The notes under the pieces are model-generated. The model had not been told where the DNA came from. It was given only the letters and a program-made list of their open reading frames with translations, and did no database searches. Below are positions 1-64,000 of a stretch of 64,000 bases of DNA, one piece after another. This DNA comes from a virus (taxonomy: Duplodnaviria; Caudoviricetes): IMG/VR virus record IMGVR_UViG_3300020112_000918, positions 32,001 through 96,000 of that record. One strand, given 5' to 3'. How positions within the stretch are numbered: position 1 is the stretch's first letter; every line of letters begins with the position of its first letter. The translations under genes and the position numbers were made by a program.

Positions 1-76
1 ACAGGCACAGGAACCGTGCGTATAGAAGTTTCTGACTATAATGAACTAAAAAAGGCTATACACTAGGAGGTAAATC

Positions 77-511
77 ATGTTTGTTCTGAAAGAAGCAGTA
101 TCTTCTAATACAGCTGTTTTCCCTATGGGAATTCCATCCAGTGTAGAGTCTATCTACTGGGATCAGAGTGCTTCAAGAACCTTTGGTCAAGTTGATGCTT
201 GGTCTTCCGGACTTGGAATTCTTGGAGGACATGACCCTGATAGAGACAATGCTATCATTAAGGCTATGAGATTTCCTAAAGATGGAAAAACTCTTGCAGC
301 TGAATTAAACAGGTGTACTAAACTTTTCTGGAAACCTGTTCAGATAATTGGAGGCAGTTTTGTCTGCACTAAAGAAGAAATAAGCCCTAAGAAAGTTATG
401 GGTAAGACTATCCCTGGAGTCATGGAGCATTACCTCCGAGTAACGGCTAAGACTCCAACTAACTCAAAAGAGTTTGTAACAATTCGTTGTATCTGGTATG
501 AAAAAGTCTAG
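77..511 (+). CDS. hypothetical protein (possible internal head protein)
   Basis: 144-aa ORF with SD AGGAGG; N-terminus MFVLKE|A resembles a prohead-protease cleavage leader. Confidence 0.6.
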   Translation: MFVLKEAVSSNTAVFPMGIPSSVESIYWDQSASRTFGQVDAWSSGLGILGGHDPDRDNAIIKAMRFPKDGKTLAAELNRCTKLFWKPVQIIGGSFVCTKEEISPKKVMGKTIPGVMEHYLRVTAKTPTNSKEFVTIRCIWYEKV

Positions 512-519
512 GAAGGCTT

Positions 520-789
520 ATGACAATCTTAGTAAGACGGGACTTTAATTTTTCGGGAAAAGCTGATGAAGACAAGGAAGTTTTAGTTGGCTCTTCTCGA
601 AAATCTATTATAGAAGGACTTACAGGGTATCCTATAAAGATGTATCCTAGTCCTTTAGACCACAAAGACCTTTATCCTAAACTAACTTTAGTTCAGTCTT
701 CTGAAGACTTTAGCGAATACTGCAAAAAGCCTTTGAAAGAAAGACTACCTACTGTAAGTGAGTTTAAGATGGCAGGAGAACACCTATGA
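520..789 (+). CDS. hypothetical protein
   Basis: 89-aa ORF in operon; stop overlaps next start (ATGA). Confidence 0.6.
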   Translation: MTILVRRDFNFSGKADEDKEVLVGSSRKSIIEGLTGYPIKMYPSPLDHKDLYPKLTLVQSSEDFSEYCKKPLKERLPTVSEFKMAGEHL

Positions 790-1283
790 TAGTTTTACAC
801 GAAAACGCTTTACTTGTGCAAAGTTCTTTAGATCTTGCAGCAAGACTCAACAGTCTGATAGGTTCAGAGTTGATTGCTTCTACTCAGTATAGAATTGCAG
901 CTAAAACCGTAGTTGGAACAGACTATGATGCTTGTCGTGCTGAGTTTGAAAAACACGCTGATGAAGAGATGGATCACATGAAGAAACTTATGGATGCAGC
1001 TGTCAAGCGTGAAATTCCTGTTTGCCAAGATTTGGCTTGTCTGATAAACTGTGCAAACCCTAAATACGAAGTAATGACTCTTAGCAAGAGCTCTTACTTA
1101 GTTCGTTTTCATCTTCAAGCAGAAGAAGAAGCAATCGACGCTTACACAGAATTTTACGATTTGATAAAGGATGTAGACACAGTCCTTGCAGATGAAATCA
1201 AAGAGATTCTTAATGATGAGATGGAACATCGTTCAGACTTGAAGAAAATAAGCTCCTCTATTTACGGGGCTGCTGATAAATAA
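786..1283 (+). CDS. ferritin-like (bacterioferritin/Dps/rubrerythrin superfamily) protein
   Basis: Diiron four-helix-bundle motifs ELIASTQY, HADEEMDH, AEEEAIDAY, ILNDEMEH. Confidence 0.85.
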   Translation: MIVLHENALLVQSSLDLAARLNSLIGSELIASTQYRIAAKTVVGTDYDACRAEFEKHADEEMDHMKKLMDAAVKREIPVCQDLACLINCANPKYEVMTLSKSSYLVRFHLQAEEEAIDAYTEFYDLIKDVDTVLADEIKEILNDEMEHRSDLKKISSSIYGAADK

Positions 1284-1302
1284 ATTTTCAACTACCTTAC
1301 AT

Positions 1303-1341
1303 AAGTCCTTCTTCTTAATCCGGAGAAGGACTTTTCTTTTT
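1303..1341 (+). terminator. rho-independent terminator
   Basis: Stem AAGTCCTTCTTC/GGAGAAGGACTT followed by T-rich tail. Confidence 0.75.
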
Positions 1342-1351
1342 AAGGTCCCAG

Positions 1352-1358
1352 CCTATTT
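1352..1358 (+). promoter_or_regulatory. putative phage late promoter core CCTATTT (DGR1 target operon)
   Basis: Motif recurs upstream of ~20 structural operons in this window. Confidence 0.6.
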
Positions 1359-1395
1359 AATTAAATACTATCTTTTTAGACAAGGAGAAATTTAT

Positions 1396-2298
1396 ATGAG
1401 CGTGTATCACGGATCACATAGAATAGCTGGATCTAATAAAAACGTTATTCGAGACAGTTTAACTCGTCAGGATACTACTTGGTCTTCTGCCAAAATTGCT
1501 GAAGAAATTCAAAATGCTAAAACATATGCATCCTACGCAGCTATGCTTGGAGAAAACTTTACTAACGGGGTTTTAACAGAACGCAACTTAGTAAATGTTT
1601 TAGGAGCTACTAGTGTTGCGGATGCTTTTGCTAAGCTGCAGGCAAAAACTTCTGTGGGAGATTTTACAAACTTAGGATTGGGAGACTATATTGATATTCC
1701 TTCTATCACTTTTGACGGTCAGACTTTGACTCATAATCCTTCTTATGAAAATCTTCGAGTTCAGATAATTGCGTTTGACTACTTTAAAAACTACTATAAT
1801 ACTACTCATCATGCAGTAATGCAGTTTAAGCATTGTCCTTTTAAAAAGGAAATTAACTCTGCAAACTCTAACGTAGGTGGCTATCCTGCTATGCCTATAG
1901 CAGGTTACTTGAGTACTACTTTTGGAGCAGGACTTGAAGCAGCTATAGGAATTAACTGTTTGTCTATTAAGCAGTTCTTCCAGAAAGCAGCTACTGCTTG
2001 GTCGAACTCTACAGGATACAAAGTATTTTTACCTACAGAAAATCAGCTGATTGGACACAAAGGTTCTTCTACAGTAGCTACAAATTTTGTTTCCTATGAA
2101 CTAGGTCAGTTCCCTTACTACACAATTAATCCTAAGGGTCTTATGAAGAACTCTAATGGAGTACTTCACTACTATTGGACAGCTTCTCCGTTGTTTGCTG
2201 TCTCGTATCGCTTTGCTTACGTGGGCGACAGTGGTCGCGTGTACGACGGCAGTGCTAATGATGACGTTATCGGTGTTGCTCCAGTTTTCTGTATCTAG
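1396..2298 (+). CDS. DGR1 target protein, C-type lectin fold (DUF6273-like), probable receptor-binding/tail tip protein
   Basis: C-terminal YYWTASP...FAYV...GVAPVFCI; 3' end is the variable repeat matching TR at 2826-2921. Confidence 0.9.
   Translation: MSVYHGSHRIAGSNKNVIRDSLTRQDTTWSSAKIAEEIQNAKTYASYAAMLGENFTNGVLTERNLVNVLGATSVADAFAKLQAKTSVGDFTNLGLGDYIDIPSITFDGQTLTHNPSYENLRVQIIAFDYFKNYYNTTHHAVMQFKHCPFKKEINSANSNVGGYPAMPIAGYLSTTFGAGLEAAIGINCLSIKQFFQKAATAWSNSTGYKVFLPTENQLIGHKGSSTVATNFVSYELGQFPYYTINPKGLMKNSNGVLHYYWTASPLFAVSYRFAYVGDSGRVYDGSANDDVIGVAPVFCI
2189..2284 (+). repeat. DGR1 variable repeat (VR1)
   Basis: 96-bp ungapped match to TR1; 18 mismatches, all at TR adenines. Confidence 0.97.
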
Positions 2299-2317
2299 TA
2301 TCCAAAATCTTTAATCT

Positions 2318-2337
2318 GGGCTGCATACCTGCAGCCC
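2318..2337 (+). promoter_or_regulatory. DGR1 target-recognition hairpin/cruciform
   Basis: GGGCTGCA-TACC-TGCAGCCC: 8-bp GC-rich stem, 4-nt loop (GGTA = GRNA on bottom strand), just after VR/IMH. Confidence 0.85.
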
Positions 2338-2362
2338 TTGTAACACAGGTTGAACGAGGAAT

Positions 2363-2815
2363 ATGAGCGTACCAGTAAGAAAAAGAAATTTATCTAGCCT
2401 TGAGTTCTATAATACAGCAGTTACAATCTACAAGGACATTGTGTCTATCTTAGACAAACTGCCGAGAAAATTGGTAGATTCAACCAGTCACGAAGTAGAT
2501 AGAACTTACTTAATAGATTTCTATCAGAAAGCGTTTCTGAAAACTTATGAAGATATGATGCTGAATATTGATTTAGCAAATGAGATTTTCATAAGTGATA
2601 AAACTGCAGCCCAGTTTAGAAATAGAAGATTGAGTTACCAGGATACAGCTATCGCTATGTGTACTCATTTAGAAACTCTGGTAGAATTGCTTACAATGAA
2701 TTTTCCTAAAATCGTAGGAGAATTAGGGGTACTGTCTCAGAATCTGGAATTTGAGTTGTCTTTACTAAAAGGATGGAAAGAATACACTAAAAAGAAAAGA
2801 AAGGTGCTTGACTAA
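2363..2815 (+). CDS. avd: DGR accessory variability determinant (Avd-like four-helix bundle)
   Basis: MSVPVRKR..LEFY start, IDLANEIF..RRLSYQDTAI, C-terminal LLKGW; lies between target and TR. Confidence 0.85.
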   Translation: MSVPVRKRNLSSLEFYNTAVTIYKDIVSILDKLPRKLVDSTSHEVDRTYLIDFYQKAFLKTYEDMMLNIDLANEIFISDKTAAQFRNRRLSYQDTAIAMCTHLETLVELLTMNFPKIVGELGVLSQNLEFELSLLKGWKEYTKKKRKVLD

Positions 2816-2825
2816 AAATTATCGT

Positions 2826-2921
2826 CGTTGTTTGCTGACTCGAATAACTTTGCTAACGTGAACAACAATGGTAACGTGAACAACAACAATGCTAATAATG
2901 ACATTATCGGTGTTGCTCCAG
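2826..2921 (+). repeat. DGR1 template repeat (TR1)
   Basis: AAC/AAT-rich (13 AAY codons) copy of VR1. Confidence 0.97.
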
Positions 2922-3194
2922 ATTTAGATAAATATTTGATATCCCAATCTAGAGATCTTAAGTTGTTACACTTCAACTACAAAAAGTGTTGGGATTTTTA
3001 AATTTATTTAAAGGAGTCAAGAGTCCTGCTAGAAATAGCAAATCTTCGGTTTTGACATAAGAAAGTGGACGCTGCTTGCATGGTAGAAGCGTAAGCAAAC
3101 TTCTATTTCATACTTTCAAAATTATGCAGAGTGTAACTTAATTGCTAAAATCCTTCCTCTAGAAAGGATACTCTGTGCAAAACCTTTTTATTTT

Positions 3195-4286
3195 ATGACT
3201 TCTGAAGATCGACGAGAATTAAGATACCAGCGAAGAAAAGCTAAAAGAATTAAAGACCAACCAGATTTTTCTGAACTTTTAAAACCAGAAAATTTATACA
3301 ATTCCTACAAGCTATGCAGAAAAGGAACTTCTTGGAAAGCAGCTGTGCAACGCTATGGAAAACACTGTATACGAAATATTTTTGCTTCTATTGAAAAGCT
3401 AAAGAAAGGAGAACCAATTACAGAACCTTTCAATCTGTTTGAAGTTCAAGAGCGAGGACGTATCAGAGTAGTTATGAGCGTTCGTATAAAAGAAAGAGTA
3501 GTTCAGAAAGCCTTGCATGACTATATACTATTTCCTATTCTAAAACCTACATTAATTCCTGACTCGGGAGCTTGTATAAAAGGAAAAGGAATTTCTTTTA
3601 CGAGAAAACGACTTAAAGAGCATTTGCGCAGATTTTATAGGAAGACTGGAAATAATGAAGGCTACGTACTTTGTGTAGACTACTCGAATTACTTTGGCTC
3701 TATAAGGCATGATGTCTTGTTAAAGTTTTTATCCAAAAAGATTCGAGATGAACAGGTATTAAAGCTAGTAAAAGAAATTTTAGACAATTATAAAAAAATC
3801 GGCTTAGGACTAGGTAGTCAAATTTCTCAGCTATGTGCTTTATTTTATTTAAGTTCAGTAGATCACTTTGTGAAAGAAAAGTTGCGAGTAAAATATTATG
3901 GTCGTTATATGGATGACTGCTACTTAATAAGTGACTCAAAAGAGGAACTTAAGTATTGGCTTAAGGAAATTAGAAAGTTTAGTGAATCCGTTCTAGGACT
4001 AACTATAAGTTCTAGAAAAACTACTATTCAGAAATTAACAAATTTTAAGTTCATTAAGGGACACTACTGCTTATCTCTTACTGGAAAAATTAAAGTTTTT
4101 CCGGATAGGAAAACATTTTTAAGATTTAAACACAAATTCGTTAAAATGTTGAAAATGAAGTGTTCCGAAGAAATTTTGCTTCCTGTAGTGCAGAGCTGGA
4201 AAGGTCATTTAAAATATTTTAATTCTTGGAAAGAGAAGCAAGCAATGTTTAAGCTCTTAGGAACCTATTTAATTAAATCTAGCTAA
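3195..4286 (+). CDS. DGR reverse transcriptase RT1
   Basis: ERVVQ, DYSNYFGSI, GLGSQISQ (DGR-type GxxxSQ), RYMDD; MTSEDRRE..YQRR N-terminus. Confidence 0.95.
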   Translation: MTSEDRRELRYQRRKAKRIKDQPDFSELLKPENLYNSYKLCRKGTSWKAAVQRYGKHCIRNIFASIEKLKKGEPITEPFNLFEVQERGRIRVVMSVRIKERVVQKALHDYILFPILKPTLIPDSGACIKGKGISFTRKRLKEHLRRFYRKTGNNEGYVLCVDYSNYFGSIRHDVLLKFLSKKIRDEQVLKLVKEILDNYKKIGLGLGSQISQLCALFYLSSVDHFVKEKLRVKYYGRYMDDCYLISDSKEELKYWLKEIRKFSESVLGLTISSRKTTIQKLTNFKFIKGHYCLSLTGKIKVFPDRKTFLRFKHKFVKMLKMKCSEEILLPVVQSWKGHLKYFNSWKEKQAMFKLLGTYLIKSS

Positions 4287-4296
4287 GGAGAATAAG

Positions 4297-4701
4297 ATGG
4301 TTTACATTTGGAATAAAGATGAACAAGTAGTATTTCATACAGATAAAAAGTTTGCAGTAGAAGTAGAAAAACTCCCTGCTACGCCAGACTTAGAAATGTC
4401 TGAAGAAGAATTTTATGCAAAACAGCCTATCCGAATAGTAGACGGAAAGTTTACTTTTGGAAAAACTGAAGAAGAACTTTCTCAGGAGGAAGCTGCAGCT
4501 GTAAGAACTAAAAGAGATTATCTTATAAATGAAGTTCAATGGCGTGTAGACAGATACCTTGAACAAAAAGCTGCAGGAGAGACTACAGTAGATTCAGAAG
4601 CAAAGTTTAAAAAGATTTCTGCTTACATAAGAGCTCTGAGAGACATTCCTACTCAGAAAGGATTTCCTTTTGACGTTGTCTGGCCAACTCTGGAGGTCTA
4701 A
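4297..4701 (+). CDS. phage tail (fibre) assembly chaperone-like protein
   Basis: RTKRDYLI...YIRALRDIPTQKGFPFDVVWP motif; CCTATTT at 4264-4270 upstream. Confidence 0.8.
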   Translation: MVYIWNKDEQVVFHTDKKFAVEVEKLPATPDLEMSEEEFYAKQPIRIVDGKFTFGKTEEELSQEEAAAVRTKRDYLINEVQWRVDRYLEQKAAGETTVDSEAKFKKISAYIRALRDIPTQKGFPFDVVWPTLEV

Positions 4702-4896
4702 GTGTTCCTACTCAAGACTCAAGAAGACGCACAAACTAGTTCCTCGATAGGCTTGCCTCCTGCTAATGTTGGTGGCGTTTTTGCCCTCAATACAGGCTCT
4801 CCAGCTCCTAGAGAGGACTCGATCTCAAAGTCAGTTAAACTTTACCTCGATAAAAATAAAGTGCCTCAGAAGGGAGATTTCGGAGGGTCAAAATGA
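4702..4896 (+). CDS. hypothetical protein
   Basis: 64-aa ORF, GGAGG before GTG, coupled to neighbours. Confidence 0.45.
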   Translation: MFLLKTQEDAQTSSSIGLPPANVGGVFALNTGSPAPREDSISKSVKLYLDKNKVPQKGDFGGSK

Positions 4897-5246
4897 ATCC
4901 AGAACTTTTAGATACTGTAAGAATCCTGATGACAGCTGTAATGATCGTCTCTACAGAAACTATCGGGATTCTTCAGTGGCTTAAGAACTTCATGTCAGAC
5001 AAAGGCTCAAAAAGAAAGAGAAACGCTTTTATTGCTTTTTGTATCTTAGTTCCTTGTGCTCTGATGAACTCAACTCTTGTGTCAACCTTGGCTACGGCTA
5101 TATTTAATGTTATATTTCTTTCATTAGCAGTTGAACAGCTTGCTTATCAGACCATTGTAAATGGTATTCCAAAAATCATCGATGCGATGTTTGACAAGGC
5201 TGCTTCCTTTGCTTCTAAGAAAGAAGAAAAGGAGAATTTACAATGA
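4893..5246 (+). CDS. membrane protein, possible holin
   Basis: Two to three hydrophobic segments, charged C-terminus. Confidence 0.5.
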   Translation: MNPELLDTVRILMTAVMIVSTETIGILQWLKNFMSDKGSKRKRNAFIAFCILVPCALMNSTLVSTLATAIFNVIFLSLAVEQLAYQTIVNGIPKIIDAMFDKAASFASKKEEKENLQ

Positions 5247-5902
5247 TTATCTTAAATGAAGCATCTGGAATCCAGAAAGCACAGATAGGAGTTTCTTCTG
5301 AACACAAGAAAGACCCTGCAACAAATCGAGGATTTGGCTATCTCTCACTTGAATACAAAGTAAACGGTGTAAAGCAGAAAGCTCGTTTTTCTTTCGATGC
5401 AAAAACAGGAGTTGTCAATTTCACAGGAGAGCCATGGGACTGGATCAAGAGTGAAATAGCTAAACGACCTTACACTTCCGATGAAAAAGACTTTATGACT
5501 CTTCATGCGAAGTCTTATGCTCGGTTCGTTAAGGGAGCAAGATCTTGTTTCTTTAATGGAACTAAGTGGAGTCTTGGCTACGGTAGTCTTGACGAAGCTG
5601 CTTTGAAAAACAAGAGTAAGATAACAGCAGACATAGTAAACCAGTATTCTATGTTGGTATCTGTTAATCCGATTAATTCTACTTTTTCTTACAACCTGAG
5701 AGATCAGGCTCTGTCCCAGGAAATAGCAATTCCGTTTATTGAGAATCCAGCTTATCCTTACATGTTTATTCTGAGACCAGACAAGCAGGAAGAGTTTGAG
5801 CAGCTTTGCAAAAAATACTGCACCCGTTCTTCTTCTGGTTGGTTTACTGTGTCTAGAAGACCTTCTTCTATCGCAGTGGGCAAGAAAGTCTACTTAGTAT
5901 AA
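5243..5902 (+). CDS. hypothetical protein (possible internal head protein)
   Basis: 219-aa ORF, SD AAGGAG, MIILNE|A leader. Confidence 0.6.
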   Translation: MIILNEASGIQKAQIGVSSEHKKDPATNRGFGYLSLEYKVNGVKQKARFSFDAKTGVVNFTGEPWDWIKSEIAKRPYTSDEKDFMTLHAKSYARFVKGARSCFFNGTKWSLGYGSLDEAALKNKSKITADIVNQYSMLVSVNPINSTFSYNLRDQALSQEIAIPFIENPAYPYMFILRPDKQEEFEQLCKKYCTRSSSGWFTVSRRPSSIAVGKKVYLV

Positions 5903-5922
5903 AATCTTTATTCTTAAACATT

Positions 5923-5944
5923 AGCTCCCTTCGGGGAGCTTTTT
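5923..5944 (+). terminator. rho-independent terminator
   Basis: AGCTCCC-TTCG-GGGAGCT-TTTT. Confidence 0.85.
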
Positions 5945-5960
5945 ATTTGCCTATTTGTTT

Positions 5961-8900
5961 ATGGCAAATAATTTAACTGATGGCATGCCTGAGGGCTTGA
6001 CCTTTAAATCTGAAGAACACAAACAAGATCTCACTTACAAAGCTACAGAAGAAGCATTGAGACAATTTTTAAAGATTTCTTCTCAGCTCGGAACTCATAA
6101 TAAAGACCTTCAAGAAGAGATTAAAACTCTTGTCGGAGATCAACAGAAACTGTACAAAAGATTCGATGAGGAACAGGCTCAACGCAGATTAGATGCAAAG
6201 CTGCTTCGTGAAAAGGGTGCTTCCGACGAAGAGATTATTGCCTACTTGTCTAAAAGACAGGAAACTTACGAAAAAGACACAAAGGCTTTGTTTGACTCAT
6301 TTGGAGATCTTCACAGAACTCTTGAAGGCTGGATTGAAGAAGATGAAAACCTTTCTGGTGGAGACAGAGTCCTTTTAAGAAAACAGCTTGAGACTTTCCA
6401 AAAGTCTTACGACCTGGATGAGCAGCTCAAGGCTGAAGCCGAAAGAAACGAAAAGAAACGAAACTCAATCCTCGAAAACATAGCAGAAAGTACTAAGGGA
6501 ACTTGGAAAGAAGCTCTTGAAAGTGGTAAATCTGAAAGAAAAGACCTGTTCGGTTCTTTTGCTTCTTCTCTGCTCGGTCCTCTTCGTGTTATTGCAGACC
6601 CTCTGACCAAGGTTGCCACAGGTAAGACAACTAGAGAAATCGCAGGAGACATTTTCGAGAAATGGACTTCAAAAGAGGACAAAGAAGATGAAGATAAGGC
6701 TGCAGAAAGAGACCTTGAACTCGAGACAGCTCTTTCATCGGCTCAACCGCCTTTAATTTCTTCTGTAGACCAGATAGCTAATCTTATCGAGAGTGACTCT
6801 CCTGAAGGACTTCTATCTCCAGAAGATATGAGAACTACGTCAACTGAAGAACTTCCTGTGTCTGCTTCTGTAAACAACGAAGGAATTCTGGAAAGAACAA
6901 CTCCTGTAGAAAACGACCTTTTACGTAAGGGTGGAATTGTCGGAGCAGCTGCTGTCTTCTTAGGAAAAGAAATTCGTAAGCTGGGTGAAGGAATTGAAGA
7001 CATCGACGTAGATGGAGATGATGAGGGATTCCTCGACAAAATTTCTGGAGGTAAGTTCTCAAAGACTCTTGCCAAACTCGCTCCTACTCTTGCTTCAGCT
7101 GCAGGAGTTGCTGCCGTTGCTGCAGTTCCTATTGCTATGCTCGTAGGTGGAGCTAAACTTCAGGAAAGAGATACTGAAGATGCTAAAAAGTATGCTGAAA
7201 AAGGCGAATACGGTCGAGCAGTAGAAACTGCTTGGCTTGGAGATAGAGAAAGACTCACTGAAGAAAATGCCAATGCAGAACTCGGAAGAGCAACTGGTAA
7301 AACAGCTCTGCTTGCAGGAGGAGCTGCAGGTGTTACAGCCTTAGCTGCAGGAGGAGCTGCTGCCGGAATGTCCGCAGGAGCTGCAGCTGCTGCAGGAGGT
7401 GCAGGACTCTTAGGTACGGGGCTTGCTGCTGCGGGAGCAACTGCAGGAGCTGTATTCCCTCCAGTTCTCATAGCTGCTGCGATTGCTGCAGCTGCAACAG
7501 TTGTAGCTAAGGGAGTTCAGGAAGCATATGAACTCGGATGGGATAAAAACCAAGCCGAAATTCAGAAAAACTTATACGATGTAATCTACTCAGAAGACTC
7601 TTCTGTTTGGGAGAAAGTTAAGGCTTCTGTCAGTTCAGACTGGAAAGAGTTTACAGGAACTATTGCTGGAGGAATCCGTGGAGTTACTGAAGAACTTGAG
7701 GGAGACGCAGCTATTGAATGGCAGAGAGGAATTGAGTATCTTGAAAAGACAGCTGCTGAAGGTAACGCAGAAAATGCTCGTCTTCTGACTATGATTCAGA
7801 GCGAAGAGTTTAAGTCTCTTTCTAAGAAAGACCAGGAAATGATGCTTAAATCAGAAGGACTTTTTGATGAGTATGAAACAATGCTCGATGAAGCTCAGAA
7901 CTCTTTCGGTGAAAGTATGCTTAACGGCTTACGAGCTACAGGGGACTTCTTTATCGGAGCTGTAAATACTAAGATGGAAGCCTATAACGGTAGAAAAGGA
8001 GCAGCAATAGATGCAAAACTTCTCAAAGAAATGGACAAAATTACGGGTGAAGATGTTGAACGCCTTAAAAATTCTACAGCGTATGCTGAAGCTCTTTCAC
8101 AGGGTAAAAATAAGAAGCAAGCAATGGAAGCAGCGTATCTCGAAGAAAAGCACAAAGAAAATGCAGCCCTCGGAATCCAAAAAGAAAACGGAGTCGCAGT
8201 AGGCTACAACGACTACGCTGTTACTTACTTCCAGAAAAAGAAATCTGATGAAGACTATCGTCAGACTCACGAATACGCTCAAGAAAAAGCTAAGCTCATG
8301 CAGAAAGGTTACTCTTCAGAGGAAGCAGATTTAAAGGCTATTGAAGAGTACAACGAAATGTATGAACAGGCTCTAACTTGGCGACTTAAACAGACTAAGG
8401 ACTATCGTGACCACTATAAAAAATGTCTCAAAGAAGGAAAGTCTATGGCTCAGGCTGAAAGAGAAGCCCTCCAGGTAGCCCGTGAAAACAAATACAACAC
8501 GATGACCTATACTGAGATCGTTAAAGAAAAGTTCTCAGAAATGGGTAAGGCTATTAAAGAGACATTTACAAAAGTCGGAGATAAGATCAAAGACGTGTTC
8601 GGAGATGTAAAAGAAAAGATTGCTGACGGGTTCAACGCTTTTAAAGAATCTGAATTCGGTCAGGCTATCTCAGACTTTGTTACAGGAATCTGGACAAAGG
8701 TTACTGAATGGTTCGGTAAGATAGGTGACTGGTTCTCAAGTAAGTGGGACTCAGTGGTTGGAGGTCTGACAGATGCTAAGGACTGGGTTGTAGACAAAGC
8801 CACAGCTGCGGGTTCTTGGATAAGTGATACAGCTTCATCTGCTTGGTCAGGAATTACAGACTTCCTCTCAATTGATGACGGTATCGTCACAAAAGACGGA

Positions 8901-9146
8901 AAGGTTATTCAGCTTTCTCCAGATGACAACGTTTATGCTACTAAAAATATGCCAACCGTTGTGGGAGATGCAGACGCACAAAGAGCTATGCCTTCTATTC
9001 CTGCTCCACAGCCTGAGTTTACAGATAAGAACATTATTGCAGCTATTCAGGTTCTTACAGAAGTTCTAAAGGGCAAGAATATGTCTCCTGAGATTAATAT
9101 TCCGGACAATTCGACTGTAGCTTTTGATCAGTTCAGATCTGCTTAA
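5961..9146 (+). CDS. tape measure protein
   Basis: ~1060 aa helical; Ala/Gly-rich hydrophobic segments; W/F-spaced 11-aa repeats near C-terminus; start likely ATG 5961, 4 nt after CCTATTT. Confidence 0.8.
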   Translation: MANNLTDGMPEGLTFKSEEHKQDLTYKATEEALRQFLKISSQLGTHNKDLQEEIKTLVGDQQKLYKRFDEEQAQRRLDAKLLREKGASDEEIIAYLSKRQETYEKDTKALFDSFGDLHRTLEGWIEEDENLSGGDRVLLRKQLETFQKSYDLDEQLKAEAERNEKKRNSILENIAESTKGTWKEALESGKSERKDLFGSFASSLLGPLRVIADPLTKVATGKTTREIAGDIFEKWTSKEDKEDEDKAAERDLELETALSSAQPPLISSVDQIANLIESDSPEGLLSPEDMRTTSTEELPVSASVNNEGILERTTPVENDLLRKGGIVGAAAVFLGKEIRKLGEGIEDIDVDGDDEGFLDKISGGKFSKTLAKLAPTLASAAGVAAVAAVPIAMLVGGAKLQERDTEDAKKYAEKGEYGRAVETAWLGDRERLTEENANAELGRATGKTALLAGGAAGVTALAAGGAAAGMSAGAAAAAGGAGLLGTGLAAAGATAGAVFPPVLIAAAIAAAATVVAKGVQEAYELGWDKNQAEIQKNLYDVIYSEDSSVWEKVKASVSSDWKEFTGTIAGGIRGVTEELEGDAAIEWQRGIEYLEKTAAEGNAENARLLTMIQSEEFKSLSKKDQEMMLKSEGLFDEYETMLDEAQNSFGESMLNGLRATGDFFIGAVNTKMEAYNGRKGAAIDAKLLKEMDKITGEDVERLKNSTAYAEALSQGKNKKQAMEAAYLEEKHKENAALGIQKENGVAVGYNDYAVTYFQKKKSDEDYRQTHEYAQEKAKLMQKGYSSEEADLKAIEEYNEMYEQALTWRLKQTKDYRDHYKKCLKEGKSMAQAEREALQVARENKYNTMTYTEIVKEKFSEMGKAIKETFTKVGDKIKDVFGDVKEKIADGFNAFKESEFGQAISDFVTGIWTKVTEWFGKIGDWFSSKWDSVVGGLTDAKDWVVDKATAAGSWISDTASSAWSGITDFLSIDDGIVTKDGKVIQLSPDDNVYATKNMPTVVGDADAQRAMPSIPAPQPEFTDKNIIAAIQVLTEVLKGKNMSPEINIPDNSTVAFDQFRSA

Positions 9147-9170
9147 AAGGTCGCCGTAGAAAAACTGTTC

Positions 9171-9180
9171 GGAATTATAC
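9171..9180 (+). promoter_or_regulatory. GGAATTATA-type promoter for the downstream ncRNA
   Basis: Matches the GGAATTATAA(T) motif found upstream of several non-structural genes. Confidence 0.5.
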
Positions 9181-9185
9181 TGAAT

Positions 9186-9649
9186 GAGCATTAAAAACAA
9201 GCCTTGATTTTACGCAGAAGAGATCTGACACTTGGGTCAAGGCTGCTTAACCTCTTCAACAAGGGGTAACTTCTACAAAGAAAAACACTTACTAGTATTT
9301 CTGGCTCGGGACGACAAAGCGTGATGCTACTCCGTAGGGGAATACGCTAAGGCGAGACTGTGGTCTAGCGTTGTAATCGTGGGAAGCAGTTTATGACCCT
9401 GACGTGTAGGTGGAGGAGTGGTGAGGGGAATGAGTACGCCACGTAGAAGCGATCTGAACTTATCGATAAAGGTACCACGGGAAAAACGGTTCAGCGATTT
9501 TTCCTGCTCTGATGATGGCTCCGTAGCTTGAATCATGGGCAACCCTGTCTTTAGGAGACCACCTAACGCCAGAAGCAGTTAGGGACTTTAAGCCACTCGG
9601 CTAAGTAGCGTTTCCTAAGGTCGGGTCTGCTCTTCCGAATCCACCACTC
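9186..9649 (+). ncRNA. putative large structured non-coding RNA
   Basis: No credible ORF, raised GC, many helices (AGCCTTGA/TCAAGGCT, GGAAAAA/TTTTTCC, CCTAAC/GTTAGG, GAGTGGTG/CACCACTC), loop-loop complementarity. Confidence 0.6.
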
Positions 9650-9701
9650 TTGAGATTTCTTTCTTATCTAATTGAGTTCCTATTTTTGAGTGGAGGATTA
9701 A

Positions 9702-10355
9702 ATGTGGAAAAATCTAAGATTACTTTACCTACTTGGCTCTTTATTCTTGTTCTCGTTCTTGCCCTTGCAGGAATTGCATTCTCAGTCTACTCCGAGTATA
9801 ACTTTTACAAATTTAAACATGATGCAGCCACTCGGTATTCCGAACTTGAACAGCAGTATAAATTGGAATCTGCCTCTCTCGCAGCAGAACTGGACTCAAT
9901 TCGACTTCACGCTGATGAGCTTGAACGACTTATCCAGGGCGTTCAATCTGGAGTATCAGAACTCTCAGAACTTAATAGACAATCTACAGAGTCAGCTAAA
10001 CTTCTCGAATCTTCAAATTCTGTCATTGGAGTTATCTTTGGAGAGTACGCAAGACGAACTGCAAAGGTTACAGCAGAGCTTGAACAACTCACTCGAAACT
10101 CAACAAAATATGGACTCCCTAGCCGAACAGATGACAACGGAAACTAATGTTCTGAAAGAAGAAAATAAACTTTATAAGCGTAAGATTAAGAAACTCTGGA
10201 TATCTATTGGAGTTTCTTCTGGAGGAGCAGCTATAGGAAGCCCTCTAATTGTTGAAGGAATTCGAACAGACAATCAAGTGATGACTTGGTCTGGAATAGG
10301 AGTTCTTGGAATAACAGCTATTTTTGATATAGTTTACAACATCTTCATAGAATAA
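9702..10355 (+). CDS. signal-peptide/coiled-coil protein with C-terminal hydrophobic hairpin (spanin partner-like)
   Basis: ATG after same GGAGG; signal-like N-terminus, coiled coil, two Gly-rich hydrophobic C-terminal segments. Confidence 0.6.
   Translation: MWKNLRLLYLLGSLFLFSFLPLQELHSQSTPSITFTNLNMMQPLGIPNLNSSINWNLPLSQQNWTQFDFTLMSLNDLSRAFNLEYQNSQNLIDNLQSQLNFSNLQILSLELSLESTQDELQRLQQSLNNSLETQQNMDSLAEQMTTETNVLKEENKLYKRKIKKLWISIGVSSGGAAIGSPLIVEGIRTDNQVMTWSGIGVLGITAIFDIVYNIFIE
9704..10147 (+). CDS. N-terminal TM + coiled-coil protein (i-spanin-like)
   Basis: GTG start after GGAGG; hydrophobic helix then heptad pattern; upstream of endolysin; nested in another frame of 9702-10355. Confidence 0.55.
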   Translation: MEKSKITLPTWLFILVLVLALAGIAFSVYSEYNFYKFKHDAATRYSELEQQYKLESASLAAELDSIRLHADELERLIQGVQSGVSELSELNRQSTESAKLLESSNSVIGVIFGEYARRTAKVTAELEQLTRNSTKYGLPSRTDDNGN

Positions 10356-10366
10356 GGAGAAAAGAA

Positions 10367-10774
10367 ATGGACACAAAACAGTTTGTAGACAAGTATCTTG
10401 GAACTAAGGTTGACGCAGACGGATTTTATGGAGCACAGTGCGTAGACCTTTTCCGTCAGTTCAATAGAGAAGTTTTCGGCTTTCCTCACACAGGAGGAGT
10501 AGACGGAGCTAAAGATTTGTATGAACTTTACGGTAAACTTCCAGAAGAAAAGAAATACTACGAGCAGATTCGTAAAGAAGGAACTATTCCTCTCGAAGGA
10601 GATATCGTAGTCTTCGGAAAAACTACTAAAAACCAATTCGGTCACGTAGCTATTGTTTTATGGGCTTCCAGAAAGACTATGGTTGTTCTTGAACAGGATG
10701 GTCTGAAACAGGATGGAGCAAAAATCGTAGCTCGTGACTATGACAATGTTCTGGGATTCTTACGTAGGAGATAA
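10367..10774 (+). CDS. CHAP-domain endolysin/amidase
   Basis: DADGFYGAQCVDL (catalytic Cys), GHVAIV (His), LEQD. Confidence 0.9.
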   Translation: MDTKQFVDKYLGTKVDADGFYGAQCVDLFRQFNREVFGFPHTGGVDGAKDLYELYGKLPEEKKYYEQIRKEGTIPLEGDIVVFGKTTKNQFGHVAIVLWASRKTMVVLEQDGLKQDGAKIVARDYDNVLGFLRRR

Positions 10775-10776
10775 AC

Positions 10777-11382
10777 TTGCCTAAAAAGATTCAGAACAAC
10801 TGGACGTTGCGTAAGCTGATCCAGAACACGTATGCCCATCAGTATTCTCGAACTCGCTTTGCCTATAAGCTAAGAGATATGGTAAAGGTCATACGTGTTG
10901 AACAAGTCTCTGTTTACAATGGAAAAGACCCTGGAAAAGCCCGAACAAAATACGTCATCACGACTCGTTCAACTCCTCAGTACTATCCTTACTACACTAA
11001 GAAAGATGCTTGGGGAAGAACTAGACAACGTCAGACACGCTACCATCACGAATACGCAGTTACTATTCAGATGGATACTCTTTCTCTAGACGTTCCGTTT
11101 AAGGGCAGAGTAGGTTCAATAGGAGCTTGGGATTTTTCAAAAAGAGGTTCCCCTATTCGTTTACCTAACGGAAAAGTCAAAGAAGGAACTAACTACCAGA
11201 AAGGAATTAACGCAGACTTCTGGTTTAGATGTTCTTGGGTGTGGCAGCAGGAAGGAATTCTTTTCGGTAAGAACTATGCAAAAGGTGCTCCTGTAAAGGT
11301 TAATCCTAACAGAATTGTTTTTGCTCCAAAGCACTTCTTAGCCGTAGTTCAGTACCTTATGGAAAGGGGAATTTTACACTAA
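10777..11382 (+). CDS. hypothetical basic protein
   Basis: 201-aa ORF, SD AGGAG with TTG start. Confidence 0.65.
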   Translation: MPKKIQNNWTLRKLIQNTYAHQYSRTRFAYKLRDMVKVIRVEQVSVYNGKDPGKARTKYVITTRSTPQYYPYYTKKDAWGRTRQRQTRYHHEYAVTIQMDTLSLDVPFKGRVGSIGAWDFSKRGSPIRLPNGKVKEGTNYQKGINADFWFRCSWVWQQEGILFGKNYAKGAPVKVNPNRIVFAPKHFLAVVQYLMERGILH

Positions 11383-11395
11383 GGGAGCAAAATAG

Positions 11396-11671
11396 ATGGA
11401 AAACTATTCAGACGTCTTAGATAAAGAAGCAATCATTGAGAGAGTATTTACTCAGGAGTTTGACTTCGGAGATTACTCTCTTGTAAGAGTAAATAATCAC
11501 TGGGAGATCCAGTTTGAAGATGAAGAGGGAGCTCAGTCAATTGTTATTCAGCCAGATGACTTTGATGAAAAAGATGAATTCCAGTTTATGATTGGTACAA
11601 AAGAATACACGTTCTCAAAATCTTCTTTTCTTAAAGTTGAAAATTTCTGTTTGGAGAATCACCTTATTTAG
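11396..11671 (+). CDS. hypothetical acidic protein
   Basis: 91-aa ORF with SD. Confidence 0.6.
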   Translation: MENYSDVLDKEAIIERVFTQEFDFGDYSLVRVNNHWEIQFEDEEGAQSIVIQPDDFDEKDEFQFMIGTKEYTFSKSSFLKVENFCLENHLI

Positions 11672-11682
11672 CCTATTTCTTT

Positions 11683-12066
11683 ATGGCAGTATATGTAGAT
11701 TATGACCTTACAGGAACTTCAAACCAACAAGGTAACATTCCCGTTTTAACAGATCAAGAAGCTCTCTCTAATGCAATCAAGCTCTGGCTATGTTCATTCA
11801 GAGGGGAAAGACTCTACCGTCCCAATAAAGGAGGATGGATTGTCGGTTCTCTTATGAAGCCAATGTCAGAAGACCGTGCCGTTGAAATGGAAAAGAATAT
11901 CAAGATAGGACTGAGAACAGACTTTCAGCCCTCTATTGAAGTAACTAGATGTAAGGTTACTCCTGACTACGAAAATAGTTGTTACTACGTTCACGTAGAA
12001 GGAAGATGTCCTGCATTCCGTTCATCTGTATACTCCGATGTAACTGTAAAACATCTGCACAGGTAG
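11683..12066 (+). CDS. baseplate wedge subunit, gp25-like
   Basis: EALSNAIKLWL...GERLYRPNKG motif. Confidence 0.85.
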   Translation: MAVYVDYDLTGTSNQQGNIPVLTDQEALSNAIKLWLCSFRGERLYRPNKGGWIVGSLMKPMSEDRAVEMEKNIKIGLRTDFQPSIEVTRCKVTPDYENSCYYVHVEGRCPAFRSSVYSDVTVKHLHR

Positions 12067-12075
12067 AGGTTTTAT

Positions 12076-13881
12076 ATGGCAGTTATTAAATTCGACTATA
12101 ATTCCGTTCTGGAAAGACTTAAGGCAAGAGTTCTTGCTCGACTTGGAGGGGAACAGATTCTGCTTTTCTCTACTAACTCGGCTTTCCTTGAAGCAGCTGC
12201 TGAAGAATTTGCGGACGCAGCTCTTTATGATGAATTTCTTACCCGTGAAGCAGTCTGGGAAACAGCTCAGGGTTACGGTTCTATTATGAAGCAGGTAGGC
12301 TTCTACGCTTACAAACCTCACAGAAAAGTTGGAGCTACAGGTCAGGTTCGTTTGTCTACTTCTTCTAGTTTTGACGGTTCTTGGGGAACTAATATAAACA
12401 TCCCTAAGTTTTTTCAGGTTTCAGGTGGCGGACTTTCTTTCCTTACTAAAGAAAGCACTTATCTCGCTGCAAATGCAAACTATGTAGATGTAACTGTAAT
12501 TCAGGGAGAAAAGATTGAACGCTCAGTCGAAATTACTTCAACTGCTTATCCTGAGCTTAAATACGCTACAGTAACTATAAAAGACTCAGACATTGAAAAC
12601 ACTCTATACTCTGTAAAAGTAAACGGAACTGTTTGGACTGAAGTAGATTCGATTCGTCTGGCTTCTTCTAATGAAGACCTTTTCTACACTTTGAAAACTT
12701 TGCCAGATTTTTCTGGAGTTGAAATATCATTCGGTAACGGAGTATTTGGTAGAAAACTTGAATACGGAGACACTGTGACCTTTGAATACCTACAGACAGC
12801 TGGAGCTAACAGCAATGTTCTTTCTAGTGGAATCATAACTTCTGCTGATACAAAGATTAAAGATGAATCTGGAACAGAAGTTACTTTCTATTGTACTAAC
12901 TTAGACGCTCTTGTAGGTGGATCAGGATATGAAAGTATCAATGACATCCGTTCATCTGCACCTCTTTCTTTTCAGACAGGTAACCGTGCTATTTCTTCTT
13001 CTGACTATGCTACTTTAATTAAGCAGACAAACTTAGTAGATAAAGTTCAAGTATGGGGAGAAAAAGAGATTAACGAAGACGCTGGAAACAGACCTGGAAC
13101 TTATGTAGAATCTTCTGAAAACCTGATTTACATAACAGGAATTACAATCGACTCAGAAACAGGTACGGGGCTTCCTTTGTCTGAAACCTCTAAAACTCTT
13201 ATTCGTGAAGCTCTTAATGACAAGAAAGGAACTACAGACATTCTTCAGTTTATTGATACTCAGATAGTTTATGTAACCTTTAATTCTGAAGTCTATATTT
13301 CTAACACAAAATATTCTTCAGAACAGGTTGTGGGAAATATTCACAAAGCTCTAGCAGAAGAGTATGCTCTGACAGGTTCTGCCTACAAAAAGAATCTTTA
13401 CTTCTCAGACTACTACAGAACAATAGATGCTGCTGAGGGAGTTGACCATCATAAGACTTCTCTCTCATTTACAGAATTTTATAATTTCTCTTCTGCTTAC
13501 ATGTTAACCGCAAATCTTAACTTGTCTAATATCGCTCCAGGAACTGTTAAGCTCTTTATTAGAGATGCTTCTCAGGATGAAGACTGGAAAGCTCTGGGAC
13601 ATGATAATGGCTACGGCTTAATCCTTGGAGATGAAATCGATCCTAGTGATCCTTCAAAGGGTAACTATGACCTGAATTCTGCTTCTATCTCATATAGCGA
13701 TGGTTCAATTGGAAACATTCTTGTTTCCTATGGCTTGTCACAGCCTTTCTCTAACTATCAGATAAAGATTGAATTCGGTCAGCAGGATTCTGAAGAAGGC
13801 GACCTTATTTTGAAATACAGACAGCAGTTGTTTGCTTTCTACAAAGACAAGATCACTACTCATATTATGGGGGTTGCTTAA
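12076..13881 (+). CDS. baseplate wedge subunit, gp6-like
   Basis: ISFGNGVFGRKL, GGSGYESINDIR..AP...NRAISSSDY. Confidence 0.9.
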   Translation: MAVIKFDYNSVLERLKARVLARLGGEQILLFSTNSAFLEAAAEEFADAALYDEFLTREAVWETAQGYGSIMKQVGFYAYKPHRKVGATGQVRLSTSSSFDGSWGTNINIPKFFQVSGGGLSFLTKESTYLAANANYVDVTVIQGEKIERSVEITSTAYPELKYATVTIKDSDIENTLYSVKVNGTVWTEVDSIRLASSNEDLFYTLKTLPDFSGVEISFGNGVFGRKLEYGDTVTFEYLQTAGANSNVLSSGIITSADTKIKDESGTEVTFYCTNLDALVGGSGYESINDIRSSAPLSFQTGNRAISSSDYATLIKQTNLVDKVQVWGEKEINEDAGNRPGTYVESSENLIYITGITIDSETGTGLPLSETSKTLIREALNDKKGTTDILQFIDTQIVYVTFNSEVYISNTKYSSEQVVGNIHKALAEEYALTGSAYKKNLYFSDYYRTIDAAEGVDHHKTSLSFTEFYNFSSAYMLTANLNLSNIAPGTVKLFIRDASQDEDWKALGHDNGYGLILGDEIDPSDPSKGNYDLNSASISYSDGSIGNILVSYGLSQPFSNYQIKIEFGQQDSEEGDLILKYRQQLFAFYKDKITTHIMGVA

Positions 13882-15626
13882 TGAGTGACGACCTTTACAC
13901 AGAAAAACGAATTCCTCCTGTTCTTAAGGGAACTATATACCAGACTTTTCTTGAAGCTATTGCGGAAGAAATTAGTCTTTTCCGAGATCAGATGTATCAG
14001 CAGAAAACTTCTTTCTATGACCCTGAGAAAATGGAAAAAGAACGACTAATCCAGATATCAGAAAACTTCGGAGTTCCTTTCTCAACCGTTGTTCGAGATG
14101 ATCTTGACTTTTTAAGACAAGAAGTAAATAACATTGGATTTAAACTGTTCTACAAAGGCACTCCTACCTTGTATAAGTCTTTCTTTTTGTCTATCGACAG
14201 AATCGGTCAGATGTTTATTTACACATACTCTTCTGCATCAAACTACCTGCAGAGAAGTATGAAAGACCCTTGTGACTCAGCAGCTTCCACAGATAAGAAT
14301 CTTCCTTTTCTGTTTAAGTCTAAGAATGACTTCTCGGGCGTAGTAAAAGACTTCCTTACTTTGGACTCTGGATTTATTTTGGATGATTCTCCTGCCTTTA
14401 AGCTCGATACAAGTAATTCTAAGATTTCTTCAAACCATATAGGTCTTGAATACTTTATCGATAGAATAATTCGTAAAAATAATAAAGACTACCTTATGAC
14501 TGATGAGTATCTTTTGTTCTTGTCAGAAAACATTAACTGGGGAAGACGCTGTAAAGAAGTTCCTCATATCGGCTCCCAGCTTTCTATCCAAACAGACTTG
14601 TCGGGAAAGATTAATTTTCTGTTCCCTGATCAAGAATTTTCCGTTCCTTCTCTTAAGACAAACGTAGTTGCTAGTCCGAACTTGCTTGATTACATTTCTA
14701 GTCAGTACGATATTACGGAAGCAAGGTTCGGAATAGGGTCGAAAATTCTTCCTTCTGTTCAGAATCCAGACATACCTTTCCCTACTGACCTTGAATCTAC
14801 TGTAGCTGTTATGTCTGTAAATTCTTCAGATACTTACGAAAACGAAAGCTACGTAGGAGCTACAGGAGAATACATCGGACAGGAAATTCGTCAGCTTAAG
14901 ATTAAAGATGACTTTTCTGGTTCAGAAACTCATTTTAATTTTACTTTACCTCTGGCTCCTATACGTAAAGGGAACGTCTGCTTGTCTATAAAGCAGCACG
15001 GGCTTGCAGATCCTCTTTACGTTCTTGATGATAAAAAAGGTATCTTCAAGTCTAATAAGATGCTTGGTTCTATTGACTATGAAACAGGAAACTGCACTCT
15101 TGATACAGACTTTGAGTACGATACCTCTTACGTTGTTTCAGACGCTTTTTCTGAAGAAGACCCTGGACTCTGGGCTTATGTCGTAGACAAAGATGAAACT
15201 GACCTGACTCCAGGCTCTGTAAAGATTACGTTTACAATGGGAGAAGGATCTTCTAAGAAGACTTACACAGTAGCTGATGACGGAGAGGGACATTTCCAGA
15301 GCAGCCCCGTAATTGTTGCATCAGAGATTAACTACGAGTCTGGAGAAATTCAGATTCGATTCACGCAAACTCTTTCAAAAGATTCTTCTATAGAAAACAA
15401 GTATTCATACCATGTTTCTTGGAAGCCAGAAGCAGAAGATATTCTTTATGCTTCTTACTTCTTCGTCTTGAACTCTATTGAGATTACAGAACTTGGATTC
15501 TTCAATACGAAAGGAGATCTGCTCGTTTATGCAACTTTTCCTCCTCTTCAGTTCTCTTCAACAGAATTTCATTGCAACTTTACGATTCTTGTTGATAAGA
15601 AAGCTGCGGAAGAAAAAACAGATTAA
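13881..15626 (+). CDS. baseplate wedge/tail protein (gp7-like)
   Basis: Follows gp6; YKGT motif; C-terminal ITELGFFN..GDLLVYATFP. Confidence 0.7.
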   Translation: MSDDLYTEKRIPPVLKGTIYQTFLEAIAEEISLFRDQMYQQKTSFYDPEKMEKERLIQISENFGVPFSTVVRDDLDFLRQEVNNIGFKLFYKGTPTLYKSFFLSIDRIGQMFIYTYSSASNYLQRSMKDPCDSAASTDKNLPFLFKSKNDFSGVVKDFLTLDSGFILDDSPAFKLDTSNSKISSNHIGLEYFIDRIIRKNNKDYLMTDEYLLFLSENINWGRRCKEVPHIGSQLSIQTDLSGKINFLFPDQEFSVPSLKTNVVASPNLLDYISSQYDITEARFGIGSKILPSVQNPDIPFPTDLESTVAVMSVNSSDTYENESYVGATGEYIGQEIRQLKIKDDFSGSETHFNFTLPLAPIRKGNVCLSIKQHGLADPLYVLDDKKGIFKSNKMLGSIDYETGNCTLDTDFEYDTSYVVSDAFSEEDPGLWAYVVDKDETDLTPGSVKITFTMGEGSSKKTYTVADDGEGHFQSSPVIVASEINYESGEIQIRFTQTLSKDSSIENKYSYHVSWKPEAEDILYASYFFVLNSIEITELGFFNTKGDLLVYATFPPLQFSSTEFHCNFTILVDKKAAEEKTD

Positions 15627-15634
15627 GGGCTTCT

Positions 15635-15659
15635 GGAAGCCTATTTAATTATCTTTAAA
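15635..15659 (+). repeat. 25-bp direct repeat copy 1 (contains CCTATTT)
   Basis: GGAAGCCTATTTAATTATCTTTAAA identical to 17274-17298. Confidence 0.9.
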
Positions 15660-15727
15660 AACAAAAGCCTTTCCTGCTACCAACAAGAAAGGCTTTCTAA
15701 ACACATCAAATAAAAGAGGTATTTGCT

Positions 15728-17287
15728 ATGTCTGAAAAAATAGTTGAATGTTCTATTTGTGGAAAAATCCATAAAGTTTGCTCTTATTATATTTCAGAGA
15801 GAACTTTTACTCCTCATGAAGTTACTTGTCCTGTATGCGGAAAAATCTTTATTATAAAGTGGCAAGCAGCTCAAGCTCGTCAAAAAGAAAATGTAGATGA
15901 GTCTTACTGTGCAAAATGTCTTCAAAAACATACTGCTTTAAGACTTTACGGAGTAGAATACCCTATGCGTTCTCCTAAGATTGTCGCAAAAGCTAAGGCA
16001 ACTTGTTTAAAGAAGTATGGAACTTCTTCTCCTCTAAATAAAGAGTGCTCCGTTAGAATAGAACATGAAAAAGAATTTAAAGAAGGTTCTATAAAGGGAG
16101 GACAAGGAAAAGAATCTCCTTTTAAAGACCCTCAAATAAGAGAAAAAGCCCGTAAAGTCATTAAAGAAAAATACGGGGTAGACAATGTAATGAAATCCGA
16201 CGAAATTAAGTCTCGATTTCAGAAAACGATGATAGAAAAATATGGTTCTCCTTGGGCTATGCAGTCAGAGCAGCTTAAACAACGAATGAGTGATTCTTGC
16301 TTGAAAAATAATGGAGCACCTTGGCCAGCTCAAAGTCCAGAAATTCGAAAACAAATGTCTCAGACCTGTTTCGAAAAATATGGAACTATTCATCCTAATA
16401 TTGGATCTCAGTCTAAAGAAGAAAAAGAAATTTTTAACTATATATCATCTTTAGGGTTTAAACCGATTTCAGGATTTGTTGACTGGGGAACGGGAACTCA
16501 AGAAATAGATATCTTTATTCCTGAACTAAAAGTAGGATTTGAATATAACGGTCTTTATTTTCATTCTACAGCCTGTAAAGTAAATCCTCTTTATCATCAT
16601 GAAAAATCTGTCAAGGCTTTAAACTCAGGGATTAAACTTTATCACTTATGGTCGAGAGAAGATCTTTCCTTGCTTAAAAGTGTTGTAGCTTCTAAACTAG
16701 GAAAGTGTAAGAAACTTTATGCTCGAAATCTTACTGTAAAGTCTGTTTCTACACTAGAAGCTAATAGTTTTTATAATAAAAATCATATTCAAGGCTCTGT
16801 TGGAGTAAGCTCATTTCATTATGGACTTTTTGAAGGAGATACTTTAATATCTTGTATGTCTTTTAGAACCTTTCACCCAGGAACAGTAGAGCTTTCTAGA
16901 TTTGCAACTCAGCAATTTACTCAAGTTATAGGAGGATTTAGTAAGCTCTGGTCTTATTTTGAAAGACATAATACAAAGTACTTGCATGCAGTATCTTTTG
17001 CCATGAGAGATATTTGTCCTGTTTGGCAGGAAACTGTTTACGCTAAAACGGGATGGAATAAAACTTTAGAGTACTCTAATCAATTATTCTACACAGACTG
17101 TACTCGACTTCTTAATAGACAAAACTTTATGAAACAAAAATTAAAAGACTTGTGGGAATGGAAATCGGAATATAATTCAATGACCGAAGTTCAAATCTGT
17201 CAAGACCATGGAATTTATGCTATTTATAATTCGGGCTGCTGGAAATTTGAAAAAGACTTAGTCCCTCTAAATCGGAAGCCTATTTAA
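15728..17287 (+). CDS. free-standing Hef-like homing endonuclease (Zn ribbons, KYG repeats, PD-(D/E)XK/Vsr-like core)
   Basis: CxxC pairs, repeated (E/K)KYGxxxP, EIDIFIPELKVGFEYNGLYFHS, NHIQG, ELSRFAT. Confidence 0.8.
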   Translation: MSEKIVECSICGKIHKVCSYYISERTFTPHEVTCPVCGKIFIIKWQAAQARQKENVDESYCAKCLQKHTALRLYGVEYPMRSPKIVAKAKATCLKKYGTSSPLNKECSVRIEHEKEFKEGSIKGGQGKESPFKDPQIREKARKVIKEKYGVDNVMKSDEIKSRFQKTMIEKYGSPWAMQSEQLKQRMSDSCLKNNGAPWPAQSPEIRKQMSQTCFEKYGTIHPNIGSQSKEEKEIFNYISSLGFKPISGFVDWGTGTQEIDIFIPELKVGFEYNGLYFHSTACKVNPLYHHEKSVKALNSGIKLYHLWSREDLSLLKSVVASKLGKCKKLYARNLTVKSVSTLEANSFYNKNHIQGSVGVSSFHYGLFEGDTLISCMSFRTFHPGTVELSRFATQQFTQVIGGFSKLWSYFERHNTKYLHAVSFAMRDICPVWQETVYAKTGWNKTLEYSNQLFYTDCTRLLNRQNFMKQKLKDLWEWKSEYNSMTEVQICQDHGIYAIYNSGCWKFEKDLVPLNRKPI

Positions 17288-17298
17288 TTATCTTTAAA
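17274..17298 (+). repeat. 25-bp direct repeat copy 2 (putative promoter of tail tube gene)
   Basis: Identical to 15635-15659. Confidence 0.9.
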
Positions 17299-17325
17299 GA
17301 AATCTTACTAGTAAGGAGATACACT

Positions 17326-17856
17326 ATGTCAATTGATAGCGTTTATGCAATGGGCGACGATGCTTTAGGAAATATGGCAGAAATCGAAGTTGGAGCATTT
17401 TCTCTCTTCGGTGACTTGAAAGACAACCTTAAGTATCGTACTACTAACATTTCTGTTCCTGGATTCGCAATGGGCGAATACATGGTTGCATGGAAGACAC
17501 AGCAGTTCCCTAAGCCAAACGGAAAAGATGAAACTCCAAAGCAGTTTACTTGTCAGTTCCGTGTTGACAAATACTATACAGTTTACAAATCTCTCTTGGC
17601 TTGGTGGCAGTATGAATGCAATTCAGACACTGGTGCTATGGCAGAAGATGTTGGAGCTGTTTCAGGAACTTCTAACATTCGTACAGACATTCAGGTTCGA
17701 ACAGTTGATTCAAACGGTGTTACTACTAACGAAGGATTCAAATTCGAAAAGGCTTACATCAAAGAACTTTCGGGATTTGACTATGACGTTAACTCTGGTG
17801 ACCCTTTGTCTTGTACTGTTACTTGGAGCTACGTAAAAATGCTCCCACTTTTCTAA
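17326..17856 (+). CDS. tail tube protein (gp19-like)
   Basis: 176 aa; ISVPG, YKSLLAWW, AYIKELSGFDYD..GDPLSCTVTWSY. Confidence 0.8.
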   Translation: MSIDSVYAMGDDALGNMAEIEVGAFSLFGDLKDNLKYRTTNISVPGFAMGEYMVAWKTQQFPKPNGKDETPKQFTCQFRVDKYYTVYKSLLAWWQYECNSDTGAMAEDVGAVSGTSNIRTDIQVRTVDSNGVTTNEGFKFEKAYIKELSGFDYDVNSGDPLSCTVTWSYVKMLPLF

Positions 17857-17876
17857 TCAGAAAGAGAGTAGAAATG

Positions 17877-17907
17877 AAAAGAGGAGACCTTCGAGGTCTC
17901 CTTTTTT
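17877..17907. terminator. bidirectional terminator at strand switch
   Basis: AAAA..AGGAGACCT-TCG-AGGTCTCCT-TTTTT between convergent genes. Confidence 0.85.
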
Positions 17908-18055
17908 AACCGAAAATAAATGCCAGTAGAGTTTCTATTTTTATTTGAATCTCCATTGCTTGACGGATTAGTTTAGGGTCGTGAGTTTCGATGAACTTGT
18001 GAAGTATTTGATCTTGTTCATCTTGTAAGTGAACAACTTTATCGCTATCTGACAT
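17906..18055 (-). CDS. small hypothetical protein (49 aa, not in ORF track)
   Basis: MSDSDKVVHLQDEQDQILHKFIETHDPKLIRQAMEIQIKIETLLAFIFG; ATG 5 nt after CCTATTT (18061-18067). Confidence 0.6.
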   Translation of the reverse strand: MSDSDKVVHLQDEQDQILHKFIETHDPKLIRQAMEIQIKIETLLAFIFG

Positions 18056-18113
18056 GCAGTAAATAGGTGTTTACGCTATCAGTAACCCCCCCCGAAAATA
18101 CAGAAGCTCAGGC

Positions 18114-18341
18114 TTAAAAGTCTTCTCCCGCATCATCATCCGTTTCATGGATAGTTCGTTTTCCTCCATGAAAAACAGTCAAGCATTCACTCAGTTCCGC
18201 ATAAGCTCTACGCACAGGAGAGCGAGTAGGTTTTTCCCAGAGATCAGGCTTATCCATCTGTTCCTGAATTGCCTGAATTTCTGCCACAGTAAGTTTAACA
18301 CAAACCTTAGGATGTCTCTGTCCTTTCATTTTATCCTCCAA
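18114..18341 (-). CDS. hypothetical protein
   Basis: ORF with GGAGG; real start probably at second Met. Confidence 0.55.
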   Translation of the reverse strand: MEDKMKGQRHPKVCVKLTVAEIQAIQEQMDKPDLWEKPTRSPVRRAYAELSECLTVFHGGKRTIHETDDDAGEDF

Positions 18342-18344
18342 CTT

Positions 18345-18707
18345 TTAGCAAGGAATTGCTCGAGCTATAAGCCCTTGTTCTGCGTATTCCTCTACTTTTT
18401 TCATAGCCTTATTTTTAGACAAACCTACGTGTTTTACGTAGAAAAGATAATCGTCTTCTGATTGAACGGATACTCTGTAAAACTGAGTTATCTTTCCAGG
18501 AGACTTTCCACCGTGTGCTCCCTTAGGAACATAGGTAATGACTTTCTGATAGTCTTCTTCAGAATACAGATTTGTTATTCCAATCTTATCTACAGGGACT
18601 ATCCCGAGACGCTTTATCCTTTTGTCAAGAGCATTTCTAGAAATCCCTGTAGCTGCTTCCATCTCGTGAAGCGTTCTTTTTCCTTCCATTAGATTTTCTA
18701 ACCTCAA
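18345..18707 (-). CDS. HTH DNA-binding protein
   Basis: TLHEMEAATGISRNALDKRIKRLGI helix-turn-helix pattern. Confidence 0.65.
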   Translation of the reverse strand: MRLENLMEGKRTLHEMEAATGISRNALDKRIKRLGIVPVDKIGITNLYSEEDYQKVITYVPKGAHGGKSPGKITQFYRVSVQSEDDYLFYVKHVGLSKNKAMKKVEEYAEQGLIARAIPC

Positions 18708-18708
18708 A

Positions 18709-20664
18709 CTAAAAAAGGTCTTCCGATTCTTTAACTACTTTTTCCGGCTCCTGCTTAGTTCCTTTTACAAGGCTCAAAAACTCTTCTTCTGTGATAACCT
18801 TTGTTCCCTGTTCCTGAGCTTTCTTATTCTTAGAAGATCCTGAGTTTGGATCGTTTGTAACAAGGTAAGTAAGACCCTTAACTACATCGTCCTTAACAGT
18901 TCCCCCGTTATTTTTTACAAGAGCAGCTGCTTCAATTCGCTTCATTGTCTTCAAAGACCCTGTGAAACATACGCTCATTCCCTCGAGGATTCCTTCTGAG
19001 GCATTCTTTACGGAAATGTAGGAAAGTGTTTCTCTCATGTCATCCAAGTTAGTTCTGAGTCCTTCTACAAACTTCTTTGCAAATTCTTCTCCTACACCTG
19101 GACAGATGCAGTCTTTTTCTGTTAAAGTAGAAAGGTCTTTGATAGAAGTCTTCTTGGTTCCGGAAATAATCTTCTTAGCGATACTAGGACCAATAGAAGG
19201 AATATTGAATCCTGCAATGAAGTCCGCCAAGTCCACTTCCTTTACAGAAGACAGATTACGCTTAATTCCTTCTGCAGATTTTGCTCCGAACCCTTCCAGC
19301 TTTTCAATAGCCCCGTAATTTATTTTGTAAAGAGAAGAAATTGTTCCATCGACAATTCCTGCATCAAGCAGCTTGCCCAAAGTTGTAGGAGCAAGTTCTT
19401 TTATTCCGAAGATGTTTACCCACTTATTCATCTTTCCAACTTTGATAGAAGAACAGAAAGGATTTAGACACTGTGTCTTAGTGCGGTCCGCATTTGTGTA
19501 AAGTTTATTTCCACACTCTGGGCATTTTTCAGGAACGAAGATTTCTGTCTCTCCTGACATATGCTGATAGACCTTTTCAATCTTAGGAATAATTTCTCCA
19601 CGCTTTGTAACAGATACTTTACATCCGATCTTGAAACCACCTTTTTCGATTAAGCCGATGTTGCACAATGAAGCCTGTTTAACAGTTGTTCCACAAAGAT
19701 GAAGAGGAGGATCAAGCAATCCGATAGGAGTGAAAGTTCCATTTGTCAGAGACCACTGAATTCCTACAAGCGTAGAAACAAGTTCTTCTCTCGGGAACTT
19801 GTATGCTATCTGAGTTTCCGGCAAAAGATTTCTTAGATCAGCGTTGTCACATGCATTCTTTTTAAGAACAATTCCATCCAAGTCATAAGGAAGTTCTGAA
19901 CGGTGACCGTTTACACGAAGCATGATTTCAGTCAGCTCTTTAGCAGAAGCTTCTGGAGTTGACTTTACTCCGAATCCTGTAGTATCTACTGTTTCAAAGC
20001 CCTGACCTCCAAGCCAAGATATTTTCTGGCTTTCTCTGTCAAAAGTCTTATTGTCATCTTCATACATCACATCGTAGGTAACAATGTGGAGCAGTTCGCA
20101 GCCTTCTCCGTTTTTGCGTTTCATAACTCCGGAAGCAGCGTTACGACAATTAGCCATCTGAGGAAAGAATTTATTCTTTTCTTCATGGAACATAAGAACT
20201 TCGCCCCGTACCGAGCCTGTAAAGTTGTCATTCAGCTTTTTGATACAGCCTTGCATCTTAGCTACATTTTCTGTGATGTCATCGCCTACTACTCCATCTC
20301 CACGAGTTACTCCTGCGGAGAAAACTCCGTGCTTGTAGTAAAGTTCAATAGAACATCCATCCAGCTTAGACTGAACTAAGATCTGTTCAGTAGGCTTAAA
20401 CTGGGTAAGCCATTTTTCGACTTCTTCTGCTGAGTTGGCTTTCTGCTGGCTTCCCATAGGAATTATGTGCTGCATCTTTGGGAATCCATCCAAAGAGTCG
20501 TCACCCACTTTTTCAAAAAGTTCATTATTAGGGTCAAGGCTTTTAAGTTCATCCCAGAGATTATCAAACTCAGCGTCTGAGATAGTTGCCTCGCCTTTGT
20601 AATAGTTGTCCTGATGCTGCTTGATAAGATCTTCAAGTTCCCGTATGCGTTCAGTGTTTTCCAT
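18709..20664 (-). CDS. ligA: NAD-dependent DNA ligase
   Basis: KLDG adenylation motif, TRGDG..G.DIT, RNAASG, Zn finger, HhH, C-terminal BRCT (CFTGSL). Confidence 0.97.
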   Translation of the reverse strand: MENTERIRELEDLIKQHQDNYYKGEATISDAEFDNLWDELKSLDPNNELFEKVGDDSLDGFPKMQHIIPMGSQQKANSAEEVEKWLTQFKPTEQILVQSKLDGCSIELYYKHGVFSAGVTRGDGVVGDDITENVAKMQGCIKKLNDNFTGSVRGEVLMFHEEKNKFFPQMANCRNAASGVMKRKNGEGCELLHIVTYDVMYEDDNKTFDRESQKISWLGGQGFETVDTTGFGVKSTPEASAKELTEIMLRVNGHRSELPYDLDGIVLKKNACDNADLRNLLPETQIAYKFPREELVSTLVGIQWSLTNGTFTPIGLLDPPLHLCGTTVKQASLCNIGLIEKGGFKIGCKVSVTKRGEIIPKIEKVYQHMSGETEIFVPEKCPECGNKLYTNADRTKTQCLNPFCSSIKVGKMNKWVNIFGIKELAPTTLGKLLDAGIVDGTISSLYKINYGAIEKLEGFGAKSAEGIKRNLSSVKEVDLADFIAGFNIPSIGPSIAKKIISGTKKTSIKDLSTLTEKDCICPGVGEEFAKKFVEGLRTNLDDMRETLSYISVKNASEGILEGMSVCFTGSLKTMKRIEAAALVKNNGGTVKDDVVKGLTYLVTNDPNSGSSKNKKAQEQGTKVITEEEFLSLVKGTKQEPEKVVKESEDLF

Positions 20665-20667
20665 CTT

Positions 20668-21108
20668 CTAGTTCTCCAACTTACAAAGTGTTACTTCAAT
20701 AGAAGAAAGTCCAAAGACCTGTTCTATTAAACCATAAACCGTATTCCAGTCTCCTCCCCCGATTCCTGCTCCCATTCCATAAGGAAGTGAAAGGCTCTTA
20801 AGGTGAAGAGATTCCATCTGTTTTCTTAAGTCTTTCAACCCAGAAAGAATACAACGGTAGTTAGTTGCAGCTCCTGCTTCATACTGACCGAAAATATTTG
20901 CCAGAATTCTTCCATCATTGCATTTAAGTAACTGAGTTTTTCCCAAAGGTCTGTTTACTTTACAACACTGAAGATAAGGTGTCCAGCATTCTGGAAAAGT
21001 CTTAAAAATAAGACCCGCAAGACCTCCTGCAATTCCTTTGCAGTTTGTCTGGTGTCCGATAACTTCTGTATTCGATTTGAGCAGATTGCCCGATTTGATT
21101 TGAACCAT
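20668..21108 (-). CDS. macrodomain protein (ADP-ribose binding/hydrolase)
   Basis: GNLL, HQTNCKG..GGLA, PYGMGAGIGGGDW. Confidence 0.9.
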   Translation of the reverse strand: MVQIKSGNLLKSNTEVIGHQTNCKGIAGGLAGLIFKTFPECWTPYLQCCKVNRPLGKTQLLKCNDGRILANIFGQYEAGAATNYRCILSGLKDLRKQMESLHLKSLSLPYGMGAGIGGGDWNTVYGLIEQVFGLSSIEVTLCKLEN

Positions 21109-21177
21109 AGTGGTTTATTATCCTCTATAAAATAGGAATTTTTCGGAAGCTGTGAGGAAAGTCCGTTCGCTTGCCTC

Positions 21178-21372
21178 TTACATAGAGATTCCAAACTGTT
21201 TAGACAGTGAAGAATAATTGTTAAGGATTTCTTTGTACTGCTCAGCAGTGCAACCAAGGATCGCTATAACCTTTTTAGCGTCCATAACCATGTTGTATTT
21301 TCCTTCACGCTGAATTTCAACGTATTTAGAAAACAATTCTTTTGTAACTGAGGATTCTTTTAACTGAACCAT
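21178..21372 (-). CDS. small protein (DUF5049-like)
   Basis: YVEIQREGKYNM motif; own promoter and SD. Confidence 0.55.
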   Translation of the reverse strand: MVQLKESSVTKELFSKYVEIQREGKYNMVMDAKKVIAILGCTAEQYKEILNNYSSLSKQFGISM

Positions 21373-21387
21373 AGCTACCTCCTATAT

Positions 21388-21398
21388 ATTATAATTCC
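21388..21398 (-). promoter_or_regulatory. putative early/middle promoter GGAATTATAAT
   Basis: Same motif with upstream CTTTTT at 34953, 35249, 40892, 63243. Confidence 0.7.
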
Positions 21399-21416
21399 GA
21401 GGAGGTAGAAAAAGGT

Positions 21417-21698
21417 TTAATTTTTATCGCCAATTCCTGACGCTTGTTTTGAGACAGTAACTGTTTTTGAGATGAAGAATTGGTTAGGATCGTCTTGAAT
21501 AAAGCCTACTTCAGTATCTACTGCGTGCACATAGTAGGTCACCCAAGTAGGCTTTCCTTCGTTTATTTTCGATTTCCAGACAAGAGTTGTAACTGACTCT
21601 CCGACTCTTGGAACTCCGGAAGAGCTAGGAAGAGTGAAGAGCAGATTACCTTTGTCGTCTTTGTAATAGATAGGGAAATTATTATTTTCTGTCGGCAT
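21417..21698 (-). CDS. hypothetical protein
   Basis: ATG 21698 is 7 nt after CCTATTT. Confidence 0.6.
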   Translation of the reverse strand: MPTENNNFPIYYKDDKGNLLFTLPSSSGVPRVGESVTTLVWKSKINEGKPTWVTYYVHAVDTEVGFIQDDPNQFFISKTVTVSKQASGIGDKN

Positions 21699-21712
21699 AG
21701 TAACCAAATAGG

Positions 21713-22165
21713 CTAGAAACCGTAGTAAAGTTTATCAAACTCCCGTAAGGTAATTCCGATCAGCTTTGTTCTATTGAAGTGAACATCGTTCCAGTAAGGC
21801 TTGAGAGCCGAAGGGCAGTTGTCTAAAGTAATGAACTTTGCAGCTGTCTTAGGCAGCCCTCTACTCCTTTTATCATTTTCCCACTTTCGTTCACACTCCC
21901 GATATGAAGATGCTACTACAAGGTAACGAATCTCTACAGGCTTTTCGCTTTCAAACTTCTCTACGTAGTGAACGTATTTAGCAACTTCATCACGGGTTTT
22001 CATTAAAAGACAAACAAGAAGGATGTCTATTAAGAGTGAGCTCCCCTGTAAGCTCAGGATGATCACAAGCAAGCTATTTGGCATTACGTTTCTCCTGTTC
22101 TTTGAACAACCGAAAATAGAAGTCTGAGATTTCTGATGTATGGACTTCTGGCTCCTGATATTCAT
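21713..22165 (-). CDS. hypothetical membrane-anchored protein
   Basis: Hydrophobic segment; true start probably the internal Met (MPNSLL). Confidence 0.5.
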   Translation of the reverse strand: MNIRSQKSIHQKSQTSIFGCSKNRRNVMPNSLLVIILSLQGSSLLIDILLVCLLMKTRDEVAKYVHYVEKFESEKPVEIRYLVVASSYRECERKWENDKRSRGLPKTAAKFITLDNCPSALKPYWNDVHFNRTKLIGITLREFDKLYYGF

Positions 22166-22478
22166 CGTTAGCTAGTTCAAAACGGTAACGCTGCTTAATG
22201 TCTGGATACTTTTCTTTGTCCACTTCAGAAAAGAACATTTCTGTAGGACGAGCACAGACACAGCCTTCCGGAATCTCCTGCTTAGTTCCAGGGATTCCTT
22301 TAGAGGAATAAAGAGATTCATAAACAACCAAATGTTCCCCTGTTTCTGAATGCTTAGCGAACGCAATTATTCTATAGAGATAAGCGTTAGGGAACTGCTT
22401 TAAGTCTACTGTCTCACGTTTAAAATGACGAATTACGCTTCCCACTTTGAAGCTAACTTTTCTACTAAAATCTCCCAT
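22074..22478 (-). CDS. DUF1653-family protein
   Basis: RHFK, AKHSETGEHLVVYESLY, RP.EMF.SEVDKEKYP..KQRYRFE. Confidence 0.9.
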   Translation of the reverse strand: MGDFSRKVSFKVGSVIRHFKRETVDLKQFPNAYLYRIIAFAKHSETGEHLVVYESLYSSKGIPGTKQEIPEGCVCARPTEMFFSEVDKEKYPDIKQRYRFELANDEYQEPEVHTSEISDFYFRLFKEQEKRNAK

Positions 22479-22492
22479 GGTATTTACTCTCC

Positions 22493-23023
22493 TTACCGTA
22501 TTGGTGCATATTTCTGTCTTGCGTTAGCACGATCTTCAATATTAAGAGCACGAAGTTCTGAACGAAGATTTACTGCCAAGTTGGTTAAAACGTTGTCAAA
22601 CTTATTAAGTGTTTCTCTCATGCGAATGTAGTGATCGCATTTCATTTCTGCTTGCAGAAGTTTTCTCTGCCAAGCAAAGTAGTCCATCTTGTGAGTAACC
22701 TTAACTTGCTGCTCAATTTCTTTAAGAGCAGGCTTTGTAGATTTTCCAGTATTTTCTGCCATGAGAAGTTCTTTTGCTTCATGGAACCATTGAGCATAAA
22801 GGTCTTCATACTCCAGTTCAAGGGCAGCTTTTTCTACTTTTACTCTCTGGTATTCTTCATTCAGCATACGACAAGTATCGTAGTACATACTTAAAGCGTA
22901 GTTAACTCTGCCAGGAGTTACTTCATTCCCAGTAGCGATTTCTCCGATCTGTTCATACTTCTTAGAAGTAGACTGAACAAAGGCGATATACTCGTCTATG
23001 AGAGCTTCATTTTCTTTTGTCAT
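22493..23023 (-). CDS. helical protein, possibly UvsY-like recombination mediator
   Basis: 176-aa coiled-coil; resemblance only. Confidence 0.35.
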   Translation of the reverse strand: MTKENEALIDEYIAFVQSTSKKYEQIGEIATGNEVTPGRVNYALSMYYDTCRMLNEEYQRVKVEKAALELEYEDLYAQWFHEAKELLMAENTGKSTKPALKEIEQQVKVTHKMDYFAWQRKLLQAEMKCDHYIRMRETLNKFDNVLTNLAVNLRSELRALNIEDRANARQKYAPIR

Positions 23024-23047
23024 GTCTTATCCTCCAACTTTTATAGA

Positions 23048-23524
23048 CTAGTTGTCTTTCTTCTTTTTGTAGCGTTCCCTGTTTTCAAGAACACGCTTAG
23101 CAAATACTATGTTCTGCTTTTCACAAACTATATGGTTTGTTAAAAGCTCAACTGTATGCTTATAAATTGCAGAAGCAGCTGATCCTTGATTAAAATAGCG
23201 TGACTCTTTTATTTTGTAGAACTTATCATTCTTGTAGTAGTAGAGTCCCCATCCTTCAGGAAGTTCTTCTGGTTTTATAAACTCACCGAAACAAACGTAA
23301 TATCGCTTATCTCCAAACTGTGGCTTTTTACGGGCTTTCTTGTACTTGTCTGCAAGAAAGTCTGAACGGCTCATTTTTATTTCATACAAATCTGTATGAG
23401 CTGAAGAGTCAAATACAAGAACATCTGGCTTTTCAATTCCAAGCATTGTAACCTCAAATAAAGCCATAGTCTTGTCATTAGCGAAACGCTGCGCAGTTAT
23501 TTTACAAAGTTCAAAGTGTGTCAC
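23048..23524 (-). CDS. PD-(D/E)XK nuclease-fold protein (MmcB-like)
   Basis: EKPDVL...YEIKMSRSDFLAD..K. Confidence 0.75.
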   Translation of the reverse strand: MTHFELCKITAQRFANDKTMALFEVTMLGIEKPDVLVFDSSAHTDLYEIKMSRSDFLADKYKKARKKPQFGDKRYYVCFGEFIKPEELPEGWGLYYYKNDKFYKIKESRYFNQGSAASAIYKHTVELLTNHIVCEKQNIVFAKRVLENRERYKKKKDN

Positions 23525-23527
23525 TTA

Positions 23528-25288
23528 TTATAATTCCGTCGCAAAGTAGAAGCCAAACAGCTTCTTTAAAGAATTTATTTCCCCGTAGTCTAAATCAAGT
23601 TTTATGTCCTGCTCTGAAACAGCTACTACTTGAGCTAATACTCCGTTATTTAAGACAACAAAGTCTGACTCGTTTAAGGTAACAGTGTCTGACGTAAGAC
23701 GAATGCATGAGCATCCTTCCAAAAGAGGAAGAGGTGTGAACGGAATGCTCTTAGACACTATGTCAGACTGAGCTGAATAGGAATTAAACGTATCGGCTCG
23801 AAGAATAGGTGAATCTCCTTCTTCATCGCAAGCAAATACTCGGAAGAATGTATTTTCTGTAGGAGGTTCAATAACTTTCTCTGTAAGTAAAAATCCGTTT
23901 TCATTCAGCCCCGTAATTGTTTCAGCTCCTGCAGTTAGCCAAGCGTCGTTAGTCAGATCTGCAAAAGAAGTAACTGTCTTACGTATGAGTTTGTATTTAT
24001 TGGCTGGAAGCACGTTTTTCCACACTACATGAGTTTCCCATCTTTTGATAGACTTGTCCAGATTAAGAACTGCTTGATTAAAGACACCTTGAATCTCGGG
24101 AACAGAGAGCCAAGTATTAACATCATCAGAAAAAGCCTTTACGCTTTTATCTGCATTAGCAAGACCCTTAACAGCATCTTCATAGATCTGAGGAAGTCCC
24201 TCAAGAACTGTATACGGTCCGTCAGGCTTTTTGACAAGCTCCTGCACCCAGTAGACAAGACCTTTACGAGTTCCTGAATCCGGAGTTCCAAGCTGTGAAG
24301 AGCTCTGATCAGACAAAGCATTGTAGTCTGAGATTAAAGTATTACAGTCAGCAACCAAGTCCTGAAGTTTAGAGTTAATAGAAGCTCTGTTTGAAGAAGT
24401 ACCCGAGCTTATTGAATTAAAGTAAGAGCGATAAGATTCTATCTTAGTAGTATCAGCTCCAACTTTTGTTAAGCAGTCGTTTAATCGACTTATGTCTCCA
24501 GGAAGGTCTATCTGGAATTCTTCAAGGATTGCTCCTTTATTGTTGATTGCGTTTACAGTGTCATTTAAACAAGTCTTATAAGCAGAAAAGCCGTTTAGTA
24601 AAGCATTAATCTTTCCTAACAGATCAGACTTAAACGAGTAGTCGTCTGGAGTGTCAATTCCGTTCTGACCTATATACCAGACTCCCTCTCCTTGCATATA
24701 AACTTCACTATTTTCAGTTCGCTTTCCTAAGTAGCCCGAGCCTTTATCCTTATCTGCTTGTGCTTTAGCAAGCTCCTGAGTAAGATAAGGACCTCGCATA
24801 TTTCCGTTAGAGGAAGCAACCGTTCCGATAGCTGCGATAAGGTCTTCACAAAACTGGCGAACACCAGTGCCTGAAGGAGATCCCGTAGACTCTAATGAAA
24901 AAGAATTAAGCCATTTAGAGTTTACGTTGAAGTCTTTCTGAGCTTTTTCAGTAGGCTGTCCTTCTTTCAGTTCAGGAGGATAAAGACCGTCGGCTCCGTC
25001 TCCGGAACCCGTAACGCAGAGAGAAAGATTTTTCTTATACTGAGTAGACCAGTCTCCACTAAAATCAGGAGTAGAAGTTTTTCTTCCTGCAGTTAATCGA
25101 GCCTGTTCTAGATAAAGAGCAACAACTTTCAGAATTCCCTGATCAGTTCCGTTTCCGAACAGAATAGGGTGTAAGTCATCTCGTCTAGTTTCTGTTTCAA
25201 TCTTAAGATTTCTTACAGACCTTAGAGACATGACTGCATTAGACCGAGTAGTTCTTGCTTTTTCGTATTCTTCTGCGTATGAAGTCAT
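23528..25288 (-). CDS. hypothetical (probably virion) protein
   Basis: 586-aa ORF, helical core, beta-rich C-terminus. Confidence 0.6.
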   Translation of the reverse strand: MTSYAEEYEKARTTRSNAVMSLRSVRNLKIETETRRDDLHPILFGNGTDQGILKVVALYLEQARLTAGRKTSTPDFSGDWSTQYKKNLSLCVTGSGDGADGLYPPELKEGQPTEKAQKDFNVNSKWLNSFSLESTGSPSGTGVRQFCEDLIAAIGTVASSNGNMRGPYLTQELAKAQADKDKGSGYLGKRTENSEVYMQGEGVWYIGQNGIDTPDDYSFKSDLLGKINALLNGFSAYKTCLNDTVNAINNKGAILEEFQIDLPGDISRLNDCLTKVGADTTKIESYRSYFNSISSGTSSNRASINSKLQDLVADCNTLISDYNALSDQSSSQLGTPDSGTRKGLVYWVQELVKKPDGPYTVLEGLPQIYEDAVKGLANADKSVKAFSDDVNTWLSVPEIQGVFNQAVLNLDKSIKRWETHVVWKNVLPANKYKLIRKTVTSFADLTNDAWLTAGAETITGLNENGFLLTEKVIEPPTENTFFRVFACDEEGDSPILRADTFNSYSAQSDIVSKSIPFTPLPLLEGCSCIRLTSDTVTLNESDFVVLNNGVLAQVVAVSEQDIKLDLDYGEINSLKKLFGFYFATEL

Positions 25289-25750
25289 TTACATCTCCCG
25301 AATTTCAACAATCTTGTTTACATAAGCATCGAAAGGTTTTCTTGAAGAGAAGAAACCACAGTCTCCTGCCATTCTGAAACCACCGAATAGATTCTTCATG
25401 CTTTTCCATTCCTGAGCAATTTCTTCAATTGAGTAAGCTGCTTCCTCTTTTTCGAAGGAGTATTTACCGTTGTTTTTAATCCACTCAGGAAATTCTAACT
25501 TAGATTGTTCCAGAAGGAAATTTAAGTAATCGTTGATTTCTATTTTGAGAGTTATTTCCCATCCTGGCTTTTTAAGGTTAGCTGACAAGTTCTTTACACA
25601 GAATTCTTTTCTTCCGTCTGGAGTTTTAAAGAAAATCTTCTTAGTGCAAAAGCTGCCATGAGGAATTTCAATGTATTTTCCCTGGATAGTATTTCCGTTT
25701 TCAAGAAGAACAGAAAAAGTTCTGTCATTCGCAAATCTTTGAGAGTTCAA
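25289..25750 (-). CDS. hypothetical protein
   Basis: 153-aa ORF in operon. Confidence 0.55.
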   Translation of the reverse strand: MNSQRFANDRTFSVLLENGNTIQGKYIEIPHGSFCTKKIFFKTPDGRKEFCVKNLSANLKKPGWEITLKIEINDYLNFLLEQSKLEFPEWIKNNGKYSFEKEEAAYSIEEIAQEWKSMKNLFGGFRMAGDCGFFSSRKPFDAYVNKIVEIREM

Positions 25751-25763
25751 TTTTAAGCCCCTT

Positions 25764-26075
25764 TTAGTAAGGCTTCACAAGAGACTGCAATTCATTAAGC
25801 AGAGCTTCTGTGAAGTTACTCCAAACATAATTTATGTGGTCAGTTCCGTTTTTAATAGACTGCACCATTCCCATATAGGTTTTACCTCGTTCTGATCGAG
25901 GTTCTGTTTCTTCGTCTTTCATCTGACATTTACGAAAAGCTCTAGCTAATTCTTCGTCAGAAACGTTCTTTAGTGATATAGTTTTTCCGTTAAACTTAAA
26001 CACGTAGCAGTCCATGTCTACGTTGTAATAGCACTTAACAGGAACTAAAGAACGAGATTCATTAAATCTTATCAT
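25764..26075 (-). CDS. hypothetical protein (possible internal head protein)
   Basis: SD GGAG before ATG 26075; MIRFNE|S leader; CCTATTT at 26107-26113. Confidence 0.6.
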   Translation of the reverse strand: MIRFNESRSLVPVKCYYNVDMDCYVFKFNGKTISLKNVSDEELARAFRKCQMKDEETEPRSERGKTYMGMVQSIKNGTDHINYVWSNFTEALLNELQSLVKPY

Positions 26076-26126
26076 AAAAATTCTCCCTAAGAAAGTTGTA
26101 TAACTCAAATAGGGAGAATTTCGGCT

Positions 26127-26402
26127 TTAGTCTTCTACTTTAGCCAAAATATCGTTCATGTCTACCAAACGGCATTCTGTGTCGTTGGCTTTTATGATAG
26201 TTCCCGCATACTGAGAGAAGATTACTTTATCTCCCTTAGCTACAGTAACCTTTGTTTCTTCTGTTCCTTCCCCTACTTCAAGAACAACAGCCATCTGTGT
26301 TTTTTCTTTAGGATTAGCTGGAAGAAGAATTCCAGACTTTGTTGTCTCTTCGGGTTTAATTTCCTCGATGAGAACACGAGCACCAATAGGTTTTACTTTC
26401 AT
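26127..26402 (-). CDS. groES: co-chaperonin GroES
   Basis: MKVKPIGARVLI..EETTKSGILLP...GDKVIFSQYAGT...DILA. Confidence 0.95.
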   Translation of the reverse strand: MKVKPIGARVLIEEIKPEETTKSGILLPANPKEKTQMAVVLEVGEGTEETKVTVAKGDKVIFSQYAGTIIKANDTECRLVDMNDILAKVED

Positions 26403-26457
26403 GATGAGTACCTCATTTGTATAAAAATTAAAGATTAAAAAAAAATCTTTCCACCTT

Positions 26458-26589
26458 TTATAATTCCGGATTGTCTTCAGGAGGGGAGTCTTTTTCAAAT
26501 AAATTCAACCAAACAGCTCCTACTGCTCCGAAAATAAGAATAATGCTAAAAATGCCAAGACCTAAATACTGTAGAATTTTTACTATCAT
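26458..26589 (-). CDS. small membrane protein (43 aa, not in ORF track)
   Basis: MIVKILQYLGLGIFSIILIFGAVGAVWLNLFEKDSPPEDNPEL. Confidence 0.5.
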   Translation of the reverse strand: MIVKILQYLGLGIFSIILIFGAVGAVWLNLFEKDSPPEDNPEL

Positions 26590-26624
26590 AAAAACAAAAA
26601 TCCCCCACTACATAAAATAGTGAA

Positions 26625-27682
26625 TTATTTATACGCTCTAGAAACACAGACTGTAGAGCAGAATTCTCTATTTAGTAAAATCTGAGAAGTAGAAAGCTCT
26701 TTTCCGCAGTATCTACATTTTGAAGTTTTAATAGACCCTTCTTCTTTCTTAAGAACTAAAAACTCATTCTCTGTCCACTTATGAGTCCTAGATAGATGAT
26801 TATGTAAATACATCTTAGAAGGAAATTTTCTACAGCATTTTAAGCATTCAAGCCCTTTTACGTAGTTGATTCCTGTAAACTGCTTTTCCCAAGAAGTTCT
26901 ACTTAAGTCTGGAGGTTCACTTAGTAGATCATTTTTATGTAAGTCGAATTCTTCACTAGAAACTTTTTCTATTTTATAAAGTTTAGTAAGAATTCCTAGT
27001 TTGCTGAACTTTTCAGGAACGGAAACATTCCCTTCTAGCCAATCCCAAAGACTTTCTTTAAAGTAAGAGGCACTGCCTGTAAGCCACTTAGAAAGCCAAT
27101 AGACATTTTCATGATAAGTTTCTTTCCCCGTTTTTATTTCTATGAGCTTCACAGCCTGAAAAGTTCTCTCCTGTCCATGAGCTGTCACCGTGTTAGACAA
27201 AACAATTTTAGATTTAGTTTCTTCCGAAAGAGAACTCCCTAGCCGTTTTTCTGACATCTGTTTAAGAGCTTGTTCAGAAAAACATCCTTGTTTTCCTTTG
27301 TTCCACGCAGAAAGTTCTCCGTTACAGTAACGACTCTTTAAAGTAGAAGACATCTTCTTTAGAGAAAATTCTCCTAGCTTACCTCCATCTCCACCTTGTG
27401 TACAATTATACCCTTTTCCAGAGGTATAAAAACTTTCTTTTTCCTTAATCCAAAATTTTTCTCTTTCATTCAGTTTACTTTCAGGGATTTCTTCTAATAT
27501 AGAAACGAAAAATTTTCTATTCCGTATTTTCTAATAGCAGTATACAAGTAAGCAGTCTCTTGTTCGTTTTTAGAGTTCTCTCTATGACGCTGCCAACGAC
27601 TAAAAATATTTACAGATTTACCTATGTAGATTTTTCCGTTTATTTCATTTCTTATTTGGTAGATTCCGCAAACTTTGTCCAT
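26625..27682 (-). pseudogene. GIY-YIG homing endonuclease split by a frameshift (GIY-YIG + NUMOD3-like + zinc fingers)
   Basis: GIYQI..YIGKS..RW..H in 27494-27682; -1 frame continues SILEEIPESKLNEREKFWI..GYN..GG into 26625-27353. Confidence 0.85.
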
Positions 27683-27688
27683 TAAAAA

Positions 27689-27710
27689 TCCCCCTATGAA
27701 AATAGGGGGA
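27689..27710 (-). promoter_or_regulatory. hairpin combining terminator, CCTATTT promoter and RBS of the GIY-YIG gene
   Basis: TCCCCCTAT-TTTC-ATAGGGGGA-TTTTT-A-ATG on minus strand. Confidence 0.65.
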
Positions 27711-27740
27711 CTAAATTAGAGAATTACTTGTTTGCCTTTA

Positions 27741-29615
27741 TTAAGCTACGTCTTCTGTTATAGAAGCTCCGGCTGCAGAATTGATGAAGTTGAACAGGAT
27801 TGTTTCTGACTTAGGTGTAACTTTAATAGCTACAGTAAGAACAAATGCTTCCTGAGCAAGAACATCATCACCGTTGTTTTCGCTGTCGCACTTAATAGCG
27901 TATTCACGAAGAACGTTGTTTGGTGCTGCAAGGAGAGGTTTAAGAATGAGGTCAGCCTTGTTACGAACTGTAGCACGGTGAGCATCATCATTAAACTTGA
28001 TCAACTGATATGGAAGAACTTCGTTGTAGATTCTTTCAACACAGTAGTCAACAATAGCAGAGTAGTCTGCGTAAGAGTAGTTTCCAGCAGATTTGTCTGT
28101 TGAACGACGAGACATAATGATAGGTCCGAAAAGTTCGTTTGGTCCGATAGGATTTACACGACCTGTATCCATAGCCTTTGCTTCGTCTTCTGTACAGTTG
28201 TAGACAAACTCAACGATACGACCCATAGAAAGCTGACCACCTACCTGGTTTTCATCAGCCCATGCACAAGCACGTCCACCGTATGAGTAAACAAGAGCGT
28301 CTGCATATTTAGCAGCAACTTCACCCATAAGAGTAGAAATAAGGTCGCCTGTTGGTTCATAAGGGTTCTGAATATAAGCAGCTCCCCAGAAAGTTTTGAT
28401 ACCGCGGTTGCTCAAAGAGAGAGGAATCTTTGAAAGCATGTCTGCTGCTGTGCAAACAGCCTGTGGATACAAGTAAGTCTTGTATTTTGCAAAGCCGTCA
28501 CGCAAAGCAGAGAAGGCAGTTGGAACAGCTTCATTTGCAGTTGTATCAAAATAAATATCTGTTGGATATTTTTTGATATCTTTAAACTGGTCCCATGCCT
28601 CGGTAAGAAGAGTGCCATCTGGTTCAATACCACGGTAGCCACCCTTGAAGTCTACTAAGTCACTAGAGTCTCCAGCCCAAGTGTCCCATACCATTTCTTC
28701 GCTTTCATTAACCTTTACGAAGATGTTATCATCATCTTTGAAAAGAGTTGGAGCGTAGATGATAAGACCTGAAGCATTCTTTGTTCCCTTTTTGAGAGAG
28801 AATTCTTTAGGATAGCTTGTCATAGGGTAATTGATACCCTTTCTTTTCTGCTGAAGGTCAAGAACCAAGTTTCCTGAGTTTTCAGACTTGTAAACTGCAG
28901 CAGCCATGTAATCATCGCAAGCATAACGCATACCAACAAGACCGTAAACTTTCTTTGTGAGAGCCTTTGTGTTTGTTGTCATACGAATAGAAACAGCCAC
29001 GCCATCAGCAGGAGCAGTTTCAAAAGTAAGAGAAACAGAAACAGCAGATTCTGCAGAAGTTATAGTTCCAGTTACTCCGTCAGCAGAAAGGCTGTAAGCA
29101 TGGTCACTTGCATTCCAAGAAACGCTAAGTTCCTTAGCTACTCCGTTTACAACGTAGTAACATTTTGGCATGTAAGAAGCTGTGTCGCCTGTTGAGAAAG
29201 TTGGGAAAACGTCTGCAGAGAAAGTTGCAGAGAAAGAAACAGTAACTCCGTTTCCTACTCCGGCTTTTGCCTGCATTGGAAGATTTGCAAGGTCGATTGC
29301 ATTTTCATCTTCGCCAACGAAAGTGACTGGCTTAAGACCATTTTCTGTGATAAGTAAACCAGCAGAAGCACCACCTACGTTTGGAGCAGAAATCCAAAGA
29401 GGGTACTTAGTATTGTAAGCAATAGCTTCGAGAACTTCGTAACGAGTTGCACCGAAAAGCTGACGAATACGTTCTGTTTCACCACGATTAATTTTTACAG
29501 GCTTTGTTCTACCTCTGCCACAAGGAAGAACAGTTGCGCCCATTCCAGTAGCTGTTGCTGCACCTACTGAAGCTGACTTGTCGTTCAATTGAACTTTTAA
29601 ACGCCATGAATCCAT
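27741..29615 (-). CDS. tail sheath protein (gp18-like)
   Basis: 624 aa; GRVNPI, FNDDAHR, IKCDSENN, IKVTPKSETILFNF. Confidence 0.9.
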   Translation of the reverse strand: MDSWRLKVQLNDKSASVGAATATGMGATVLPCGRGRTKPVKINRGETERIRQLFGATRYEVLEAIAYNTKYPLWISAPNVGGASAGLLITENGLKPVTFVGEDENAIDLANLPMQAKAGVGNGVTVSFSATFSADVFPTFSTGDTASYMPKCYYVVNGVAKELSVSWNASDHAYSLSADGVTGTITSAESAVSVSLTFETAPADGVAVSIRMTTNTKALTKKVYGLVGMRYACDDYMAAAVYKSENSGNLVLDLQQKRKGINYPMTSYPKEFSLKKGTKNASGLIIYAPTLFKDDDNIFVKVNESEEMVWDTWAGDSSDLVDFKGGYRGIEPDGTLLTEAWDQFKDIKKYPTDIYFDTTANEAVPTAFSALRDGFAKYKTYLYPQAVCTAADMLSKIPLSLSNRGIKTFWGAAYIQNPYEPTGDLISTLMGEVAAKYADALVYSYGGRACAWADENQVGGQLSMGRIVEFVYNCTEDEAKAMDTGRVNPIGPNELFGPIIMSRRSTDKSAGNYSYADYSAIVDYCVERIYNEVLPYQLIKFNDDAHRATVRNKADLILKPLLAAPNNVLREYAIKCDSENNGDDVLAQEAFVLTVAIKVTPKSETILFNFINSAAGASITEDVA

Positions 29616-29699
29616 GTTTTATCTCCTTAATTAAAGATTTGTTCTACTAAAGCGTGAGAAATTTCTTCACAGTTTAAATAGGTTTATAAAACAAAAAAT

Positions 29700-30332
29700 C
29701 TAGCAGGATTCAAACTTAGAGTAGTCATACTCTTCATAGTGAGTATGATAAAATTCTGTTTTAAAGATTTTAAAGAGATTAAATCTTTCTCCTACTTTAC
29801 ACTTATTTAAGTGATGGTAAAAAGGAACTTGATATGTTACAAAATCGTTAGGAGTACAATAGTTTCGAATAGTTTTAGCAAATTTGCTATATTTTTTCTT
29901 TGCAAAAGGATTTAAGAGGCAAGCAACACTTCCATAGGTTGTAACTTCATCTAGCTGTCCAAGTCTTGAATAAATATGAATCATAGACAAAACAGACATA
30001 GCTGAACCAAAAGACCAACCTCGAATAATTCTTTTGTAAGTAGGATACTTATGAGCTGCTTCACAAAATTTGTCAATAGGAGTATTTTTAGCAGAGGTGT
30101 AAGCACAAGCGTAGCCCTTAGTTGTCCAAACTTTCTTGCTGTCCAGTTTAAGGGTACAGGGTAAGAATCTAAAATTGTGCTCCCAGTCTTTATGTGAATC
30201 AGATTCTTCGTACTGAAGAATAATCTCTTTTGTTTCATGGTTAACCAAGACTATAAAGTCTATGTCTTCTCCTACTATTTCATAGTCTCGGAAAGTTTTT
30301 ATGTCATAAAATTTCTGTTGCTCTTGAGTCAT
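29700..30332 (-). CDS. class 3 lipase-like alpha/beta hydrolase
   Basis: GWSFGSA nucleophile elbow (GxSxG), TYGS, NDFVTYQVP, C-terminal His. Confidence 0.8.
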   Translation of the reverse strand: MTQEQQKFYDIKTFRDYEIVGEDIDFIVLVNHETKEIILQYEESDSHKDWEHNFRFLPCTLKLDSKKVWTTKGYACAYTSAKNTPIDKFCEAAHKYPTYKRIIRGWSFGSAMSVLSMIHIYSRLGQLDEVTTYGSVACLLNPFAKKKYSKFAKTIRNYCTPNDFVTYQVPFYHHLNKCKVGERFNLFKIFKTEFYHTHYEEYDYSKFESC

Positions 30333-30625
30333 TTACCTACCCCCACAAGATTTCCTTCTTCATCATAGCTGCGTTCTCTTAAAGTAGAAATCTCATCACG
30401 ACATCTCTGACGTTCTATAAGAACTTCAGCTGGAACATCTTTTCCGATTTCCTTAGCACGAATTGCATACCAGTCAGTGTCTTTTAGGTACTGCTCATCT
30501 TTTTCAATTAAATCAACATCTACTCTCTGCTGAGAAATTAAATGAGCTGCAACTTTTTCTTCTGTACTGAGTTCTTCAATGTCTGTTTTAGCAGAATTGA
30601 TTTTATAGCCAGGCTGATGAAACAC
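30329..30625 (-). CDS. tail fibre assembly chaperone-like protein
   Basis: YLKDTDWYAIRAKEIGKDVP.EV..ERQRCRDEI motif; start uncertain. Confidence 0.65.
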   Translation of the reverse strand: MFHQPGYKINSAKTDIEELSTEEKVAAHLISQQRVDVDLIEKDEQYLKDTDWYAIRAKEIGKDVPAEVLIERQRCRDEISTLRERSYDEEGNLVGVGK

Positions 30626-31910
30626 AGTTTTCTATATGAGATTTTCTTACATCTTCCTGGCAATTAATATCTCCCTGAACGTCTTCTACTTTAACAAAAT
30701 CAAAGATAGCTACATCGGGATTCTTAGTTGTTTTACCATCATAAAAAGTATTTTTACCTATTGAAGCTCCTACTATGAGAACAGGAACTCCAAGTATGTC
30801 TTGTATTCTGGTATGTTTTCTAGAGTCATAAGGCTTAACTACTTTATCTAGCTGCAGCAACATATCAGCTCCGTATATATGAAAAGTTTTATAAAGTTCA
30901 TCAAAATGATACTTTTGTCGGAATCTAGTTGCTTTACAAAAATCTAAAATTCCTTTATAAGAAGCAAGTGAGTGGTCTATTTTGAAGATTTCGTAATCTG
31001 TAAACTGAACGGTATTTTCAAGTGCTCCTTTATCTATTAAAGAACTACACAACCTTTGAATATTTCTAGCTGTGCGTCTTTTTAAGGTAGTCACAGAGTT
31101 TCCTTTAAAGTCTACAAAAGAACGATATCCTAAAGCCTGAACGCAGCTTCTTACACAAGCTAATCGATTTTTGGAAAGATTTAACTTGAGTTCCTCCTTC
31201 ATAAATAGGGGAATTTCTTTGCTAAATTTCTTTAAGTACTCTCTGTCATTAGAAAAGACATAAGTATCATCGCAGAATCTAACAAAATGAAGATGCCATT
31301 TATGCACTATCCAGAGGTCTAGCTCATTTAGATAAAGATTTCCTAACCACTGAGAAGTAAAATTTCCTATAGGAATATTAGTAGGACTGTTAATAGAGTC
31401 TATAATTTTGTCTAAAGTTCTTAATAAAGGAGGATCTTTAATCTTTTTACGAATTATTTCCTTCATCTTTTCATGATTTAATGAAGGATAAAACTTACGA
31501 GCATCTAGCTGAACGTACCATTTGTATTTACGAATGTACTCAACAATTTTGGCATGAGCTGCTTGAGTTCCTCTTCCCTTTATACAAGCAAAAGAATTGT
31601 CCTGCATAAGTTTAGCCCAAAACGGCTCAAGTACATTCATAATTGCATGATGTACCATTCTATCTGGAAAAACAGAAGTTGCATAAATTGTTCGCTCTTT
31701 TGGTTCATGTATGACTTTTATTCTATAAGGGCTAGGAGTGTATTCTTCATTTTTAAGAAGTCTTAAAACTTCATCTTCATAGTAAACATGATTTTCACCT
31801 ATCTCTTTTATTTCTCTATAAAAACCCTTGCCCAAAGTACACTTGTGGTAGGCTTTGGCTATATTTTCAGGTGTACAGATTTCTTCCCAAAAGCCAGTTT
31901 TTCTTTTCAT
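30603..31910 (-). CDS. DGR reverse transcriptase RT2 with C-terminal extension
   Basis: EPKER.I, FPDRMVHHAIM, LDARKFYPS, PIGNFTSQWLGNLYL, RFCDD, LGYR. Confidence 0.95.
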   Translation of the reverse strand: MKRKTGFWEEICTPENIAKAYHKCTLGKGFYREIKEIGENHVYYEDEVLRLLKNEEYTPSPYRIKVIHEPKERTIYATSVFPDRMVHHAIMNVLEPFWAKLMQDNSFACIKGRGTQAAHAKIVEYIRKYKWYVQLDARKFYPSLNHEKMKEIIRKKIKDPPLLRTLDKIIDSINSPTNIPIGNFTSQWLGNLYLNELDLWIVHKWHLHFVRFCDDTYVFSNDREYLKKFSKEIPLFMKEELKLNLSKNRLACVRSCVQALGYRSFVDFKGNSVTTLKRRTARNIQRLCSSLIDKGALENTVQFTDYEIFKIDHSLASYKGILDFCKATRFRQKYHFDELYKTFHIYGADMLLQLDKVVKPYDSRKHTRIQDILGVPVLIVGASIGKNTFYDGKTTKNPDVAIFDFVKVEDVQGDINCQEDVRKSHIENCVSSAWL

Positions 31911-32095
31911 TAGAATGCCTAAAAATAACGACTGTTCTTCAACTAAACTCTTAAAGGATTTTTCGATTCATTATCTACTAAATTATCTTTAAAACACTCT
32001 CGACTGTAAATTTGTCGTTTTATGAAACGTGCAGGTACAAGCTGTCAGTCTTATAAGTTTAAAAGCGGAGTGAGAGTTACTCCTCAACTTATGAT

Positions 32096-32212
32096 ACTCG
32101 GAAACAGCACGGAAACCAATGTTGTTGTTCAAATTCAAAGGAGAATTGTTCCAATTCAAACCACGAGATCCACAGTTATCACCATCGTTCCAATTCCCAC
32201 CCAAGTGAGCAC
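32096..32212 (-). repeat. DGR2 template repeat (TR2)
   Basis: 117-bp ungapped match to VR2; 10 AAY codons. Confidence 0.97.
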
Positions 32213-32333
32213 AAGGCACAAAAATGAATTTTTAGCAGCTACACCGAAGAACCGCACATAGCGAACAGCTAATACCTAAGAACAGCCGTTATTTTTATCC
32301 ACTCCTTTTACAGAATTTTGTTTTAACAAGGAT

Positions 32334-32397
32334 TGGGGAGCGCAAAGAACATCTGCCCCTGCGGGGCAGTTGTGCCTTGTGCTTTGCGCATTCCCCA
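32334..32397 (-). promoter_or_regulatory. DGR2 extended hairpin downstream of VR2
   Basis: Core CTGCCCC-TGC-GGGGCAG (32353-32369) inside outer pairs GCGCAAAG/CTTTGCGC and TGGGGA/TCCCCA. Confidence 0.8.
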
Positions 32398-32433
32398 CTA
32401 TTTTGCATTCCCCTGAGTTCCCCTCACTTAGTT

Positions 32434-34182
32434 TTACTTGTGCATTGACTCGGAAACAGCACGGAAACCAAGGCTGCTGTACAAATCCAAAGGAGAATTG
32501 CCCCAACTCAAACCACGAGAGCCACAGCCATCACCAACGTCCCAACCCCCACCCAAGAGAGCACGTTTACCCGCACCGAAGTAGTACTTACCCAGTACAT
32601 CACGCTTGTTAGCGTTAAAGTTGTCGGACCAAGTAGTAGAACCAGAAGCATCGTAGCTACTTTCACTAGACCACTGCCACAAAACACCTACGATATCCTC
32701 TAAACCGCAGTAAGAAATAATACGCTTATCATTTGTAGCCAAGTGCCCACTCGTAGTTACAGGGTCTATCGAACCTTTAATATTTACTCCCTGAGGAGCA
32801 CCCCTAGCTAAGTCGCCAAACTCGGCTATTGTAGGAAGTCTCATGCCTTGATAATGAAGCTGCTGCTCTCCGTCAAGACAGCCTAAAGCTGGAGTAGAAG
32901 CTCCATCAAGAATAGTTCCCCCATTTTTAGAAACCATTTTAAAGCTGTCATTAGGGTACTTACTTCCAGAAGCAGTAGTTCCTGTTGTCCAAATGTTTAA
33001 AGTTGCGTCTTTAGACATTAAATAAATTGAAGCCCAAATTCCTAAAGTAGGAGCGTAAGCAAAACCTTCTGGACAACAAACAGGTCTGTGCCATAAATCC
33101 CATACAGAGAACGGATGAATGTAGCCAGCCACTGCTCCTGAGAATGGATGCACTTCTGTAGTAGAGTAAACCTGCTCAGGAGTAACAGAAACACAAAGTG
33201 TATCAAATCCACCTATAATTCTTGCAGCCAAGGCTCCAGTAAAGGTCTGTTTATCAGAAGTAGAAATCTTAAACAGCCAGTTATCCTGATCTATGTAAAC
33301 TAAGTAAACAAAGTAACTAGTACCTGCTGCAAAAGCATCTCCGCTAACTAAGTTAGCTGCAGAAATTGTAATTTCATCATCTGAGTAGAAGATGTGACAA
33401 GTTCCATTATTTTCAAAAACAGGAATAGGAGTACCTGCTTTAAGTACGAGAGATTTCCAAGTAGAATCCCCTGCTGCAGCTAATTCCCAATTTTCTTCTG
33501 AACCTCTATAAGAGTAGTAGGTTCCGTTTGGACGTGTCTGACAAGCAGGGTACAAGAACTTACCAGATGAGAGTCTGTCATTAGCTGGATAAACAAGTCC
33601 TGCAAGTTTTTGAGATGACCAAGTAGACAGCGGAGAAGTTTCTTCATCTTGAATAAGCTCTTCATCAACGTCATCTATAATGTTGTAAAGAGTATTTGAG
33701 TCCTTAACAGGAATTGCATCAAACTGTTCTTTAGTACCTGACCAGAGAGTTGTGATACTTTCAGATTCTACTGAAACCTTTACCGAATAAGTAGTGGTAG
33801 AGTCTGCTGTAAGAGTTACAGAGTTTTCTGTTAAGTTCATAGTAGAATAAGAAACTTCACCTACTTCAAGATACTTAACAGTTAAAGCGTGGCTGGTGGT
33901 GTTTACAATCTTGATTTCATTTCCCTTAAAGGCTGTTACATCGGACATATCAAGTACAGCGTCTGCGTCACCTGTGAAAACAAGAACTGCATTTCGCTCA
34001 ATACGAGAAAGAGTTTCATCATGAGAAAACTCTACTGCTCTCTGAGCTGTAAAAGGCTTGATTATGTTGTTATTTGTTTCTACTGTAGAAAGAGAAACTA
34101 GAGGATCCTTTTGAGTGCCGAAAGGGGGAGTATAGTCTGGAATTCCTGGAACTGTTAAAGAGTCAAGAGTTAAGTCTATCAT
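32434..34182 (-). CDS. DGR2 target: tail fibre/Mtd-like protein with C-terminal FGE-type C-type lectin domain
   Basis: RLPTIAEF, GLEDIVGVLWQW, LLGGGW...GSR...GFRAV; tail-fibre motif WSGTKEQFDAIPVKDSNTLYNI. Confidence 0.9.
   Translation of the reverse strand: MIDLTLDSLTVPGIPDYTPPFGTQKDPLVSLSTVETNNNIIKPFTAQRAVEFSHDETLSRIERNAVLVFTGDADAVLDMSDVTAFKGNEIKIVNTTSHALTVKYLEVGEVSYSTMNLTENSVTLTADSTTTYSVKVSVESESITTLWSGTKEQFDAIPVKDSNTLYNIIDDVDEELIQDEETSPLSTWSSQKLAGLVYPANDRLSSGKFLYPACQTRPNGTYYSYRGSEENWELAAAGDSTWKSLVLKAGTPIPVFENNGTCHIFYSDDEITISAANLVSGDAFAAGTSYFVYLVYIDQDNWLFKISTSDKQTFTGALAARIIGGFDTLCVSVTPEQVYSTTEVHPFSGAVAGYIHPFSVWDLWHRPVCCPEGFAYAPTLGIWASIYLMSKDATLNIWTTGTTASGSKYPNDSFKMVSKNGGTILDGASTPALGCLDGEQQLHYQGMRLPTIAEFGDLARGAPQGVNIKGSIDPVTTSGHLATNDKRIISYCGLEDIVGVLWQWSSESSYDASGSTTWSDNFNANKRDVLGKYYFGAGKRALLGGGWDVGDGCGSRGLSWGNSPLDLYSSLGFRAVSESMHK
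32448..32564 (-). repeat. DGR2 variable repeat (VR2)
   Basis: 16 mismatches to TR2, all at TR adenines (T on + strand). Confidence 0.97.
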
Positions 34183-34248
34183 ATAAAATAATCTCCTTAC
34201 TTATTTAAGTAATTAAATAGGGTGAGAGAAGTTTTAAAGAGTAGAACT

Positions 34249-34422
34249 TTAAATACGCTTGATAATTGAATAATGATACGGTCCGGACAGAGCCCAAGCC
34301 AGCTGAAATATATTTCCTTTCTTACCTATGTCTTGAATATGAACCCTATGGTTAGGAAAACCAAATTCCCACACTTGATCTCCTAGCAAGAAAGGCTTGA
34401 ACTTCTGCTTAACCGCTATCAT
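34249..34422 (-). CDS. small hypothetical protein (57 aa)
   Basis: MIAVKQKFKPFLLGDQVWEFG...; fills gap, overlaps upstream small ORF. Confidence 0.4.
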   Translation of the reverse strand: MIAVKQKFKPFLLGDQVWEFGFPNHRVHIQDIGKKGNIFQLAWALSGPYHYSIIKRI

Positions 34423-34585
34423 CTAAATGAAAATGATGCAAACCAAAGTAGTAGGCAAGGGACTTTATATCTTCCTTAGCAAATCTTTTATGAGTAGACT
34501 TATTGAGCTCATTTGCTCTTTTGTAAAGGTAACGAAGCATCCATTTAATGATTAAAGGATTCTTATCTTTGTATTTTCTGCTCAT
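34409..34585 (-). CDS. small hypothetical protein (58 aa)
   Basis: MSRKYKDKNPLIIKWMLRYLY...; starts 4 nt after upstream stop. Confidence 0.45.
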   Translation of the reverse strand: MSRKYKDKNPLIIKWMLRYLYKRANELNKSTHKRFAKEDIKSLAYYFGLHHFHLDDSG

Positions 34586-34589
34586 ACTG

Positions 34590-34934
34590 TCATACTGTTT
34601 TCATGGCTGCAAGGAAATCCCCTTGTCCGAATTGAGGGTCATTCATGTATTTTAAAATAATTTCTTTATTTTTAGAAATAAAGTCTTGAACCGTCTGAAG
34701 CTCCTTAGCCGTAATTTTTTGGTCGAACTTCTTTAACAGAATTTTAGGATTTTCATCTACAGAGATCGGAATTAAATCTTTTCTTCCTGTAAATCTGTCA
34801 GAAGTATTGTTCTGAAATTTTAATCTAGATAGATTATGTCTAGGATTTCTTTCTCCGTCTTCATCTACCCAAAGATTAACAGGCAACTTAGTATCTACTT
34901 TGCGGAACATAGACATTTCTATTAAAGAGTACAT
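34590..34934 (-). CDS. hypothetical phage protein (DUF4160-like)
   Basis: LPVNLWVDE...H...RLKF; own promoter (34953-34963) and AGGAGG. Confidence 0.6.
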   Translation of the reverse strand: MYSLIEMSMFRKVDTKLPVNLWVDEDGERNPRHNLSRLKFQNNTSDRFTGRKDLIPISVDENPKILLKKFDQKITAKELQTVQDFISKNKEIILKYMNDPQFGQGDFLAAMKTV

Positions 34935-35088
34935 AAACGGAACCTCCTATATATTATAATTCCTTCTTTCATTAAAAAGTTTTCAAACAAAAGAACTTTT
35001 TTCAGCTTTTAGAGTTTAGACGACTTTACAAATAAGCTGTGAATCTGTTGTCGGACCGTATAAAAAGAGTTGTCTAATTCTCTTTCTC

Positions 35089-35232
35089 CTAAGTTTTCTT
35101 CAGAAATCCGTATATTAAGGAAGAAACTTTGTCCATCTTTATAATCTGGCTTTTTGTATTGTAATGGTAGAATCGATTAAGAAAAGGATCGAACTCCACA
35201 AATATGTGGTCATTAAACCTGTATTTATTCAT
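35089..35232 (-). CDS. small hypothetical protein
   Basis: MNKYRFNDHIF... after promoter 35249-35259 and GAGG. Confidence 0.45.
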   Translation of the reverse strand: MNKYRFNDHIFVEFDPFLNRFYHYNTKSQIIKMDKVSSLIYGFLKKT

Positions 35233-35329
35233 ATATTTACCTCTACGAATTATAATTCCTCGAGGAAACAAAAAGGGGACCCATTTCTGGATCCCCTCTT
35301 CTTAGGTCAGACAAAAAGTCTGCTTACGA

Positions 35330-36781
35330 CTACAGGTTAAGAATCTTAAGAGTAGAAGCGTAAGCCTTCTGGTTGATCTGGATGTCACCGTAAGAAGCAA
35401 CACCAAACTGTGTCTGACGGTTAGCCAACTGAATCTTGTCTGTTACATGAAGTGGAACAAGAGTACCGATCATGATGTAAACATCTTCAGGAAGAGCTTC
35501 GTTCTTGTAAACACAAGTAAGTTCGTCGTTTGGACAAACGTCGATTGGTGTGCGGAATACGTCAATATCACCAAGTTTACCGAGCTTGTAGATACCGTTA
35601 GCATTCTGAGCTCCTTCATCAGACCACTTGCGGTGACCTGTAAGAACACCAGTTGCAGCTGGACCACCGAAGATCTTTGTTACGCCACCACGGAGGAGAG
35701 CGTTGTAGATCTGTGTTCCAACAGAGTCGATCTTACGAGAGATAACCTGGATACGTGCGTCTTCAGATTCACCAACAGCACCCTGCATATTGAATGTGAT
35801 CTGGTTTGAAGCAGCATTTCTGTGTGCCTGACGGTATCCAAGTGTGAAAGCCTGGAAGTCAAGAGTCTTACGAAGTTCATCAGCCATAGCACGAAGATAT
35901 GCTTCTTCTGCATCAACTTTGTAAGAAGTTCCAAGAGTAAGTTCAAGTTTCTTTGAGAAAGATGCTGTAATTGGATATTCACGGAGAGTGAATGGTTTAG
36001 CATTCAAAGAAAGTTCCATTTCCTGAGTTACAGAAAGATCGTCGTCGTTTTCAAGAGCGATTCCTGCTTCAGCGTTTACAGTTGTAAGTGAAGTTGGAGC
36101 TGTAGTTACAGTTACAGTGATTGCACCTGTAGCGTAGTTTACAGAACCAGTTACAGCTGTTCCGTCTACGTCCTGACCAGCAATGTTTCCTTTACCATCG
36201 TCGTTTGCAACGATTGCGTCATCGATTACAATGCGAACTGTGTATGGTGAAAGAGGAACTTCATCAGCAGCTGGAGTGAATGTGAAAGTCTTTACAGAAC
36301 CGTTTGGAGTTTCGTTTGCAGCCCATGAGCCGATGTCTGAAGCTGAACGATAAGAAGAACTTTCGTAAGCAACCTGACCAGCAGTAGCTCCACGAAGTGA
36401 CTTCTTGTATTTTGGTTCAAGATAGAAGAAGATATCATGTGCTGTTGAAAGACCCATTTCCCAGAATGCGTCCTGACGACAAGTGTTAAGGTAACCCAAG
36501 CGAAGTACACGGAGTACGTTTTCTGGAGTTGTTCCCAAAGTTGAAGAAATCTGAGCTTCTGAAAGTTCACCAAGATGTTCTTCAGTGTGCTGAATAGCAA
36601 AAGCCAAGTTCTGAACACGGCGAGCATCTTTTGCATATGCTTCAGCAAGACCTTTACCGATATTTGGACGACGGCAGAGGGATTCAACAAGAACCTTTGC
36701 TTCCTGTTCACGTTTTGTTTTTGCTGCTTCTTTCATGTCCTGAAGCTGTGCTTCAGAAAGATGTCTGATAGCTGTTCTCAT
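35330..36781 (-). CDS. major capsid protein (gp23-like)
   Basis: 483 aa, strong codon bias; IFFYL, beta-sandwich insertion, YLRAMADELRKTLD, QFGVASYGD; CCTATTT at 36975-36981; terminator ~35270-35297. Confidence 0.85.
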   Translation of the reverse strand: MRTAIRHLSEAQLQDMKEAAKTKREQEAKVLVESLCRRPNIGKGLAEAYAKDARRVQNLAFAIQHTEEHLGELSEAQISSTLGTTPENVLRVLRLGYLNTCRQDAFWEMGLSTAHDIFFYLEPKYKKSLRGATAGQVAYESSSYRSASDIGSWAANETPNGSVKTFTFTPAADEVPLSPYTVRIVIDDAIVANDDGKGNIAGQDVDGTAVTGSVNYATGAITVTVTTAPTSLTTVNAEAGIALENDDDLSVTQEMELSLNAKPFTLREYPITASFSKKLELTLGTSYKVDAEEAYLRAMADELRKTLDFQAFTLGYRQAHRNAASNQITFNMQGAVGESEDARIQVISRKIDSVGTQIYNALLRGGVTKIFGGPAATGVLTGHRKWSDEGAQNANGIYKLGKLGDIDVFRTPIDVCPNDELTCVYKNEALPEDVYIMIGTLVPLHVTDKIQLANRQTQFGVASYGDIQINQKAYASTLKILNL

Positions 36782-37015
36782 AATTTGTATTCTCCTATTT
36801 AAGTGTTCTACAAGTAGAACAAAATGAGCTAAAAGTAAAGTTTAAAATCCGCAAAAGCGAATTATTTAGGACGAACTACATAAAAGAGTTTCTTTTTAGC
36901 TGGACTCAACTAACCCATATATTCAGGTCCCGTTGTGCAATGAAAGAAGTTCCTTCATTTTTCATTCGATAATAAAATAGGGTCACGAAAAAATAATACT
37001 CCCTATTTAAGTATT

Positions 37016-37627
37016 ATGACTTTAGCCAAAGGATCAATTGTTACTATATCACATCTTCCAGGTGAAGATGAAAGCACCGCAATCTCAGCAGCTCTTGAAG
37101 AAGACCTTGTTCTAGGACTTTCATCTGATTTTTCTCAGTTAGTAGAAGACAATGAAAATAAGGCTCTTACTGTTTTGGGTGGAGCCTTGAAAACAATTTC
37201 CGGAGGAGCTCTTGGAGGTTCAGGTCAGATAAAACAGGCTGGATTTCAGATCTGGAATAGGACCAAACCGATTATAATTAACCTAAACTTAGGTTTCTAT
37301 CGAAAAATAAACGCTGCAGATGATATAGCGTGGAGCGTTAGAACCTTACTTAAACTTCCTCTCCCAGGAGAAACAAAAGCAGGAGTTCTCATACCTCCAG
37401 GACCTTCAGTAATCGAAGCTCTCGGAATCGAGCCTTCTTCTGCAGGAACAGACTCCTATGTAAACCTAGACATCGGAGGAATCTCAATTCCTAAATGTAT
37501 TATGACTCAGGCAGATCCGACTTACTCTAAGTATCAGGATTCTAGTGGTTACCCTATTCACGTAAGAGTAAGCTGTGTTTTTCAAACAATGTACTCCGGA
37601 ACAAAAGCAATGATGGAAACAGTATAA
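37016..37627 (+). CDS. baseplate/tube-associated protein
   Basis: Tube-fold-like C-terminus (IGGISIPKCIMT..DPTYS..DSSGYP); leaderless, divergent from capsid. Confidence 0.5.
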   Translation: MTLAKGSIVTISHLPGEDESTAISAALEEDLVLGLSSDFSQLVEDNENKALTVLGGALKTISGGALGGSGQIKQAGFQIWNRTKPIIINLNLGFYRKINAADDIAWSVRTLLKLPLPGETKAGVLIPPGPSVIEALGIEPSSAGTDSYVNLDIGGISIPKCIMTQADPTYSKYQDSSGYPIHVRVSCVFQTMYSGTKAMMETV

Positions 37628-37635
37628 AACAAAAT

Positions 37636-37660
37636 GACCCTCCCGAAAAGGAGGGTCTTT
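37636..37660. terminator. terminator between convergent genes
   Basis: GACCCTCC-CGAAAA-GGAGGGTC-TTT. Confidence 0.8.
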
Positions 37661-37677
37661 CTTAGCTATGTATTTTA

Positions 37678-38103
37678 TTACTTGGCTAACTTTTTCACGA
37701 TAGTAAACTCTTCCATTTTCCAGAGCTTTACGAATTCCTTAACGCTGTTTTCCAGAGCTTCATAGTCATCTGTTCCGATAAACACGTTAGCTCCTCGAAT
37801 ACGAATGTCAACTTCTGGGTACATTCTCTTAACAGAAGCCCAACACTTTATGAATGAGGACTCGATAAGAGAATTGTAATGGAAGTTTTTGTCCTTCTCG
37901 CTTACGCTAAACGACATCATCAGGTTAAAGGTAACGTTAATTGAAGAAGGATTTTTCAAAATTACTGTTGCAGGAAATTCGTTCTTCATAGTTACATAAC
38001 GCTGGATAACGAGTTCCTCTCTCATAAATTCTAAAAGACTTTTGACTTCTACCTTTGCTTGAGGTGCAGCCATTTCTTTCAGTACCCTAGGTTTTCTAAT
38101 CAT
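37678..38103 (-). CDS. hypothetical protein
   Basis: 141-aa ORF with AAGGAG; VLKE|M leader. Confidence 0.6.
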   Translation of the reverse strand: MIRKPRVLKEMAAPQAKVEVKSLLEFMREELVIQRYVTMKNEFPATVILKNPSSINVTFNLMMSFSVSEKDKNFHYNSLIESSFIKCWASVKRMYPEVDIRIRGANVFIGTDDYEALENSVKEFVKLWKMEEFTIVKKLAK

Positions 38104-38114
38104 GGTTTACTCCT

Positions 38115-38822
38115 TTATTGAATACTCTCTAAAAGAGAACGGGTCTCTTTTATTTTCTTAACACAGGCATTTTCTTTAAAGAAAGGATCCTTGAAAAGAT
38201 TTTCATTCTCTTCATAGGTTTTGATTTTCTTCTCGAGAGCTCCTTCGCAAAGAATAAGGGCTTCCTCAAAAAAGTCGTTCACAATATCTTTAATAATCTT
38301 TTCTGAGTTCTGTAAAACAGGAAAGGCAACGGAACAAGGTGAAGACTTAAGCCGGAATTCATTATCCTGATATTCATCAAACATCTTATTGGTTATTATG
38401 TCTATAAGAGGTTGTCGGTTTCCTCGAGAGAGCTTTTGAATAAAATCACTTCTAGCATAGTAAGCTACTAAGATTTCTTCAAACACGCACCCCATTGTAA
38501 AGCCCGCAAAAAAGCAGCTTACGTTCAGGGACTTAATAAAATCGTGCTTTCTACGTTTAGCACAAAATCTTAAATCGACAGCAAGATCCTGATCAATCTT
38601 ATCTATAGCACTACGCAAATCTTCTTTCAGGAAAGCATCATGTCTGCTTGCGTCAAGAACTTTTTTAGAACCACCTATGGTCAGACTCTTGAATGAAATA
38701 CCATAACTTGCAACGAGCCAAGCTACAGTTCCAACAACAATTACCAGTAAGCATCCTAATATGATTGCTTGAGGAATAGAAAGACCAGAATACGCTGTGA
38801 TTACTTTATCAGCGTTTTCCAT
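38115..38822 (-). CDS. membrane-anchored protein
   Basis: N-terminal TM then helical domain. Confidence 0.6.
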   Translation of the reverse strand: MENADKVITAYSGLSIPQAIILGCLLVIVVGTVAWLVASYGISFKSLTIGGSKKVLDASRHDAFLKEDLRSAIDKIDQDLAVDLRFCAKRRKHDFIKSLNVSCFFAGFTMGCVFEEILVAYYARSDFIQKLSRGNRQPLIDIITNKMFDEYQDNEFRLKSSPCSVAFPVLQNSEKIIKDIVNDFFEEALILCEGALEKKIKTYEENENLFKDPFFKENACVKKIKETRSLLESIQ

Positions 38823-38832
38823 TTTTGTCTCC

Positions 38833-39276
38833 TTAATTCAAACTGTTTAAATAGGTTTTTACAGTATTCAGAACCTTTGCCCAGTCTACTTGTTCTGTAT
38901 AATTAGGAAGTACAGGGCAGCCTACTGCACGGTCGTCGATGTAAAGATCAGCAATCATTTTTTGAGAACCTGAGCTAAACAGCTGTATTTCTTTTCCTGA
39001 CAAACTTCTACACAAGAGCTTTCCGTTTACGTCGCTCATAGGAATAAAGATTTCTGTCAGGTCGTTTGCAGCTAAAAAGTCATAAACGTAGCTCAGTTCT
39101 TTTTCTTCGTTAAGATTTCGACAAGTCCAGAGAACTAAAACAACGCTGTGGCGAATACACCAGTCATAAAACTTACCGAAGCCATATGAAAGATGAGATT
39201 CTTCTATGGGAGTTCCATAAGCTGCTGGAAGTCGAATAGTTCCGTCAAAGTCTACGGATATAACTAGGTTTCTCAT
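38833..39276 (-). CDS. HAD-superfamily hydrolase (capsule/BT0820-like)
   Basis: VDFDGTI, LWTCR, K..ADLYIDDRA. Confidence 0.85.
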   Translation of the reverse strand: MRNLVISVDFDGTIRLPAAYGTPIEESHLSYGFGKFYDWCIRHSVVLVLWTCRNLNEEKELSYVYDFLAANDLTEIFIPMSDVNGKLLCRSLSGKEIQLFSSGSQKMIADLYIDDRAVGCPVLPNYTEQVDWAKVLNTVKTYLNSLN

Positions 39277-39292
39277 AAGATCTCCTTAAAAT

Positions 39293-39370
39293 AAGAACGG
39301 GGAGGATTCGAACCTCCACAATTCAGAACAGGCTACAAGTTCTAGTGTCTACCTTTTGCACCACCGTTCC
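39293..39370 (-). tRNA. aberrant tRNA (Leu-like D arm, 9-nt anticodon loop TTGTAGCCT)
   Basis: Acceptor GGAACGG/CCGTTCT, T arm GGAGG-TTCGAAT-CCTCC, anticodon stem AGAAC/GTTCT; identity uncertain. Confidence 0.6.
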
Positions 39371-39382
39371 TGCAGTTAGTAT

Positions 39383-39712
39383 TTACGATTTTGCTTTCTT
39401 GACGACAATCGCCCCGAAGATAATATCCAGAATAATTACAACGCCACCAATAACGGATTCAATAATAGACCCAGAAATTCCGGCTACCGTTAAAGCTGCT
39501 ACACCCAAAGTCATTAGTACTACAAATACCCAGCACTTCCAGCCTTTTACCTCATCTTTCATCAAGATGTCAAAGATAGAAGTTACAGCACCTGCAATAA
39601 TGAGGGCAACAGCGATGATGTCTGCTACAGGCATCTTAACAAGGTATCCTACTACGATACCTGCTACCAAAAGAATAAGACCTACAATAGTCTTCCAAGA
39701 AAATTTAGTCAT
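39383..39712 (-). CDS. four-TM membrane protein (holin-like)
   Basis: Four hydrophobic helices, basic C-terminus, CCTATTT at 39740-39746. Confidence 0.6.
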   Translation of the reverse strand: MTKFSWKTIVGLILLVAGIVVGYLVKMPVADIIAVALIIAGAVTSIFDILMKDEVKGWKCWVFVVLMTLGVAALTVAGISGSIIESVIGGVVIILDIIFGAIVVKKAKS

Positions 39713-39754
39713 TTAGACCTCCTTGCTTTTCAGCTAAGAAAATAGGAGAAAAAC

Positions 39755-39787
39755 AAAAAAGACCTGAAACTTTTTGTTCCAGGTCTT
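39755..39787 (-). terminator. terminator ending the ncRNA tract
   Basis: AGACCTGGAAC-AAAAA-GTTTCAGGTCT-TTTTT on minus strand. Confidence 0.75.
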
Positions 39788-39939
39788 CTAATACAGAGAA
39801 AACGAGAGCCTTTGGCTTTCGAACACTACCAATAGTCTACTCACCTTAGATACTCTCTAGTCGTGTCCTACTGCAGATAAGACTTTTACGTCCGACTCAG
39901 ACGGTCAAGATTTTTGGTAAGGCTCATTGACAGCACTTT

Positions 39940-40003
39940 AGGACCAAAGAGGAATTGAACCTCTAATTTCTTTGCCAAAGGAATCCTGAGACCTTGTTAG
40001 CCC
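39940..40003 (-). ncRNA. tRNA-like element (D-armless, Ala-like)
   Basis: GGGCTAA/TTGGTCC with G3.U70, loop TT-GGC-AA, T arm AGAGG-TTCAATT-CCTCT. Confidence 0.55.
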
Positions 40004-40141
40004 TATCCGAGTTTACGTTTCGAAAAACGAAGAGCCTTGCACTCTTGCGGAAGTTTTAGTAGCCACGTATGCGATTCTGTGGTATTTGTGCTACCCGTTC
40101 GACTTCTAAACTAGTTGTGACAAGCGACGCAGTCACATATG

Positions 40142-40204
40142 CGGGATATCAGGTATCGAACCTGTTAGTAACTAAGTTACTCCGTAAGCCAACTACGGTA
40201 TCCC
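40142..40204 (-). ncRNA. compact tRNA-like element (63 nt)
   Basis: GGGATA/TATCCC, D arm CCGTA-GTTGGCT-TACGG, AGTAAC-TTA-GTTACT arm, T arm CAGG-TTCGATA-CCTG. Confidence 0.6.
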
Positions 40205-40322
40205 AAGAAAAATGCTCAAGCAAGTGGGAGAAGAGCTTGAACGTATAAGGGATGCTCCGGAGAGCACCTCCACTACTCTGTTTGTTCTTTTCCAGAAGCT
40301 GCAAACAGAGAAAAAAGCCTAG

Positions 40323-40695
40323 TGGAGCATAGGGGAATTGAACCCCTGTCCGAGAAATAGCAACGTAACTACTTTTATACGGTCGTAAGCAACCTGTTTT
40401 AGCAGATGGCATTGTTGCGTTGCCACGATGAATAACCCTGTAATTTCTCATCAGAGTGCAGGATCTGCTTAACTCACTTACTGATGATAGACCTCTCATG
40501 TTTCGCAGGATTCCCCTTAGGAAGTCTTGAAAAGGGATCTGCACCTGAGCTCACGCAGTCTCAGGGAAAGCACTGCTTACGCAGCAGCTTTCATTGAGTA
40601 ATCGTTGTCGGTTACTTTAACTTGAACTGTTAAGGACGTTCTAGCCCTGACCGATAGCTAAATTCCTGATAACCCGTCGAAACCAAGAATGCCCC
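40323..40695 (-). ncRNA. ssrA: tmRNA
   Basis: 5' GGGGCATTCTTGGTTTCGAC, 3' GGACAGGGGTTCAATTCCCCTATGCTCCA, G3.U70 pair, tag (A)DNDYSMKAAA* at 40577-40609. Confidence 0.95.
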
Positions 40696-40702
40696 GTAGT
40701 AT

Positions 40703-40876
40703 TTAATTAGACCTGTAAGGCTTATTTCCTTCTTCTAAAGTAAGGTTACGAGCCTTTTCTTCGAATCCTCTTGATGCATTTGCATAAAAGACCTTAAGAT
40801 TTCCGTCTTTTGTTTTGAGAGCTTTTGCAACGCACTTATCTCTCTGATCCATTAAGTGTTGGTAAACTGTTTTCAT
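40703..40876 (-). CDS. small hypothetical protein (57 aa, not in ORF track)
   Basis: MKTVYQHLMDQRDKC...; promoter 40892-40902 and GGAGG; cotranscribed with tmRNA. Confidence 0.65.
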   Translation of the reverse strand: MKTVYQHLMDQRDKCVAKALKTKDGNLKVFYANASRGFEEKARNLTLEEGNKPYRSN

Positions 40877-40920
40877 ACCGTTCCTCCAACTATTATAATT
40901 CCCCAGAGAGATAAAAAGGT

Positions 40921-41106
40921 TTAATTTTTAGCCAAAATTCTTTCCAGATATTGTGTTCTGCAAGCAAGACAAAAAGTTACTCCGTAGGTTAAATCTTTAA
41001 AGGCTACGTCTACTCGAGGAACAATTTTCTTTTCACAGTTATCACAAATTAACTCTTTTTCAAAGAATATGTTTTTAAGAGTTAATGTAGGTTTGTTTTC
41101 TGGCAT
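40921..41106 (-). CDS. small zinc-binding protein
   Basis: CDNC...CLAC. Confidence 0.55.
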   Translation of the reverse strand: MPENKPTLTLKNIFFEKELICDNCEKKIVPRVDVAFKDLTYGVTFCLACRTQYLERILAKN

Positions 41107-41109
41107 AAA

Positions 41110-41505
41110 TTAGTATCCTATGTACTGCTGAGGATTCATGCTTGGAGGTGGAAGACCCTGAGCCTTTGCATAAGCAAGGGCTACTGGCTTGTCCATTGGA
41201 GTTTTAGGATCCCAGTAAAGTTTTCCAGAACCTGTCCAAGTAAGCATGAAAGAACCCTTGATTCCGAACTGCTGATAAATAGTCTGAAGAACAGCTCCAG
41301 CTGTCTGCATGTCAGGAACTTCTGCGACAACATTTTTCATAGCATTGATCTTTGTTTTAAGACCCATTGCAAGACAAGTGTCGTAAATGCTGTCCTGGCG
41401 AACTACATCAGTAATTTTAGGATTTACAACAGTTCCAGCTGCTTTAACGATGGCTGGAGCATCTGCTTCATGTAATCTCTGTTTTGATTCAGTTACTCTA
41501 ATCAT
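41110..41505 (-). CDS. hypothetical protein (possible internal head protein)
   Basis: MIRVTE|S..RLHE|A leaders. Confidence 0.6.
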   Translation of the reverse strand: MIRVTESKQRLHEADAPAIVKAAGTVVNPKITDVVRQDSIYDTCLAMGLKTKINAMKNVVAEVPDMQTAGAVLQTIYQQFGIKGSFMLTWTGSGKLYWDPKTPMDKPVALAYAKAQGLPPPSMNPQQYIGY

Positions 41506-41508
41506 AGA

Positions 41509-42006
41509 TTATTCTCCTTGTGTATTTTCAACTTCTGAACGTTTAGCGTAGACAGAAGTATTTTCCTTGATACGATTAGGTAGAGTAAAAGACTCTGTAA
41601 ATTCTTCGTCGTAGAACCATCCTTCAAAAGTTTCTGGGTTTTCTACAGAAGGCATCTTTTCAACGTCAATAAAATCCCCACAGAAAACTTCAACAGGAGT
41701 TACAAGATCTCCGTCGTAAAAGCTAACTGTCTGCATAGGAATCTCCGTGCCAATAGAAGCCAGAGCCTTAAAAATCCAGTCAAAGTCTTTACCTGCAAAT
41801 TCAATAGAACGAGATTTACAGTAGATCTTGAACGTATCTGTTTCCGGAGAGTAAGATACAAAATCGTGAGTTTCTTTCTCGACCCCGTACTTGTTCTTTT
41901 CTGTTCTATAAATCTTAACAGAAGTAGGCAAAGCCTGTTTTCCTGAGTAGATTGTATTTTCCGCAGACTGCTGCTGCGCAAGTAATAATTTTCTTTGAGT
42001 GCTCAT
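41509..42006 (-). CDS. protein with InlB B-repeat (Listeria-Bacteroides repeat)
   Basis: TVSFYDG...FEGWFYDEEFT...VYAK. Confidence 0.7.
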   Translation of the reverse strand: MSTQRKLLLAQQQSAENTIYSGKQALPTSVKIYRTEKNKYGVEKETHDFVSYSPETDTFKIYCKSRSIEFAGKDFDWIFKALASIGTEIPMQTVSFYDGDLVTPVEVFCGDFIDVEKMPSVENPETFEGWFYDEEFTESFTLPNRIKENTSVYAKRSEVENTQGE

Positions 42007-42023
42007 AATTCTAAATAGGCTTT

Positions 42024-43184
42024 TTAGTCTTTGAAAGCTCTAGTCTCAAGAATAGAATCCTTGACAGGTTTTACAGAAGTTCTACACAGAACCAGTCGAG
42101 TAGAAGGACGAGAACTTTCGCCGTTCCAGTTATGATAGCTCTGTTCAATAAGCCAGTTTCCTGAATAAAACTCAGACAGCTGTTCTTCTCCTTCAGCGTT
42201 TAAGCAGTTTACCTTAAGTTCTACAACTTTCCCAGCAACACAGTCAGCGTTAAAAGGAACTATACAAAGAGCCTTATCCAGAACAAACTTCATCGAAGAT
42301 GAATAAAGTCCTACGTTGAGTTTTTCGTATTCTACAGCAGGATTAAACTGGCGACCGAAATAAACGTTATGGCACATTTTATTTTCAGACAGCAGAGGAA
42401 TTTTGTCTACAGCATCTGCAGCAACTGATTTATCTTCTACTACGAATTCCTGATCAGCGTTAAACACTTTTCCGGAAGTTCGCATATACGGATATACGGA
42501 GTTACCTCGCTCATTAAACGGAAGGAAGCCCGTTATTACAGTAGATTCATCATCCTGCTCTGAAAGATTTGCCTTTAGTTCAAAAGAAGCAACTGCAGAG
42601 CTTGTTTCAAGTTTACTTACAGAGCAGAAATGAAGCACGCCTGTAAGATCTCTAAAGAATACATAAGGATTTACTTTCCCGTTATTTGCTGCAGAAAGAA
42701 GTAAATCTTTAGTAACTGCATAAGGGTCTTCAAAAGCGTAAGTAGAGATATTTCCTTTAGTTGCTTCTACATCTAATTCTGACTCGTCTGAAAAGAGTTC
42801 AGAAACACAGTCGCTTATAGGCTTTTCGATAAAAGACAACTTAGGGTTTTCCCGATTCTTAAAATAAGATTCGTGTAAAGCGTAGATCTTTAGAACTCCG
42901 GACAAACGAGGAGCACTTCCTGCTTCTTTTATAGAGTCTCTACCGACAGAGCACCAATTAGTTTCAAGCAGCTTGTCTGAAGTTCCAAAAACGGTTTTTA
43001 GCTTTATTCCTTCCATAAAAGAGCCATACTCAAGAGCAAGCCCTGACAAGTCTGGATAAACTAGTTCAAAGTCAGGAAAAGGAGAGAAAATAGAATCGTG
43101 AATCGAGAACCCTATCTCTTTTCGGGATAGGAATTCTGAACTTTCTTCAATAGAAACACTTACCTTAAATTCATCATCAGCCAT
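42024..43184 (-). CDS. baseplate hub/tail protein (gp27/late-control-D-like)
   Basis: YVFFRDLTG.LHF, AGKVVEL, YSGNWLIEQSYH. Confidence 0.7.
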   Translation of the reverse strand: MADDEFKVSVSIEESSEFLSRKEIGFSIHDSIFSPFPDFELVYPDLSGLALEYGSFMEGIKLKTVFGTSDKLLETNWCSVGRDSIKEAGSAPRLSGVLKIYALHESYFKNRENPKLSFIEKPISDCVSELFSDESELDVEATKGNISTYAFEDPYAVTKDLLLSAANNGKVNPYVFFRDLTGVLHFCSVSKLETSSAVASFELKANLSEQDDESTVITGFLPFNERGNSVYPYMRTSGKVFNADQEFVVEDKSVAADAVDKIPLLSENKMCHNVYFGRQFNPAVEYEKLNVGLYSSSMKFVLDKALCIVPFNADCVAGKVVELKVNCLNAEGEEQLSEFYSGNWLIEQSYHNWNGESSRPSTRLVLCRTSVKPVKDSILETRAFKD

Positions 43185-43194
43185 CTAAAGCTCC

Positions 43195-43500
43195 TTAAGT
43201 ACGATTCTTAACGTAGAACGAATTTAGGTCACTGTTACTAGGAACATTTAGTTCTGTTCCTGGCGCCATTTCTCTACGAGAACTAATGTTGTTTAGCCAG
43301 AGTATAATATCTTCTGAGTTGTTATTGCCCCGTAAATCTGCAAAGAACAGATCAGGACGGTAGTAATTTTCTTCACGAACTATTACCTGTTCATAAGGGT
43401 CTTTTGCTACAAACTTATCTAAAGGAAGAGAAAGACAGTCGGGGTAAACAGTTCCGTCTGCTTGAGTTTGAGTAGTCATAAAATCGTAACGAGTTATCAT
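43195..43500 (-). CDS. baseplate wedge protein gp53/LysM-like
   Basis: YRPDL...IILWLNNI...PGTELNVP. Confidence 0.75.
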   Translation of the reverse strand: MITRYDFMTTQTQADGTVYPDCLSLPLDKFVAKDPYEQVIVREENYYRPDLFFADLRGNNNSEDIILWLNNISSRREMAPGTELNVPSNSDLNSFYVKNRT

Positions 43501-44294
43501 TAGTTATCCTCCCAAGCTCTATTAGAAAAAATAGCCCCTACTGTTTCTTCAATAGGAATATCTTCGTGAATCGGAATTCCTGCGTCAGCTGCAAAATCCA
43601 GCATAACTTTTTTAGTTATCCAGTAGCGATGACGGTCTTCATTCATTATCCAAGTTCCACAAGGTAAGTCTACTGTAACGGTCTGGATCCTGTTTTTCTC
43701 AAGCCAATCTCTATCTGTAAAGTCCGCATTCATATGCGTTGTTGTAGAGCAAACAACAATGTTCTTCAAAGTCTGTTCAGTTCCGTCTTCAGCTGTAGTG
43801 TCAATGAATGATTCAAGCAGTGTTTCATTAGAATCTGTCCAAAGCATCTTGGAAGTGATATATTGCAAGTCTACGTCTTCCTGACAAACAAGAATTGCTG
43901 TATAGTTAAAGGTTGCTGGAGTTAAGCGAACTTTACGTCCAAGCTCTTCCATCCACATTCCTTCAACGTTCAGAGCTTGATTAAACCAAGTTCTTTCGTG
44001 ACTTGTAGAAGCTGAATCCTGATTAAGCCGAAAAGCACAAAAAGGAAAGTCAAGAACTCCCCCATTTTTATTCCCTTTTCCCTGCTGAACAAGAGCGTTT
44101 ACCTGCTGCTGACGTTTACGAAACATAAGGTCGGGAGAAGACCAGACTACTCGAGTCAAATCTCCTCCGAAGAAAGTGTCTGCAAAAAAGCGATACACCG
44201 CAATGTTAGTAGAGAGGATATTGTTGTAAAACGGTTTTTCAAACCATCCTTTTCCCTTCTGCTGGAAAAAGCTGTCATCTCTTTTGTCAGCCAT
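43500..44294 (-). CDS. tail completion/terminator-like protein (gp15-like)
   Basis: FPFCAF, P.TFNY, context among neck/baseplate genes. Confidence 0.5.
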   Translation of the reverse strand: MADKRDDSFFQQKGKGWFEKPFYNNILSTNIAVYRFFADTFFGGDLTRVVWSSPDLMFRKRQQQVNALVQQGKGNKNGGVLDFPFCAFRLNQDSASTSHERTWFNQALNVEGMWMEELGRKVRLTPATFNYTAILVCQEDVDLQYITSKMLWTDSNETLLESFIDTTAEDGTEQTLKNIVVCSTTTHMNADFTDRDWLEKNRIQTVTVDLPCGTWIMNEDRHRYWITKKVMLDFAADAGIPIHEDIPIEETVGAIFSNRAWEDN

Positions 44295-44302
44295 AGGTTC
44301 TC

Positions 44303-44641
44303 CTAGTCAGCTAAAACAAGGTCGATTAAATCTTTCTTGTTCAATTCTGATATATCTCTCTTATCGTATCCTTTGTTAATCAGATAGATTTTAAGGTCAG
44401 CTACAGTTGCTTTTTCAACAAAAGCCTGACGATCATCTGGAGCTGCTTCTTCCTGTCTTTCCATAGGAGCTACTGTTTCATAAGCCCCGTTCTTGAATTC
44501 TGATACTTCAATCTGAGGATTCTTTGAACACTGCTTAAACAGTGAAGTTGAAACAAACTCATTCCACCTGTCTGAAATGAGCTTACCATCGATAAAAACT
44601 CCTCCAGGGATAGAAGTTCTTGCTTTAAAAATTGTTTCCAT
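44303..44641 (-). CDS. hypothetical protein with C-terminal SAP/Rho-N-like motif
   Basis: TVADLKIYL...NKKDLIDLV. Confidence 0.55.
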   Translation of the reverse strand: METIFKARTSIPGGVFIDGKLISDRWNEFVSTSLFKQCSKNPQIEVSEFKNGAYETVAPMERQEEAAPDDRQAFVEKATVADLKIYLINKGYDKRDISELNKKDLIDLVLAD

Positions 44642-44642
44642 T

Positions 44643-45701
44643 TTAATCTCCTTGTGTCTTGCCTTTTCCAGCAGACTTTTTTGGCGTAGTTGTATATTTT
44701 ACAGGTGCGGAAACATTCTGTCCCTGAGCCTGTGCCTGAACTACCTTCTTAGCAGAAGCATAATTAAAGGTGAATCCTGCATCGAGAATTCCCATAGCCT
44801 TAAGCTGTTTAGATACCTTAGAGGTCATGTTGTTCAAGAAGAAATCAATGTTCATTATCAAAGCTGTCATATGCTTAGACAAGAAGTATTCTCCTCCGTG
44901 AATTTTATTCCAGTGCTTCGGAGGAATAGTAACTTCATAAATTGAAGCATCTAACTGACTTAGATTATAGGCGAATCCTTGCCAGTAAAGAGAAGGATCG
45001 TCATCCCACATCTTTATAGCACAAGCAAGCATCGCATCTTTTAGGTCTGCTGGTGTAAAAGGCTGACCATCTGGCATAGTATCTAAAAGCCATGTAAAGA
45101 ACTTTTCCATGCGAAAAGTAATTCTGTAAGTTCCTGAAGGATTACGAATAAGGTTGAATCCGTTTGAAGGATCAGTTCTATATTTGGTTGTCCCGTCAGG
45201 AGTCACCTGAGACAAAAAGTCAAACTCAGCATAGTCATTAGCTCTATCTAAGTGGGAAGAAACTAATTTAACGTATTTTATTTCGTTTCCTCCCCCAAGG
45301 AGCTTTTTACGAGCTTTACGGGTTGCCTGAACTCTGGCAGAAACAGCTGCTGCTGACTTGAAATCTTTCAGATTCATGTCTTCTACAAGAATAGAAGAAC
45401 TTTCTCTTAAGAACATCTGCTGGAATCTACCTGACAAGTCAATACGAATAAACAAAGCACCAAGAGGGTCTCCGTAGAATTGTTCAATAGGAAGAATGTT
45501 TGTTAAAGACATTCTTTTTCCATAACGGAAAGGAATTACAGAAGCAAACTCATGTCTGTGACACGCTACAGAAGTAAGAGGAATGTCTGGTTTTCTACTA
45601 TCAAAGAAAACAAAGTAGATACGAGTAGGAGCTCCTATAAGACGAGCGTAATATACCTTTTCAATGTTCTCTAAGCCGAGTTCCTGTTTGAGATTATTCA
45701 T
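44643..45701 (-). CDS. hypothetical virion/head protein
   Basis: 352-aa ORF in structural operon. Confidence 0.6.
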   Translation of the reverse strand: MNNLKQELGLENIEKVYYARLIGAPTRIYFVFFDSRKPDIPLTSVACHRHEFASVIPFRYGKRMSLTNILPIEQFYGDPLGALFIRIDLSGRFQQMFLRESSSILVEDMNLKDFKSAAAVSARVQATRKARKKLLGGGNEIKYVKLVSSHLDRANDYAEFDFLSQVTPDGTTKYRTDPSNGFNLIRNPSGTYRITFRMEKFFTWLLDTMPDGQPFTPADLKDAMLACAIKMWDDDPSLYWQGFAYNLSQLDASIYEVTIPPKHWNKIHGGEYFLSKHMTALIMNIDFFLNNMTSKVSKQLKAMGILDAGFTFNYASAKKVVQAQAQGQNVSAPVKYTTTPKKSAGKGKTQGD

Positions 45702-46212
45702 GCTTTTCTCCTTCGCACGCTTTCTGGATAGCTTCAGCTACGCTGTCGTCTACTTCCTTGAGCGAAGTAATTGGAGCACACATAAACTTACGCCAAATAA
45801 GTTCTGATGAGAAAGAACCTTTCTGGTCAAGAACTTTAAAGATAACTGGCATCTTGTTTCCGTATTCATCTGGAGTAGTGAAAAAGAAAATGTCCCCTGT
45901 CTCGATCTTATCTTCCCACTTGAAGTAGGCTTCAGTAGGAAGAATATCGTAAAAGTAAAGTGCCGAAGTATCTACGTCTGCAGAACCGTTAAGCTCTCTA
46001 AGACGAATCAAAGGCATCTCACCAGGAGGAAAATTCAAGACTGCGTTTGTAAACAGCGAGTCAATTACTGTGTCTTGCGATCCACCCCAAACATCATACT
46101 CCCGATGGATTCTTACGATATCCATCTGTCTACCTTGTGTGAAAACATGGTAGTCGTGAAGTTTGCGAATTGCTTTTGCTTGAGATGAGTTAAGTTTTTC
46201 GTATGCACCCAT
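45694..46212 (-). CDS. head closure/neck protein (gp14-like)
   Basis: DVWGG, GDIFF; structural context; leaderless. Confidence 0.45.
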   Translation of the reverse strand: MGAYEKLNSSQAKAIRKLHDYHVFTQGRQMDIVRIHREYDVWGGSQDTVIDSLFTNAVLNFPPGEMPLIRLRELNGSADVDTSALYFYDILPTEAYFKWEDKIETGDIFFFTTPDEYGNKMPVIFKVLDQKGSFSSELIWRKFMCAPITSLKEVDDSVAEAIQKACEGEKHE

Positions 46213-46236
46213 GTTATAAATAGGTGCTTACGATGT

Positions 46237-46479
46237 CTACAGAACTCCTGCTTTGCGCATAGCCTGTGCTGTTGCTTTAGGGTCTGCCATACCTTTGAAG
46301 TTCGTCTTTTCTCTTTCAAGATCTCTTAAAAGGGCTTTAATGTAGTGGGCTGGTTGAGAGCAAATCTCATTCCAAGTCCACCCAAAGTTTTTAGCCAAAA
46401 GATATCTTAGATTGTTTAGCCCTGATGGATTCCACCGATACAGTAGGGAAGAAATTGTAGGTCCGAAAGGGAAAGCTCC
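46237..46479 (-). CDS. start-less +1-frame ORF (tail/baseplate chaperone frameshift extension)
   Basis: ...LRYLLAKNFGWTWNEICSQP...LLRDLERE; overlaps end of 46391-47425. Confidence 0.55.
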   Translation of the reverse strand, partial: GAFPFGPTISSLLYRWNPSGLNNLRYLLAKNFGWTWNEICSQPAHYIKALLRDLEREKTNFKGMADPKATAQAMRKAGVL

Positions 46480-47425
46480 TTACGACATTCTTGCCGAGCA
46501 CCTCCGAATAGAACTCTACTTCATCCTGAACTCCAAAGTTTCCTTCGTTTTTAAGGAAATCATTGTAGATCATCCAGTGCTTAACCGAAATATCAGCCCC
46601 GTCCTGAATAGCTGCAACTCTTTCTTCAAAAGTGTTTAATGGAACTCCGTTTACTTCACAGATAAGCTGTGCTCTTGTGTAGATAAGATCTTTGTCTGCC
46701 TTACGGGCAAGGTAGTCTTTGTAGAGCTCTGCTTCTTCCAGAGAAATTTCCTTACGAAGTTCTGGGTCTTTCTGCTGTTCGTTCCATTTAACAATCTGAG
46801 CTGTCTTAAAGAAACGCTGCTCTTCATCAGCAAACTCTTTTTTCAGAAGGTCTGCTACAATCGACGAGTTGCGAATTCTTGGATAAATGAACTTAACAGT
46901 AACCCCGTCTGCCTCAATATTGATAGGCTCTTTAATTTCTGGAGCCAAAGGCTTAATTCGCTTACCAATGTTAGCGATTGGAATTTCAGCAATAGAGATG
47001 TTCTCTTTTGCAAAGAGCTTTTCACGGTCAGTAATAGTATCATCCAAAAGGTAACGATACCCTGAGAGATTAGCTCCCCACCATTTTACGTGAACATTGA
47101 GAAGAACTTCTTTGGCTTCTTCTAGATGCAGAAGTCCGCAATCGAAATCTTCTACGACCATAGAGTTCAGAATGTCGATAATCAAAGGCAGGTGCTCAGT
47201 TGCATTTGGCACTTCAGCAATAGCCTGTGATGCTTTCATAGTGTAGTCACGGAAGTGAAGCACAGGGGGAGCTGAAAGTCTACCCCCTGTGCAAAAACGA
47301 ACTTCACAGACAGTGTCGTCTTCTACACGGTTAGGAGAAAGGTCTGTGACCTCTTGTGGAATCTTTGCGGTCAGTTCCGGCTTTTCAGGACCGAAAAATG
47401 AGTCTGCAGTAATTTCTTCTGTCAT
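46391..47425 (-). CDS. baseplate hub assembly/tail assembly chaperone (gp26-like)
   Basis: VKFIYPR, FGV, C-terminal FPF..FFP. Confidence 0.6.
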   Translation of the reverse strand: MTEEITADSFFGPEKPELTAKIPQEVTDLSPNRVEDDTVCEVRFCTGGRLSAPPVLHFRDYTMKASQAIAEVPNATEHLPLIIDILNSMVVEDFDCGLLHLEEAKEVLLNVHVKWWGANLSGYRYLLDDTITDREKLFAKENISIAEIPIANIGKRIKPLAPEIKEPINIEADGVTVKFIYPRIRNSSIVADLLKKEFADEEQRFFKTAQIVKWNEQQKDPELRKEISLEEAELYKDYLARKADKDLIYTRAQLICEVNGVPLNTFEERVAAIQDGADISVKHWMIYNDFLKNEGNFGVQDEVEFYSEVLGKNVVRSFPFRTYNFFPTVSVESIRAKQSKISFG

Positions 47426-47453
47426 AAATTTTATCCTCCAAATTTATATTGAA

Positions 47454-48539
47454 TTATTCAATTTCTGGTTTCTTGTAATCTACTAAAGGCAGATTAAGCG
47501 TAAAGGAAACAGCCCCTCCAGATTCATAAGAGTAGTTGTCCGCAGAATAGGACTGAAGAGCTACTCGATAAATCGAAGTTGAAGTTGTCTTTTCTGTCGA
47601 CGATGCCTTTGGCAGTTTACTCAGTATCTGGTCAACTTGTTTAGCACAGTCTTTCAAAGCCTTAGCCCCGTTTGCGGAGTCAAAAACAGAACGAGTTGTT
47701 TTCTTAGCTGTATTCTGTCCAGGCTTAGTAATCTTTGTTTTAGCTCCAGGACCTCCCCTAGATATTAGATTTGGCTTAGGAGTAAAGTTAAGAGCTTCCC
47801 CTACGATTGACTTAAGATTTAAGTTCAGACTTGTAGGAACTTCCATTAAAGGAGGAGGAATTACTATAGGAACAGAAATAGCTCTTCCTAGAGGAACTCT
47901 CGAAGTAAGCTGATTAGTTACCATTTCTCCCATCTTAAGGAGTTTATCTACTATAGGAATCTGCTGCTTGTTTGTAAGAATGATGTTTTCTTTCTTTTTA
48001 ACATTTTCCTGCAAAACGTTGTTTGCAAATTCCTTGGAGATTTCAGCAATAAAATCTTCCTGCTTTAAAGATAATTTAGTCCCCTTTAAAGAATCGATAG
48101 TTGTCTTTAAAGAGTATGCTACTGCATTTGAGATATCAATGGCTGCGTGTTCAAGATGACCTTGAATAGAAGTTTCGTAAGTAAGAGTTCGGAACATTAT
48201 CTGACGGTAAAGATATGACTCTTTTTCTACGGCTCGGAAGTTTCCTTTTTCTATATCAAAAATACCCTTTTCTCCAAAAGCCCAGTCCAATAAGTATTTT
48301 TCAAGATCTCTCTGGCGAGTTTCATACATAGACAAAGTAAGAGCGTCAGGTAAAGCCCATCCTTCGTATCCTCTACGAGTTCCAGAAGACTGGTCGTTTA
48401 CAACAAATGAGAAAGTAGGATAATTAATAGACTGAACAAGTCCTTTTGTCCAGCTAAGTGGCTGATCGTCTGCATCATAGAGAACCACGTCGAAAAAAGG
48501 CTTTAGAGCATGGTCATCTTTCTCAATTTCTTCTATCAT
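47454..48539 (-). CDS. tube-fold/baseplate-related hypothetical protein
   Basis: VQSINYP, LTLSMYET, C-terminal YSY..GAVSFTLNL with large insertion. Confidence 0.45.
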   Translation of the reverse strand: MIEEIEKDDHALKPFFDVVLYDADDQPLSWTKGLVQSINYPTFSFVVNDQSSGTRRGYEGWALPDALTLSMYETRQRDLEKYLLDWAFGEKGIFDIEKGNFRAVEKESYLYRQIMFRTLTYETSIQGHLEHAAIDISNAVAYSLKTTIDSLKGTKLSLKQEDFIAEISKEFANNVLQENVKKKENIILTNKQQIPIVDKLLKMGEMVTNQLTSRVPLGRAISVPIVIPPPLMEVPTSLNLNLKSIVGEALNFTPKPNLISRGGPGAKTKITKPGQNTAKKTTRSVFDSANGAKALKDCAKQVDQILSKLPKASSTEKTTSTSIYRVALQSYSADNYSYESGGAVSFTLNLPLVDYKKPEIE

Positions 48540-48612
48540 AAATTAAATAGGGAATAAAAACGCCCTCTCACTTGCGCAAGAGGGCTGGAGGATAAAAGCC
48601 TAAGAAATGCTA

Positions 48613-50157
48613 TTAAATGAATCCCTTTGGCAATTTAAGATCTGAGTTAACCTGAGTTCCACGTCCTTCTTTGAGAGAAACGCTTAAGTCCTGGTTAGAG
48701 AACTTCTGTTCTTCAAATACTTTGTGGCTCTTATTTTTAAGGAAGTAAGACTGAGCTTCGAAGAGTGTCTTCTTTCTGAGAATTGCTTCACGCATATCCT
48801 GAACATTTTCACCACGAGCTACAAGGTCTTCGTAGTAAGAAAGAACTTCTGGATTTGCTCCATCTACGAGTTCACGTTCACGTGCTTCCTGAATCTTACG
48901 TTCGTTACTACGACGAGCTTCAAGAACTTTTTCCTGATGCTGTTTAGCAGCAGCTTCTTCTTTCATCTGTTTGTCTACAAGAGCTGCAAGACGTTTTTCA
49001 CTCAGAGCAAGAGACTTCTGAAGATTTGAGTTTTCCATCTGGAGTTTACCGATTTCAGAACGCTTTTCACCGAGAAGTGTTACAGCTCTCTCTGCGAATT
49101 CACGAAGTTTAGCGTAGTTTTCATAAGCTACTTTTTTAGAAGCATCTTCTGTGAAGCTCTTGATAAGTTCACGATACTCTTTTATAGAAGCATCTTTCTT
49201 ATCAGTTTCTTCGTTCTTTGCAGCCAACTGAGATTCAAGACTAGAGATAATTCTGTCTTTTTCTGCGCATTCTGCCTGAGCAGTTCCTGCATCGAATTCA
49301 GCATTTTCTGCTCTGCGAATAGCGTCTTCTGCTTCAACTGCTTTTTCAATTGCAGCATCGCATTCTGCTTCAGCTGCAGTTACCAAGTCTTCAAACTCTG
49401 TTTTGAGAGTGTCACAGTCCATTCCTTCATAAAAAGAAAGTGCTTCTTTTGCTCTAGCTAATCTTTCTTTTGGATTAGCAATAGCAGAAGTTTCAGCAAA
49501 TATCTTTTTCATAGAAATTTCGTATTCTCTCTTTTCTCTAAGAGTCATTTCTTTCATAAAAGTCTCCTTATTTTCGGTTTTATGATTAGCTATTGCTGTA
49601 TTTGTTTTTTCTACTGATTCACCGATTTTGTCGCTCTGATGACCGTAAACTTCATAAGAAGGTTGAAGAACCCAGTCGAAATATCTTTCCAACTGGAAAG
49701 TTTCTGGGTCAACTGTAATACCATCAGACATAAAGTCACCGTAACCACTAGAAGAAAGACCGAGGTCTCCTCCTGCTTCAAGAACTCCTAAAGCACTTCT
49801 ACCGTTTTCGTTATCGATGATGTAAGCATCTGCTGTGATAACTTCACGGTCTTCTGAGTACTGAGGATTTCTTACAACAGCCCATACATCTTTAGGATTT
49901 CCGGCTCCCTCAGAAGGATGATCCATAAGAGCCAAGGTTACGAGTCCAGCTGCGATTACTCTGTCCCACAAAGCGTAAGGATAGATTCTTCCATTCAGGT
50001 TTTTCTTTCCTGGACGTGTAAACTCAAAACGGTAAACGGCAAGAGCCTTATAAGGAGTGCCGTCTACTAAAAGATTCTGTTCAGACTCAGTTAAAGGTCT
50101 GTCAACCTTGTGATAAGCACTAGCCCGAACAATAATATTTTCTGTAAGTCTCTGCAT
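48613..50157 (-). CDS. prohead protease (gp21-like) fused to coiled-coil scaffold
   Basis: NLNGRIYP, MDHP, GLSSSGYG, FDWVLQPS; C-terminal half is coiled coil. Confidence 0.9.
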   Translation of the reverse strand: MQRLTENIIVRASAYHKVDRPLTESEQNLLVDGTPYKALAVYRFEFTRPGKKNLNGRIYPYALWDRVIAAGLVTLALMDHPSEGAGNPKDVWAVVRNPQYSEDREVITADAYIIDNENGRSALGVLEAGGDLGLSSSGYGDFMSDGITVDPETFQLERYFDWVLQPSYEVYGHQSDKIGESVEKTNTAIANHKTENKETFMKEMTLREKREYEISMKKIFAETSAIANPKERLARAKEALSFYEGMDCDTLKTEFEDLVTAAEAECDAAIEKAVEAEDAIRRAENAEFDAGTAQAECAEKDRIISSLESQLAAKNEETDKKDASIKEYRELIKSFTEDASKKVAYENYAKLREFAERAVTLLGEKRSEIGKLQMENSNLQKSLALSEKRLAALVDKQMKEEAAAKQHQEKVLEARRSNERKIQEARERELVDGANPEVLSYYEDLVARGENVQDMREAILRKKTLFEAQSYFLKNKSHKVFEEQKFSNQDLSVSLKEGRGTQVNSDLKLPKGFI

Positions 50158-50211
50158 AGTATAGTTCCTTTTCTAAGTTATATTACAAATAGGTTTTCCT
50201 GGAAGGAATTT

Positions 50212-52131
50212 CTATTTCTTCTCCGAGTCCGATCTATAGATACTCTCCTGTAAAAACTTACGTTCTTCGTCTTTATCAGAAAGAGCTTCAAACAGCTTAC
50301 GGCTATTAATTGTTTCTGGATTCTGCTTAAGAGAAGATCGGAAATGATCTCCTCGTCCCTGTCCTTCTGTAATACGATCTTTAGCTTTGATACGAAGTGA
50401 GCTTTCAATAAGAACGTCAGAGGTAGTAGACTCCTGCCATCGGTTAGCAGCTCTTTGATAACTTTCCTGCTTAGTAAGTTTTCTTCTGGAACGTCTTTCA
50501 CCGAAAGCAGAACCTATCTTGTTCAAATCTCCGAGAGGATCTACGTCTTTATTTCCTCCGTTATTTCCCCCGAATCCAAATCCGTTATCTTCATCTTCTT
50601 CAGGTTGATTTTCGTTTGCTTTCATAAGTTTATTTACATAGTAATCGACTTTATCCTGAGGAAGAGAAGTCATAAGACCGAAAGCGTCTTTTACAATCTC
50701 TGGAGGAACGATGTCAACACCAAGAACATCCTTGATAGATTCAATAGTATCCTTTGCAAGAGTAAGCTCTTCGGCTTTGTGTTGTGTTCTTTCAGAAGTT
50801 TCTTCAATTACAGGGAAGTCCATAAGAAGTTCAAAAGGAGTATCCCATCCATCAAACTTACCTGTGATAGCAAAGTGAAGTTTAACCTTTTCTATAAGTC
50901 CTGCAAGGTAGTCAGACTGATGAGAGAAGACCTTACGACCGAAAGGCTTGAACTGCTGTAAAAGAGACTGTCCTGAGGTTCCCCAACCTCCCTGATCTAC
51001 GATAAGATAGCCCTTAGGAATGAAAAGCCCGATAATCAGATTGTCTCTTAAGTATTCTACGTCCGCAATCTTGTCTAAGTCAAGATTGTTGTCAAGCTGC
51101 TGGTATTCAACAAGGTCTTTTGGAACGATAAGACGACTTCCGATGGAAGGAACTTCTTTGGAACCGTCATAAAGTCCAGCGTTGTCTAACTGTTCAGCAA
51201 ACTCTTCAAGAGCTTCCCACTTCTCTGTAGAAGTGCTTCCTGGTTCTGTTTCTACAGAATAGAAGTCACGAGGGAAAGAAGAAGCTCGAGCTACTTCCAT
51301 AAGTCCTTCCGCTGACATTAACTGACGGAATCCAGGGAGAACGTTAATAAACTGTGAACGTCCCCAAGGAGAAAACTCACGTAGCATAGAAAAAGTGCGG
51401 TAATGAGTAACTGCCCAAGGCGATACCATCTGCCCACCCTTTAGTTCAAAGCCGAGCAGATACTTCTTAAAGTAGTTAGAAGGATTTGTTCCAGACTTTT
51501 CTAAGTCGTTCATAAGAGTCTGGAGCTTTGCTGCAGGACTTACTCCGTCGTTGTTTGCATAGAACTTAAGATGCTCTAAAAGTTTAGAAGGGTCAAACTC
51601 TAATCTGTCACTTACATCCCAAACAGACAAAGGAGTTACGGCTCGAATACCTTCTTTTTCATCTATATCGTTTGCATCAAAACTGTCCCCAAAGGCGACC
51701 TTGTTATAGATGCATTCACGTACTGTCTGCTGATTGATACCCCACTGCTCAAAACAGTCTTCAATAGCAGCTGCTACATCTGATTTAGCATTTACACGAA
51801 CTGGGTCTCCAGAAACGTCGCACTGAGTTGCTTCGTCTGCATAAAGATCAGCTGCTGCTTGAATAAGGGAGTTGTTTTTAATCGCAAAATCGATATCTGT
51901 ATAACGATTCATACGGTTTTTTAAGGTTTCATAAGTATCATACTGCTCTGTTAAAAAGAAATTCCAAAGCATCGACAAAGGAGTATTCTCAGGGAGCTTA
52001 AGCCCTCGAGGTCCCTTACGTTTGCTTCCTGTAAGCAGAGGATTGTCTGGAACTATACGCCCGTCAACACTTCTTGTGTTGAACAAACCGAGCATTTTAT
52101 TAATAAAGTTAGGTGTTGATGTATTTGCCAT
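50212..52131 (-). CDS. portal protein (gp20-like)
   Basis: AADLYADEAT, FGDSF, PWGRS, IADVEYLRD, IPKGYL. Confidence 0.9.
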   Translation of the reverse strand: MANTSTPNFINKMLGLFNTRSVDGRIVPDNPLLTGSKRKGPRGLKLPENTPLSMLWNFFLTEQYDTYETLKNRMNRYTDIDFAIKNNSLIQAAADLYADEATQCDVSGDPVRVNAKSDVAAAIEDCFEQWGINQQTVRECIYNKVAFGDSFDANDIDEKEGIRAVTPLSVWDVSDRLEFDPSKLLEHLKFYANNDGVSPAAKLQTLMNDLEKSGTNPSNYFKKYLLGFELKGGQMVSPWAVTHYRTFSMLREFSPWGRSQFINVLPGFRQLMSAEGLMEVARASSFPRDFYSVETEPGSTSTEKWEALEEFAEQLDNAGLYDGSKEVPSIGSRLIVPKDLVEYQQLDNNLDLDKIADVEYLRDNLIIGLFIPKGYLIVDQGGWGTSGQSLLQQFKPFGRKVFSHQSDYLAGLIEKVKLHFAITGKFDGWDTPFELLMDFPVIEETSERTQHKAEELTLAKDTIESIKDVLGVDIVPPEIVKDAFGLMTSLPQDKVDYYVNKLMKANENQPEEDEDNGFGFGGNNGGNKDVDPLGDLNKIGSAFGERRSRRKLTKQESYQRAANRWQESTTSDVLIESSLRIKAKDRITEGQGRGDHFRSSLKQNPETINSRKLFEALSDKDEERKFLQESIYRSDSEKK

Positions 52132-52184
52132 AAACAAATAGGCTCGACCCTTTCGAGCCGAGCCTGTAAAGTTGAAAACTTATT

Positions 52185-55028
52185 TTAGATAAGAGCCTTT
52201 ACTAAATGGAGCAAAGGTTTTACAACTGCCTGAGGAACAGGAAGTTTTGACTGCAAAGCAGGATCTTCAACTGAGTTAATAAGCCAACGAATGTAGTTTT
52301 TGTTACATACGAAAACTTTTGTCATAATTCCAGCTGGAGTGTCTACTTTCATCTCACCGTTAAGTCCAACAGATTTAACTTCTCCGTTAGAGAACTTTTT
52401 GATTGCTGGCTCCATAGCCTTAACAACAGGTCCTGGGAGACCAACGAATTCTTTGTTTCCACGAACAAGCATCTTTTTAATTTCAGGAGTTACAATACCC
52501 CAGATAGATGAGTTGCCGTGCTTAGAGCAAAGTTCCATAAAGCCTTTCATAACGGAACGGAAAGGTCCGAAAGAAGCAACAAGTTTATACATGTCGTTAG
52601 ACATCTGTTTTCTTACTGCGATTCCACCTACAGGAGCATTTGGGTTATTGTCGTTAGGAGCATCACCCATAAAAGTCCAGTTATCTGCACGCCAGTCAAA
52701 AGCCGAGCGAGAGAAAGCTGCACCAGTTGCTTTTTCATAAGTATCTTTGAACTCATCAAAAAGTCTGTCCTGTTCTTCTGGAGAAAGATTTCCGTAGTAG
52801 AATTCCTGTTCTTCCAAGCTCATTTTTGAGTTAGGTCCATAAAGGAATTCGTTGAAAACTGTATTGAAGTCTAAGTCTACAGAAGCCTGCTGCTTGCCTA
52901 AGTTGTAAACGGCGAGGTCATCATCAGAGTCATCGTCGTCGCCAATAATAGCAGTAAGCTGCTGAGCAGTAAAGGCTGTATTTTTATACTTCTTAGCCAG
53001 AGTTCCTGCAGTTTTTGCAAGGTTCTTGCCAGACTTTTTAGCAGCTGCCATAAGGTCTCTGTATTCGCCTGACTTAAGAGCGTCGATAAGAGCAGGAATA
53101 TCTTTCCAAACAAGGTAAGCACCCTGATCCATAAGAGTTGCTTTTCCGTTAAGAAGAATAGTTGTCTGAGCGATAACCTTAGAAGTTCCGATAGTTGCTC
53201 CTGGAATAAATTCAGCTACCCCGTTAGACCACTTACATTTTGCAGCGTCCCAAGTTCCACCGAACCATTTACCCATGAACTGTCCTTCTGTGTAGATTCC
53301 TGCACGGAATTCTCCTTCGAACAAGTTGTTTCCTTTTACGACACCTCCGTTGATACAAACTTTATTTGTGTAGTAATCGAAACAAACAGTTCCTACTGTC
53401 AAGCTACCTTCTTCAAGAACACATCCGTTATTGTCAGAGAAAGCGATTGTTGGAATATTTCCAAACTTAATCTTTTTCCAGAGCCAGTCGTAGTGTTCAC
53501 GAATGTATTTAAACTTGTCTGCTACAGAACCAGAAGGTCCGTAAGAGTTAGAAACAACAATCTTTGCTCTGTAAGGAAGAGAGTCTTCCAAGTTTTCTGC
53601 CAAAGGTTTTGTTGGATCTACGAAGTTTTTAGTTCCACCTGGAGTTGCCTGAAGTGCGAGTTTACGCTGAACCCATGCTTCTGGTTCACAGTCGAGTGGG
53701 TAAACTTTTCCTTCATATTCAATAAAGTGGTTTGGAGAAGAAACGAACTGAGCATTTTTACCCCATACAGCTTTTGGTGAGTATTTCCAGAGACCTCCGT
53801 TAAAGATTCCTTCAAACTGTCCTTCCTGGAAAACGCCACCGTAAAGGTTTCCGGCAAAGTATCCCCCCAAGAAAGTTCCTCTGTGCCACTCAGGCATGTA
53901 GCTCTGATTGTCCAAAGGCTTACCGATAATCTTTTCGGCTTCACCGATACAAACTCTGTCACCTCCGAAGTAGCCAGAGAAGTTGCCCTGAAGCCACTGA
54001 CCTCTGAAAATTACAGAAGGCTTTGAAGGACTCATAGGAACTGCGCATTCCAGAGCTGTAAAGCCGTTTAATGAGTTTTTGAGCCAAGGAGCAATCTGAG
54101 GAAGAGAATCTGTAATCTTGTCTACGTTGTTAAGGTTCATTCCTTCAACGTAAAGAGTATCTACGGCACCTCTTTTTGAGATACATTTCTTTTCAGCTGC
54201 CATGTCTACGATAACGGTAGCGATATCTGCTGCAGATTTAACTCCGTCACAAGGATGCATTGGAACGATCCACTTAGATGGGTTTCCTGGATCTCCTGGA
54301 TCAGAAATACCCCACATAAGAGGTTTTACTTTTGGAAGTTTGTACATAACGATAACGTTACCGTCATGGTTTCCAGAGAATACAATTCCGTTTACTCCTC
54401 TGAACTTGTCGAAGTTTTTGTATTTGTTAGCAGTCCAAGCAGCGTGGATATAAGCGTCCACCATATCTTTGTCGATGCTCTTAAGACCTTTTGCAAGCTG
54501 TGGGATGTTTCCACCTTTCATAATTCCCTGAACGAAAATCTGATAAGCACGGTCTGCGGAGATTGTTCTGTTTCCTCCACCGAAAGAGCTTTCCAAGTCT
54601 ACAGAAAGAACCTGGAAGATTTCTGGGACTTTGTTAGCCTGGAAAATTCCGTAGCGAACCAGCTGATCTTCAAGAGAATAAGCTGGCATTCCAGATTTTC
54701 CTAAGCCTGTGCCGAAAAGCAAAGCAGAAATATTGTAGTCAAAGATCAGAACTCCCTGAACCGGAACGAGAAACTTGATAAGACCTAAACCGTAAGAACT
54801 GATGTTTGCTGGATTGAAAGAACTCTTACGGTCAGTTGTACCGTACATTCCTACTCCATACATATCTCCAGATCCTGGTTTGAATCCTGTTTTCAAGATA
54901 CTGTCAATAGTTTTTTCACAGGATGCAGGATTTCGTCCTCCTGTGCGATGATAAAAGGTGAAGCCCTGTTTTGAAACACCATCGGCTCCAATAACACGCT
55001 CACCTAAATATTTAGATTCACGACGCAT
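52185..55028 (-). CDS. large protein with N-terminal PARP-like ADP-ribosyltransferase domain and Gly/aromatic pentapeptide-like repeats
   Basis: FYHRT...GFKPGSGDMYGVGMY; GxF/WxG repeats. Confidence 0.55.
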   Translation of the reverse strand: MRRESKYLGERVIGADGVSKQGFTFYHRTGGRNPASCEKTIDSILKTGFKPGSGDMYGVGMYGTTDRKSSFNPANISSYGLGLIKFLVPVQGVLIFDYNISALLFGTGLGKSGMPAYSLEDQLVRYGIFQANKVPEIFQVLSVDLESSFGGGNRTISADRAYQIFVQGIMKGGNIPQLAKGLKSIDKDMVDAYIHAAWTANKYKNFDKFRGVNGIVFSGNHDGNVIVMYKLPKVKPLMWGISDPGDPGNPSKWIVPMHPCDGVKSAADIATVIVDMAAEKKCISKRGAVDTLYVEGMNLNNVDKITDSLPQIAPWLKNSLNGFTALECAVPMSPSKPSVIFRGQWLQGNFSGYFGGDRVCIGEAEKIIGKPLDNQSYMPEWHRGTFLGGYFAGNLYGGVFQEGQFEGIFNGGLWKYSPKAVWGKNAQFVSSPNHFIEYEGKVYPLDCEPEAWVQRKLALQATPGGTKNFVDPTKPLAENLEDSLPYRAKIVVSNSYGPSGSVADKFKYIREHYDWLWKKIKFGNIPTIAFSDNNGCVLEEGSLTVGTVCFDYYTNKVCINGGVVKGNNLFEGEFRAGIYTEGQFMGKWFGGTWDAAKCKWSNGVAEFIPGATIGTSKVIAQTTILLNGKATLMDQGAYLVWKDIPALIDALKSGEYRDLMAAAKKSGKNLAKTAGTLAKKYKNTAFTAQQLTAIIGDDDDSDDDLAVYNLGKQQASVDLDFNTVFNEFLYGPNSKMSLEEQEFYYGNLSPEEQDRLFDEFKDTYEKATGAAFSRSAFDWRADNWTFMGDAPNDNNPNAPVGGIAVRKQMSNDMYKLVASFGPFRSVMKGFMELCSKHGNSSIWGIVTPEIKKMLVRGNKEFVGLPGPVVKAMEPAIKKFSNGEVKSVGLNGEMKVDTPAGIMTKVFVCNKNYIRWLINSVEDPALQSKLPVPQAVVKPLLHLVKALI

Positions 55029-55063
55029 AAATTTCTCCTAAAGGGAGCCGAAGCTCCCGTTAA

Positions 55064-56575
55064 TTAGATGTTACCACGAACGGCTTCACCAACAGCTGCG
55101 TAAGGGTTCTCTCCTAAGAGTTTTGCCAAACACCATGCCTGGAGACAAGCATTCATAGTACGGAAGTTTACGTTCTTAGCTACGCCCTTTTCTGTTGCAG
55201 CAGAAAGGAGGTTATAGACCTTGAGTTTGTCTGCGTCTGTAAGAATTGGGTCATCTGCCATCAAGCCATTCAAAGCGTCTTTGATAAGCATGAGCATTTC
55301 TTCGTCTGTAAAGTCGAAGTTGATTGACTCAATACGAGACTTCCAAGCTCCGTCAAGAAGAGTAACATCTTTGTTAGTACAGAAGATGAACTTAACTTCT
55401 GAAACATCGATTTCTGTTCCTGCAGGAATATCACGACCCTTTGGAGATTTGATTCCAGCCTGATCGATGTGAACAACACGCTGACTTGCTTTATCTGCAA
55501 GAATGTGAAGCATCCAGTTACGGTACTTATCTGTAAAGATAACGTCACAATCATCAAGAATGATGAACGACATACCGTCTTCTACAGCATCGTAAACCTG
55601 TCCGATGAATACTTCTACGCCACCTTTAAGGTTGTCGATAGTACGGTAGTTTACTCCGTTAGACATACCTTCTGACTGAAGAGAAGTTTCAGCATGGTGA
55701 GTTTTACCTGTACCACCTTTACCCCAAGCAACAACTCCGGCTTTTGTATATTCTGGAGCGTTAGCCATGGCTTTAATGTATTTTTTGTAACGGTTGATTT
55801 CAGCCATTGGATTTCCCTTGGCTTTTGGAGAGTCGAGGTTACCGAAGAAGTCGTTAAATCCTTTTGCGTCTCCACCCGAATATTTCTGAATAAGTTCGTC
55901 ATCTGTTGGAATAGGCTTTGAAGGAGCACCTGGAACAGCTAAAGGAATAGCTACGCTCTTAGCAGCTGATTTTCCAGCAGAGCCTGAAGCACCAGAAGCA
56001 AGAGTTGCCTGAAAAGTCTTCATAGCGTATGAGATAGGACCTGGATCGCCAGGAATTCCGTTTGTCTTACAGAAGTCTTTGTAAGTCTTGAAGAAAAGAG
56101 CCTGATCCATAGTTCCAGTCTGACTGTCTTTAATCCAGTTTGGCTGTGCCTGAAGGAACTGAGCCATAACATCGTTCCATTTTCCTTCGTGAAGGGCTAC
56201 ACTTTCTTTGAAGCCATTTGCAGTAAGTGCTTTTCCGTTTCCTCTCATCCAGTCAAGAACACAGTTGTAGATCTGAACGATGTTGTATCCTTCAAAGCTC
56301 AATGTTTCCTGAGGAGTAATACGTTTCTTGTCTCCCTTAGCAAACATATCAAGGCTTACTACTTCTTCAGAGCTTGCGTTTACGATGAAGTTAGCACGAT
56401 AAACTTTTCCTGTGTTGGAAACAACAAAGTATCCTACAAACTTTCCATACTTGTTCTGGTAGATTGTCGGAATATGACAAATCTGATAAGTTTCGCCTGT
56501 TCTTTTAGACAAAACTTTGAAAAGGCGATCCATCATTACAATGCCTTTGCCTTTAGACCATTCTTGTAATTTCAT
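55064..56575 (-). CDS. AAA+ ATPase
   Basis: Walker A GKGGTGKT, Walker B IILDDCD, FIFCTN, SR arginine finger. Confidence 0.85.
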   Translation of the reverse strand: MKLQEWSKGKGIVMMDRLFKVLSKRTGETYQICHIPTIYQNKYGKFVGYFVVSNTGKVYRANFIVNASSEEVVSLDMFAKGDKKRITPQETLSFEGYNIVQIYNCVLDWMRGNGKALTANGFKESVALHEGKWNDVMAQFLQAQPNWIKDSQTGTMDQALFFKTYKDFCKTNGIPGDPGPISYAMKTFQATLASGASGSAGKSAAKSVAIPLAVPGAPSKPIPTDDELIQKYSGGDAKGFNDFFGNLDSPKAKGNPMAEINRYKKYIKAMANAPEYTKAGVVAWGKGGTGKTHHAETSLQSEGMSNGVNYRTIDNLKGGVEVFIGQVYDAVEDGMSFIILDDCDVIFTDKYRNWMLHILADKASQRVVHIDQAGIKSPKGRDIPAGTEIDVSEVKFIFCTNKDVTLLDGAWKSRIESINFDFTDEEMLMLIKDALNGLMADDPILTDADKLKVYNLLSAATEKGVAKNVNFRTMNACLQAWCLAKLLGENPYAAVGEAVRGNI

Positions 56576-56645
56576 TTTATTCTCCTTAAGGAATGAATTT
56601 CATAAGATAAAACAAATAGGCTCGTAACGAGCCTTATTTTCCGAT

Positions 56646-57395
56646 TTAGTGCATTACAACCAGAGGTTTACGTGCTTTCCATTTATCTTTTAAGATGTCC
56701 TGATCTATCTGATCAGCTCTTGAGATAAATGCTGAGCCGTCGGCTGTAACTCCTGTATTTGGGTCTGTCTGATTTCGGATTCCTCCGATAAAACGTAAAG
56801 CGTACATCTTTGCTATGTCAATTACGTCAGATTCATGCTCAAAACGAACCTTACTCCAATCTCTTGAGAACTTAGCCCAGTTGATTACTAAGTTTCCCTG
56901 GATGTTCGAGTATCCCCAGAATCTTCGGTTTTCAATGTCAATGTTAAAGTTTCCAGCTTTCGATAAGTTTATGTAACTCTGACTTTCAGCGTATTCTGAA
57001 ATTCGTAAAGCTGTTGTCTGATAAGGATCTCTACCATAGGGAGTTCTTCCATAAGAACGAGAAGAACTAAACTTGCGAGTAATTGTTTCATTTATAAACG
57101 GATTTTTGCCGAGTTTAGTCCCGTTCTGTAACGTAGCCACACGTGCCATAGCAACGTTGAAAACGTCATCATCAGGGAACTCAATGTCTACGTTTCCTAC
57201 GATAGGATATTCTTTTTTGAGAATAAGAGGATAGTAGCCCCAGTAAAGTCTAAGTGCTGGGACTAACGCAAGATTAATGAGTCTTTCTTTAGAAAGACCC
57301 AAATCTTCTAATTCAAGGATAGGCACACCCAAGTCGGATGCTACCTGATCCACAATAATGTCTGGAATATTAAATTCGCCTACTGAAAAGTTCAT
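56646..57395 (-). CDS. neck/head-tail adaptor protein (gp13-like)
   Basis: DLGVPILELE, ALRLY, DGSAFIS; leaderless. Confidence 0.6.
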   Translation of the reverse strand: MNFSVGEFNIPDIIVDQVASDLGVPILELEDLGLSKERLINLALVPALRLYWGYYPLILKKEYPIVGNVDIEFPDDDVFNVAMARVATLQNGTKLGKNPFINETITRKFSSSRSYGRTPYGRDPYQTTALRISEYAESQSYINLSKAGNFNIDIENRRFWGYSNIQGNLVINWAKFSRDWSKVRFEHESDVIDIAKMYALRFIGGIRNQTDPNTGVTADGSAFISRADQIDQDILKDKWKARKPLVVMH

Positions 57396-57419
57396 AAAGA
57401 AATAGGTAGGCGAACAGGG

Positions 57420-59294
57420 TTATTTTCCAGCAAGAATTTTTCGGCATTCTTCCAGAGACAGAGGAGAGTCCAGATCGGCTGTGTCTTCTGGTTTGACTTT
57501 TTCCATCCACACTTTGGAGTTAAAGTCAAGACGCTTGTTTAATTCCGTATCTTGTTCTTCTTCAAGGGAACCTACGAAAATAAGAGGATTTACCACAACC
57601 TTTTCTGTCTGTCCTAAACGGTGAGAACGCTTAAGAGACTGTGCAAAAGTTTCAGCATCCCAAATTCTATCCCAGTAGATCTGACGAGGAGCTTCAACAA
57701 TGTTTACTGAAGTTTTCAAGCAAGAATAGTTAGCAATTAGAAGCCAACTATCTTTACTTGCCTTGAAAGATTCTACTACAGCATCGTTACGGGCTGCTAC
57801 GGATTCACCTTTGTTGATCACAACTCCTGCGTGCAGCTTAAACGGATGATACTTCTCGAACTCGATAGCCAAAGCGTCAATAATAGCAGGATGTCCTGAC
57901 CAGAGAATTGTTTTCTTTCCTTCGGCAACGTTCTTTTCTATTATACTCTTTGCTACATCGAACTTTCCGTTTTCTGTGATTTTCCACTTTTTCAGGTTTG
58001 CTACAAGTTCGGCAGAAGAGTATTCTTCGTCAAGATGTCCTTCTTTGATAACAGTAGGGTCGTGCAAAGCAAGAGCCAAATAACTGTATTTATTCTGAAG
58101 AGCACGCTTGGTAACCTTTCCTTGTTCTTCTTTAATTACAGAAACGACTTTAGTCACAATGTTCTGATAAAGAGTCTGCTGAAGAGGTGGCATCTTACAG
58201 TAAACAGGCTTGATTAAAAGTTCCGGCAATTCTACCCCTGAGCTCTCAACAGTTTCTCTATCTACTAAGTAGCTAACTCCATCCAAGAAATTCTGAACTT
58301 TGTCTTGGTAATAGTAGTTTATTGCTGACTGCGAAAATCTATTACCAATGTTAGCAATCATTCTTAAGAATGTCAAGAATTCTGTCGGAACGCTTGACTG
58401 CTGCAGAAAACGGAACTGTGCCCACAAGTCTTCTGAATACTTTGGAGCTGGAGTCCCTGTTAGTATGTAACGGTATTCAAAAAACTTTTTAGACTTATCT
58501 ACGATCTTAAAAGTCTTTCCTGTAGGATTTTTAATTGCTGGACTTTCATCGAGAATTAAAGCAAGGTTTTTTCCGAGCTTGTCCCAAGGAATATAGTTCT
58601 TCATAACTCGGGAAGTTGCTTTCTTTCCCTGAGCTTTTTTATAAAAATCATCGTGAAGCATGATTACATTTCTGTAAGTCATAACGATAACTTTCTTAGA
58701 AGCTGCCTCTTCAGAGAAGGGATTACGGTTTATAGTATCCACAAAGTAAATATCATCCCATGTAAGCCCGAAAGTATTAAACTTCACACATTCACGAGCA
58801 ATGTTCATAATTCCTTCTGGAGGAGAAACAATGACGTATTTGTCTACTTTGCCCCATGCAACTAAATGATTCAAGATTGTCTGGATTTCAAAAGATTTTC
58901 CCAGTCCCATTTCGTGAAAAAGAGCAAGCCTGTTCTGACTGATACCTTTCTGAACGGCTCTACGCTGATAGTCGCCCCGAAAAGTTCCCTTTACAAGTTT
59001 AGGGTCGATACAGGCTCTAAACTTTTTAAACTCGGCATCTTTTTCCGGAGTTGCAGCTACAACGAATTCTGGAATTACCGTGTGTGGCTCAATTCTCAAA
59101 AATGCTTCAGACAATCCAGGACCTACTAAAGCATCAAACTCCCAAACCTTAAGAAGAGGATTGCCTTCGCTGTCGTAGGCTGAATTATTGAATTTTCCCC
59201 CGAAGTCTTTACATACATGTAAAAGTTGAGTAAAGTTTTCTCCTAATATGGAAACTAAAATCTTGTTTCCTTCGCCTTCATAAAATTTAATCAT
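57420..59294 (-). CDS. SNF2-family helicase
   Basis: EMGLGKS, ILDES, LTGTP, Q..KRSHRLGQ. Confidence 0.9.
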   Translation of the reverse strand: MIKFYEGEGNKILVSILGENFTQLLHVCKDFGGKFNNSAYDSEGNPLLKVWEFDALVGPGLSEAFLRIEPHTVIPEFVVAATPEKDAEFKKFRACIDPKLVKGTFRGDYQRRAVQKGISQNRLALFHEMGLGKSFEIQTILNHLVAWGKVDKYVIVSPPEGIMNIARECVKFNTFGLTWDDIYFVDTINRNPFSEEAASKKVIVMTYRNVIMLHDDFYKKAQGKKATSRVMKNYIPWDKLGKNLALILDESPAIKNPTGKTFKIVDKSKKFFEYRYILTGTPAPKYSEDLWAQFRFLQQSSVPTEFLTFLRMIANIGNRFSQSAINYYYQDKVQNFLDGVSYLVDRETVESSGVELPELLIKPVYCKMPPLQQTLYQNIVTKVVSVIKEEQGKVTKRALQNKYSYLALALHDPTVIKEGHLDEEYSSAELVANLKKWKITENGKFDVAKSIIEKNVAEGKKTILWSGHPAIIDALAIEFEKYHPFKLHAGVVINKGESVAARNDAVVESFKASKDSWLLIANYSCLKTSVNIVEAPRQIYWDRIWDAETFAQSLKRSHRLGQTEKVVVNPLIFVGSLEEEQDTELNKRLDFNSKVWMEKVKPEDTADLDSPLSLEECRKILAGK

Positions 59295-60257
59295 TTACGC
59301 TCTCGGAAATTTTTCTGCACCGAAGAAGTCTTCTGTCTTGACTTCTTCTACTTTAGGAACAAATCTGGAATCCAGCTTTTCTGCATTGAACTTCAAAGTT
59401 CTATAAAGCATGCCAAGAACCTTTTTGTTGAAGACAGTAACTTCTGTAAATTCACGAGTTTCAGAAACAGTAAGCTCCTGAAAAGAAACAAGCTGATAGT
59501 TAAGGAGAACACGTCCCTTGTTTTCTTCAAAAGCCTGTTTCCACTTGTCTGACAAATCTAATTCCGCAAGATGGATATAAAGGTTTTCTACAGACTGTGC
59601 CTGTCGGATAATGCCAAGCACGGTTTCAGTTTTAAGGTTCTTTACGCCTACAGGGATATTGTCGGAGTCATCTCCCTTAATTGCTTTAAACAAGCAGACA
59701 GTATCGTTGGAAGGAACGAATCCGAATTTCTCTTTGTATGTTTCCCGAGTGTAGATAACGTCTTTTTTGGTTGCGTGATCTCGAATCATCCAGTGAACCT
59801 TTTCTGACATAGAACGACTCCAGTCAAGGTCGTTGCTTATCAAAAGAACGTTATAGCCCTTATCTCCAAAAGACTTGAGCACAGGGTAAACAAGGTCGTC
59901 TGCTTCAGAACCTGGACGACGAATAAGCCTGTCTCCATCGTTTAGAACCTGAAGAACAAGATAAAGGTAGTCAAGCCCTCTGTAGAAAACTGGGTCTTGC
60001 TTAGCTCTGTTTGCTTTGTATTCCGGATCAATTTCTTTACGACGCTGATCGCTTGAAGTAGCGTTGTCAAACAGATAGAAGATTCTTCCATTTTCAGCAA
60101 GATAGGTTTCTCTAATTCTCTTAAACATCTTGAGAACAGTGTAGATACCTCCTGTAGACATAAGTTCTCCGTCTACTTCTGCTGTCAAGTTCTGAGATAC
60201 AGAAAATGCTCTGTAATACATGTTTGAAACGTCAATTAAGATTCTATCATACTTCAT
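59295..60257 (-). CDS. 5'-3' exonuclease/flap endonuclease (T4 RNase H-like)
   Basis: LIDVSN, YKANR, EADD, SND.D, GDDSDNIP.GV. Confidence 0.92.
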   Translation of the reverse strand: MKYDRILIDVSNMYYRAFSVSQNLTAEVDGELMSTGGIYTVLKMFKRIRETYLAENGRIFYLFDNATSSDQRRKEIDPEYKANRAKQDPVFYRGLDYLYLVLQVLNDGDRLIRRPGSEADDLVYPVLKSFGDKGYNVLLISNDLDWSRSMSEKVHWMIRDHATKKDVIYTRETYKEKFGFVPSNDTVCLFKAIKGDDSDNIPVGVKNLKTETVLGIIRQAQSVENLYIHLAELDLSDKWKQAFEENKGRVLLNYQLVSFQELTVSETREFTEVTVFNKKVLGMLYRTLKFNAEKLDSRFVPKVEEVKTEDFFGAEKFPRA

Positions 60258-60822
60258 GGGTTATTTCCTTTATAGTGCTTTTTGCTGTAATGTATTCATA
60301 TCGCTCTGCGGGAGTCATTTCGTTTAAAGTGCTAAGCACCCTCATCAAAGGCTGCTTAAACTGTGCTAAATACGTTTCCCCACTTTCACGCTTGATAATC
60401 ATAGTCATCGAAGGAATAGAAATTCGGGCTATGTAAAGTGTAGATACTTTAAGGTAAGTTGCCCTGTTCTCTATTTCCTCCAGGGATAGTCCCTGTATTA
60501 GATACTGCTTTCTCTCTTCAATAGAAAGCGTTCTGCTTGAGACCGTAGTTTTTTCCAGCGTAGGATAAATCGAAGTCTCGCACAGAACAGCTAAATCGTG
60601 AATATTGTCTTTTACACTCTTGTCAGACTGTAAAAAGTATTCAACCTCTTTAAAAGTTGTGGGAACCTTAATTAGAACAGAATCTGCTTTAATAACAAGG
60701 TCTACTTTTACAGGAGCTGAGTCCATAAAGTAATGTCTCAACTTCCTTTGAAAATCAGCGTGATCGAATTCTACATTAAGGTTTCCCAACATTTTATTTA
60801 CTTCCTTCGGAAGCCTGTTCAA
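60247..60822 (-). CDS. hypothetical protein
   Basis: 191-aa ORF in operon. Confidence 0.6.
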   Translation of the reverse strand: MNRLPKEVNKMLGNLNVEFDHADFQRKLRHYFMDSAPVKVDLVIKADSVLIKVPTTFKEVEYFLQSDKSVKDNIHDLAVLCETSIYPTLEKTTVSSRTLSIEERKQYLIQGLSLEEIENRATYLKVSTLYIARISIPSMTMIIKRESGETYLAQFKQPLMRVLSTLNEMTPAERYEYITAKSTIKEITHEV

Positions 60823-61012
60823 AGGCTTTCATTTCTTTTCTCATACGAAGTCTTTCTTTTTTAGAAAGTCTTACACGAGGAACAACGTTCCCCGTTGCTG
60901 GATTTATACGAACCATAGTTCCTTTAGAAGTATGTCCGTACTGACGACCGTCCTGAGCAAAGTTTCCAATGCGTCTAGGAACAATCTTGTTTTCTTTTTT
61001 CTTCTCGTTCAT
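60794..61012 (-). CDS. small basic protein
   Basis: 72-aa ORF coupled to beta clamp stop. Confidence 0.55.
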   Translation of the reverse strand: MNEKKKENKIVPRRIGNFAQDGRQYGHTSKGTMVRINPATGNVVPRVRLSKKERLRMRKEMKAFEQASEGSK

Positions 61013-62085
61013 TAAACTACCTCTGAAAGTTTTGAATAAACAATGTGAAGACTTGGTTTTTCTTCTGTGAAGAAGTTAAGAGCAGCTGATGCAGGATCTA
61101 CCTGGATTGTAACTGTTTCCCCATCAAGTGAAGAAAGAATTGTCTTAATCCAGTCATTGCTTACCCAGATCTTTTCACCGTTGAATACACCTGCTGAAGC
61201 ATCTTCAAGAGTAATTTTGCGGGAAATACGCTGTCCGTTGTCTTCTGTTTTAAGTTCAAGTTCATCGTTTGTGATAATCATCTGCATACGAGTAGCTGCT
61301 GCTGATGATACAAAAGGAGCCATAAAGGAAACAATCTGAGAGAAAGCTCCCTTGTTCACTTTTACAAAAGTTGGATGGTTGTATTTTTCAATAAAGCGTG
61401 GATCCATGATCGGTGGGTTCTTAAGCACAGAAGAAGTTGCAAACTGAATTGTAATTTCATCTCCGTTAGCAATAAAGAACTTGTCTGCTGAAGTATTGTC
61501 GATTGTAAGGTTGTCACCGAGAACTTCAAGAGCCATTGTTTCCCAAACAGGACGTGGGAGGTTAAGGTCTACGCCTACGAGTTCCGGAATCTTTTCTTCA
61601 CAGAGACGAGACTTGTTTGTTCCAGCTACAGAACCGTTAATAATGAATACTCCGTTTAACGAAGCATTTCCGTCAGGGTCTGTGTAAAGTCCTGCACGTT
61701 TGATAGCTGCGATAATTTCTTTAGAGCAGCTGAAAGGCTTTGTAGAGATTGTGTCAAACGAAGGATATTCGAAATCATCGTCAAGGTGAGCAATTTCGAA
61801 TTCATTGTTTGAACCACTTTTGAAAGTATAGCCGTCCAGTTCCAAAACAGGGAATTCACTTACAATAGCAAGCAAAGCCGACAAGTTTACCAGGAAAGGT
61901 TTCTGACTTCCGTCATATCCTGTAACTGGCATTTTGATAGTTCCGAAGCCTTTCTGTGAACCGAAGATTGCTCTCTGGTTGGCAAAGTCGAGCTTGATGG
62001 AATCGAAAACAGGCTGATTAGTGTCCTTCAGTCTGTCGCAGATTTTTGTGTACTTTCGGATGAAAGTGCAGTCTACTGTCATCAT
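61012..62085 (-). CDS. dnaN: DNA polymerase III beta sliding clamp
   Basis: 357 aa, three-domain pattern, LNGVFI, GTNKSRL; next to DnaX. Confidence 0.75.
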   Translation of the reverse strand: MMTVDCTFIRKYTKICDRLKDTNQPVFDSIKLDFANQRAIFGSQKGFGTIKMPVTGYDGSQKPFLVNLSALLAIVSEFPVLELDGYTFKSGSNNEFEIAHLDDDFEYPSFDTISTKPFSCSKEIIAAIKRAGLYTDPDGNASLNGVFIINGSVAGTNKSRLCEEKIPELVGVDLNLPRPVWETMALEVLGDNLTIDNTSADKFFIANGDEITIQFATSSVLKNPPIMDPRFIEKYNHPTFVKVNKGAFSQIVSFMAPFVSSAAATRMQMIITNDELELKTEDNGQRISRKITLEDASAGVFNGEKIWVSNDWIKTILSSLDGETVTIQVDPASAALNFFTEEKPSLHIVYSKLSEVV

Positions 62086-62110
62086 AGTATTTTCTCCTAT
62101 AAATTAAGTT

Positions 62111-63226
62111 CTATTTAGTTGGTGCAAAAGTTGGTCTTGTTCTGGGAGCTGGAGTTACTGAAGCTGCAGGCTTTGTAAGGAAGTCTGTTAAGCGAACTCT
62201 GCAGTAGGAGTCCTTAAAGTAAGCACCCATTTTCAAGTCAATATCTGCATACAGATAATATAATTCCGCAACTTCTTTAGAAAGGCTACGCAAACTTTCA
62301 TACTGGTTCTTTTTCCACTCTGCGCTGCAAAGCCCCGTACGTAAATAAACCAAGCAGTCAGCCAGAAGTTTATTTGACTGGTAGAAAAAGTCTTTCAAGT
62401 CAAAATCCTGAATCATCTTAAAGGCTTCTGGCTTTCTGCCTAGAAGAGTTGTAACTACGTTCAAGAGATTGTCAGAACTGATGTATCCAAATTCCTGCTG
62501 AATCTGTTCTGGAGTCCAGAGCTCTGCTGTAAGACAACGTTCAAGGGTCTGAACTGCCATACGAACTGAGCCTTCACAGTTTTCAGCAACTGTAAAAATT
62601 CCCTTTTCAATAAAGTCATCAGGCACGTCTACATTTTCTTTTTCGATCAAAGAAAAAAGGTAGGCAGCGATGTCTGAAGAGCTAGGAGACTTAAACTGAT
62701 AATACTGACCTCTACCTCTGATAGACTTGTCAAAAACTTCAGGATTCATTGTGCACAAAATGATGCAAACGTCTTCTCTCTTCTTCTCAAGGAGCTTAAG
62801 AGTTGCTCCTTTTGAATGACGGGAAAGCTCCTGTGCCTCATCGATGATAATGACTTTCTTACCACCGAACAAAGAACGTGTTCCTACTACATCTTCAAGA
62901 GCCAGAACATCTTCTTTACCCATTTTAGAAGCATCATAAAAGCATACGTTTCTATTGTATGCTTCCGAGTAAACAGCCTTGTACTCAGGGCTGTCTGGAT
63001 TTGGGTCGCAGTAGCCATCCCTTTTAAGAGGGTTTGGATCATTCATCAAAGCCCCTAAAATAAGAGCCATGGTTGTCTTACCTGTTCCAGAATCACCACC
63101 GAAAATCATAACGGATGGGAATTCCATAGTAAGTGAACGTTTCTTCATCTCTGCAACAATTGTCTTCTGTCCGCACATTTCATCTAATGACTTCGGACGC
63201 AAACTTAAAGCAAAATCTGTTGTCAA
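62111..63226 (-). CDS. dnaX: clamp loader subunit gamma/tau
   Basis: LRPKSLDEMCGQ, GDSGTGKTT, IIDEAQ, ATLKLLE, EGSVR; TTG start after GGAGG. Confidence 0.88.
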   Translation of the reverse strand: MTTDFALSLRPKSLDEMCGQKTIVAEMKKRSLTMEFPSVMIFGGDSGTGKTTMALILGALMNDPNPLKRDGYCDPNPDSPEYKAVYSEAYNRNVCFYDASKMGKEDVLALEDVVGTRSLFGGKKVIIIDEAQELSRHSKGATLKLLEKKREDVCIILCTMNPEVFDKSIRGRGQYYQFKSPSSSDIAAYLFSLIEKENVDVPDDFIEKGIFTVAENCEGSVRMAVQTLERCLTAELWTPEQIQQEFGYISSDNLLNVVTTLLGRKPEAFKMIQDFDLKDFFYQSNKLLADCLVYLRTGLCSAEWKKNQYESLRSLSKEVAELYYLYADIDLKMGAYFKDSYCRVRLTDFLTKPAASVTPAPRTRPTFAPTK

Positions 63227-63316
63227 TTTTATCCTCCACAGTTTATAATTCCCTTGAAAAAACAAAAAGCGACTCTTTTAAAGAGTCGCCTTAAATTTCA
63301 TTTCCAAGCAAATCGC

Positions 63317-63976
63317 TTATTCTTCAATAGTATAAGCAGCTTCAAGCACAGCAGAATTTGTCATGCCTTCTTTAATAGCAATAGCCTTGATAGTTACAGC
63401 TTCAGAAACAACGATAGCTTCTGTGAACTTTGTTGATTCTGCAGTAGGCTCTGTTCCATCTGATGTGTAGAAGATTTCAGCACCTTCTGTTTCCGTAGTC
63501 AACATTACTTCTGTGTTAGCAGCAATTTCACCCGCAGCAGGAGTAGCTACAGGAGTAGCTACAACCTCTGGCTCCGGAGTAGGTTCGTCACTTGGAGTCC
63601 ATTTTGCATAAAGCGTAATGTTTGCTGTAACTTCTGAATTTGCTGTAAATTCCTGAGTGAAGTCACGATCTTTGAACCATCCTTCAAAAGTGAAGCCATC
63701 AGCTGTCATTTCTGGAAGAGTAATTTTAGCATTTGCCAAAACATTTCTTACAGGCTGAGGAACTGTACCATGTTCCATTCTGTCGAACAGAACTGTAAAT
63801 CCTCCATGTGGTTTTTCAACAGCACCGGAAACAGTAAGAATCAAAGTACCGTTCTTTACTGCTTGGTCAAAAGAAGGATTTCTCTGGTTCTTAACGATAG
63901 AGCCTTCTGGTTTAATGAAGACATCTCCAATCCATACTCCTTCTTGTTTAGAAGGATTTGTGTAAGTGAAAGTCAT
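63317..63976 (-). CDS. surface/decoration protein with InlB B-repeat and chitobiase/Fn3-associated domain
   Basis: FEGWFKD...LYAKW; VATPVATPAAG...IFYTSDGTEPT...TIKAIAIK. Confidence 0.8.
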   Translation of the reverse strand: MTFTYTNPSKQEGVWIGDVFIKPEGSIVKNQRNPSFDQAVKNGTLILTVSGAVEKPHGGFTVLFDRMEHGTVPQPVRNVLANAKITLPEMTADGFTFEGWFKDRDFTQEFTANSEVTANITLYAKWTPSDEPTPEPEVVATPVATPAAGEIAANTEVMLTTETEGAEIFYTSDGTEPTAESTKFTEAIVVSEAVTIKAIAIKEGMTNSAVLEAAYTIEE

Positions 63977-64000
63977 TTTATACCTCCAATTTATTTAAAT

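Follow-up and report, generated by a model that had tools for sequence, protein, structure and literature searches.

Two DGRs in a large pig-gut phage

The DNA analysed here is a 64-kb window of the IMG/VR record IMGVR_UViG_3300020112_000918, the whole of which measures 133.8 kb. It belongs to a phage of the pig gut with a contractile tail and a genome of about 131-136 kb. Only two RVT_1 genes are present in the 133.8-kb record, and each sits in an element that, taken singly, is a standard DGR. DGR1 lies on the + strand (positions 1352-4701 of the window) and comprises the following features:

1352..1363, +, CCTATTTAATTA promoter-like box 5' of target 1 (motif enrichment and orientation to gene starts)
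1396..2298, +, target 1 gene, 300 aa, DUF6273-like receptor-binding-type protein (sub-threshold Pfam match, AF2 model, homologues)
2189..2284, +, VR1, 96 nt (18/18 mismatches to TR1 at TR adenines)
2318..2337, +, hairpin with 8-bp stem and TACC loop, 3' of VR1
2363..2815, +, Avd-fold accessory gene, 150 aa (predicted fold and position)
2826..2921, +, TR1, 96 nt (VR1/TR1 comparison)
3000..3205, +, TR1-RT1 spacer RNA, Rfam RF03077, RT-2 RNA (cmscan)
3195..4286, +, RT1, DGR-type reverse transcriptase, 363 aa (RVT_1, phrog_1423, motifs, tree)
4297..4701, +, tail-fibre assembly chaperone, 134 aa (PF16778, PHROG families)

This order (box, target with VR1, hairpin, Avd-fold gene, TR1, spacer RNA, RT1, chaperone) is canonical, and DGR1 is intact in this genome. 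Over 96 nt, VR1 and TR1 differ at 18 positions, every one of them an adenine of the template, which has 31 adenines and 13 in-frame AAY codons. VR1 ends 14 nt from the stop codon of target 1; the two repeats are identical over their final 18 bases, and divergence begins 1 nt past the annotated repeat. The hairpin GGGCTGCA-TACC-TGCAGCCC lies 34 nt 3' of VR1 (-10.1 kcal/mol, z = -4.4) and has the same sequence in all relatives, including the related contig G001.

The product of the target 1 gene scored 17.6 bits against Pfam DUF6273, under the cut-off of 23.5. A search of BFVD with its AF2 model returned DUF6273, receptor-binding and tail-collar proteins with E values of 1e-13 to 1e-3, in which DUF6273 proteins reached 7e-4 and unnamed phage proteins 1e-13. 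The genes that bear the VR in related DGR loci are its homologues. The top PDB match of the model was the N-domain of 9qa6 (Z 8.0); among known CLec targets, TvpA and Lcl gave Z scores of 3.0 and 2.7, with the VR part of the model at pLDDT <50, so that a C-type-lectin fold is only weakly indicated.

The 150-aa ORF yielded no match in a sequence-family search and has no sequence similarity to bAvd. In related DGR loci, 38 homologues occupy the position directly 5' of the RT, and its AF2 model (pLDDT 84.5) matches bAvd (4dwl_B, TM 0.77), an Avd chain (8ub7_C, TM 0.78), 2rld and 2gsc, all four structures with a probability of 1.00. It is thus by predicted fold and position, rather than by sequence, that the ORF is taken as the Avd of DGR1. 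The spacer matches RF03077 over its full length (74 bits versus a gathering score of 40, E 5.5e-15). RT1 (RVT_1, 2e-15; phrog_1423, 4.5e-79) carries the motifs GRYMDD and LGSQISQ and groups with the RTs of other phage loci that bear TR/VR pairs. The chaperone (PF16778, 2e-12; several PHROG tail-fibre assembly families) has a separate CCTATTTAATTA box at 4264.

DGR2 lies on the - strand, from 34221 to 30329:

34215..34221, -, CCTATTT(AATTA) promoter-like box 5' of target 2 (motif enrichment and orientation)
32434..34182, -, target 2 gene, 582 aa, Mtd-like tail protein (Pfam, phrog_11262)
32448..32564, -, VR2, 117 nt (16/16 mismatches to TR2 at TR adenines)
32353..32369, -, hairpin with 7-bp stem and GCA loop, about 80 nt 3' of VR2
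32096..32212, -, TR2, 117 nt (VR2/TR2 comparison)
30603..31910, -, RT2, 435 aa here, C-terminally truncated (RVT_1, phrog_1423, motifs)
30329..30625, -, remnant of a 154-aa tail-fibre-assembly-like gene, 98 codons from GTG (phrog_4912, phrog_27919; alignment)

VR2 and TR2 differ at 16 positions over 117 nt, again exclusively at template adenines (26 in TR2, with 10 in-frame AAY codons), and VR2 ends 14 nt from the stop codon of target 2. The mismatch patterns and AAY counts of both elements are thus exactly those of the original prediction. The hairpin CTGCCCC-GCA-GGGGCAG is unusually distant from VR2. Its stem is kept in a related locus (L083) with a GTA loop; we would assign it a role in retrohoming, and it may instead be a terminator element. 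Target 2 matched Phage_tail_C (7.8e-11), mtd_2nd (7.6e-7; 29.8 bits, over the cut-off) and the tail protein family phrog_11262 (3e-42), and at residues 490-576, which include the VR, FGE-sulfatase (20 bits, just under the cut-off). On these profile matches it fits the C-type-lectin-fold (Mtd/FGE) class. RT2 (RVT_1, 1.9e-17; phrog_1423, 2.5e-84) has the motifs RFCDD and IGNFTSQ, and in its full-length form bears a C-terminal extension. No Avd-sized ORF was found between target 2, TR2 and RT2; the gene 3' of RT2 matches tail-fibre-assembly PHROGs, not Avd. The spacer RNA of DGR2 matched no Rfam family.

The CCTATTT motif is enriched in the record (27 copies versus 11 expected), and a CCTATTTAATTA box stands 35-45 nt 5' of both target genes in gene orientation; these boxes are presumably late-type promoters. 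The common layout that had been proposed for the two modules, of box, target, RT and chaperone-like gene, is present in both, with the qualification that RT2 and the last gene of DGR2 are truncated here.

Independence of the two elements

The two elements had been predicted to be of different types, and the comparison bears this out: DGR1 has an avd and an RT-2 RNA, DGR2 has neither, and tree placement, one of the checks suggested at the outset, put RT1 and RT2 in separate clades, each with 100% SH-aLRT support. The RTs are 23% identical and differ in their motifs as described (YMDD/GSQISQ versus FCDD/GNFTSQ), as do the hairpins (a 4-nt TACC versus a 3-nt GCA loop) and the targets (DUF6273-like versus Mtd/FGE-like). 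TR1 and TR2 are likewise unrelated, with one VR apiece in the 133.8-kb record. Because the templates are unrelated and the 3' homing ends of DGR1 and DGR2 differ, cross-talk between them is unlikely.

The lack of an Avd-sized ORF in DGR2 could nevertheless mean that it borrows the Avd of DGR1, or that RT1-Avd copies both templates. An unrelated IMG/VR contig, G030, likewise pairs an avd-less DGR of the RT2 clade with an RT1-clade DGR in which an ORF occupies the avd position. However, G001, from which avd, TR1 and most of RT1 are missing and in which the DGR1 chaperone is intact, still retains TR2 and an intact 474-aa RT2, and its VR2 differs at 11 positions, all of them A. Avd-less DGRs are also accepted members of the class, reported as stand-alone elements in, for example, the Zeta crAss-like phages (PMC12386605), the spacer RNAs differ, and the templates and 3' homing ends are unrelated. 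Such sharing of components is therefore improbable.

Assembly integrity and variation in the lineage

Contigs from metagenomes can be chimeric, and several Logan contigs end inside TR1, so the pairing might reflect the joining of two phages with one DGR each. Yet both DGRs share a contig, with the same spacing of some 26-30 kb, in three further assemblies made independently in different studies (SRR23253297_3474, ERZ27297628:k141_113080 and ERZ940948:k127_84597), of which one is circularly permuted; G001 is syntenic over the whole interval between the DGRs, and GC content is uniform. The assembly is therefore not chimeric, a check on which the original prediction had hung, and we give the opposite reading almost no credence.

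Variation between pig-gut samples was compared at 12 loci for DGR1 and 22 loci for DGR2. In DGR1, 212 of the 216 VR/TR mismatches fell on TR adenines, with 11 VR alleles in the 12 loci. Eight of these loci belong to one strain: they hold seven VR1 alleles beside identical TR1 and flanks, and all 29 variable VR columns are at TR adenines (29/29), against none of 130 flank columns. TR1 is invariant within a strain, and lineage-specific non-A substitutions in TR1, the window's included, are mirrored in the VR1 of the lineage concerned. In DGR2, 334 of 339 mismatches fell on TR adenines, with 19 VR alleles in 22 loci and three TR2 variants, each invariant within its group. Variation at the adenine sites of both VRs across populations, as had been asked of the prediction, is thus present. 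Nearly all mismatches sit at template adenines beside constant templates and flanks, which shows that DGR1 and DGR2 are both active in this lineage; this is a record of history and not of rate, and for DGR2 it applies at the level of the lineage and not to the truncated copy in this genome. We conclude with considerable confidence that the lineage carries two separate DGRs, each acting on a different tail-fibre-like protein.

By analogy with the Bordetella phage BPP-1, the RT of each element would copy the TR-spacer RNA of that element, making adenine-specific errors, and the resulting cDNA would replace the cognate VR. The outcome of such a process was seen directly in the VR alleles, whose differences between samples are nearly confined to template adenines.

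A deletion in DGR2 of this genome

Compared with three relatives (L099, L109 and G001), DGR2 as assembled here has a 331-bp deletion. RT2, 474 aa long in all the relatives examined, is reduced to 435 aa, its final 42 residues being gone (a net loss of 39 aa), and the deletion also takes away the 5' end of the 154-aa chaperone-like gene, start codon included, over about 56 codons. No other record contains the exact 435-aa protein. Because of this deletion DGR2 may be weakened or dead in this genome and its current activity is uncertain; the claim that the phage runs two mutagenesis machines is borne out for the lineage, in which both VRs vary at adenines, and not for this genome.

It is quite possible, if somewhat doubtful, that only DGR1 works here and that DGR2 is a freshly inactivated relic with a frozen VR2, through loss of a C-terminal module that RT2 cannot do without, or of the chaperone needed for folding target 2. 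The 42 lost residues are the last ones of an extension that shows 98% conservation within a cluster of 153 members, and of the 15 members listed 12 are 474 aa long; the 154-aa gene is left without its start codon and about 56 codons; and G001, without avd, TR1 and most of RT1, shows that the core of a DGR can be lost in this lineage. Against inactivation, the RT2 core is intact (fingers, palm and thumb, to about residue 340), and the extension is not clade-wide, most RT2-clade relatives being about 340 aa long. VR2 in this genome still differs from TR2 at adenine sites only, all 16 of them, with no decay seen, and a window-specific G in TR2 (AACGATGG) is present in VR2 as well.

Comparison with known systems

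DGR1 has the same order as the BPP-1 element (mtd-VR, avd, TR, Sp RNA, brt), including the hairpin and the structured spacer. Adenine-specific mutagenesis is a further likeness, and the target of DGR2 has an Mtd second domain and an FGE/CLec-type C-terminus. BPP-1, however, is a temperate phage of 42 kb with one DGR, whereas this phage bears two DGRs with RTs in ~135 kb, and no integrase was found. Further differences are that Avd1 does not resemble bAvd in sequence, that DGR2 lacks avd, that RT2 has a C-terminal extension and that a tail-fibre chaperone gene lies 3' of each RT.

Of the complete genomes with a DGR, about 10% have several (Wu et al. 2018, PMC5758913). Two DGR RTs are present in Trichodesmium erythraeum (PMC8867640), and DUSEL4 nanoarchaea have several DGRs per genome (PMC4372165). 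Such cellular genomes resemble this phage in having multiple RT/TR units with separate targets; some of their copies, however, are near-identical prophage copies, whereas the units here are divergent (23% RT identity), lie in one virus and target two predicted structural proteins of one virion. Among phages, the tentaclin phages serve several targets or templates with one RT (PMC10743442), and the crAss-like phage Lera has three TR-VR pairs and a single RT (PMC12386605). They too diversify more than one phage protein, and their fibre or adhesin targets have C-terminal VRs, but one RT serves them all, in contrast to the dedicated RT, template and spacer RNA of each target here.

A further parallel in arrangement is G030 (99,786 b, CheckV 100%; locus L133), with two complete DGRs whose RTs are 29% identical. 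The first (VR 6050-6161, TR 6261-6372, 19/21 mismatches at A) has an RT2-clade RT and no avd; the second (VR 9693-9798, TR 10510-10615, 17/17 at A) has an RT1-clade RT and the avd-position ORF. The RT-clade pairing is therefore the same, with an RT for each DGR. The backbone of G030 is unrelated to that of this phage, and its two cassettes are neighbours at a distance of about 4 kb, in contrast to about 28 kb and opposite strands here. Its targets had no Pfam matches. With a second such case in G030, the arrangement, though uncommon, is not unique; our literature search found no publication on G030 and no paper on a phage with two RT-bearing DGRs.

The phage and its adsorption

The phage had been called T4-like. 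T4-type signals were confined to PHROG matches for a gp6-type baseplate wedge, a clamp and a clamp loader, and a weak match for the sheath; matches for the putative capsid and portal genes were weak or absent, and megablast against 50,697 phage records gave no nucleotide match. As no deposited phage matches at the nucleotide level and the PHROG matches are distant only, the designation is unsupported. A search for integrase and resolvase genes found none; with no integrase found, the phage is probably virulent.

A broader reading, which we offer tentatively and consider rather unlikely to hold in full, is that a virulent phage keeps two distinct, non-interchangeable DGRs that diversify two putative virion adhesins simultaneously, one Avd-dependent with an RT-2 RNA scaffold and the other Avd-independent with a C-terminally extended RT, and that this pairing of RT clades has been repeatedly selected in unrelated large gut phages (here, G030). 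The two targets may serve two adsorption steps, in which case their diversity would be multiplied. If the broader reading is true, it would imply a two-receptor adsorption strategy in which the two specificities evolve independently.

Organisation of the two DGRs

The two VR/TR pairs of the original prediction were confirmed in both coordinates and counts. VR1 differs from TR1 at 18 positions and VR2 from TR2 at 16, and every one of these differences falls on a TR adenine (18/18 and 16/16). Across the full 133.8-kb record there is one VR per TR, with no further remote VRs found for TR1 or TR2, and the virus record (133,795 b) contains only two RVT_1 genes. In both target genes a stop codon lies 14 nt beyond the end of the VR.

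Components of DGR1, in order along the plus strand
1352, plus: CCTATTTAATTA box before target 1, core CCTATTT
1396-2298, plus: target 1 gene, 300 aa
2189-2284, plus: VR1, 96 nt, pairs with TR1
34 nt past VR1, plus: hairpin, 8-bp stem and 4-nt loop
2363-2815, plus: 150-aa ORF ahead of TR1, Avd by fold and position
2826-2921, plus: TR1, 96 nt, 13 in-frame AAY codons
Plus: TR1-RT1 spacer, full-length match to Rfam RF03077 (RT-2 RNA), 74 bits
Plus: RT1, 363 aa, with LGSQISQ and YMDD; phrog_1423, 4.5e-79
Plus: tail-fibre assembly chaperone (PF16778), with its own CCTATTTAATTA box (4264) in front

Components of DGR2, in order along the minus strand
34221-34210, minus: CCTATTTAATTA box before target 2
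Minus: target 2, 582 aa, containing VR2; Phage_tail_C, Mtd second domain and a borderline FGE-sulfatase/CLec C-terminus; phrog_11262 tail protein
32448-32564, minus: VR2, 117 nt, pairs with TR2
About 80 nt past VR2, minus: hairpin, 7-bp stem and 3-nt loop
32096-32212, minus: TR2, 117 nt, 10 in-frame AAY codons
Minus: TR2-RT2 spacer, 185 nt, no Rfam family even at E = 1
Minus: RT2, with IGNFTSQ and FCDD; phrog_1423, 2.5e-84
Minus: chaperone-like gene after RT2, weak tail-fibre-assembly PHROG matches

The 150-aa ORF of DGR1 had no sequence matches in Pfam, PHROGs or the PDB sequences (including a PDB profile search), and its identification succeeded through fold search alone. Its AlphaFold model (pLDDT 84.5) matched the S23/IVP-family bundles 2rld and 2gsc (probability 1.00), Bordetella bAvd (4dwl_B; TM 0.77, probability 1.00) and the Avd chain of a DGR ribonucleoprotein (8ub7_C; TM 0.78, probability 1.00). 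Because 38 homologues also occupy the equivalent slot directly before the RT in related DGR loci, the predicted protein was named Avd. DGR2 has no room for an avd gene.

Target 1 gave a sub-threshold match to DUF6273. The BFVD matches of its model were phage DUF6273, receptor-binding and tail-collar proteins, while its similarity to the CLec DGR targets TvpA and Lcl was weak (Z about 3) and a Foldseek search of the PDB returned no match. Three small genes precede target 1 (window 1-1382), among them a ferritin/rubrerythrin-like gene (786-1283); in G001, a syntenic IMG/VR relative, about 66 bp stand in their place, and the ERZ940948 contig has all three. In several short-read Logan contigs (L093, L096) the sequence stops within TR1, at 306 nt before RT1; assemblies would be expected to break in this way where a VR/TR repeat or VR heterogeneity is present. 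A class-3 lipase-domain gene (window 29700-30332, minus strand), conserved in relatives, separates the DGR2 chaperone-like gene from that for the tail sheath.

The CCTATTT box is enriched 2.5-fold in the window (27 copies against 11 expected). The copies lie mostly just before gene starts, in gene orientation and in front of many structural genes (e.g., at 1352, 4264, 5950, 9679, 11672, 34215, 48545 and 52136), and are often extended as CCTATTTAATTA or CCTATTTGTTTATG. The box probably acts as a late promoter of the phage, or combines a promoter with a leaderless start.

Independence of the two elements

RT1 and RT2 share just 23% identity. A tree that included 65 relatives placed them on either side of a long branch, in clades with 100% support each. 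This rules out recent duplication of a single DGR. There was likewise no significant similarity between the targets or between the chaperones of the two elements. The central prediction of two independent DGRs of different types, acting on different tail-fibre-like targets, is upheld.

The two elements are evidently also separately losable. G001, which is syntenic with the window at 72-94% nucleotide identity, has cleanly lost 1,656 bp (L089:3700-3715, corresponding to window 2428-4083). The missing segment covers TR1, the greater part of avd and the first 890 nt of RT1; G001 still has target 1, the hairpin after the VR and the chaperone gene. Together with the truncation of RT2 in the window, this loss of the DGR1 core indicates that each element can be lost on its own. 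The DGR2 block (window 30613-33743) is 94% identical to that of G001 at the nucleotide level, against 72-84% for the backbone, which suggests that the block was exchanged recently or is more strongly constrained.

Activity in natural populations

Activity was judged by comparing loci from different samples. Twelve loci yielded 11 VR1 alleles, with 212 of 216 VR/TR mismatches at TR adenines, and 22 loci yielded 19 VR2 alleles, with 334 of 339 mismatches at TR adenines. In eight DGR1 loci of one strain, TR1 was identical and none of 130 flank columns varied, while all 29 variable columns in VR1 fell at TR adenines. TR2 occurred as three variants among the 22 loci, each constant within its own group. 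The predicted A-specific variation was thus found at both loci; it is the classical DGR signature and shows that DGR1 and DGR2 have been repeatedly active in this lineage.

Lineage-specific non-adenine substitutions in TR1 recur in VR1 of the same lineage (AAT-AAC, GCT and ATT in the window versus AAC-AAC, GTT and AAT in the L119 group of related loci), indicating that VR1 of the window was rewritten from its own TR1 after those changes arose.

Truncation of RT2

Compared with every relative examined, among them G001 and the related loci L099 and L109, the window has a deletion of 331 bp near 30610. The deletion edges are the near-repeats CAGCCTAT and CAGGCTAT (junction at window 30603-30625), and the shortened RT2 is joined to the middle of the downstream gene. 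All 22 relatives with a retrieved locus, and 12 of the 15 cluster members listed, have an RT2 of 474 aa; in the window RT2 is 435 aa, with the final 42 residues of the C-terminal extension gone. From the 154-aa chaperone-like gene downstream, the start and about 56 codons are missing, and its remnant, a 98-codon GTG ORF, had originally been taken for the chaperone itself. No other contig on record has exactly this truncated RT2, and an ESM Atlas search with the C-terminal extension returned unnamed viral clusters alone, below 0.9.

DGR2 may be disabled in this genome, at somewhat less than even chances. The deletion leaves the core of RT2 unharmed, and no decay is seen in VR2. The proposal that the phage runs two mutagenesis machines accordingly applies to the lineage, in which both elements have been repeatedly active, and overstates the case for this particular genome.

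Assembly, genome and phage type

Chimeric assembly, which had been raised as a concern, is excluded by the presence of both DGRs on a single contig in three independent assemblies.

Contigs carrying both DGRs
Logan SRR23253297_3474
ENA ERZ27297628:k141_113080
ENA ERZ940948:k127_84597, 135,455 b, circularly permuted relative to the window

Lengths of 131-136 kb are found repeatedly among the contigs, making this the probable genome size. Clustering at 90% identity gave 94 variants of RT1, 153 of RT2, 88 of Avd and 54 of target 2, and the source of cluster members, where named, was pig-gut metagenome. With 94 and 153 sequence variants in its RT clusters, this is an abundant lineage of pig-gut metagenomes.

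PHROG matches to a sheath, a gp6-type wedge and a tape measure identify a contractile-tail phage. The label "T4-like" is unsupported, as no deposited phage matched at the nucleotide level. No integrase or resolvase was found, and the phage is probably virulent. The window also encodes a tmRNA (40320-40695, minus strand; Rfam 88.5 bits; tag DNDYSMKAAA) and a tRNA-Leu (39292-39371, minus strand). Repeated CCTATTTAATTATCTTTAAA boxes, at 15640 and at 17279, flank an HNH homing-endonuclease gene (15728-17287; phrog_3339) that is missing from G001 (region window 15660-17268) and is a mobile insertion.

Other genomes with several DGRs

About 10% of the cellular genomes that have a DGR contain several (PMC5758913); Trichodesmium has two DGR RTs (PMC8867640) and nanoarchaea have multiple DGRs (PMC4372165). 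Phages have been described in which a single RT serves two targets (PMC10743442) or three TR-VR pairs (PMC12386605). No publication describing two RT-bearing DGRs in one phage was found in the searchable literature, whose coverage does not extend to subscription journals.

Among 45 RT1-related IMG/VR contigs at least 25 kb long, six had two RVT_1 genes. G030 (99,786 b, 100% complete) and G033, which form one lineage, carry two complete, adjacent DGRs (in G030, L133 (G030:C1:25000-43000), 5758-11823). The G030 pairs have 19/21 and 17/17 mismatches at adenines, and the two RTs are 29% identical. Its avd-less cassette has an RT nearer RT2 (36% identity), and the second has an RT1-clade RT and an ORF in the avd position, the same RT-clade pairing as in the window. 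In G034, G036, G037 and G041 (large gut phage contigs of 81-126 kb), the second RVT_1 gene is far from the DGR and may be a different kind of RT. Scans of L131 (G036), L134 (G037) and L135 (G041) found no adenine-biased repeat near the second RT (within about 7 kb in the G036-type phages of about 126 kb), so this RT was not counted as a second DGR. Given the G030/G033 lineage, the two-DGR arrangement is uncommon but recurrent in public data, and its uniqueness had been overstated.

Significance

Overall, the original interpretation is largely right for the lineage and went too far on this genome, its taxonomy and its uniqueness. Each element alone is a standard DGR. As multi-DGR cells are known and a second two-DGR phage was present among 45 contigs, the finding extends known biology and does not overturn it.

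To our knowledge, no natural system other than DGRs is known to direct protein hypermutation to specific targets in prokaryotes or their viruses. A phage lineage in which two divergent DGRs are active at the same time, each on a different tail protein, constitutes a natural test of the orthogonality of DGR machines, a property useful for engineering parallel in vivo mutagenesis channels. The natural knock-outs in the lineage (the DGR1 core deletion of G001 and the RT2 truncation of the window) mean that each element's contribution could be studied with existing data and isolates. A divergent, demonstrably active DGR pair in a probably virulent phage is a useful natural system, and bears on how lytic gut phages follow host-surface change with more than one adhesin.

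Follow-up and report, generated by a model that had tools for sequence, protein, structure and literature searches.

Two divergent copies of a large structured RNA in one phage genome point to a new RNA family

Comparative evidence indicates that positions 9186-9655 (plus strand) of the phage DNA analysed here are a genuine structured non-coding RNA of ~450-470 nt, RNA1, and that the same genome carries a divergent paralogue of it, RNA2. The two appear to represent a family of large structured phage RNAs that is new relative to Rfam 15. The stretch analysed, hereafter the window, comprises 64,000 nt and corresponds to bases 32,001-96,000 of a 133.8-kb IMG/VR virus record (G000) estimated to be 79% complete. 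Non-coding status, strand, fold, promoter motif, paralogy and absence from Rfam are the firm parts of this account, and the proposals on function are graded where they are made.

RNA1 lies between the tape-measure gene and the genes for lysis and the baseplate, in the following order:

5955-9146: tape-measure gene, a 1063-aa ORF with tape-measure PHROG hits, upstream of RNA1
9171..9181, plus strand: promoter box GGAATTATA (9171-9179), overlapping a -10-like TATACT
9186..9632, plus strand: RNA1 body, ~447 nt with ~20 helices
9633..9655, plus strand: conserved pyrimidine-rich 3' tail UUCCGAAUCCACCACUCUUGAGAU
9656..9706, plus strand: leader, less conserved (51-72% identity between loci)
9692-9697, plus strand: Shine-Dalgarno (SD) sequence GGAGGA, preceding the overlapping ATG/GTG starts
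9702 (ATG) and 9704 (GTG): overlapping starts (ATGTG) of the membrane/coiled-coil gene or genes, downstream of RNA1
10367-10774: endolysin-type amidase gene, downstream of RNA1

Baseplate wedge genes follow the membrane/coiled-coil and amidase genes. From the tape-measure stop (9146) to the ATGTG start (9702/9704) the DNA forms a 557-nt tract without an ORF, with a GC content of 47-52% compared with ~40% in the surroundings, which agrees with the first-pass annotation of an ORF-free, GC-richer tract between tape-measure and lysis genes. Known RNAs in the window lie elsewhere: ARAGORN detected only a tRNA-Leu (39292-39371) and a tmRNA (40322-40695), 30 kb from RNA1, and cmscan, run over the full window at gathering thresholds, returned only the tmRNA and RT-2, both away from RNA1. 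A link to the nearby diversity-generating retroelement (DGR) was considered and dropped, as its template and variable repeats do not touch the RNA1 tract.

The tract is non-coding. Stop codons occur in all six frames, and the longest 'open' reading, with TGA read as tryptophan in frame +1, would need eight read-throughs; for the flanking genes the standard code suffices. Its homologues are separated by several indels of 1 and 2 nt, and the substitutions that distinguish it from its most diverged homologue fall on the three phases as 47/40/48, without codon periodicity. Stops, non-triplet indels and non-periodic substitutions thus rule out a protein-coding gene, including one with recoded stops.

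Homologues were sought in IMG/VR, JGI metagenomes, GTDB genomes and GenBank phages by protein-anchored and DNA-pattern searches, and two were found in other viral contigs:

L002, IMGVR_UViG_3300028832_000151: RNA body 86% identical to the window copy
L004, IMGVR_UViG_3300031853_000180: RNA body 68% identical to the window copy

Both carry the RNA at the same place, after the tape-measure gene and ahead of the ATGTG gene. DNA-pattern scans of IMG/VR, JGI metagenomes and GTDB genomes returned the same two contigs together with chance matches in GC-rich genomes, blastn against GenBank phages gave no homologue, and a family-level DNA pattern retrieved one further phage. Protein-anchored searches of the locus recovered L002 and L004 again, plus one distant phage without the RNA. 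The neighbouring 147-aa protein forms 21 clusters in Logan, ENA and JGI data, from which it follows that more RNA1 copies exist. RNA1 is 65-68% identical to L004 and the flanking genes are 77-89% identical, so that RNA1 diverges faster than its flanks; its primary sequence is hence not unusually conserved, and the L004 copy, being more diverged than the genes around it (68% against 77-83%), carries much information for a single sequence. Across the loci, invariant loop blocks of 20-40 nt stand beside freely diverging helices.

This divergence made it possible to assess the fold by compensatory change. RNAalifold applied to the three RNA1 sequences predicted 148 pairs, 37 of them with compensatory changes. 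Adding the loop-loop pair proposed in the first-pass annotation gave a consensus of 154 pairs, in which 95.4% of cells are paired and 39 pairs are compensatory, counts obtained on the same three sequences from which the fold was derived, too few for R-scape-type statistics. In slid controls, in which the 3' partners were moved by 1-3 columns, 34-46% of cells were paired and 4-11 pairs were compensatory, and the observed values were reached in none of 500 column shuffles. All comparisons presented here rest on four sequences, three of RNA1 and one of RNA2. The helices of the plus strand contain 53 G.U cells, and non-pairs rise from 15 to 66 when the same helices are read on the minus strand, which argues that selection acts on an RNA made from the plus strand and not on DNA hairpins.

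Folding energy is less telling, since RNA1 folded as a single sequence has a z-score of -1.72, with 4 of 100 shuffles folding equally well, so the case rests on the comparative evidence. This unremarkable energy and the small number of sequences speak for the alternative that the tract holds no functional RNA and is a decayed gene or neutral spacer with chance helices. We find that explanation hardly credible in view of the 39 compensatory pairs (against 4-11 in the slid controls), the invariant loop blocks beside diverging helices, the conserved promoter box and the recovery, by independent models, of a paralogue with the same architecture.

The predicted architecture of RNA1 is as follows:

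9186-9190 / 9628-9632, plus strand: closing stem GAGCA/UGCUC, tentative, with no covariation and weak in L004
9200..9267, plus strand: 5' domain, a long hairpin (9200-9244) followed by hairpin 9250-9267
9270..9449, plus strand: central domain, closed by the long-range helix 9270-9276 / 9443-9449
9286-9292/9406-9412 and 9295-9302/9338-9345, plus strand: helices of the central domain, which also has a long arm at 9350-9400
9318-9328, plus strand: small hairpin of the central domain
9307-9334, plus strand: almost invariant 28-nt module, stem-ACGACAA-[GCG UGA YGC]-UAC-stem
9418-9442, plus strand: hairpin with stem GTGGTG/CGCCAC and conserved loop AGGNGAAUGA
9450-9465 and 9479-9505, plus strand: kissing hairpins with loops CUGAAC (9454-9459) and GUUCAG (9489-9494)
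9466-9478, plus strand: linker AUAAAGGUACCAC between the kissing hairpins
9506..9625, plus strand: 3' domain, helix 9506-9540 and a long helix

Because the closing stem is weak and does not covary, the exact 5' end is putative. The helix AGCCTTGA/TCAAGGCT of the long 5' hairpin (9200-9244), already proposed in the first-pass annotation, has six compensatory pairs, found among its 11 outer pairs in L004, and encloses the conserved internal-loop motifs ACGCAGAA / CUGACAC / GGG. The adjacent helix ACCTCTT/AAGGGGT (9250-9267), from the same source, is conserved with changes of the G.U type only and carries the loop C(A/U)AC. Four of the seven pairs in the helix that closes the central domain are compensatory, one position showing three pair types. 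Within this domain, an AGCGT/ACGCT helix suggested earlier is displaced by the better-supported pairing 9295-9302/9338-9345 and hairpin 9318-9328. The long-range pairing GAGTGGTG/CACCACTC of the first-pass annotation likewise fails in L002 and L004, and its GTGGTG pairs locally with CGCCAC (9418-9442), in a hairpin that covaries in L002 and in RNA2. In L002 the 5' element has changed to GAGCUGUG and is matched by a local change from CGCCAC to CGCAGC, not by one in the tail. As an alternative pairing, GAGTGGTG/CACCACTC can be formed in the window copy and in the minimum-free-energy fold of RNA2; it is absent in L002 and L004, and we did not retain it.

The 3' half of the molecule begins with the kissing hairpins. 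Their stems had been recognized from the window alone, and both hold up, CGAT/ATCG (9450-9465) by covariation and GGAAAAA/TTTTTCC (9479-9505) with three compensatory pairs. The contact between their loops, CTGAAC and GTTCAG, is likewise supported: none of its six pairs is lost in any of the three RNA1 sequences, and in L004, where the loops read CUGAGC/GCUCAG, one A-U pair has been replaced by G-C while the other five are invariant. In the 3' domain, the loop of helix 9506-9540, UGGCUCC, is conserved. Hairpin 9562-9583 (loop CAGAA) and a variable tip (9585-9606) are surrounded by a long irregular helix (9544-9559/9610-9625), which has six compensatory pairs among the RNA1 sequences. The CCTAAC/GTTAGG stem of that hairpin, another of the helices originally listed, is supported by covariation; AGCC/GGCT, listed with it, falls within the variable tip and is deleted in L002. 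The tail is nearly identical in L002 and in RNA2 (CUUCCGAUUCCACCACCCUUAGAGAU) and partly kept in L004, which argues for a part of the RNA itself and against an anti-SD sequence dedicated to one gene.

A profile of the three RNA1 sequences, run against the whole genome with nhmmer, gave two colinear weak matches (E=3.6e-4 and 6.9e-4) on the minus strand at ~119.5-120.0 kb. They mark the paralogue:

L051:3982-4525, minus strand, equal to G000 119,481-120,024, minus strand: RNA2, ~545 nt, outside the window and 78 kb from RNA1

Two covariance models align globally to this sequence: R1, for the central domain of RNA1, scores 26 bits (E=7.8e-6), and R2, for its 3' half and tail, scores 45.4 bits (E=9.8e-12). 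With RNA2 included, 97.3% of the cells in the R1 alignment are paired and 20 of 52 pairs are compensatory, against 1-5 in slid controls; for R2 the corresponding values are 93.8% and 28 of 57, against 4-10. RNA2 by itself folds with z=-5.2. These comparisons identify RNA2 as a divergent paralogue of RNA1. The genome holds exactly two copies of the family, and the two related fragments hold one RNA1 each.

RNA2 retains the loop motifs of the 5' hairpin, on a different stem (CUCG/CGAG), as well as the ACGACAA-hairpin module, the second kissing hairpin, the UGGCUCC loop and the 3' domain, and its tail matches that of RNA1 almost letter for letter. Most of its helices differ in sequence from those of RNA1; the stem of the AGGNGAAUGA hairpin, for example, is GUGGUG/CGCCAC in RNA1 and ACAGGUG/CGCCUGU in RNA2. 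Between the kissing loops we could read only a shifted complementarity of 4-5 bp, so the contact, with its one compensatory change, is not clearly kept in RNA2 and is firm for RNA1 alone. The conserved 28-nt ACGACAA-hairpin module is also present in a different phage (L053), within a structured tract that is unrelated. This tract (L053/L052) was considered as a third family member and rejected, because only the 28 nt match: it shares a module and is no homologue.

The surroundings of RNA2 differ from those of RNA1. RNA2 occupies a 1.4-kb ORF-free strand-switch region, between divergent transcription units and divergent from a DNA helicase gene, and is directly followed by a purine-rich tract of tandem AGAGAUA-type repeats. 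The next ORF is ~440 nt away, with no SD or start codon before it; the nearest GGAATTATA box lies ~340 nt upstream of RNA2, and no terminator was found after it. By eye, a closer promoter-like sequence, TTGATA-17-TATAGA, can be read upstream of RNA2. The adjoining helicase gene, the strand switch and the iteron-like appearance of the repeats would suit an element linked to DNA or replication, such as a structured pre-primer resembling ColE1 RNA II, an R-loop that activates an origin, or an ori or pac site at which the folds matter as DNA hairpins. We consider this very improbable: it is suggested by the setting of RNA2 only and nothing ties RNA1 to replication, the G.U cells show selection on plus-strand RNA and not on DNA hairpins, and RNA1 sits within a tail/lysis module with neither repeats nor an AT-rich unwinding element after it.

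To place the family among known RNAs, RNA1, its L004 homologue and RNA2 were compared by cmscan with all 4227 families of Rfam 15 at E<=10, which produced only sub-threshold chance matches to unrelated small families. RNA1 is therefore not a GOLLD, ROOL, OLE, HEARO or raiA RNA, an RNase P RNA, a tmRNA, a group I or II intron or a known small ribozyme. The first-pass annotation had seen no hallmark of RNase P, a group I/II intron or tmRNA, in keeping with this result, and had named an Rfam scan as the check on novelty, a scan from which nothing relevant emerged. Its assignment to 'the GOLLD/ROOL/OLE kind, or a new class' is right as to the general kind and as to a new family, and wrong if taken as membership of GOLLD, ROOL or OLE. 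The candidates in the viral structured RNA catalogue of Fremin et al. (2023) measure at most 151 nt.

The nearest likenesses are to ROOL (RF03087) and GOLLD (RF01998), large 'ornate' RNAs of phages and prophages (Kretsch et al. 2025, PMC12286853). Their kissing loops, first read as tertiary contacts, are intermolecular bridges of RNA cages, and OLE also uses a kissing-loop contact (PMC12286853). Like them, RNA1 is phage-encoded, several hundred nucleotides long and rich in helices, combines loops and junctions that are invariant with a kissing contact that covariation supports, has a GC content above that of the host genome and is without known function. RNA1 and RNA2 differ from them in size (~450-550 nt, against ~580 and >800 for ROOL and GOLLD) and in having two divergent paralogues per genome. 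ROOL and GOLLD associate with tRNA islands, whereas the only tRNA and tmRNA here are 30 kb from RNA1, which instead lies right behind a promoter, without a terminator, inside a tail/lysis module. ROOL and GOLLD form homo-oligomeric cages held by intermolecular kissing loops and A-minor contacts; the covarying 6-bp loop pair of RNA1 may form in cis or in trans.

Other large or loop-paired RNAs share single features with RNA1. OLE (RF01071) is a large structured RNA within an operon, co-transcribed with flanking protein genes and lacking a stand-alone terminator, much as RNA1 is embedded in an operon and predicted to be co-transcribed. It is found, however, in chromosomes of extremophilic Firmicutes and works with the proteins OapA/B/C, whose genes are absent here, and its model does not match. 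The pRNA of phi29 measures ~120-174 nt. Its gene lies close to those for packaging, at one end of the genome, and it assembles into a ring by pairing of two mutually complementary, covarying loops between molecules. RNA1 also has two such loops, in a different fold, size and location and without an Rfam match.

The size, the multi-domain fold, the long-range helix and the loop-loop contact would also fit a ribozyme or a degenerate mobile intron-like element, either of group I/II type or a new self-cleaving or processing ribozyme, and the presence of two divergent copies in the genome recalls such elements, for which multiple divergent copies are typical. Against this, no group I, group II, RNase P or small-ribozyme model matches at E<=10, including the group I core model (RF00028; P3-P9, G-binding P7) applied to RNA1, L004 and RNA2. 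Both copies are intergenic, and neither adjoins a homing endonuclease or reverse transcriptase gene. Nor are there exons that could be joined, given that the tape-measure ORF keeps a conserved C-terminus and TAA stop at all three loci and that the gene behind the tract is equipped with a separate SD and start. We hold a ribozyme or mobile element to be most unlikely.

The box GGAATTATA at 9171-9179, described as promoter-like in the first-pass annotation, is found 24 times without mismatch in the 133.8-kb genome. Nearly all of these copies lie between genes and point towards the gene that follows, mostly with no more than ~80 nt to its start codon; several come right after hairpin and T-run terminators. 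In the window, 40 matches with at most one mismatch were counted where 15.6 are expected, a number reached in none of 100 shuffles. At the three RNA1 loci the box is invariant, and the 24-27 nt between it and the tape-measure stop show only 22-41% identity. GGAATTATA is thus a genome-wide promoter-like motif and not a chance box. Conserved RNA1 sequence begins ~7-20 nt past it.

Downstream, no terminator was found after RNA1 in the window copy or in L004, and a simple scan for a hairpin with a T-run gave no plus-strand terminator-like site from 9146 until ~15627. RNA1 is therefore probably co-transcribed with the membrane-protein, endolysin and baseplate genes, and most likely makes up the first ~470 nt of the lysis and baseplate transcript; read-through into it from the tape-measure gene is possible. 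We infer, rather than observe, the ends of the transcript and any processing.

Such an arrangement would suit a cis-acting leader, an RNA attached to the mRNA that controls the operon behind it by making the polymerase resistant to termination (nut/put-like), by stabilizing the transcript or by gating translation of the ATGTG gene through pairing of tail and SD. We consider this possible, though on the unlikely side. It accords with the orientation of both paralogues, each on the strand of its downstream genes, and with the promoter box, directly upstream of RNA1 and at some distance from RNA2. A terminator is missing after both paralogues in a phage that elsewhere, before many of its promoters, has clear hairpin and T-run terminators, a situation that looks like a cis-acting leader and would be unusual for a stand-alone RNA gene.

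Sequestration of the SD is the most specific form of this proposal. In the window the tail segment AAUCCACCACUC can be read as complementary, at 11 of 12 positions, to GAGUGGAGGAUU at the SD, which is predicted to be mostly paired at all three RNA1 loci. Its predicted unpaired probability after RNA1 (0.20) is, however, close to the mean of 14 comparable genes (0.23), 43% of which have an equally or more occluded SD, so that such occlusion is the norm in this genome and a gene-specific translational switch is weakened. Moreover, the partner that pairs with the SD differs from locus to locus, and in RNA2 the same tail is followed by ~440 nt that contain neither an SD nor a start codon. In a riboswitch or T-box-type regulator an aptamer would be followed by an expression platform, either a terminator/antiterminator or an SD-sequestering helix that alternates with aptamer pairing; here no terminator was seen after either paralogue, and the SD after RNA1 is predicted to be paired, to no greater degree than the genome average. 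We consider an SD-sequestration switch unlikely, since the pairing of tail and SD is not exceptional genome-wide and the tail is conserved in RNA2 where no SD is present.

Antitermination raises other points. The elements nutL/nutR of lambda and putL/putR of HK022 offer a precedent for two paralogous cis elements per genome that act as folded RNA, proximal to the promoter at the head of a long operon. They consist of one or two hairpins in 30-70 nt, whereas RNA1 and RNA2, with 450-550 nt and ~20 helices, are far bigger than known nut, put and EAR elements. Nor did the simple scan detect a plus-strand terminator-like site for ~6 kb, which leaves antitermination without a nearby target, and no N/Q-like or Nun-like partner was identified.

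An autonomous RNA, structural, partner-binding or self-assembling, is the explanation we prefer, and we give it about an even chance. Transcription would start at or just after GGAATTATA (9171-9179), and RNA1 would be made as the 5' part of the membrane-protein/endolysin/baseplate transcript. It would then adopt a compact fold consisting of the 5' hairpin domain, the central domain, the kissing hairpins, the 3' domain and the pyrimidine-rich tail, and act through this three-dimensional structure, binding a protein or ligand or assembling with itself, as other 'ornate' phage RNAs may do. Rather than being a switch for one gene, it would probably be released from, or be independent of, the downstream mRNA. 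We infer this autonomy because two loci with unrelated gene contexts share the conserved core, because the invariant sequence lies in loops and junctions and not in helices, and because the fold equals those of the 'ornate' phage RNAs in elaborateness; the missing terminators, discussed above, count against it.

More tentatively, and with considerable doubt, RNA1 and RNA2 could be the founders of a hitherto unseen class of phage RNAs that self-assemble or act as catalysts. In one version, the covarying loop-loop pair and the shared 3' tail may join RNA1 and RNA2 as homo- or hetero-oligomers, giving a two-subunit scaffold or cage made of RNA only, reminiscent of ROOL and GOLLD. In the other, the 28-nt ACGACAA-hairpin module, which L053 also contains, may form the heart of a ribozyme or ligand-binding fold not described so far.

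Few large RNAs with an intricate fold and no known function have been found, and each of the classes OLE, GOLLD, ROOL, raiA and HEARO brought unexpected RNA architecture or biology. RNA1 appears new by sequence and by structure and belongs to the late tail/lysis module of a large phage that has not been cultured. That a single genome holds two divergent paralogues is unusual and provides an internal comparison for defining the conserved core, and the recurrence of a short conserved module in the non-coding region of another phage offers a further handle. At ~450 nt, RNA1 would be a compact target for cryo-EM and chemical probing, with a loop-loop contact that can be tested. Should RNA1 instead prove to be a leader that controls late or lysis genes, no phage element of this sort would come near it in size.

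A divergent paralogue of RNA1, the structured non-coding RNA that follows the tape-measure gene, was detected in the same genome (G000) by nhmmer and confirmed by two covariance models. This second RNA, RNA2, is about 545 nt long and lies outside the window, in a 1.4-kb, ORF-free strand-switch region adjoining a DNA helicase gene; its fold has a z-score of −5.2. Coordinates are given for G000 and for L051, the stretch of it that holds RNA2.

G000:C1:119,481-120,024 (L051:3982-4525), minus strand: RNA2
L051:3898-3983 (G000 ~119,397-119,482): tandem AGAGATA-type repeats, directly 3' of RNA2

The repeats have periods of 8, 13, and 27 nt, and the tract carrying them, bounded by RNA2 on one side and the next ORF on the other, is purine-rich in the RNA sense. 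They may represent origin iterons or, alternatively, an array that binds a protein.

Across the phage genome, GGAATTATA(A/T)(A/T) recurs as a promoter-like motif with 24 exact copies, among them those at window positions 9171, 21390, 23529, 26459, 34955, 35251, 40894, 62259, and 63244. The distance to a start codon is usually no more than about 80 nt, and a terminator made of a hairpin and a T-run often immediately precedes the motif. Around RNA1, the following features were found.

5923-5940, plus strand: strong terminator-like hairpin, AGCTCCC-TTCG-GGGAGCT, with T-run
9702-10355 and 9704-10147: pair of long ORFs that overlap

The hairpin lies only ~15 nt upstream of position 5955, where the tape-measure ORF is annotated to start with TTG, and no promoter box was found between the two. 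A single SD precedes both ORFs, whose start codons overlap as ATGTG, 2 nt apart. L002 and L004, two viral contigs with homologous RNA1 loci, have both frames open as well.

The window also holds a complete diversity-generating retroelement (DGR; 1396-4701), a phage-encoded tRNA, and a tmRNA.

2189-2288: DGR variable repeat, at the end of ORF 1396-2298
2363-2815: DGR accessory ORF
2826-2925: DGR template repeat
3000-3205: RT-2 RNA of the DGR (Rfam, 74 bits)
3195-4286: DGR reverse transcriptase
4297-4701: tail assembly chaperone of the DGR
39292-39371 and 40320-40695 (minus strand): tRNA-Leu and, respectively, a tmRNA of full length that scores 88.5 bits and has the tag peptide DNDYSMKAAA

The two DGR repeats share 81% identity, and their mismatches fall on template adenines.

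The almost invariant 28-nt module of the RNA1 central domain is also present in a phage unrelated to G000, as CCAG-ACGACAA-[CGCG UGA UGCG]-ACU-UGG, with compensatory changes in its stem.

L053:5090-5690, plus strand: folding tract with the 28-nt module (IMGVR_UViG_3300031867_009111)

This ORF-poor tract of ~600-900 nt, present in identical form in L052 (IMGVR_UViG_3300032038_000360), folds strongly (z-score of −4.33) and is oriented divergently from the terminase and portal genes of the same phage. R1, the covariance model of the central domain, matches it locally with 20.9 bits. What is shared may be an RNA building block that recurs, or the tract may be a very distant relative.

Follow-up and report, generated by a model that had tools for sequence, protein, structure and literature searches.

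Within the window analysed here, a 64,000-nt stretch (positions 32,001 to 96,000) of the 133,795-nt virus record IMGVR_UViG_3300020112_000918, which is ~79% complete, two long reading frames begin two bases apart behind a single Shine-Dalgarno (SD) sequence, and a gene for a CHAP-domain peptidoglycan hydrolase follows closely behind them (Table 1). We refer to the 217-aa frame opening at ATG 9702 as B and to the 147-aa frame opening at GTG 9704 as A. The locus reads CCTATTTTTGAGT-GGAGG-ATTAA-ATGTGG; the ATG of B and the GTG of A share one G (ATGTG), and the spacing from the SD is 5 nt to the ATG and 7 nt to the GTG (7 and 9 nt in most relatives). A lies wholly inside B and one base behind it, B being the +1 frame of A, and a stretch of 441 bases is common to both. 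An earlier sequence-only reading, which had placed GGAGG at 9692-9696 ahead of an ATG at 9702 (217 aa) and a nested GTG at 9704 (147 aa), was exact in these coordinates.

Table 1. Features of the A/B locus and its immediate surroundings (positions in the window).
Feature	Position	Strand	Remarks
Tape-measure gene	5955-9146		upstream of A/B; ~550-nt ORF-free gap between
CCTATTT box, candidate phage late-promoter element	9679..9685	+	directly 5' of the SD
Shine-Dalgarno GGAGG, common to both start codons	9692..9696	+	kept in 16/16 loci, three clades
Gene B, 217 aa	9702..10355	+	ATG 9702-9704; TAA 10353-10355
Gene A, 147 aa	9704..10147	+	GTG 9704-9706; TAA 10145-10147; nested in B
Predicted transmembrane segment of A, ~residues 10-30	9731..9793	+	same bases encode the hydrophobic N-terminus of B
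Predicted C-terminal hairpin of B, residues 166-184 and 194-216	10197..10349	+	outside the A overlap
CHAP peptidoglycan hydrolase, 135 aa, no signal sequence	10367..10774	+	Pfam CHAP E = 3e-8

The start region was compared across three clades. Each of the 13 loci that make up the window's clade (the window and 12 relatives whose DNA was fetched) shows the pattern CCTATTT...GGAGGATTA(N1-3)ATGTGGAAAAA, with the CCTATTT box at an identical distance in each, and the combination CCTATTT-N4-12-GGAGG occurs twice in the window against 0.08 occurrences expected. The more distant loci L014 and L015 carry ACTATTT in place of CCTATTT and read GGAGGAAAA-ATGAGTG at the start, where the start-codon types are swapped and the ATG belongs to A; in these two loci, B opens at a GTG 4 nt past the ATG of A, behind the SD and right after a TGA in its own frame. 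The third clade, represented by L018, reads AAGGAGGA-ATGAAATTGTG, an ATG/TTGTG arrangement behind GGAGG in which the start of B is either the ATG or the TTG, and A opens with the GTG overlapping this TTG. Since the start codons have changed between clades, what the pair has retained is the placing of near-coincident starts behind one SD. We propose that both frames would be translated from these adjacent starts, the ATG serving B and the overlapping GTG serving A; a single bound 30S may place either codon in the P site, and start choice would then set the A:B ratio. An upstream TTG at 9650 was considered as the start of A and rejected, as it has no SD and L014 has an ATG at the SD-proximal position. 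There is no internal Met in the window's A. A scan for sigma-70 promoters and terminators gave nothing above chance, and an Rfam search of positions 9000-10400 gave no match. Public metatranscriptome RNA contigs fall on the non-coding gap upstream and are thus uninformative on expression of A and B.

Homologues of B number 89, nearly all of them exactly 217 aa long, at 65-81% identity. In each of the 12 relatives of the window's clade, A is open for 147-161 codons and B for 217, and the third frame of the same loci contains 24-29 stops. Profile searches with A reached relatives of 135-150 aa, down to E = 3e-20, including two distant groups: P0111 (135 aa, 36-39% identical to A; loci L014 and L015) and P0112 (140 aa, E = 3e-20; locus L018). 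A long overlapping B frame is present in these groups as well, of 212 aa in L014 and of at least 206 aa in L018, where it runs off the contig end. Cross-clade identity is 43% and 35% for B and 36% and 35% for A, such that the two proteins are about equally conserved between clades (35-43%). No stop interrupts either frame in any of the 16 loci from three clades, including the close relatives in which the sequence-only reading had allowed that one frame might prove broken. A DNA search with positions 9100-12100 against 50,697 phage records gave no match; searches of viral and metagenome contigs for extra relatives yielded only two contigs, and a search of genome contigs for B yielded none.

The probability that the frames are open by chance was estimated by resampling, with one protein held fixed and its codons redrawn from the phage's own usage. 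Under this scheme the A frame would be expected to contain 12.3 stops in the window, 11.8 in L008, 10.5 in L014 and 14.5 in L018, and it was open in 0/3000, 0/3000, 0/2000 and 0/2000 resampled sequences, respectively (P <= 5e-4). For the B frame, 4.9, 5.2, 4.3 and 5.2 stops were expected in the same four loci, and openness was obtained in 10/3000, 3/3000, 12/2000 and 4/2000 cases (P ~0.002-0.006 per clade). These values bear on a rival reading, namely that only A and a short B-tail protein are made, the latter of 74-81 aa from an internal ATG at B codon 137 or 144. Gene callers do split the locus in this manner in L014, L016 and L017 (150 + 81 aa or 135 + 72 aa), and the first 35 codons of B, taken alone, could well be open by chance (P0 = 0.34-0.42 per clade). 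When the stretch is lengthened to 70 codons, the joint probability of openness in three clades is ~1e-3. That B is open over the whole overlap in all three clades speaks against a short product, as do the lack of an SD before the internal ATGs and the position at which the B frame of L014 opens, right after a stop, 4 nt from the ATG of A and behind the SD. A search for the C-terminal hairpin of B among shorter proteins recovered only gene-caller fragments from the same clade.

Selection was assessed within the window's clade, using 11-13 loci depending on the test. Across the three codon positions, variation shows a flat profile within the overlap (0.089 / 0.123 / 0.159) and a normal single-frame shape in the non-overlapped tail of B (0.162 / 0.066 / 0.264). 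As a neutral baseline we took the synonymous sites of the CHAP gene and the B tail, at which 60% of possible transitions and 29% of possible transversions are seen. Only 27% of transitions and 9% of transversions are seen at sites that are synonymous in A and nonsynonymous in B (P = 2e-9 and 3e-6), and at sites synonymous in B and nonsynonymous in A 34% of possible transitions are seen (P = 3e-6), so that sites synonymous in one frame vary roughly half as much as neutral ones. Changes that make a stop in one frame and leave the other protein unaltered are absent, with 0/26 seen for stops in A and 0/29 for stops in B. The A-synonymous transitions that have been accepted score -0.10 on BLOSUM62 in B, against -0.77 for the pool of possible ones (P = 0.0006), and the reciprocal test for conservative replacement in A gave P = 0.012. 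Because accepted changes are conservative in the other frame, the constraint appears to act at the level of protein rather than RNA. On B it is strongest at nt 181-441, the predicted helix, and weakest at nt 91-180, the predicted disordered linker, such that constraint on B follows the predicted structure of B.

Both frames are kept open and are under purifying selection at the amino-acid level. We are therefore highly confident that the 441-base stretch is dual coding, and the earlier remark that both ORFs look like real proteins draws support from the open frames, the resampling and the selection tests alike. The constraint at A-synonymous sites, greatest at nt 181-441, together with the conservative nature of the changes accepted in B, makes a locus producing just A and a short B tail very improbable. 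A programmed +1 frameshift might instead fuse the N-terminal part of A to the B hairpin, giving a protein with a membrane segment at each end and making the upstream openness of B incidental. Although B does lie in the +1 frame of A and the frames overlap at the 3' end of A, such a fusion leaves unexplained both the openness and constraint of B over 145 upstream codons and the possession by B of its own conserved start behind the SD; no slippery site was noticed on reading the sequence by eye, and we regard a frameshift as extremely improbable.

Codon usage gives an indication of the relative age of the two frames. The mean log-RSCU of A is 0.168, typical for this phage (0.209 +/- 0.068 for its genes), and that of the B tail, 0.233, is typical as well; the hairpin region accordingly combines normal codon usage with a single-frame substitution pattern. 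Over the overlap B has a value of -0.202, compared with -0.221 +/- 0.069 for ordinary genes read in the +1 frame, and 60% of the overlapped part of B consists of L, S, N and Q. It has been argued that an older, overprinted frame keeps genome-typical codon usage and that the new one does not (PMC3494269). Since codon usage is phage-typical in A and off-frame-like in overlapped B, A would be the ancestral frame, and the first ~145 residues of B look to have been overprinted onto it. In this scenario a short C-terminal hairpin gene may have had its frame extended upstream over the whole of A to become B, an event that would predate the split of the three phage clades. The same codon usage counts against a full-length B and in favour of a short B tail, because a value equal to an off-frame read fits overprinting and equally an untranslated frame. 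Compared with the phiX174 lysis gene E inside gene D and other overprinted viral genes (PMC3494269), the locus is alike in having a new frame of biased composition over an older one. In contrast to overprinted viral genes in general (PMC3494269), however, the overprinted part of B is predicted to be an ordered helix (pLDDT 78-93) rather than disordered, B is as conserved as the older A, and the ribosome-binding site is common to both.

The proteins themselves are predicted to be membrane-anchored and helical. The transmembrane segment of A has a Kyte-Doolittle 17-residue mean of 2.96 in the window and of 2.1-2.8 in relatives, and the AlphaFold2 (AF2) model of A is a single helix (residues 10-137, pLDDT ~90) followed by an acidic tail. 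We propose that A is a type-II membrane protein with a periplasmic helix of ~110 residues; in the model its size and architecture (an N-terminal transmembrane segment plus a helical domain, about 100-200 aa) fit those of i-spanins. B can be divided into a hydrophobic N-terminus (residues 5-23), a poorly constrained linker (29-60), a long helix and a Gly-rich hairpin. Its hydrophobic N-terminus (Kyte-Doolittle 1.6-2.1) is a shadow of the transmembrane segment of A, because NTN codons become TNN codons in the shifted frame. In the AF2 model of B the linker at 29-60 is of low confidence and the helix extends over residues 74-179, with pLDDT 78-93 up to about residue 165. The hairpin consists of two weakly hydrophobic, Gly/Ser-rich segments (1.3-2.0) flanking PLIVEG, for which AF2 confidence is low; its motif G-x-G-[ST]-P-L-I-V-E-G is nevertheless conserved in all three clades, and B ends 1-2 residues past the last hydrophobic segment. 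These architectures agree with those given by the sequence-only reading, namely an N-terminal transmembrane segment and coiled coil for one protein and a signal-like peptide, coiled coil and Gly-rich, hydrophobic C-terminal hairpin for the other.

That reading had further pointed out that neither ORF contains a Cys. This is true for A and B of the window, yet most relatives of B do have Cys, for example in ...LQELAC-QSSS. The region around Cys27 reads ELAC-Q in the main clade, ELHS-Q in the window, ELVG in L014 and WLGC in L018, and the lipobox consensus is [LVI][ASTVI][GAS]C (PMC6139136). B as a lipoprotein was therefore rejected, as Cys27 is not conserved and ELAC departs from the lipobox. 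All clades have a small residue at -1 and a Leu at -3, which would allow SPase I-like cleavage of B. Given its 217 aa and C-terminal segments of inner-membrane type, B has no known route to the outer membrane.

Neither protein could be placed in a described family. Pfam and PHROGs searches with A and B returned only sub-threshold coiled-coil noise, with no holin and no spanin family; for A there was no Pfam or PHROG match at E <= 0.001, to i-spanin families or otherwise, only a sub-threshold match to DUF7248, and the relatives of A that were found are all uncharacterised. The ESM Atlas gave only unnamed viral clusters. Foldseek comparison of the AlphaFold models with BFVD, for which long single helices are uninformative, gave no match at E <= 0.001; one 'Rz lysis protein' among the matches had E = 8.9 and was not significant. 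Literature searches returned no account of this pair, of Treponema phage spanins or of out-of-frame co-starts.

The gene behind B, 11 nt past its end and 2 nt before the next gene of the baseplate module, had been named a CHAP endolysin. The CHAP domain is confirmed, and a role as endolysin is suggested by a match to PHROG endolysin families (E = 4e-19) and by its closest annotated relatives, which are endolysins from phages of Arthrobacter and Lactococcus (32-42% identity). No other CHAP domain occurs in the record, in which no match to Amidase_2, Amidase_3, phage lysozyme, M23 or NlpC/P60 was found. A second muralytic gene, found at a distance of 66 kb and without holin-like neighbours, encodes an SLT that carries a hydrophobic segment at its N-terminus. 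Downstream of CHAP follow genes for proteins of 201 aa and 91 aa and for gp25-like and gp6/J-like wedge proteins, separated by gaps of 2-13 nt. A 117-aa ORF at 4893-5246 with three moderately hydrophobic segments was considered as a holin and set aside, having no family match and sitting at the place of a tail chaperone gene. Identity of the phage GroEL reaches 75-77% with the proteins of Treponema bryantii, T. zioleckii and Treponema MAGs, and does not exceed 65% with that of any other genome. This similarity points to a gut Treponema, a diderm, as the likely host, and on sequence similarity the host is probably Treponema.

Taken together, we consider the locus best explained as a co-started, overprinted gene pair with a role in the host envelope, to which we assign a probability of roughly 55%. 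The products would be two membrane-anchored, largely alpha-helical proteins that pair through their co-encoded helices and, as Treponema is lysed, act in the envelope alongside the signal-less CHAP hydrolase encoded next to them. The genetics of the locus are firm; any function of A and B is putative. A lysis-related function with CHAP in a Treponema host, taken by itself, is tentative, and we put it somewhat short of an even chance. In its favour, membrane proteins are encoded directly 5' of a small signal-less hydrolase, A is built like an i-spanin, spanin genes typically have nested frames, the start pair recalls dual-start holins and the probable host is a diderm for which the record offers no canonical spanin candidate. 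Against it, A and B match no family, B has neither a lipobox nor a holin-type charged tail, and the locus is part of an operon of closely coupled tail and baseplate genes, a place at which tail lysins are found in many phages. Given its position ahead of the hydrolase gene and among the tape-measure and baseplate genes, the pair is a putative lysis locus, and a role in entry is a serious rival.

This rival holds that A, B and CHAP serve entry and not exit, being tail-associated or ejected; they would leave the tail at infection, as would the hydrophobic, helical tape measure encoded upstream, to cut peptidoglycan, insert in host membranes and form a conduit for DNA. Many phages carry the gene for a virion-associated cell-wall hydrolase immediately behind that for the tape measure, and here the order tape measure, A/B, CHAP, 201 aa, 91 aa, gp25-like and gp6/J-like is kept in all clades. 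A weaker PHROG match of CHAP is to a tail-associated hydrolase, one homologue from an Arthrobacter phage is annotated as a minor tail protein, and the signal-anchored SLT elsewhere could be the true endolysin. On the other hand, the strong N-terminal hydrophobic segment of A, typical of co-translational insertion, is hard to fit with soluble tail assembly; the best relatives of CHAP are endolysins, a 135-aa protein consisting of CHAP alone has no obvious virion-attachment domain, and the SLT gene lacks a holin-like neighbour. We regard an entry function as serious, though on balance unlikely.

Within a lysis function, the sequence-only reading had favoured a lipoprotein-free two-component spanin or membrane-fusion system. 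The resemblance to lambda Rz/Rz1 and overlapped spanins lies in two envelope proteins encoded in two frames beside a muralytic gene of a phage with a diderm host (PMC6139136). A is close to lambda Rz in length (147 vs 153 aa) and, as predicted, in its N-terminal membrane segment and helical periplasmic domain, and the two frames are offset as in Rz/Rz1, with B in +1 relative to A (PMC6139136). Unlike in lambda, however, the nesting is reversed, with the i-spanin-like gene as the inner one; 147 codons overlap instead of ~60, and the pair lies upstream of the hydrolase and not downstream. Embedded o-spanins start at ~0.4-0.5 of the length of the i-spanin (PMC6139136), whereas the starts here are 2 nt apart behind one SD. 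Compared with the o-spanin Rz1, B is long (217 aa) and helical by prediction, without a conserved lipobox or a Pro-rich composition, and it ends in hydrophobic segments. B shares with the unimolecular spanin T1 gp11 a hydrophobic, signal-like N-terminus, has putative C-terminal membrane segment(s), and could in principle span the periplasm (PMC6139136), but it has no outer-membrane lipoprotein signal and, in the window, no Cys. An SPase II signal with a lipobox, looked for in B as in o- and u-spanins, is absent across clades, and where u-spanins have a C-terminal transmembrane domain B has two segments of only moderate hydrophobicity (1.3-2.0) and low AF2 confidence. As an i-spanin, A would have no evident lipoprotein partner, B having no conserved lipobox and the 134-kb record containing no credible lipoprotein; when its six frames were scanned for a signal combined with a lipobox, just two ORFs elsewhere came up, both implausible. 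The spanin proposal is thus strengthened by the diderm host, the i-spanin-like A and the lack of a lipoprotein candidate, and weakened by the missing lipobox of B and the reversed nesting. A spanin-like, periplasm-spanning pair that does without a lipoprotein seems rather improbable.

The pair might also act as holin and antiholin, releasing CHAP. Hydrophobic segments are present in both A and B, and the B gene ends just short of the CHAP gene. Dual-start genes such as lambda S107/S105 and phage 21 S71/S68 encode holin and antiholin. The locus resembles these in that the starts are a few bases apart, the gene is just 5' of a muralytic enzyme and start choice would set the ratio of products, and in that the B tail has two membrane-type segments, the first of them Gly/Ala/Ser-rich. 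It differs in that the starts are out of frame, making the products unrelated in sequence, and in that A and B both carry helices of ~100 residues. The hydrophilic, charged C-terminal tail of holins was looked for in B and is lacking, and neither A nor B matches a holin family. We view a holin/antiholin-like pair as unlikely. A share of the lysis reading that is not divided between the two, for instance a mixture of holin-like and spanin-like action, appears quite improbable. It is conceivable, if also rather improbable, that A and B together build a coiled-coil machine, specific to spirochaete phages, which crosses the periplasm without a lipoprotein and replaces spanins (or holin plus spanin). 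The partner helices would then be written in register in the same DNA, with their stoichiometry hard-wired by start-codon competition.

Small membrane proteins encoded by phages often serve exclusion, and the pair may have a membrane function apart from lysis or entry, such as superinfection exclusion or interference with the host envelope or flagella. No family assignment was found for A or B, and exclusion is a common job for small phage membrane proteins. Exclusion genes are, however, usually variable accessory genes, whereas this pair is fixed in a late structural operon across clades of 35-43% identity with a hydrolase gene close behind; we consider such a function quite improbable. The remaining probability goes to readings that use only one long frame.

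The co-started envelope pair belongs to a known kind, that of overprinted or nested phage envelope genes, and this particular pair has no relatives in the annotated phage collection. What sets it apart is its long overlap, initiation at a common site, nesting the opposite way round and the predicted order of the overprinted part. With 147 codons, and with conservation reaching down to ~35% identity, the overlap would be among the longest and best-supported same-strand dual-coding regions in tailed phages known to us, and both of its products are apparently structured, as judged from their models. Two unrelated proteins would arise from one initiation site by way of start codons with a base in common (ATGTG), and the locus offers a clean natural case in which to study the acquisition of ordered structure by an overprinted frame. 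Should the lysis reading be true, it would also provide a first lead on how large phages of Treponema, a diderm, breach the envelope where, as here, canonical spanin candidates are lacking. Gene callers applied to the relatives give a single reading each, either B at 217 aa or a frame of 147-150 aa followed by a short 3' gene; both A and B should be listed when phages of this group are annotated.

The stretch between the tape-measure gene and the nested pair A/B (147- and 217-aa membrane-anchored helical proteins) contains no ORF. Two metatranscriptome studies of pig gut contain it in the form of discrete RNA contigs. The first of these contigs is 446 nt long and spans exactly 9199-9644, and the second covers 9483-9644. 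Both stop at 9644 without a loose end, while DNA contigs continue past this position. An Rfam search with 9000-10400, which includes this stretch, returned no match. The RNA contigs are consistent with a stable non-coding RNA. In L014, the locus of a distant clade that also carries A/B, the gap is missing and A begins 22 nt after the end of the tape-measure gene.

On the 3' side, B and the gene for the CHAP peptidoglycan hydrolase are not obligatorily adjacent, since in one relative (L007) they are separated by an inserted gene, whose product had no match in a Pfam search. Upstream of the tape-measure gene, between it and the tail assembly chaperone gene, lies an ORF encoding three moderately hydrophobic segments. 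Its size is holin-like, but a PHROG search found no match for it and its position is the usual site of tail chaperone genes. Elsewhere in the record, a protein with an SLT lytic-transglycosylase domain has a hydrophobic N-terminal segment containing Gly, Ala and Ser (VCIIAGNFLLAIGLSMILSSF). This protein may be an endolysin of the signal-anchor-release type. The SLT gene has no holin-like gene next to it. The record also encodes a second protein built like A, with an N-terminal membrane segment followed by a charged helical region. The product of the gene directly 3' of it, read from its own sequence alone, may be a baseplate spike.

Locations of the features discussed (bare coordinates are window positions; G000 is the whole virus record, of which L020, L021 and L104 are stretches)
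Feature	Coordinates	Strand	Remark
Two reverse transcriptases and Mtd-like target protein	3195-4286 (+), 30603-31910 (-), 32434-34182 (-)		
117-aa ORF	4893-5246	+	
Homing/HNH endonuclease, 519 aa	15728-17287	+	PHROG E = 2e-85
Tail-tube-like protein, 176 aa	17326-17856		after endonuclease gene
tRNA-Leu	39292-39371	-	
Phage-borne tmRNA	40322-40695	-	tag peptide DNDYSMKAAA
SLT protein, 211 aa	L020:1417-2052 = G000 108018-108653	-	outside window
Protein built like A, 145 aa	L104:1363-1800 = G000 23762-24199	+	
317-aa protein	L104:1872-2825 = G000 24271-25224	+	
GroEL, full length	L021:1396-3063 = G000 about 20865-22532	+	
Inserted gene, 325 aa	L007:2916-3893	+	one relative

Within the window, the homing/HNH endonuclease gene is located in the baseplate/tail module. 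The two reverse transcriptases and the Mtd-like target protein, whose C-terminus is of the FGE-sulfatase type, constitute diversity-generating retroelements. Finally, the phage GroEL shares 75-77% identity with the GroELs of Treponema but at most 65% with that of any other genome, and it is therefore to Treponema that the probable host is assigned.

Follow-up and report, generated by a model that had tools for sequence, protein, structure and literature searches.

DGR2, one of two DGRs in this phage, encodes a reverse transcriptase, RT2, of the avd-less target-TR-RT type, and behind its thumb RT2 carries a tail that we consider likely to be a 3'-truncated copy of a predicted OB-like, putatively nucleic-acid-handling module, here called B, left behind by a deletion. 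B proteins are dedicated neighbours of DGR reverse transcriptases (RTs) in many bacterial and archaeal viruses. All positions given below refer to the window, that is, the whole stretch of 64,000 nucleotides analysed, taken from virus record IMGVR_UViG_3300020112_000918; DGR2 lies on its minus strand.

The DGR2 cassette and its reverse transcriptase

The DGR2 target gene (32434..34182, minus strand; 582 aa) matches the Pfam families Phage_tail_C (7.8e-11) and mtd_2nd (7.6e-7), both past their thresholds, and FGE-sulfatase below the cut-off (6e-4). Judged by these profile matches, the target is a tail-fibre/Mtd-like receptor-binding protein with a C-type-lectin/FGE-sulfatase-like C-terminal end. 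The variable repeat VR2 (32448..32564, minus strand) occupies roughly the last 40 codons at the 3' end of this gene, and its alignment to the template repeat TR2 (32096..32212, minus strand) contains 16 mismatches, all 16 of them at TR adenines. VR2 also differs from the variable repeat of a relative (L071) at the same TR-adenine positions; this adenine-site diversification points to past activity of the cassette in the lineage. DGR2 thus possesses the features by which a DGR is recognised, namely an adenine-specific TR/VR pair, a DGR-clade RT and a VR at the target C-terminus. No match to the cassette was obtained by megablast against 50,697 phage records.

The absence of avd from DGR2, proposed in an earlier sequence-only reading of this DNA, is borne out by the layout of the cassette: the gaps from the target stop to TR (~220 nt) and from TR to RT (~185 nt) are both too short for such a gene, and they contain no avd-size ORF, only 76-aa frames that overlap TR or the target end. 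The other DGR of the phage, DGR1 (1396..4286, plus strand), consists of a target (1396-2298), VR1 (2189-2288), a 150-aa helical ORF in the Avd position (2363-2815), TR1 (2826-2925) and RT1 (3195-4286), all on the plus strand. The helical ORF did not match the Avd Pfam models, PF22296 had no match in the window's own genome, a PDB sequence search with the ORF was empty, and a scan of viral contigs for its relatives returned only a 22-residue fragment; only a language-model neighbour, the bAvd cluster, connects it weakly to Avd (score 0.83).

RT2 (30603-31910, minus strand; ORF read directly from the sequence) has 435 aa and RT1 363 aa, lengths that agree with those noted earlier. The core of RT2, approximately residues 1-345 (30876..31910, minus strand), comprises fingers, palm and thumb, matches RVT_1 (1.9e-17) and phrog_1423 (2.5e-84), and contains the motif IGNFTSQ, which is of the I/LGxxxSQ type of DGRs. 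In a structure search, the top match was the solved Bordetella phage bRT (8ub7_A, 328 aa; TM 0.91 normalised to bRT), which superposes on the first ~341 residues of the model (341 columns). Most of about 120 RT2 homologues are 335-345 aa long and cover ~78% of RT2; RTs of crAss-like phages are also homologous to RT2. The core is therefore a complete DGR-type RT, and the 86-residue tail comes on top of it. An ordinary long thumb was rejected as an account of the tail because both bRT and the homologues of 335-345 aa stop at about residues 341-345 of RT2.

A probable deletion remnant behind the thumb

The tail opens, as the sequence-only reading had described, with an in-frame internal ATG (30863-30861, minus strand) that follows a Shine-Dalgarno (SD)-like GGAG inside the RT2 frame (30869..30872, minus strand; read directly) after the 5-nt spacer CTGAT. 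From this Met, 86 aa remain (30606..30863, minus strand). The 435-aa ORF is a shortened form of a 474-aa protein, a fact invisible from the window alone: the protein is 474 aa long in at least 13 close relatives, which share ~95-99% protein identity with RT2, and among the 15 listed members of the cluster, 13 have this length, with a tail that varies conservatively, whereas 435 aa is found only in the window's protein. Since all 13 listed 474-aa relatives are fused too, a fusion created by stop-codon loss in the window alone was also rejected.

Alignment to L001 and L071-L073, which match the window on both flanks of the gap, places a junction at 30610..30613 (minus strand), where 332 bp are missing. 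Identity to these relatives is 93-96% on the RT side of the junction and 84% on the other side, and the missing segment is absent from the rest of the window's own 133,795-bp record. The junction is a 332-bp deletion and also a mosaic boundary. As a result, the module is short of its last 41 residues, and the start and first ~64 codons are gone from the next gene, a 5'-truncated tail-fibre-assembly-like gene (30329..30625, minus strand) that has 154 aa in relatives and whose full-length relative matches phrog_4912 (3.2e-8). The noticed module is thus the leftover of a deletion that also decapitated its neighbour.

In the 474-aa relatives, the full module comprises ~125 aa, and a flexible linker connects it to the thumb. 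The AF2 model of one such relative (mean pLDDT 87; ~63-90 across the module) places strands at residues 376-386, 399-407, 427-431, 455-461 and 467-471 and a helix at 434-445, and the module modelled alone adopts the same topology. The full module is therefore predicted to be an OB-like five-stranded barrel of the order b1-b2-b3-helix-b4-b5, in keeping with the earlier description of the tail as beta-rich and non-Avd. The window protein ends after residue 433 of the 474-aa numbering; what remains is the linker with b1-b3, the helix, b4 and b5 being lost. Among the deleted residues are the family's best-conserved positions, namely FTGS, the helix, the PF motif and the final YY.F strand. Having lost the helix and the last two strands, the window copy is probably unable to do the job proposed below and, as far as its sequence tells, is most likely a non-functional remnant.

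In structure comparisons of the predicted module, the VIA list consists almost entirely of OB-fold SSB, PriB, RPA and POT1 (Z at most 4.6), and the matches in BFVD are models of small podovirus SSBs and long-tailed viral RTs (E 1e-3 or weaker); Foldseek against the PDB gave no significant match. These structural matches are too weak to tell a shared fold from a common arrangement. Phi29_Phage_SSB is annotated on 44% of the members of the module's language-model neighbour cluster, but a relation to phi29 SSB was not borne out by profile comparison: hhalign against phi29 gp5 gave a probability of 0.2%, and none of 21 members matched PF17427. For 21 members of the B family, no sequence relation to any Pfam family was found, and the B profile retrieved nothing credible from PDB sequences. 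The window-type module had no match in Pfam and PHROGs or, by tblastn, in 50,697 phage records, and phmmer with the full module against 1.84 billion representative proteins returned only two near-identical fragments.

A family of DGR neighbours

The sequence-only reading had suggested a resemblance between the tail and small ORFs that follow the RT in some Avd-less DGRs. This resemblance is real: separate genes of ~93 aa lie directly after the RT in cassettes that have no room for avd. The compact form of B is such a free-standing gene and overlaps the RT stop. A search for the module as a separate gene beside DGR RTs elsewhere found B directly downstream of the RT in 38 of 46 IMG/VR loci and, in 3 further loci, in the order VR-B-TR-RT, with B in the Avd slot, so that 41 of the 46 adjoin an RT; three partial loci (L049, L052, L062) have no RT nearby. 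B also follows the RT in the archaeal viruses ANMV-1 and vir525 (Methanosarcinales virus), and the adjacency thus spans bacterial phages to archaeal viruses, with RTs just ~32-38% identical to RT2. In all B cassettes tested, the TR/VR mismatches are adenine-specific. The VR-TR gaps of these cassettes are ~40-470 nt (<160 nt where B follows the RT) and the TR-RT gaps ~100-300 nt; none contains an Avd-size gene, and in two loci B itself occupies the VR-TR gap. The Avd Pfam models PF22296 and PF05635 matched nothing in five viral records that carry B, of which two have a completeness of at least 98%, although the likely Avd of DGR1 escapes the same profiles.

Compact B matches phrog_19665, a family of function not known that covers B in part (2e-6), and free-standing members are neutral to mildly basic (pI 6.5-9.2). 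An acidic protein of ~100 aa, "A", often follows B and is repeatedly fused to the RT. The fusions found are RT-B, B-A, RT-B-A and RT-A; they occur in several lineages with differing linkers, and the fused forms make up clusters of 153 and 171 member sequences. In the window's genome, searches for an A homologue and for a second B were negative. B is an unannotated family that looks undescribed, with the candidate accessory genes PAG1-4 of Wu et al. (PMC5758913) standing outside this comparison.

The window's module is probably a diverged member of B, considering its weak sequence similarity, its position and its predicted fold together. In hhalign comparisons, the window type matched the P0003 type with 37% probability (E 3.6e-4) over 49 columns restricted to b1-b2, and showed nothing beyond ~6 bits over 32 residues against the compact B family; the P0003 type matched compact B with 94% probability (E 1e-7, 80 columns). 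The position fits B, as the module is fused after a DGR RT and has an SD motif and a Met at its start. From these sequence comparisons we infer that compact B and the 474-aa module may share one fold.

The junction SD motif recurs throughout the family. It precedes the junction Met in all eight fusions examined, against a background of 4-14%, whereas such a motif stands before just 4 of the 64 other internal Met codons and is lacking at most of the RT starts examined. In the window's phage, GGAG or GAGG stands at -18 to -4 in 36 of 62 genes against a 6% background, and an SD-like site inside RT2 is accordingly plausible on sequence grounds. Because the junction ribosome-binding site and Met are kept while the RT start lacks such a site, the module is probably produced mainly as free protein, in excess over the RT, by internal initiation; the conserved motifs could also be leftovers of recent stop-codon loss and not selected. 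The earlier proposal of a factor made both fused and free therefore suits the family, where SD motifs appear at the junctions as expected, and is not supported for the window copy, which is without its helix and two strands.

Proposed role and competing explanations

We propose that B joins the thumb by a flexible linker or acts as a separate protein beside the RT, and that translation starting mainly at the junction SD and Met would supply it in amounts exceeding the RT. Considering its modelled fold and its context, B would most likely bind single-stranded nucleic acid, either TR RNA or cDNA, and might thereby help with cDNA synthesis or homing in systems without Avd. In the window's phage, the 332-bp deletion would then have stripped B of its helix and strands 4-5 and cut the following gene short at its 5' end.

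The 435-aa allele might nevertheless still work, either because b1-b3 are enough, because B is dispensable or because the DGR1 protein (2363-2815) acts in trans. The cassette retains an intact RT core, TR and VR, VR2 and TR2 differ only at TR adenines, and VR2 departs from the relative's VR at those very sites, although these mismatches may be older than the deletion. A fused tail is missing from many homologous RTs of 335-345 aa, and locus L005 has a frameshifted B yet shows 22 adenine mismatches between VR and TR. A half OB barrel is unlikely to fold, however; the lost part holds the most conserved positions, and the 13 listed 474-aa relatives all share a conserved tail. Help in trans would find a source in the second DGR, with its helical 150-aa ORF in the Avd slot, but RT1 and RT2 share only 23% identity and a shared cofactor is therefore not expected. 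We regard a working allele as unlikely on balance. An assembly artefact, with the real phage having a 474-aa RT and an intact downstream gene, appears less probable again. The 435-aa form comes from a single metagenome contig and the 474-aa form from many, and the drop in identity from ~95% to 84% at the junction is what a chimeric join of two strains would produce; against this, the relatives have no long word repeated on both sides of the junction by which an assembler might be misled, microhomology there being limited to a few bases, the missing segment does not turn up elsewhere in the record, and mosaic boundaries are normal in phage genomes.

It seems very improbable that B is an unrelated phage gene, structural or a replication SSB, that merely travels with RTs in tail modules and is fused to them by gene-calling or sequencing accidents. 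The link between RT and B comes from genomic context and prediction, the three partial loci have no RT nearby, and Wu et al. (PMC5758913) warn that genes found as neighbours throughout related phages say little about a function in DGRs. Such an account, however, sits poorly with an adjacency to RTs that holds in so many loci, in bacterial and archaeal viruses alike, with B inside the cassette between VR and TR in three of them, and with fused clusters that are stable, well populated and derived from several lineages through different linkers.

The reading that we favour, a deletion remnant of an RT-associated B module, bears on the question of how cDNA priming and homing proceed without Avd. 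A recognised accessory gene is missing from about a quarter to a third of known DGRs, and ~20% of DGR RTs have unexplained C-terminal extensions (PMC5758913). B, with its partner A, is a concrete and widespread candidate for these systems. Its boundaries are defined, its fold is predicted, its alleles occur naturally in fused, split and truncated form, and its translational signature is clear, which opens it directly to knockouts, binding assays and reconstitution. More tentatively, and with somewhat less than even confidence, we suggest that B and A may constitute an undescribed accessory system in Avd's place, in which an SSB-like OB protein would handle TR RNA or cDNA in a large group of viral target-TR-RT DGRs, including that of ANMV-1 and possibly those of crAss-like phages. 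A ribosome-binding site of its own, which persists even in gene fusions, would let this protein outnumber an RT that is itself poorly translated. The annotation of ANMV-1 is affected as well: an ORF there was called Avd by size and charge alone (PMC4372165), and the conserved gene after the RT passed unremarked beside it.

Among known accessory proteins, B is comparable to Avd (BPP-1 DGR; PF22296/PF05635), which is likewise a small protein within or beside the DGR cassette and a presumed partner of the RT on nucleic acid, and whose usual place between VR and TR is filled by B in three loci. Avd, however, is a helical-bundle pentamer, whereas B is a predicted beta-barrel with one helix, has no Avd Pfam match, usually follows the RT and is in many cases fused to it. 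Architecture A, or Lineage 3, DGRs have been treated in surveys as devoid of an accessory gene, and the C-terminal extensions of DGR RTs have been left unassigned (PMC5758913; crAss-like phage LMMB, PMC7290462). They resemble DGR2 in the target-TR-RT order without avd, a likeness of architecture, and resemble RT2 in a post-thumb extension of up to ~150 aa with no recognised motif; unlike in those surveys, the RT2-type extension is here tied to a recurrent free-standing family with a predicted fold. The small OB-fold SSBs (PRD1 P12, phi29 p5, podovirus SSBs, bacterial SSB/PriB) share with the module the predicted b1-b2-b3-helix-b4-b5 order and a size of ~95-125 aa, and they fill its structural match lists, albeit weakly (Z at most 4.6; Foldseek E 1e-3 or weaker), but the genomic role of B is tied to the RT and not to a replication module. 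Group II intron RTs carry a DNA-binding (D) domain after the thumb. This is likewise an extra nucleic-acid-handling domain C-terminal to the thumb, a likeness of position only: no similarity in fold or sequence to B was seen, and group II structures align to the RT core only. Unlike the D domain, B exists as a separate gene too.

The DGR2 cassette and the truncated tail of RT2

The minus strand of the window carries a complete diversity-generating retroelement (DGR) cassette, DGR2, which comprises a target gene encoding a 582-aa tail-fibre/Mtd-like protein (32434-34182; Pfam Phage_tail_C and mtd_2nd, with a weaker FGE-sulfatase match at the C-terminus), the variable repeat VR2 (32448-32564), the template repeat TR2 (32096-32212) and the 435-aa reverse transcriptase RT2 (30603-31910). 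All 16 mismatches between VR2 and TR2 lie at TR adenines, and VR2 differs from the VR of a relative at TR-adenine sites only; because the differences are confined in this way, the cassette has been active at some time in this lineage. The sequence-only reading held that DGR2 lacks avd, the gene of the usual DGR accessory protein Avd, and this is borne out: the target-TR (~220 nt) and TR-RT (~185 nt) gaps contain no avd-sized ORF, only 76-aa frames that overlap either the TR or the target's end, and thus no avd fits. Just downstream of DGR2, in the tail-fibre region, lies a class 3 lipase-like gene (29700-30332, minus strand; Pfam Lipase_3, 1.5e-9).

The C-terminal tail of RT2 is additional to the RT core. 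A long thumb is ruled out, since most of the ~120 RT2 homologues have 335-345 aa, covering ~78% of RT2, and since, in the closest full-length relative as modelled by AlphaFold, the first ~341 residues superpose on the whole of bRT, the solved 328-aa enzyme of a Bordetella phage (8ub7_A; TM 0.91 normalised to bRT). The closest relatives of RT2 (~95-99% protein identity) have 474 aa, as against 435 in the window; the 90% cluster holds 153 sequences, and among the 15 members listed this length is found in 13, on contigs of up to 135.6 kb, and the 435-aa form is recorded from one contig, the window's own (133,795 bp). When the DNA was compared with four relatives (L001 and L071-L073), the alignment began at 34221 (or where the locus ends) and ran down to 30613 at 93-96% identity, skipped 332 bp of each relative and resumed at 30610 with only 84% identity. 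The rest of the window's genome record does not contain the missing segment either. Its loss costs RT2 its last 41 residues, which are replaced by WL-stop and which show only conservative variation across the 13 listed relatives of 474 aa. It also takes the start and ~64 codons of the next gene, tail-fibre-assembly-like and 154 aa in relatives (phrog_4912 match), which is left 5'-truncated (30329-30625, minus strand); the sole possible start here is a GTG inside RT2, with no SD motif before it.

The deletion junction is a mosaic boundary too, as judged from the abrupt change there in identity to the relatives, and no long identical word that could mislead an assembler is common to its two sides; for both reasons we prefer to read it as a genuine recombination or deletion. 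Relative to L071-L073, identity is 93-96% over the DGR2 cassette (30613-34221) and 84% over the next genes (27741-30610), and upstream of 34221 no similarity was seen. The DGR cassette resembles a block exchanged on its own, the right edge of which cuts the accessory module.

Families B and A beside DGR reverse transcriptases

Alignment of the longer RT2 homologues revealed two distinct C-terminal modules, here named B and A. Type B, which resembles the window's tail, is carried by P0003 and by about a dozen relatives of 491 aa, by P0043, P0069 and P0175, and by P0007, where it is the first of two modules. The other type, A, is an acidic unit of ~100 aa (pI 4.6-4.8) that starts with M.G[FY]PK.L..K.DYE and ends with ..G[FY]T..EV; it is fused to the RT in P0005, P0026, P0044, P0075, P0105, P0111, P0114 and P0120 and forms the second module of P0007. 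In five further homologues (P0008, P0016, P0017, P0029 and P0096), the RT calls begin ~90 codons early, running through the TR, and the N-termini resemble variable-region peptide; an open RT frame through the TR has probably misled the gene calling here.

A profile search showed that B is also encoded free-standing, as a protein of 92-93 aa (one cluster alone holds 140 sequences). In the cassettes L008-L010 an Mtd-like target is followed by the TR, a 342-aa RT, a 92-aa B and a 99-aa A, with B overlapping the RT stop by 14 nt; in other sequences, B-A and RT-B-A fusions occur. Many cassettes have A after B, and in others A is joined straight to the RT (examples of this small conserved protein are L008:5294-5593, L002:7495-7836, L003:1780-2079, L004:3363-3677 and L005:6308-6610); Pfam and PHROGs gave no match for A, and the window's genome lacks it. 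Among 46 IMG/VR loci encoding a B relative, a DGR-type RT lies immediately upstream on the same strand in 38. Three others (L056-L058) have the order VR, B, TR, RT, which places B in the usual avd slot, as in L056, where VR (3803-3914), B (3995-4276) and TR (4316-4427) precede the RT in this order; two are cut by the contig end and three are partial copies without an RT. In one locus, the B frame (L005:6016-6300) is broken by a frameshift inside the gene, which may reflect either an error in sequencing or the natural decay of B; this locus has an RT from a 340-aa cluster that numbers 1262 sequences, and its VR and TR still show 22 adenine mismatches.

B-bearing cassettes lack a recognisable Avd. 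In all those tested the TR/VR mismatches are adenine-specific, the VR-TR distance is ~40-470 nt (<160 nt in every case of B after the RT) and the TR-RT distance roughly 100-300 nt, and neither gap holds an Avd-size gene; the wide VR-TR gap of L056 and L058 is occupied by B itself. The Avd Pfam models gave no match in five B-bearing viral records, two of them at least 98% complete. B also directly follows a DGR RT in two archaeal viruses, ANMV-1 (L011:4986-5282, KP703175; protein AJP62065) and Methanosarcinales virus vir525 (L012:4992-5279, BK063673), where it is annotated as hypothetical and is 38-47% identical to bacterial-phage B. In the ANMV-1 paper the Avd label was given to another small ORF, by size and charge only (PMC4372165). 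An 82-aa ORF of vir525 begins in an A-like manner, with MRGYP..L.K.DYE.

Fold, internal start and possible role of the module

In the AlphaFold model of a 474-aa relative (mean pLDDT 87; ~63-90 in the module), a low-confidence linker (351-360) is followed by strands 376-386, 399-407 and 427-431, the main helix (434-445) and strands 455-461 and 467-471; folded alone, the module shows the same order of elements with lower confidence (pLDDT 66). This predicted order, b1-b2-b3-helix-b4-b5, is that of the OB fold. Foldseek against the PDB gave no significant match, the top entries being PrgE, RPA and the PRD1 P12 SSB, and the list from an exhaustive VIA search consisted almost entirely of OB-fold SSB, PriB, RPA and POT1 proteins, none above Z 4.6. 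Matches in BFVD (E 1e-3 or weaker) comprised viral RTs with long tails and several models of small podovirus proteins named "ssDNA binding protein". These structural searches agree weakly with an OB-like reading of the model. By sequence, the module matched nothing in Pfam, PHROGs (window type), PDB sequences or phi29 SSB.

Compact free-standing B and the P0003-type fused module are solidly related (hhalign 94%, E 1e-7, 80 columns). The window type is modestly similar to the P0003 type (hhalign 37%, E 3.6e-4, 49 columns over b1-b2; BLAST ~6e-4 in a small set) and has negligible hhalign similarity to the compact family directly. Three independent points support membership of the window's tail, namely its identical position after thumb and linker, the same SD-Met signature at the junction, and a predicted strand-helix order that lines up with the conserved blocks of B; we consider it quite probable that the tail belongs to this family.

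The sequence-only reading also described an in-frame internal start with its own ribosome-binding site, and the window agrees exactly, with GGAG at 30872-30869, a 5-nt spacer and an ATG at 30863-30861. Shine-Dalgarno (SD) sites are indeed in use in this phage: GGAG or GAGG occurs at -18 to -4 in 36/62 window genes against a background of 6%. No SD motif precedes either RT gene of this phage (regions 31911-31932 and 3173-3194), and most RT starts examined in related loci likewise lack one, which suggests that RT translation is deliberately low. The junction SD-Met is conserved: in the DNA of eight fused forms from different lineages (four RT-B and four RT-A), every one has GGAG, GAGG or AGGAGG 5-12 nt before the first Met of the module, inside the RT frame, where the background in these genes is 4-14% per 15-nt window and such a motif precedes just 4 of the 64 other internal Met codons. 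Free-standing B and A genes carry the same signal. This pattern is as expected if the accessory protein were made from its own start, fused or not, and such a start would yield it in excess of the RT. The junction motif could instead be a relic of recent fusion, but its recurrence across lineages with different linkers favours retention. We propose that free B would be produced by this internal initiation, that B may be an OB-like binder of single-stranded nucleic acid, and that it may act with the RT on TR RNA or cDNA, replacing Avd.

The accessory-module interpretation put forward from the sequence fits the B family, though not the window's own copy: RT2 here ends after residue 433 of the 474-aa model, directly past b3, so that the helix and the last two strands are gone and the remaining half-barrel is presumably non-functional. 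That this truncated allele survives may mean that B is dispensable, that the accessory protein of DGR1, the second cassette of the phage (1396-4286, plus strand), substitutes for it, or that the variant is simply recent or defective. DGR1 encodes a helical 150-aa protein (2363-2815, plus strand; pI 8.6) in the canonical Avd position between VR1 (2189-2288) and TR1 (2826-2925). It matches no Avd profile and nothing in Pfam, PHROGs or PDB sequences; its sole link to Avd is its nearest named language-model neighbour, the bAvd cluster, at a weak score of 0.83, and it may be a very divergent Avd.

Relation to known DGRs

The general phenomenon is already known: an accessory gene is missing from 29% of DGRs, avd is absent in Lineage 3, and ~20% of DGR RTs have a C-terminal extension, of up to ~150 aa, that is unexplained (Wu et al., PMC5758913). 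The DGRs of crAss-like phages have been described as avd-less target-TR-RT cassettes (PMC7290462). RTs of crAss-like phages are among the RT2 homologues, and that of the uncultured crAss-like phage cr55_1 (L064:2417-3742, annotated, 441 aa) ends in a tail of ~90 aa bearing a faintly B-like motif, ..I.NVLN..L.F.DYKI.., and scores only ~9 bits with the B-family profile; these avd-less DGRs may carry a diverged B. Among open-access papers and preprints, we found none linking an OB/SSB-like protein to DGRs. What appears to be new is that the extension can be assigned to a partner family which recurs, is foldable and is encoded separately, and the value of this locus lies in the family B that it exposes rather than in the truncated allele itself.
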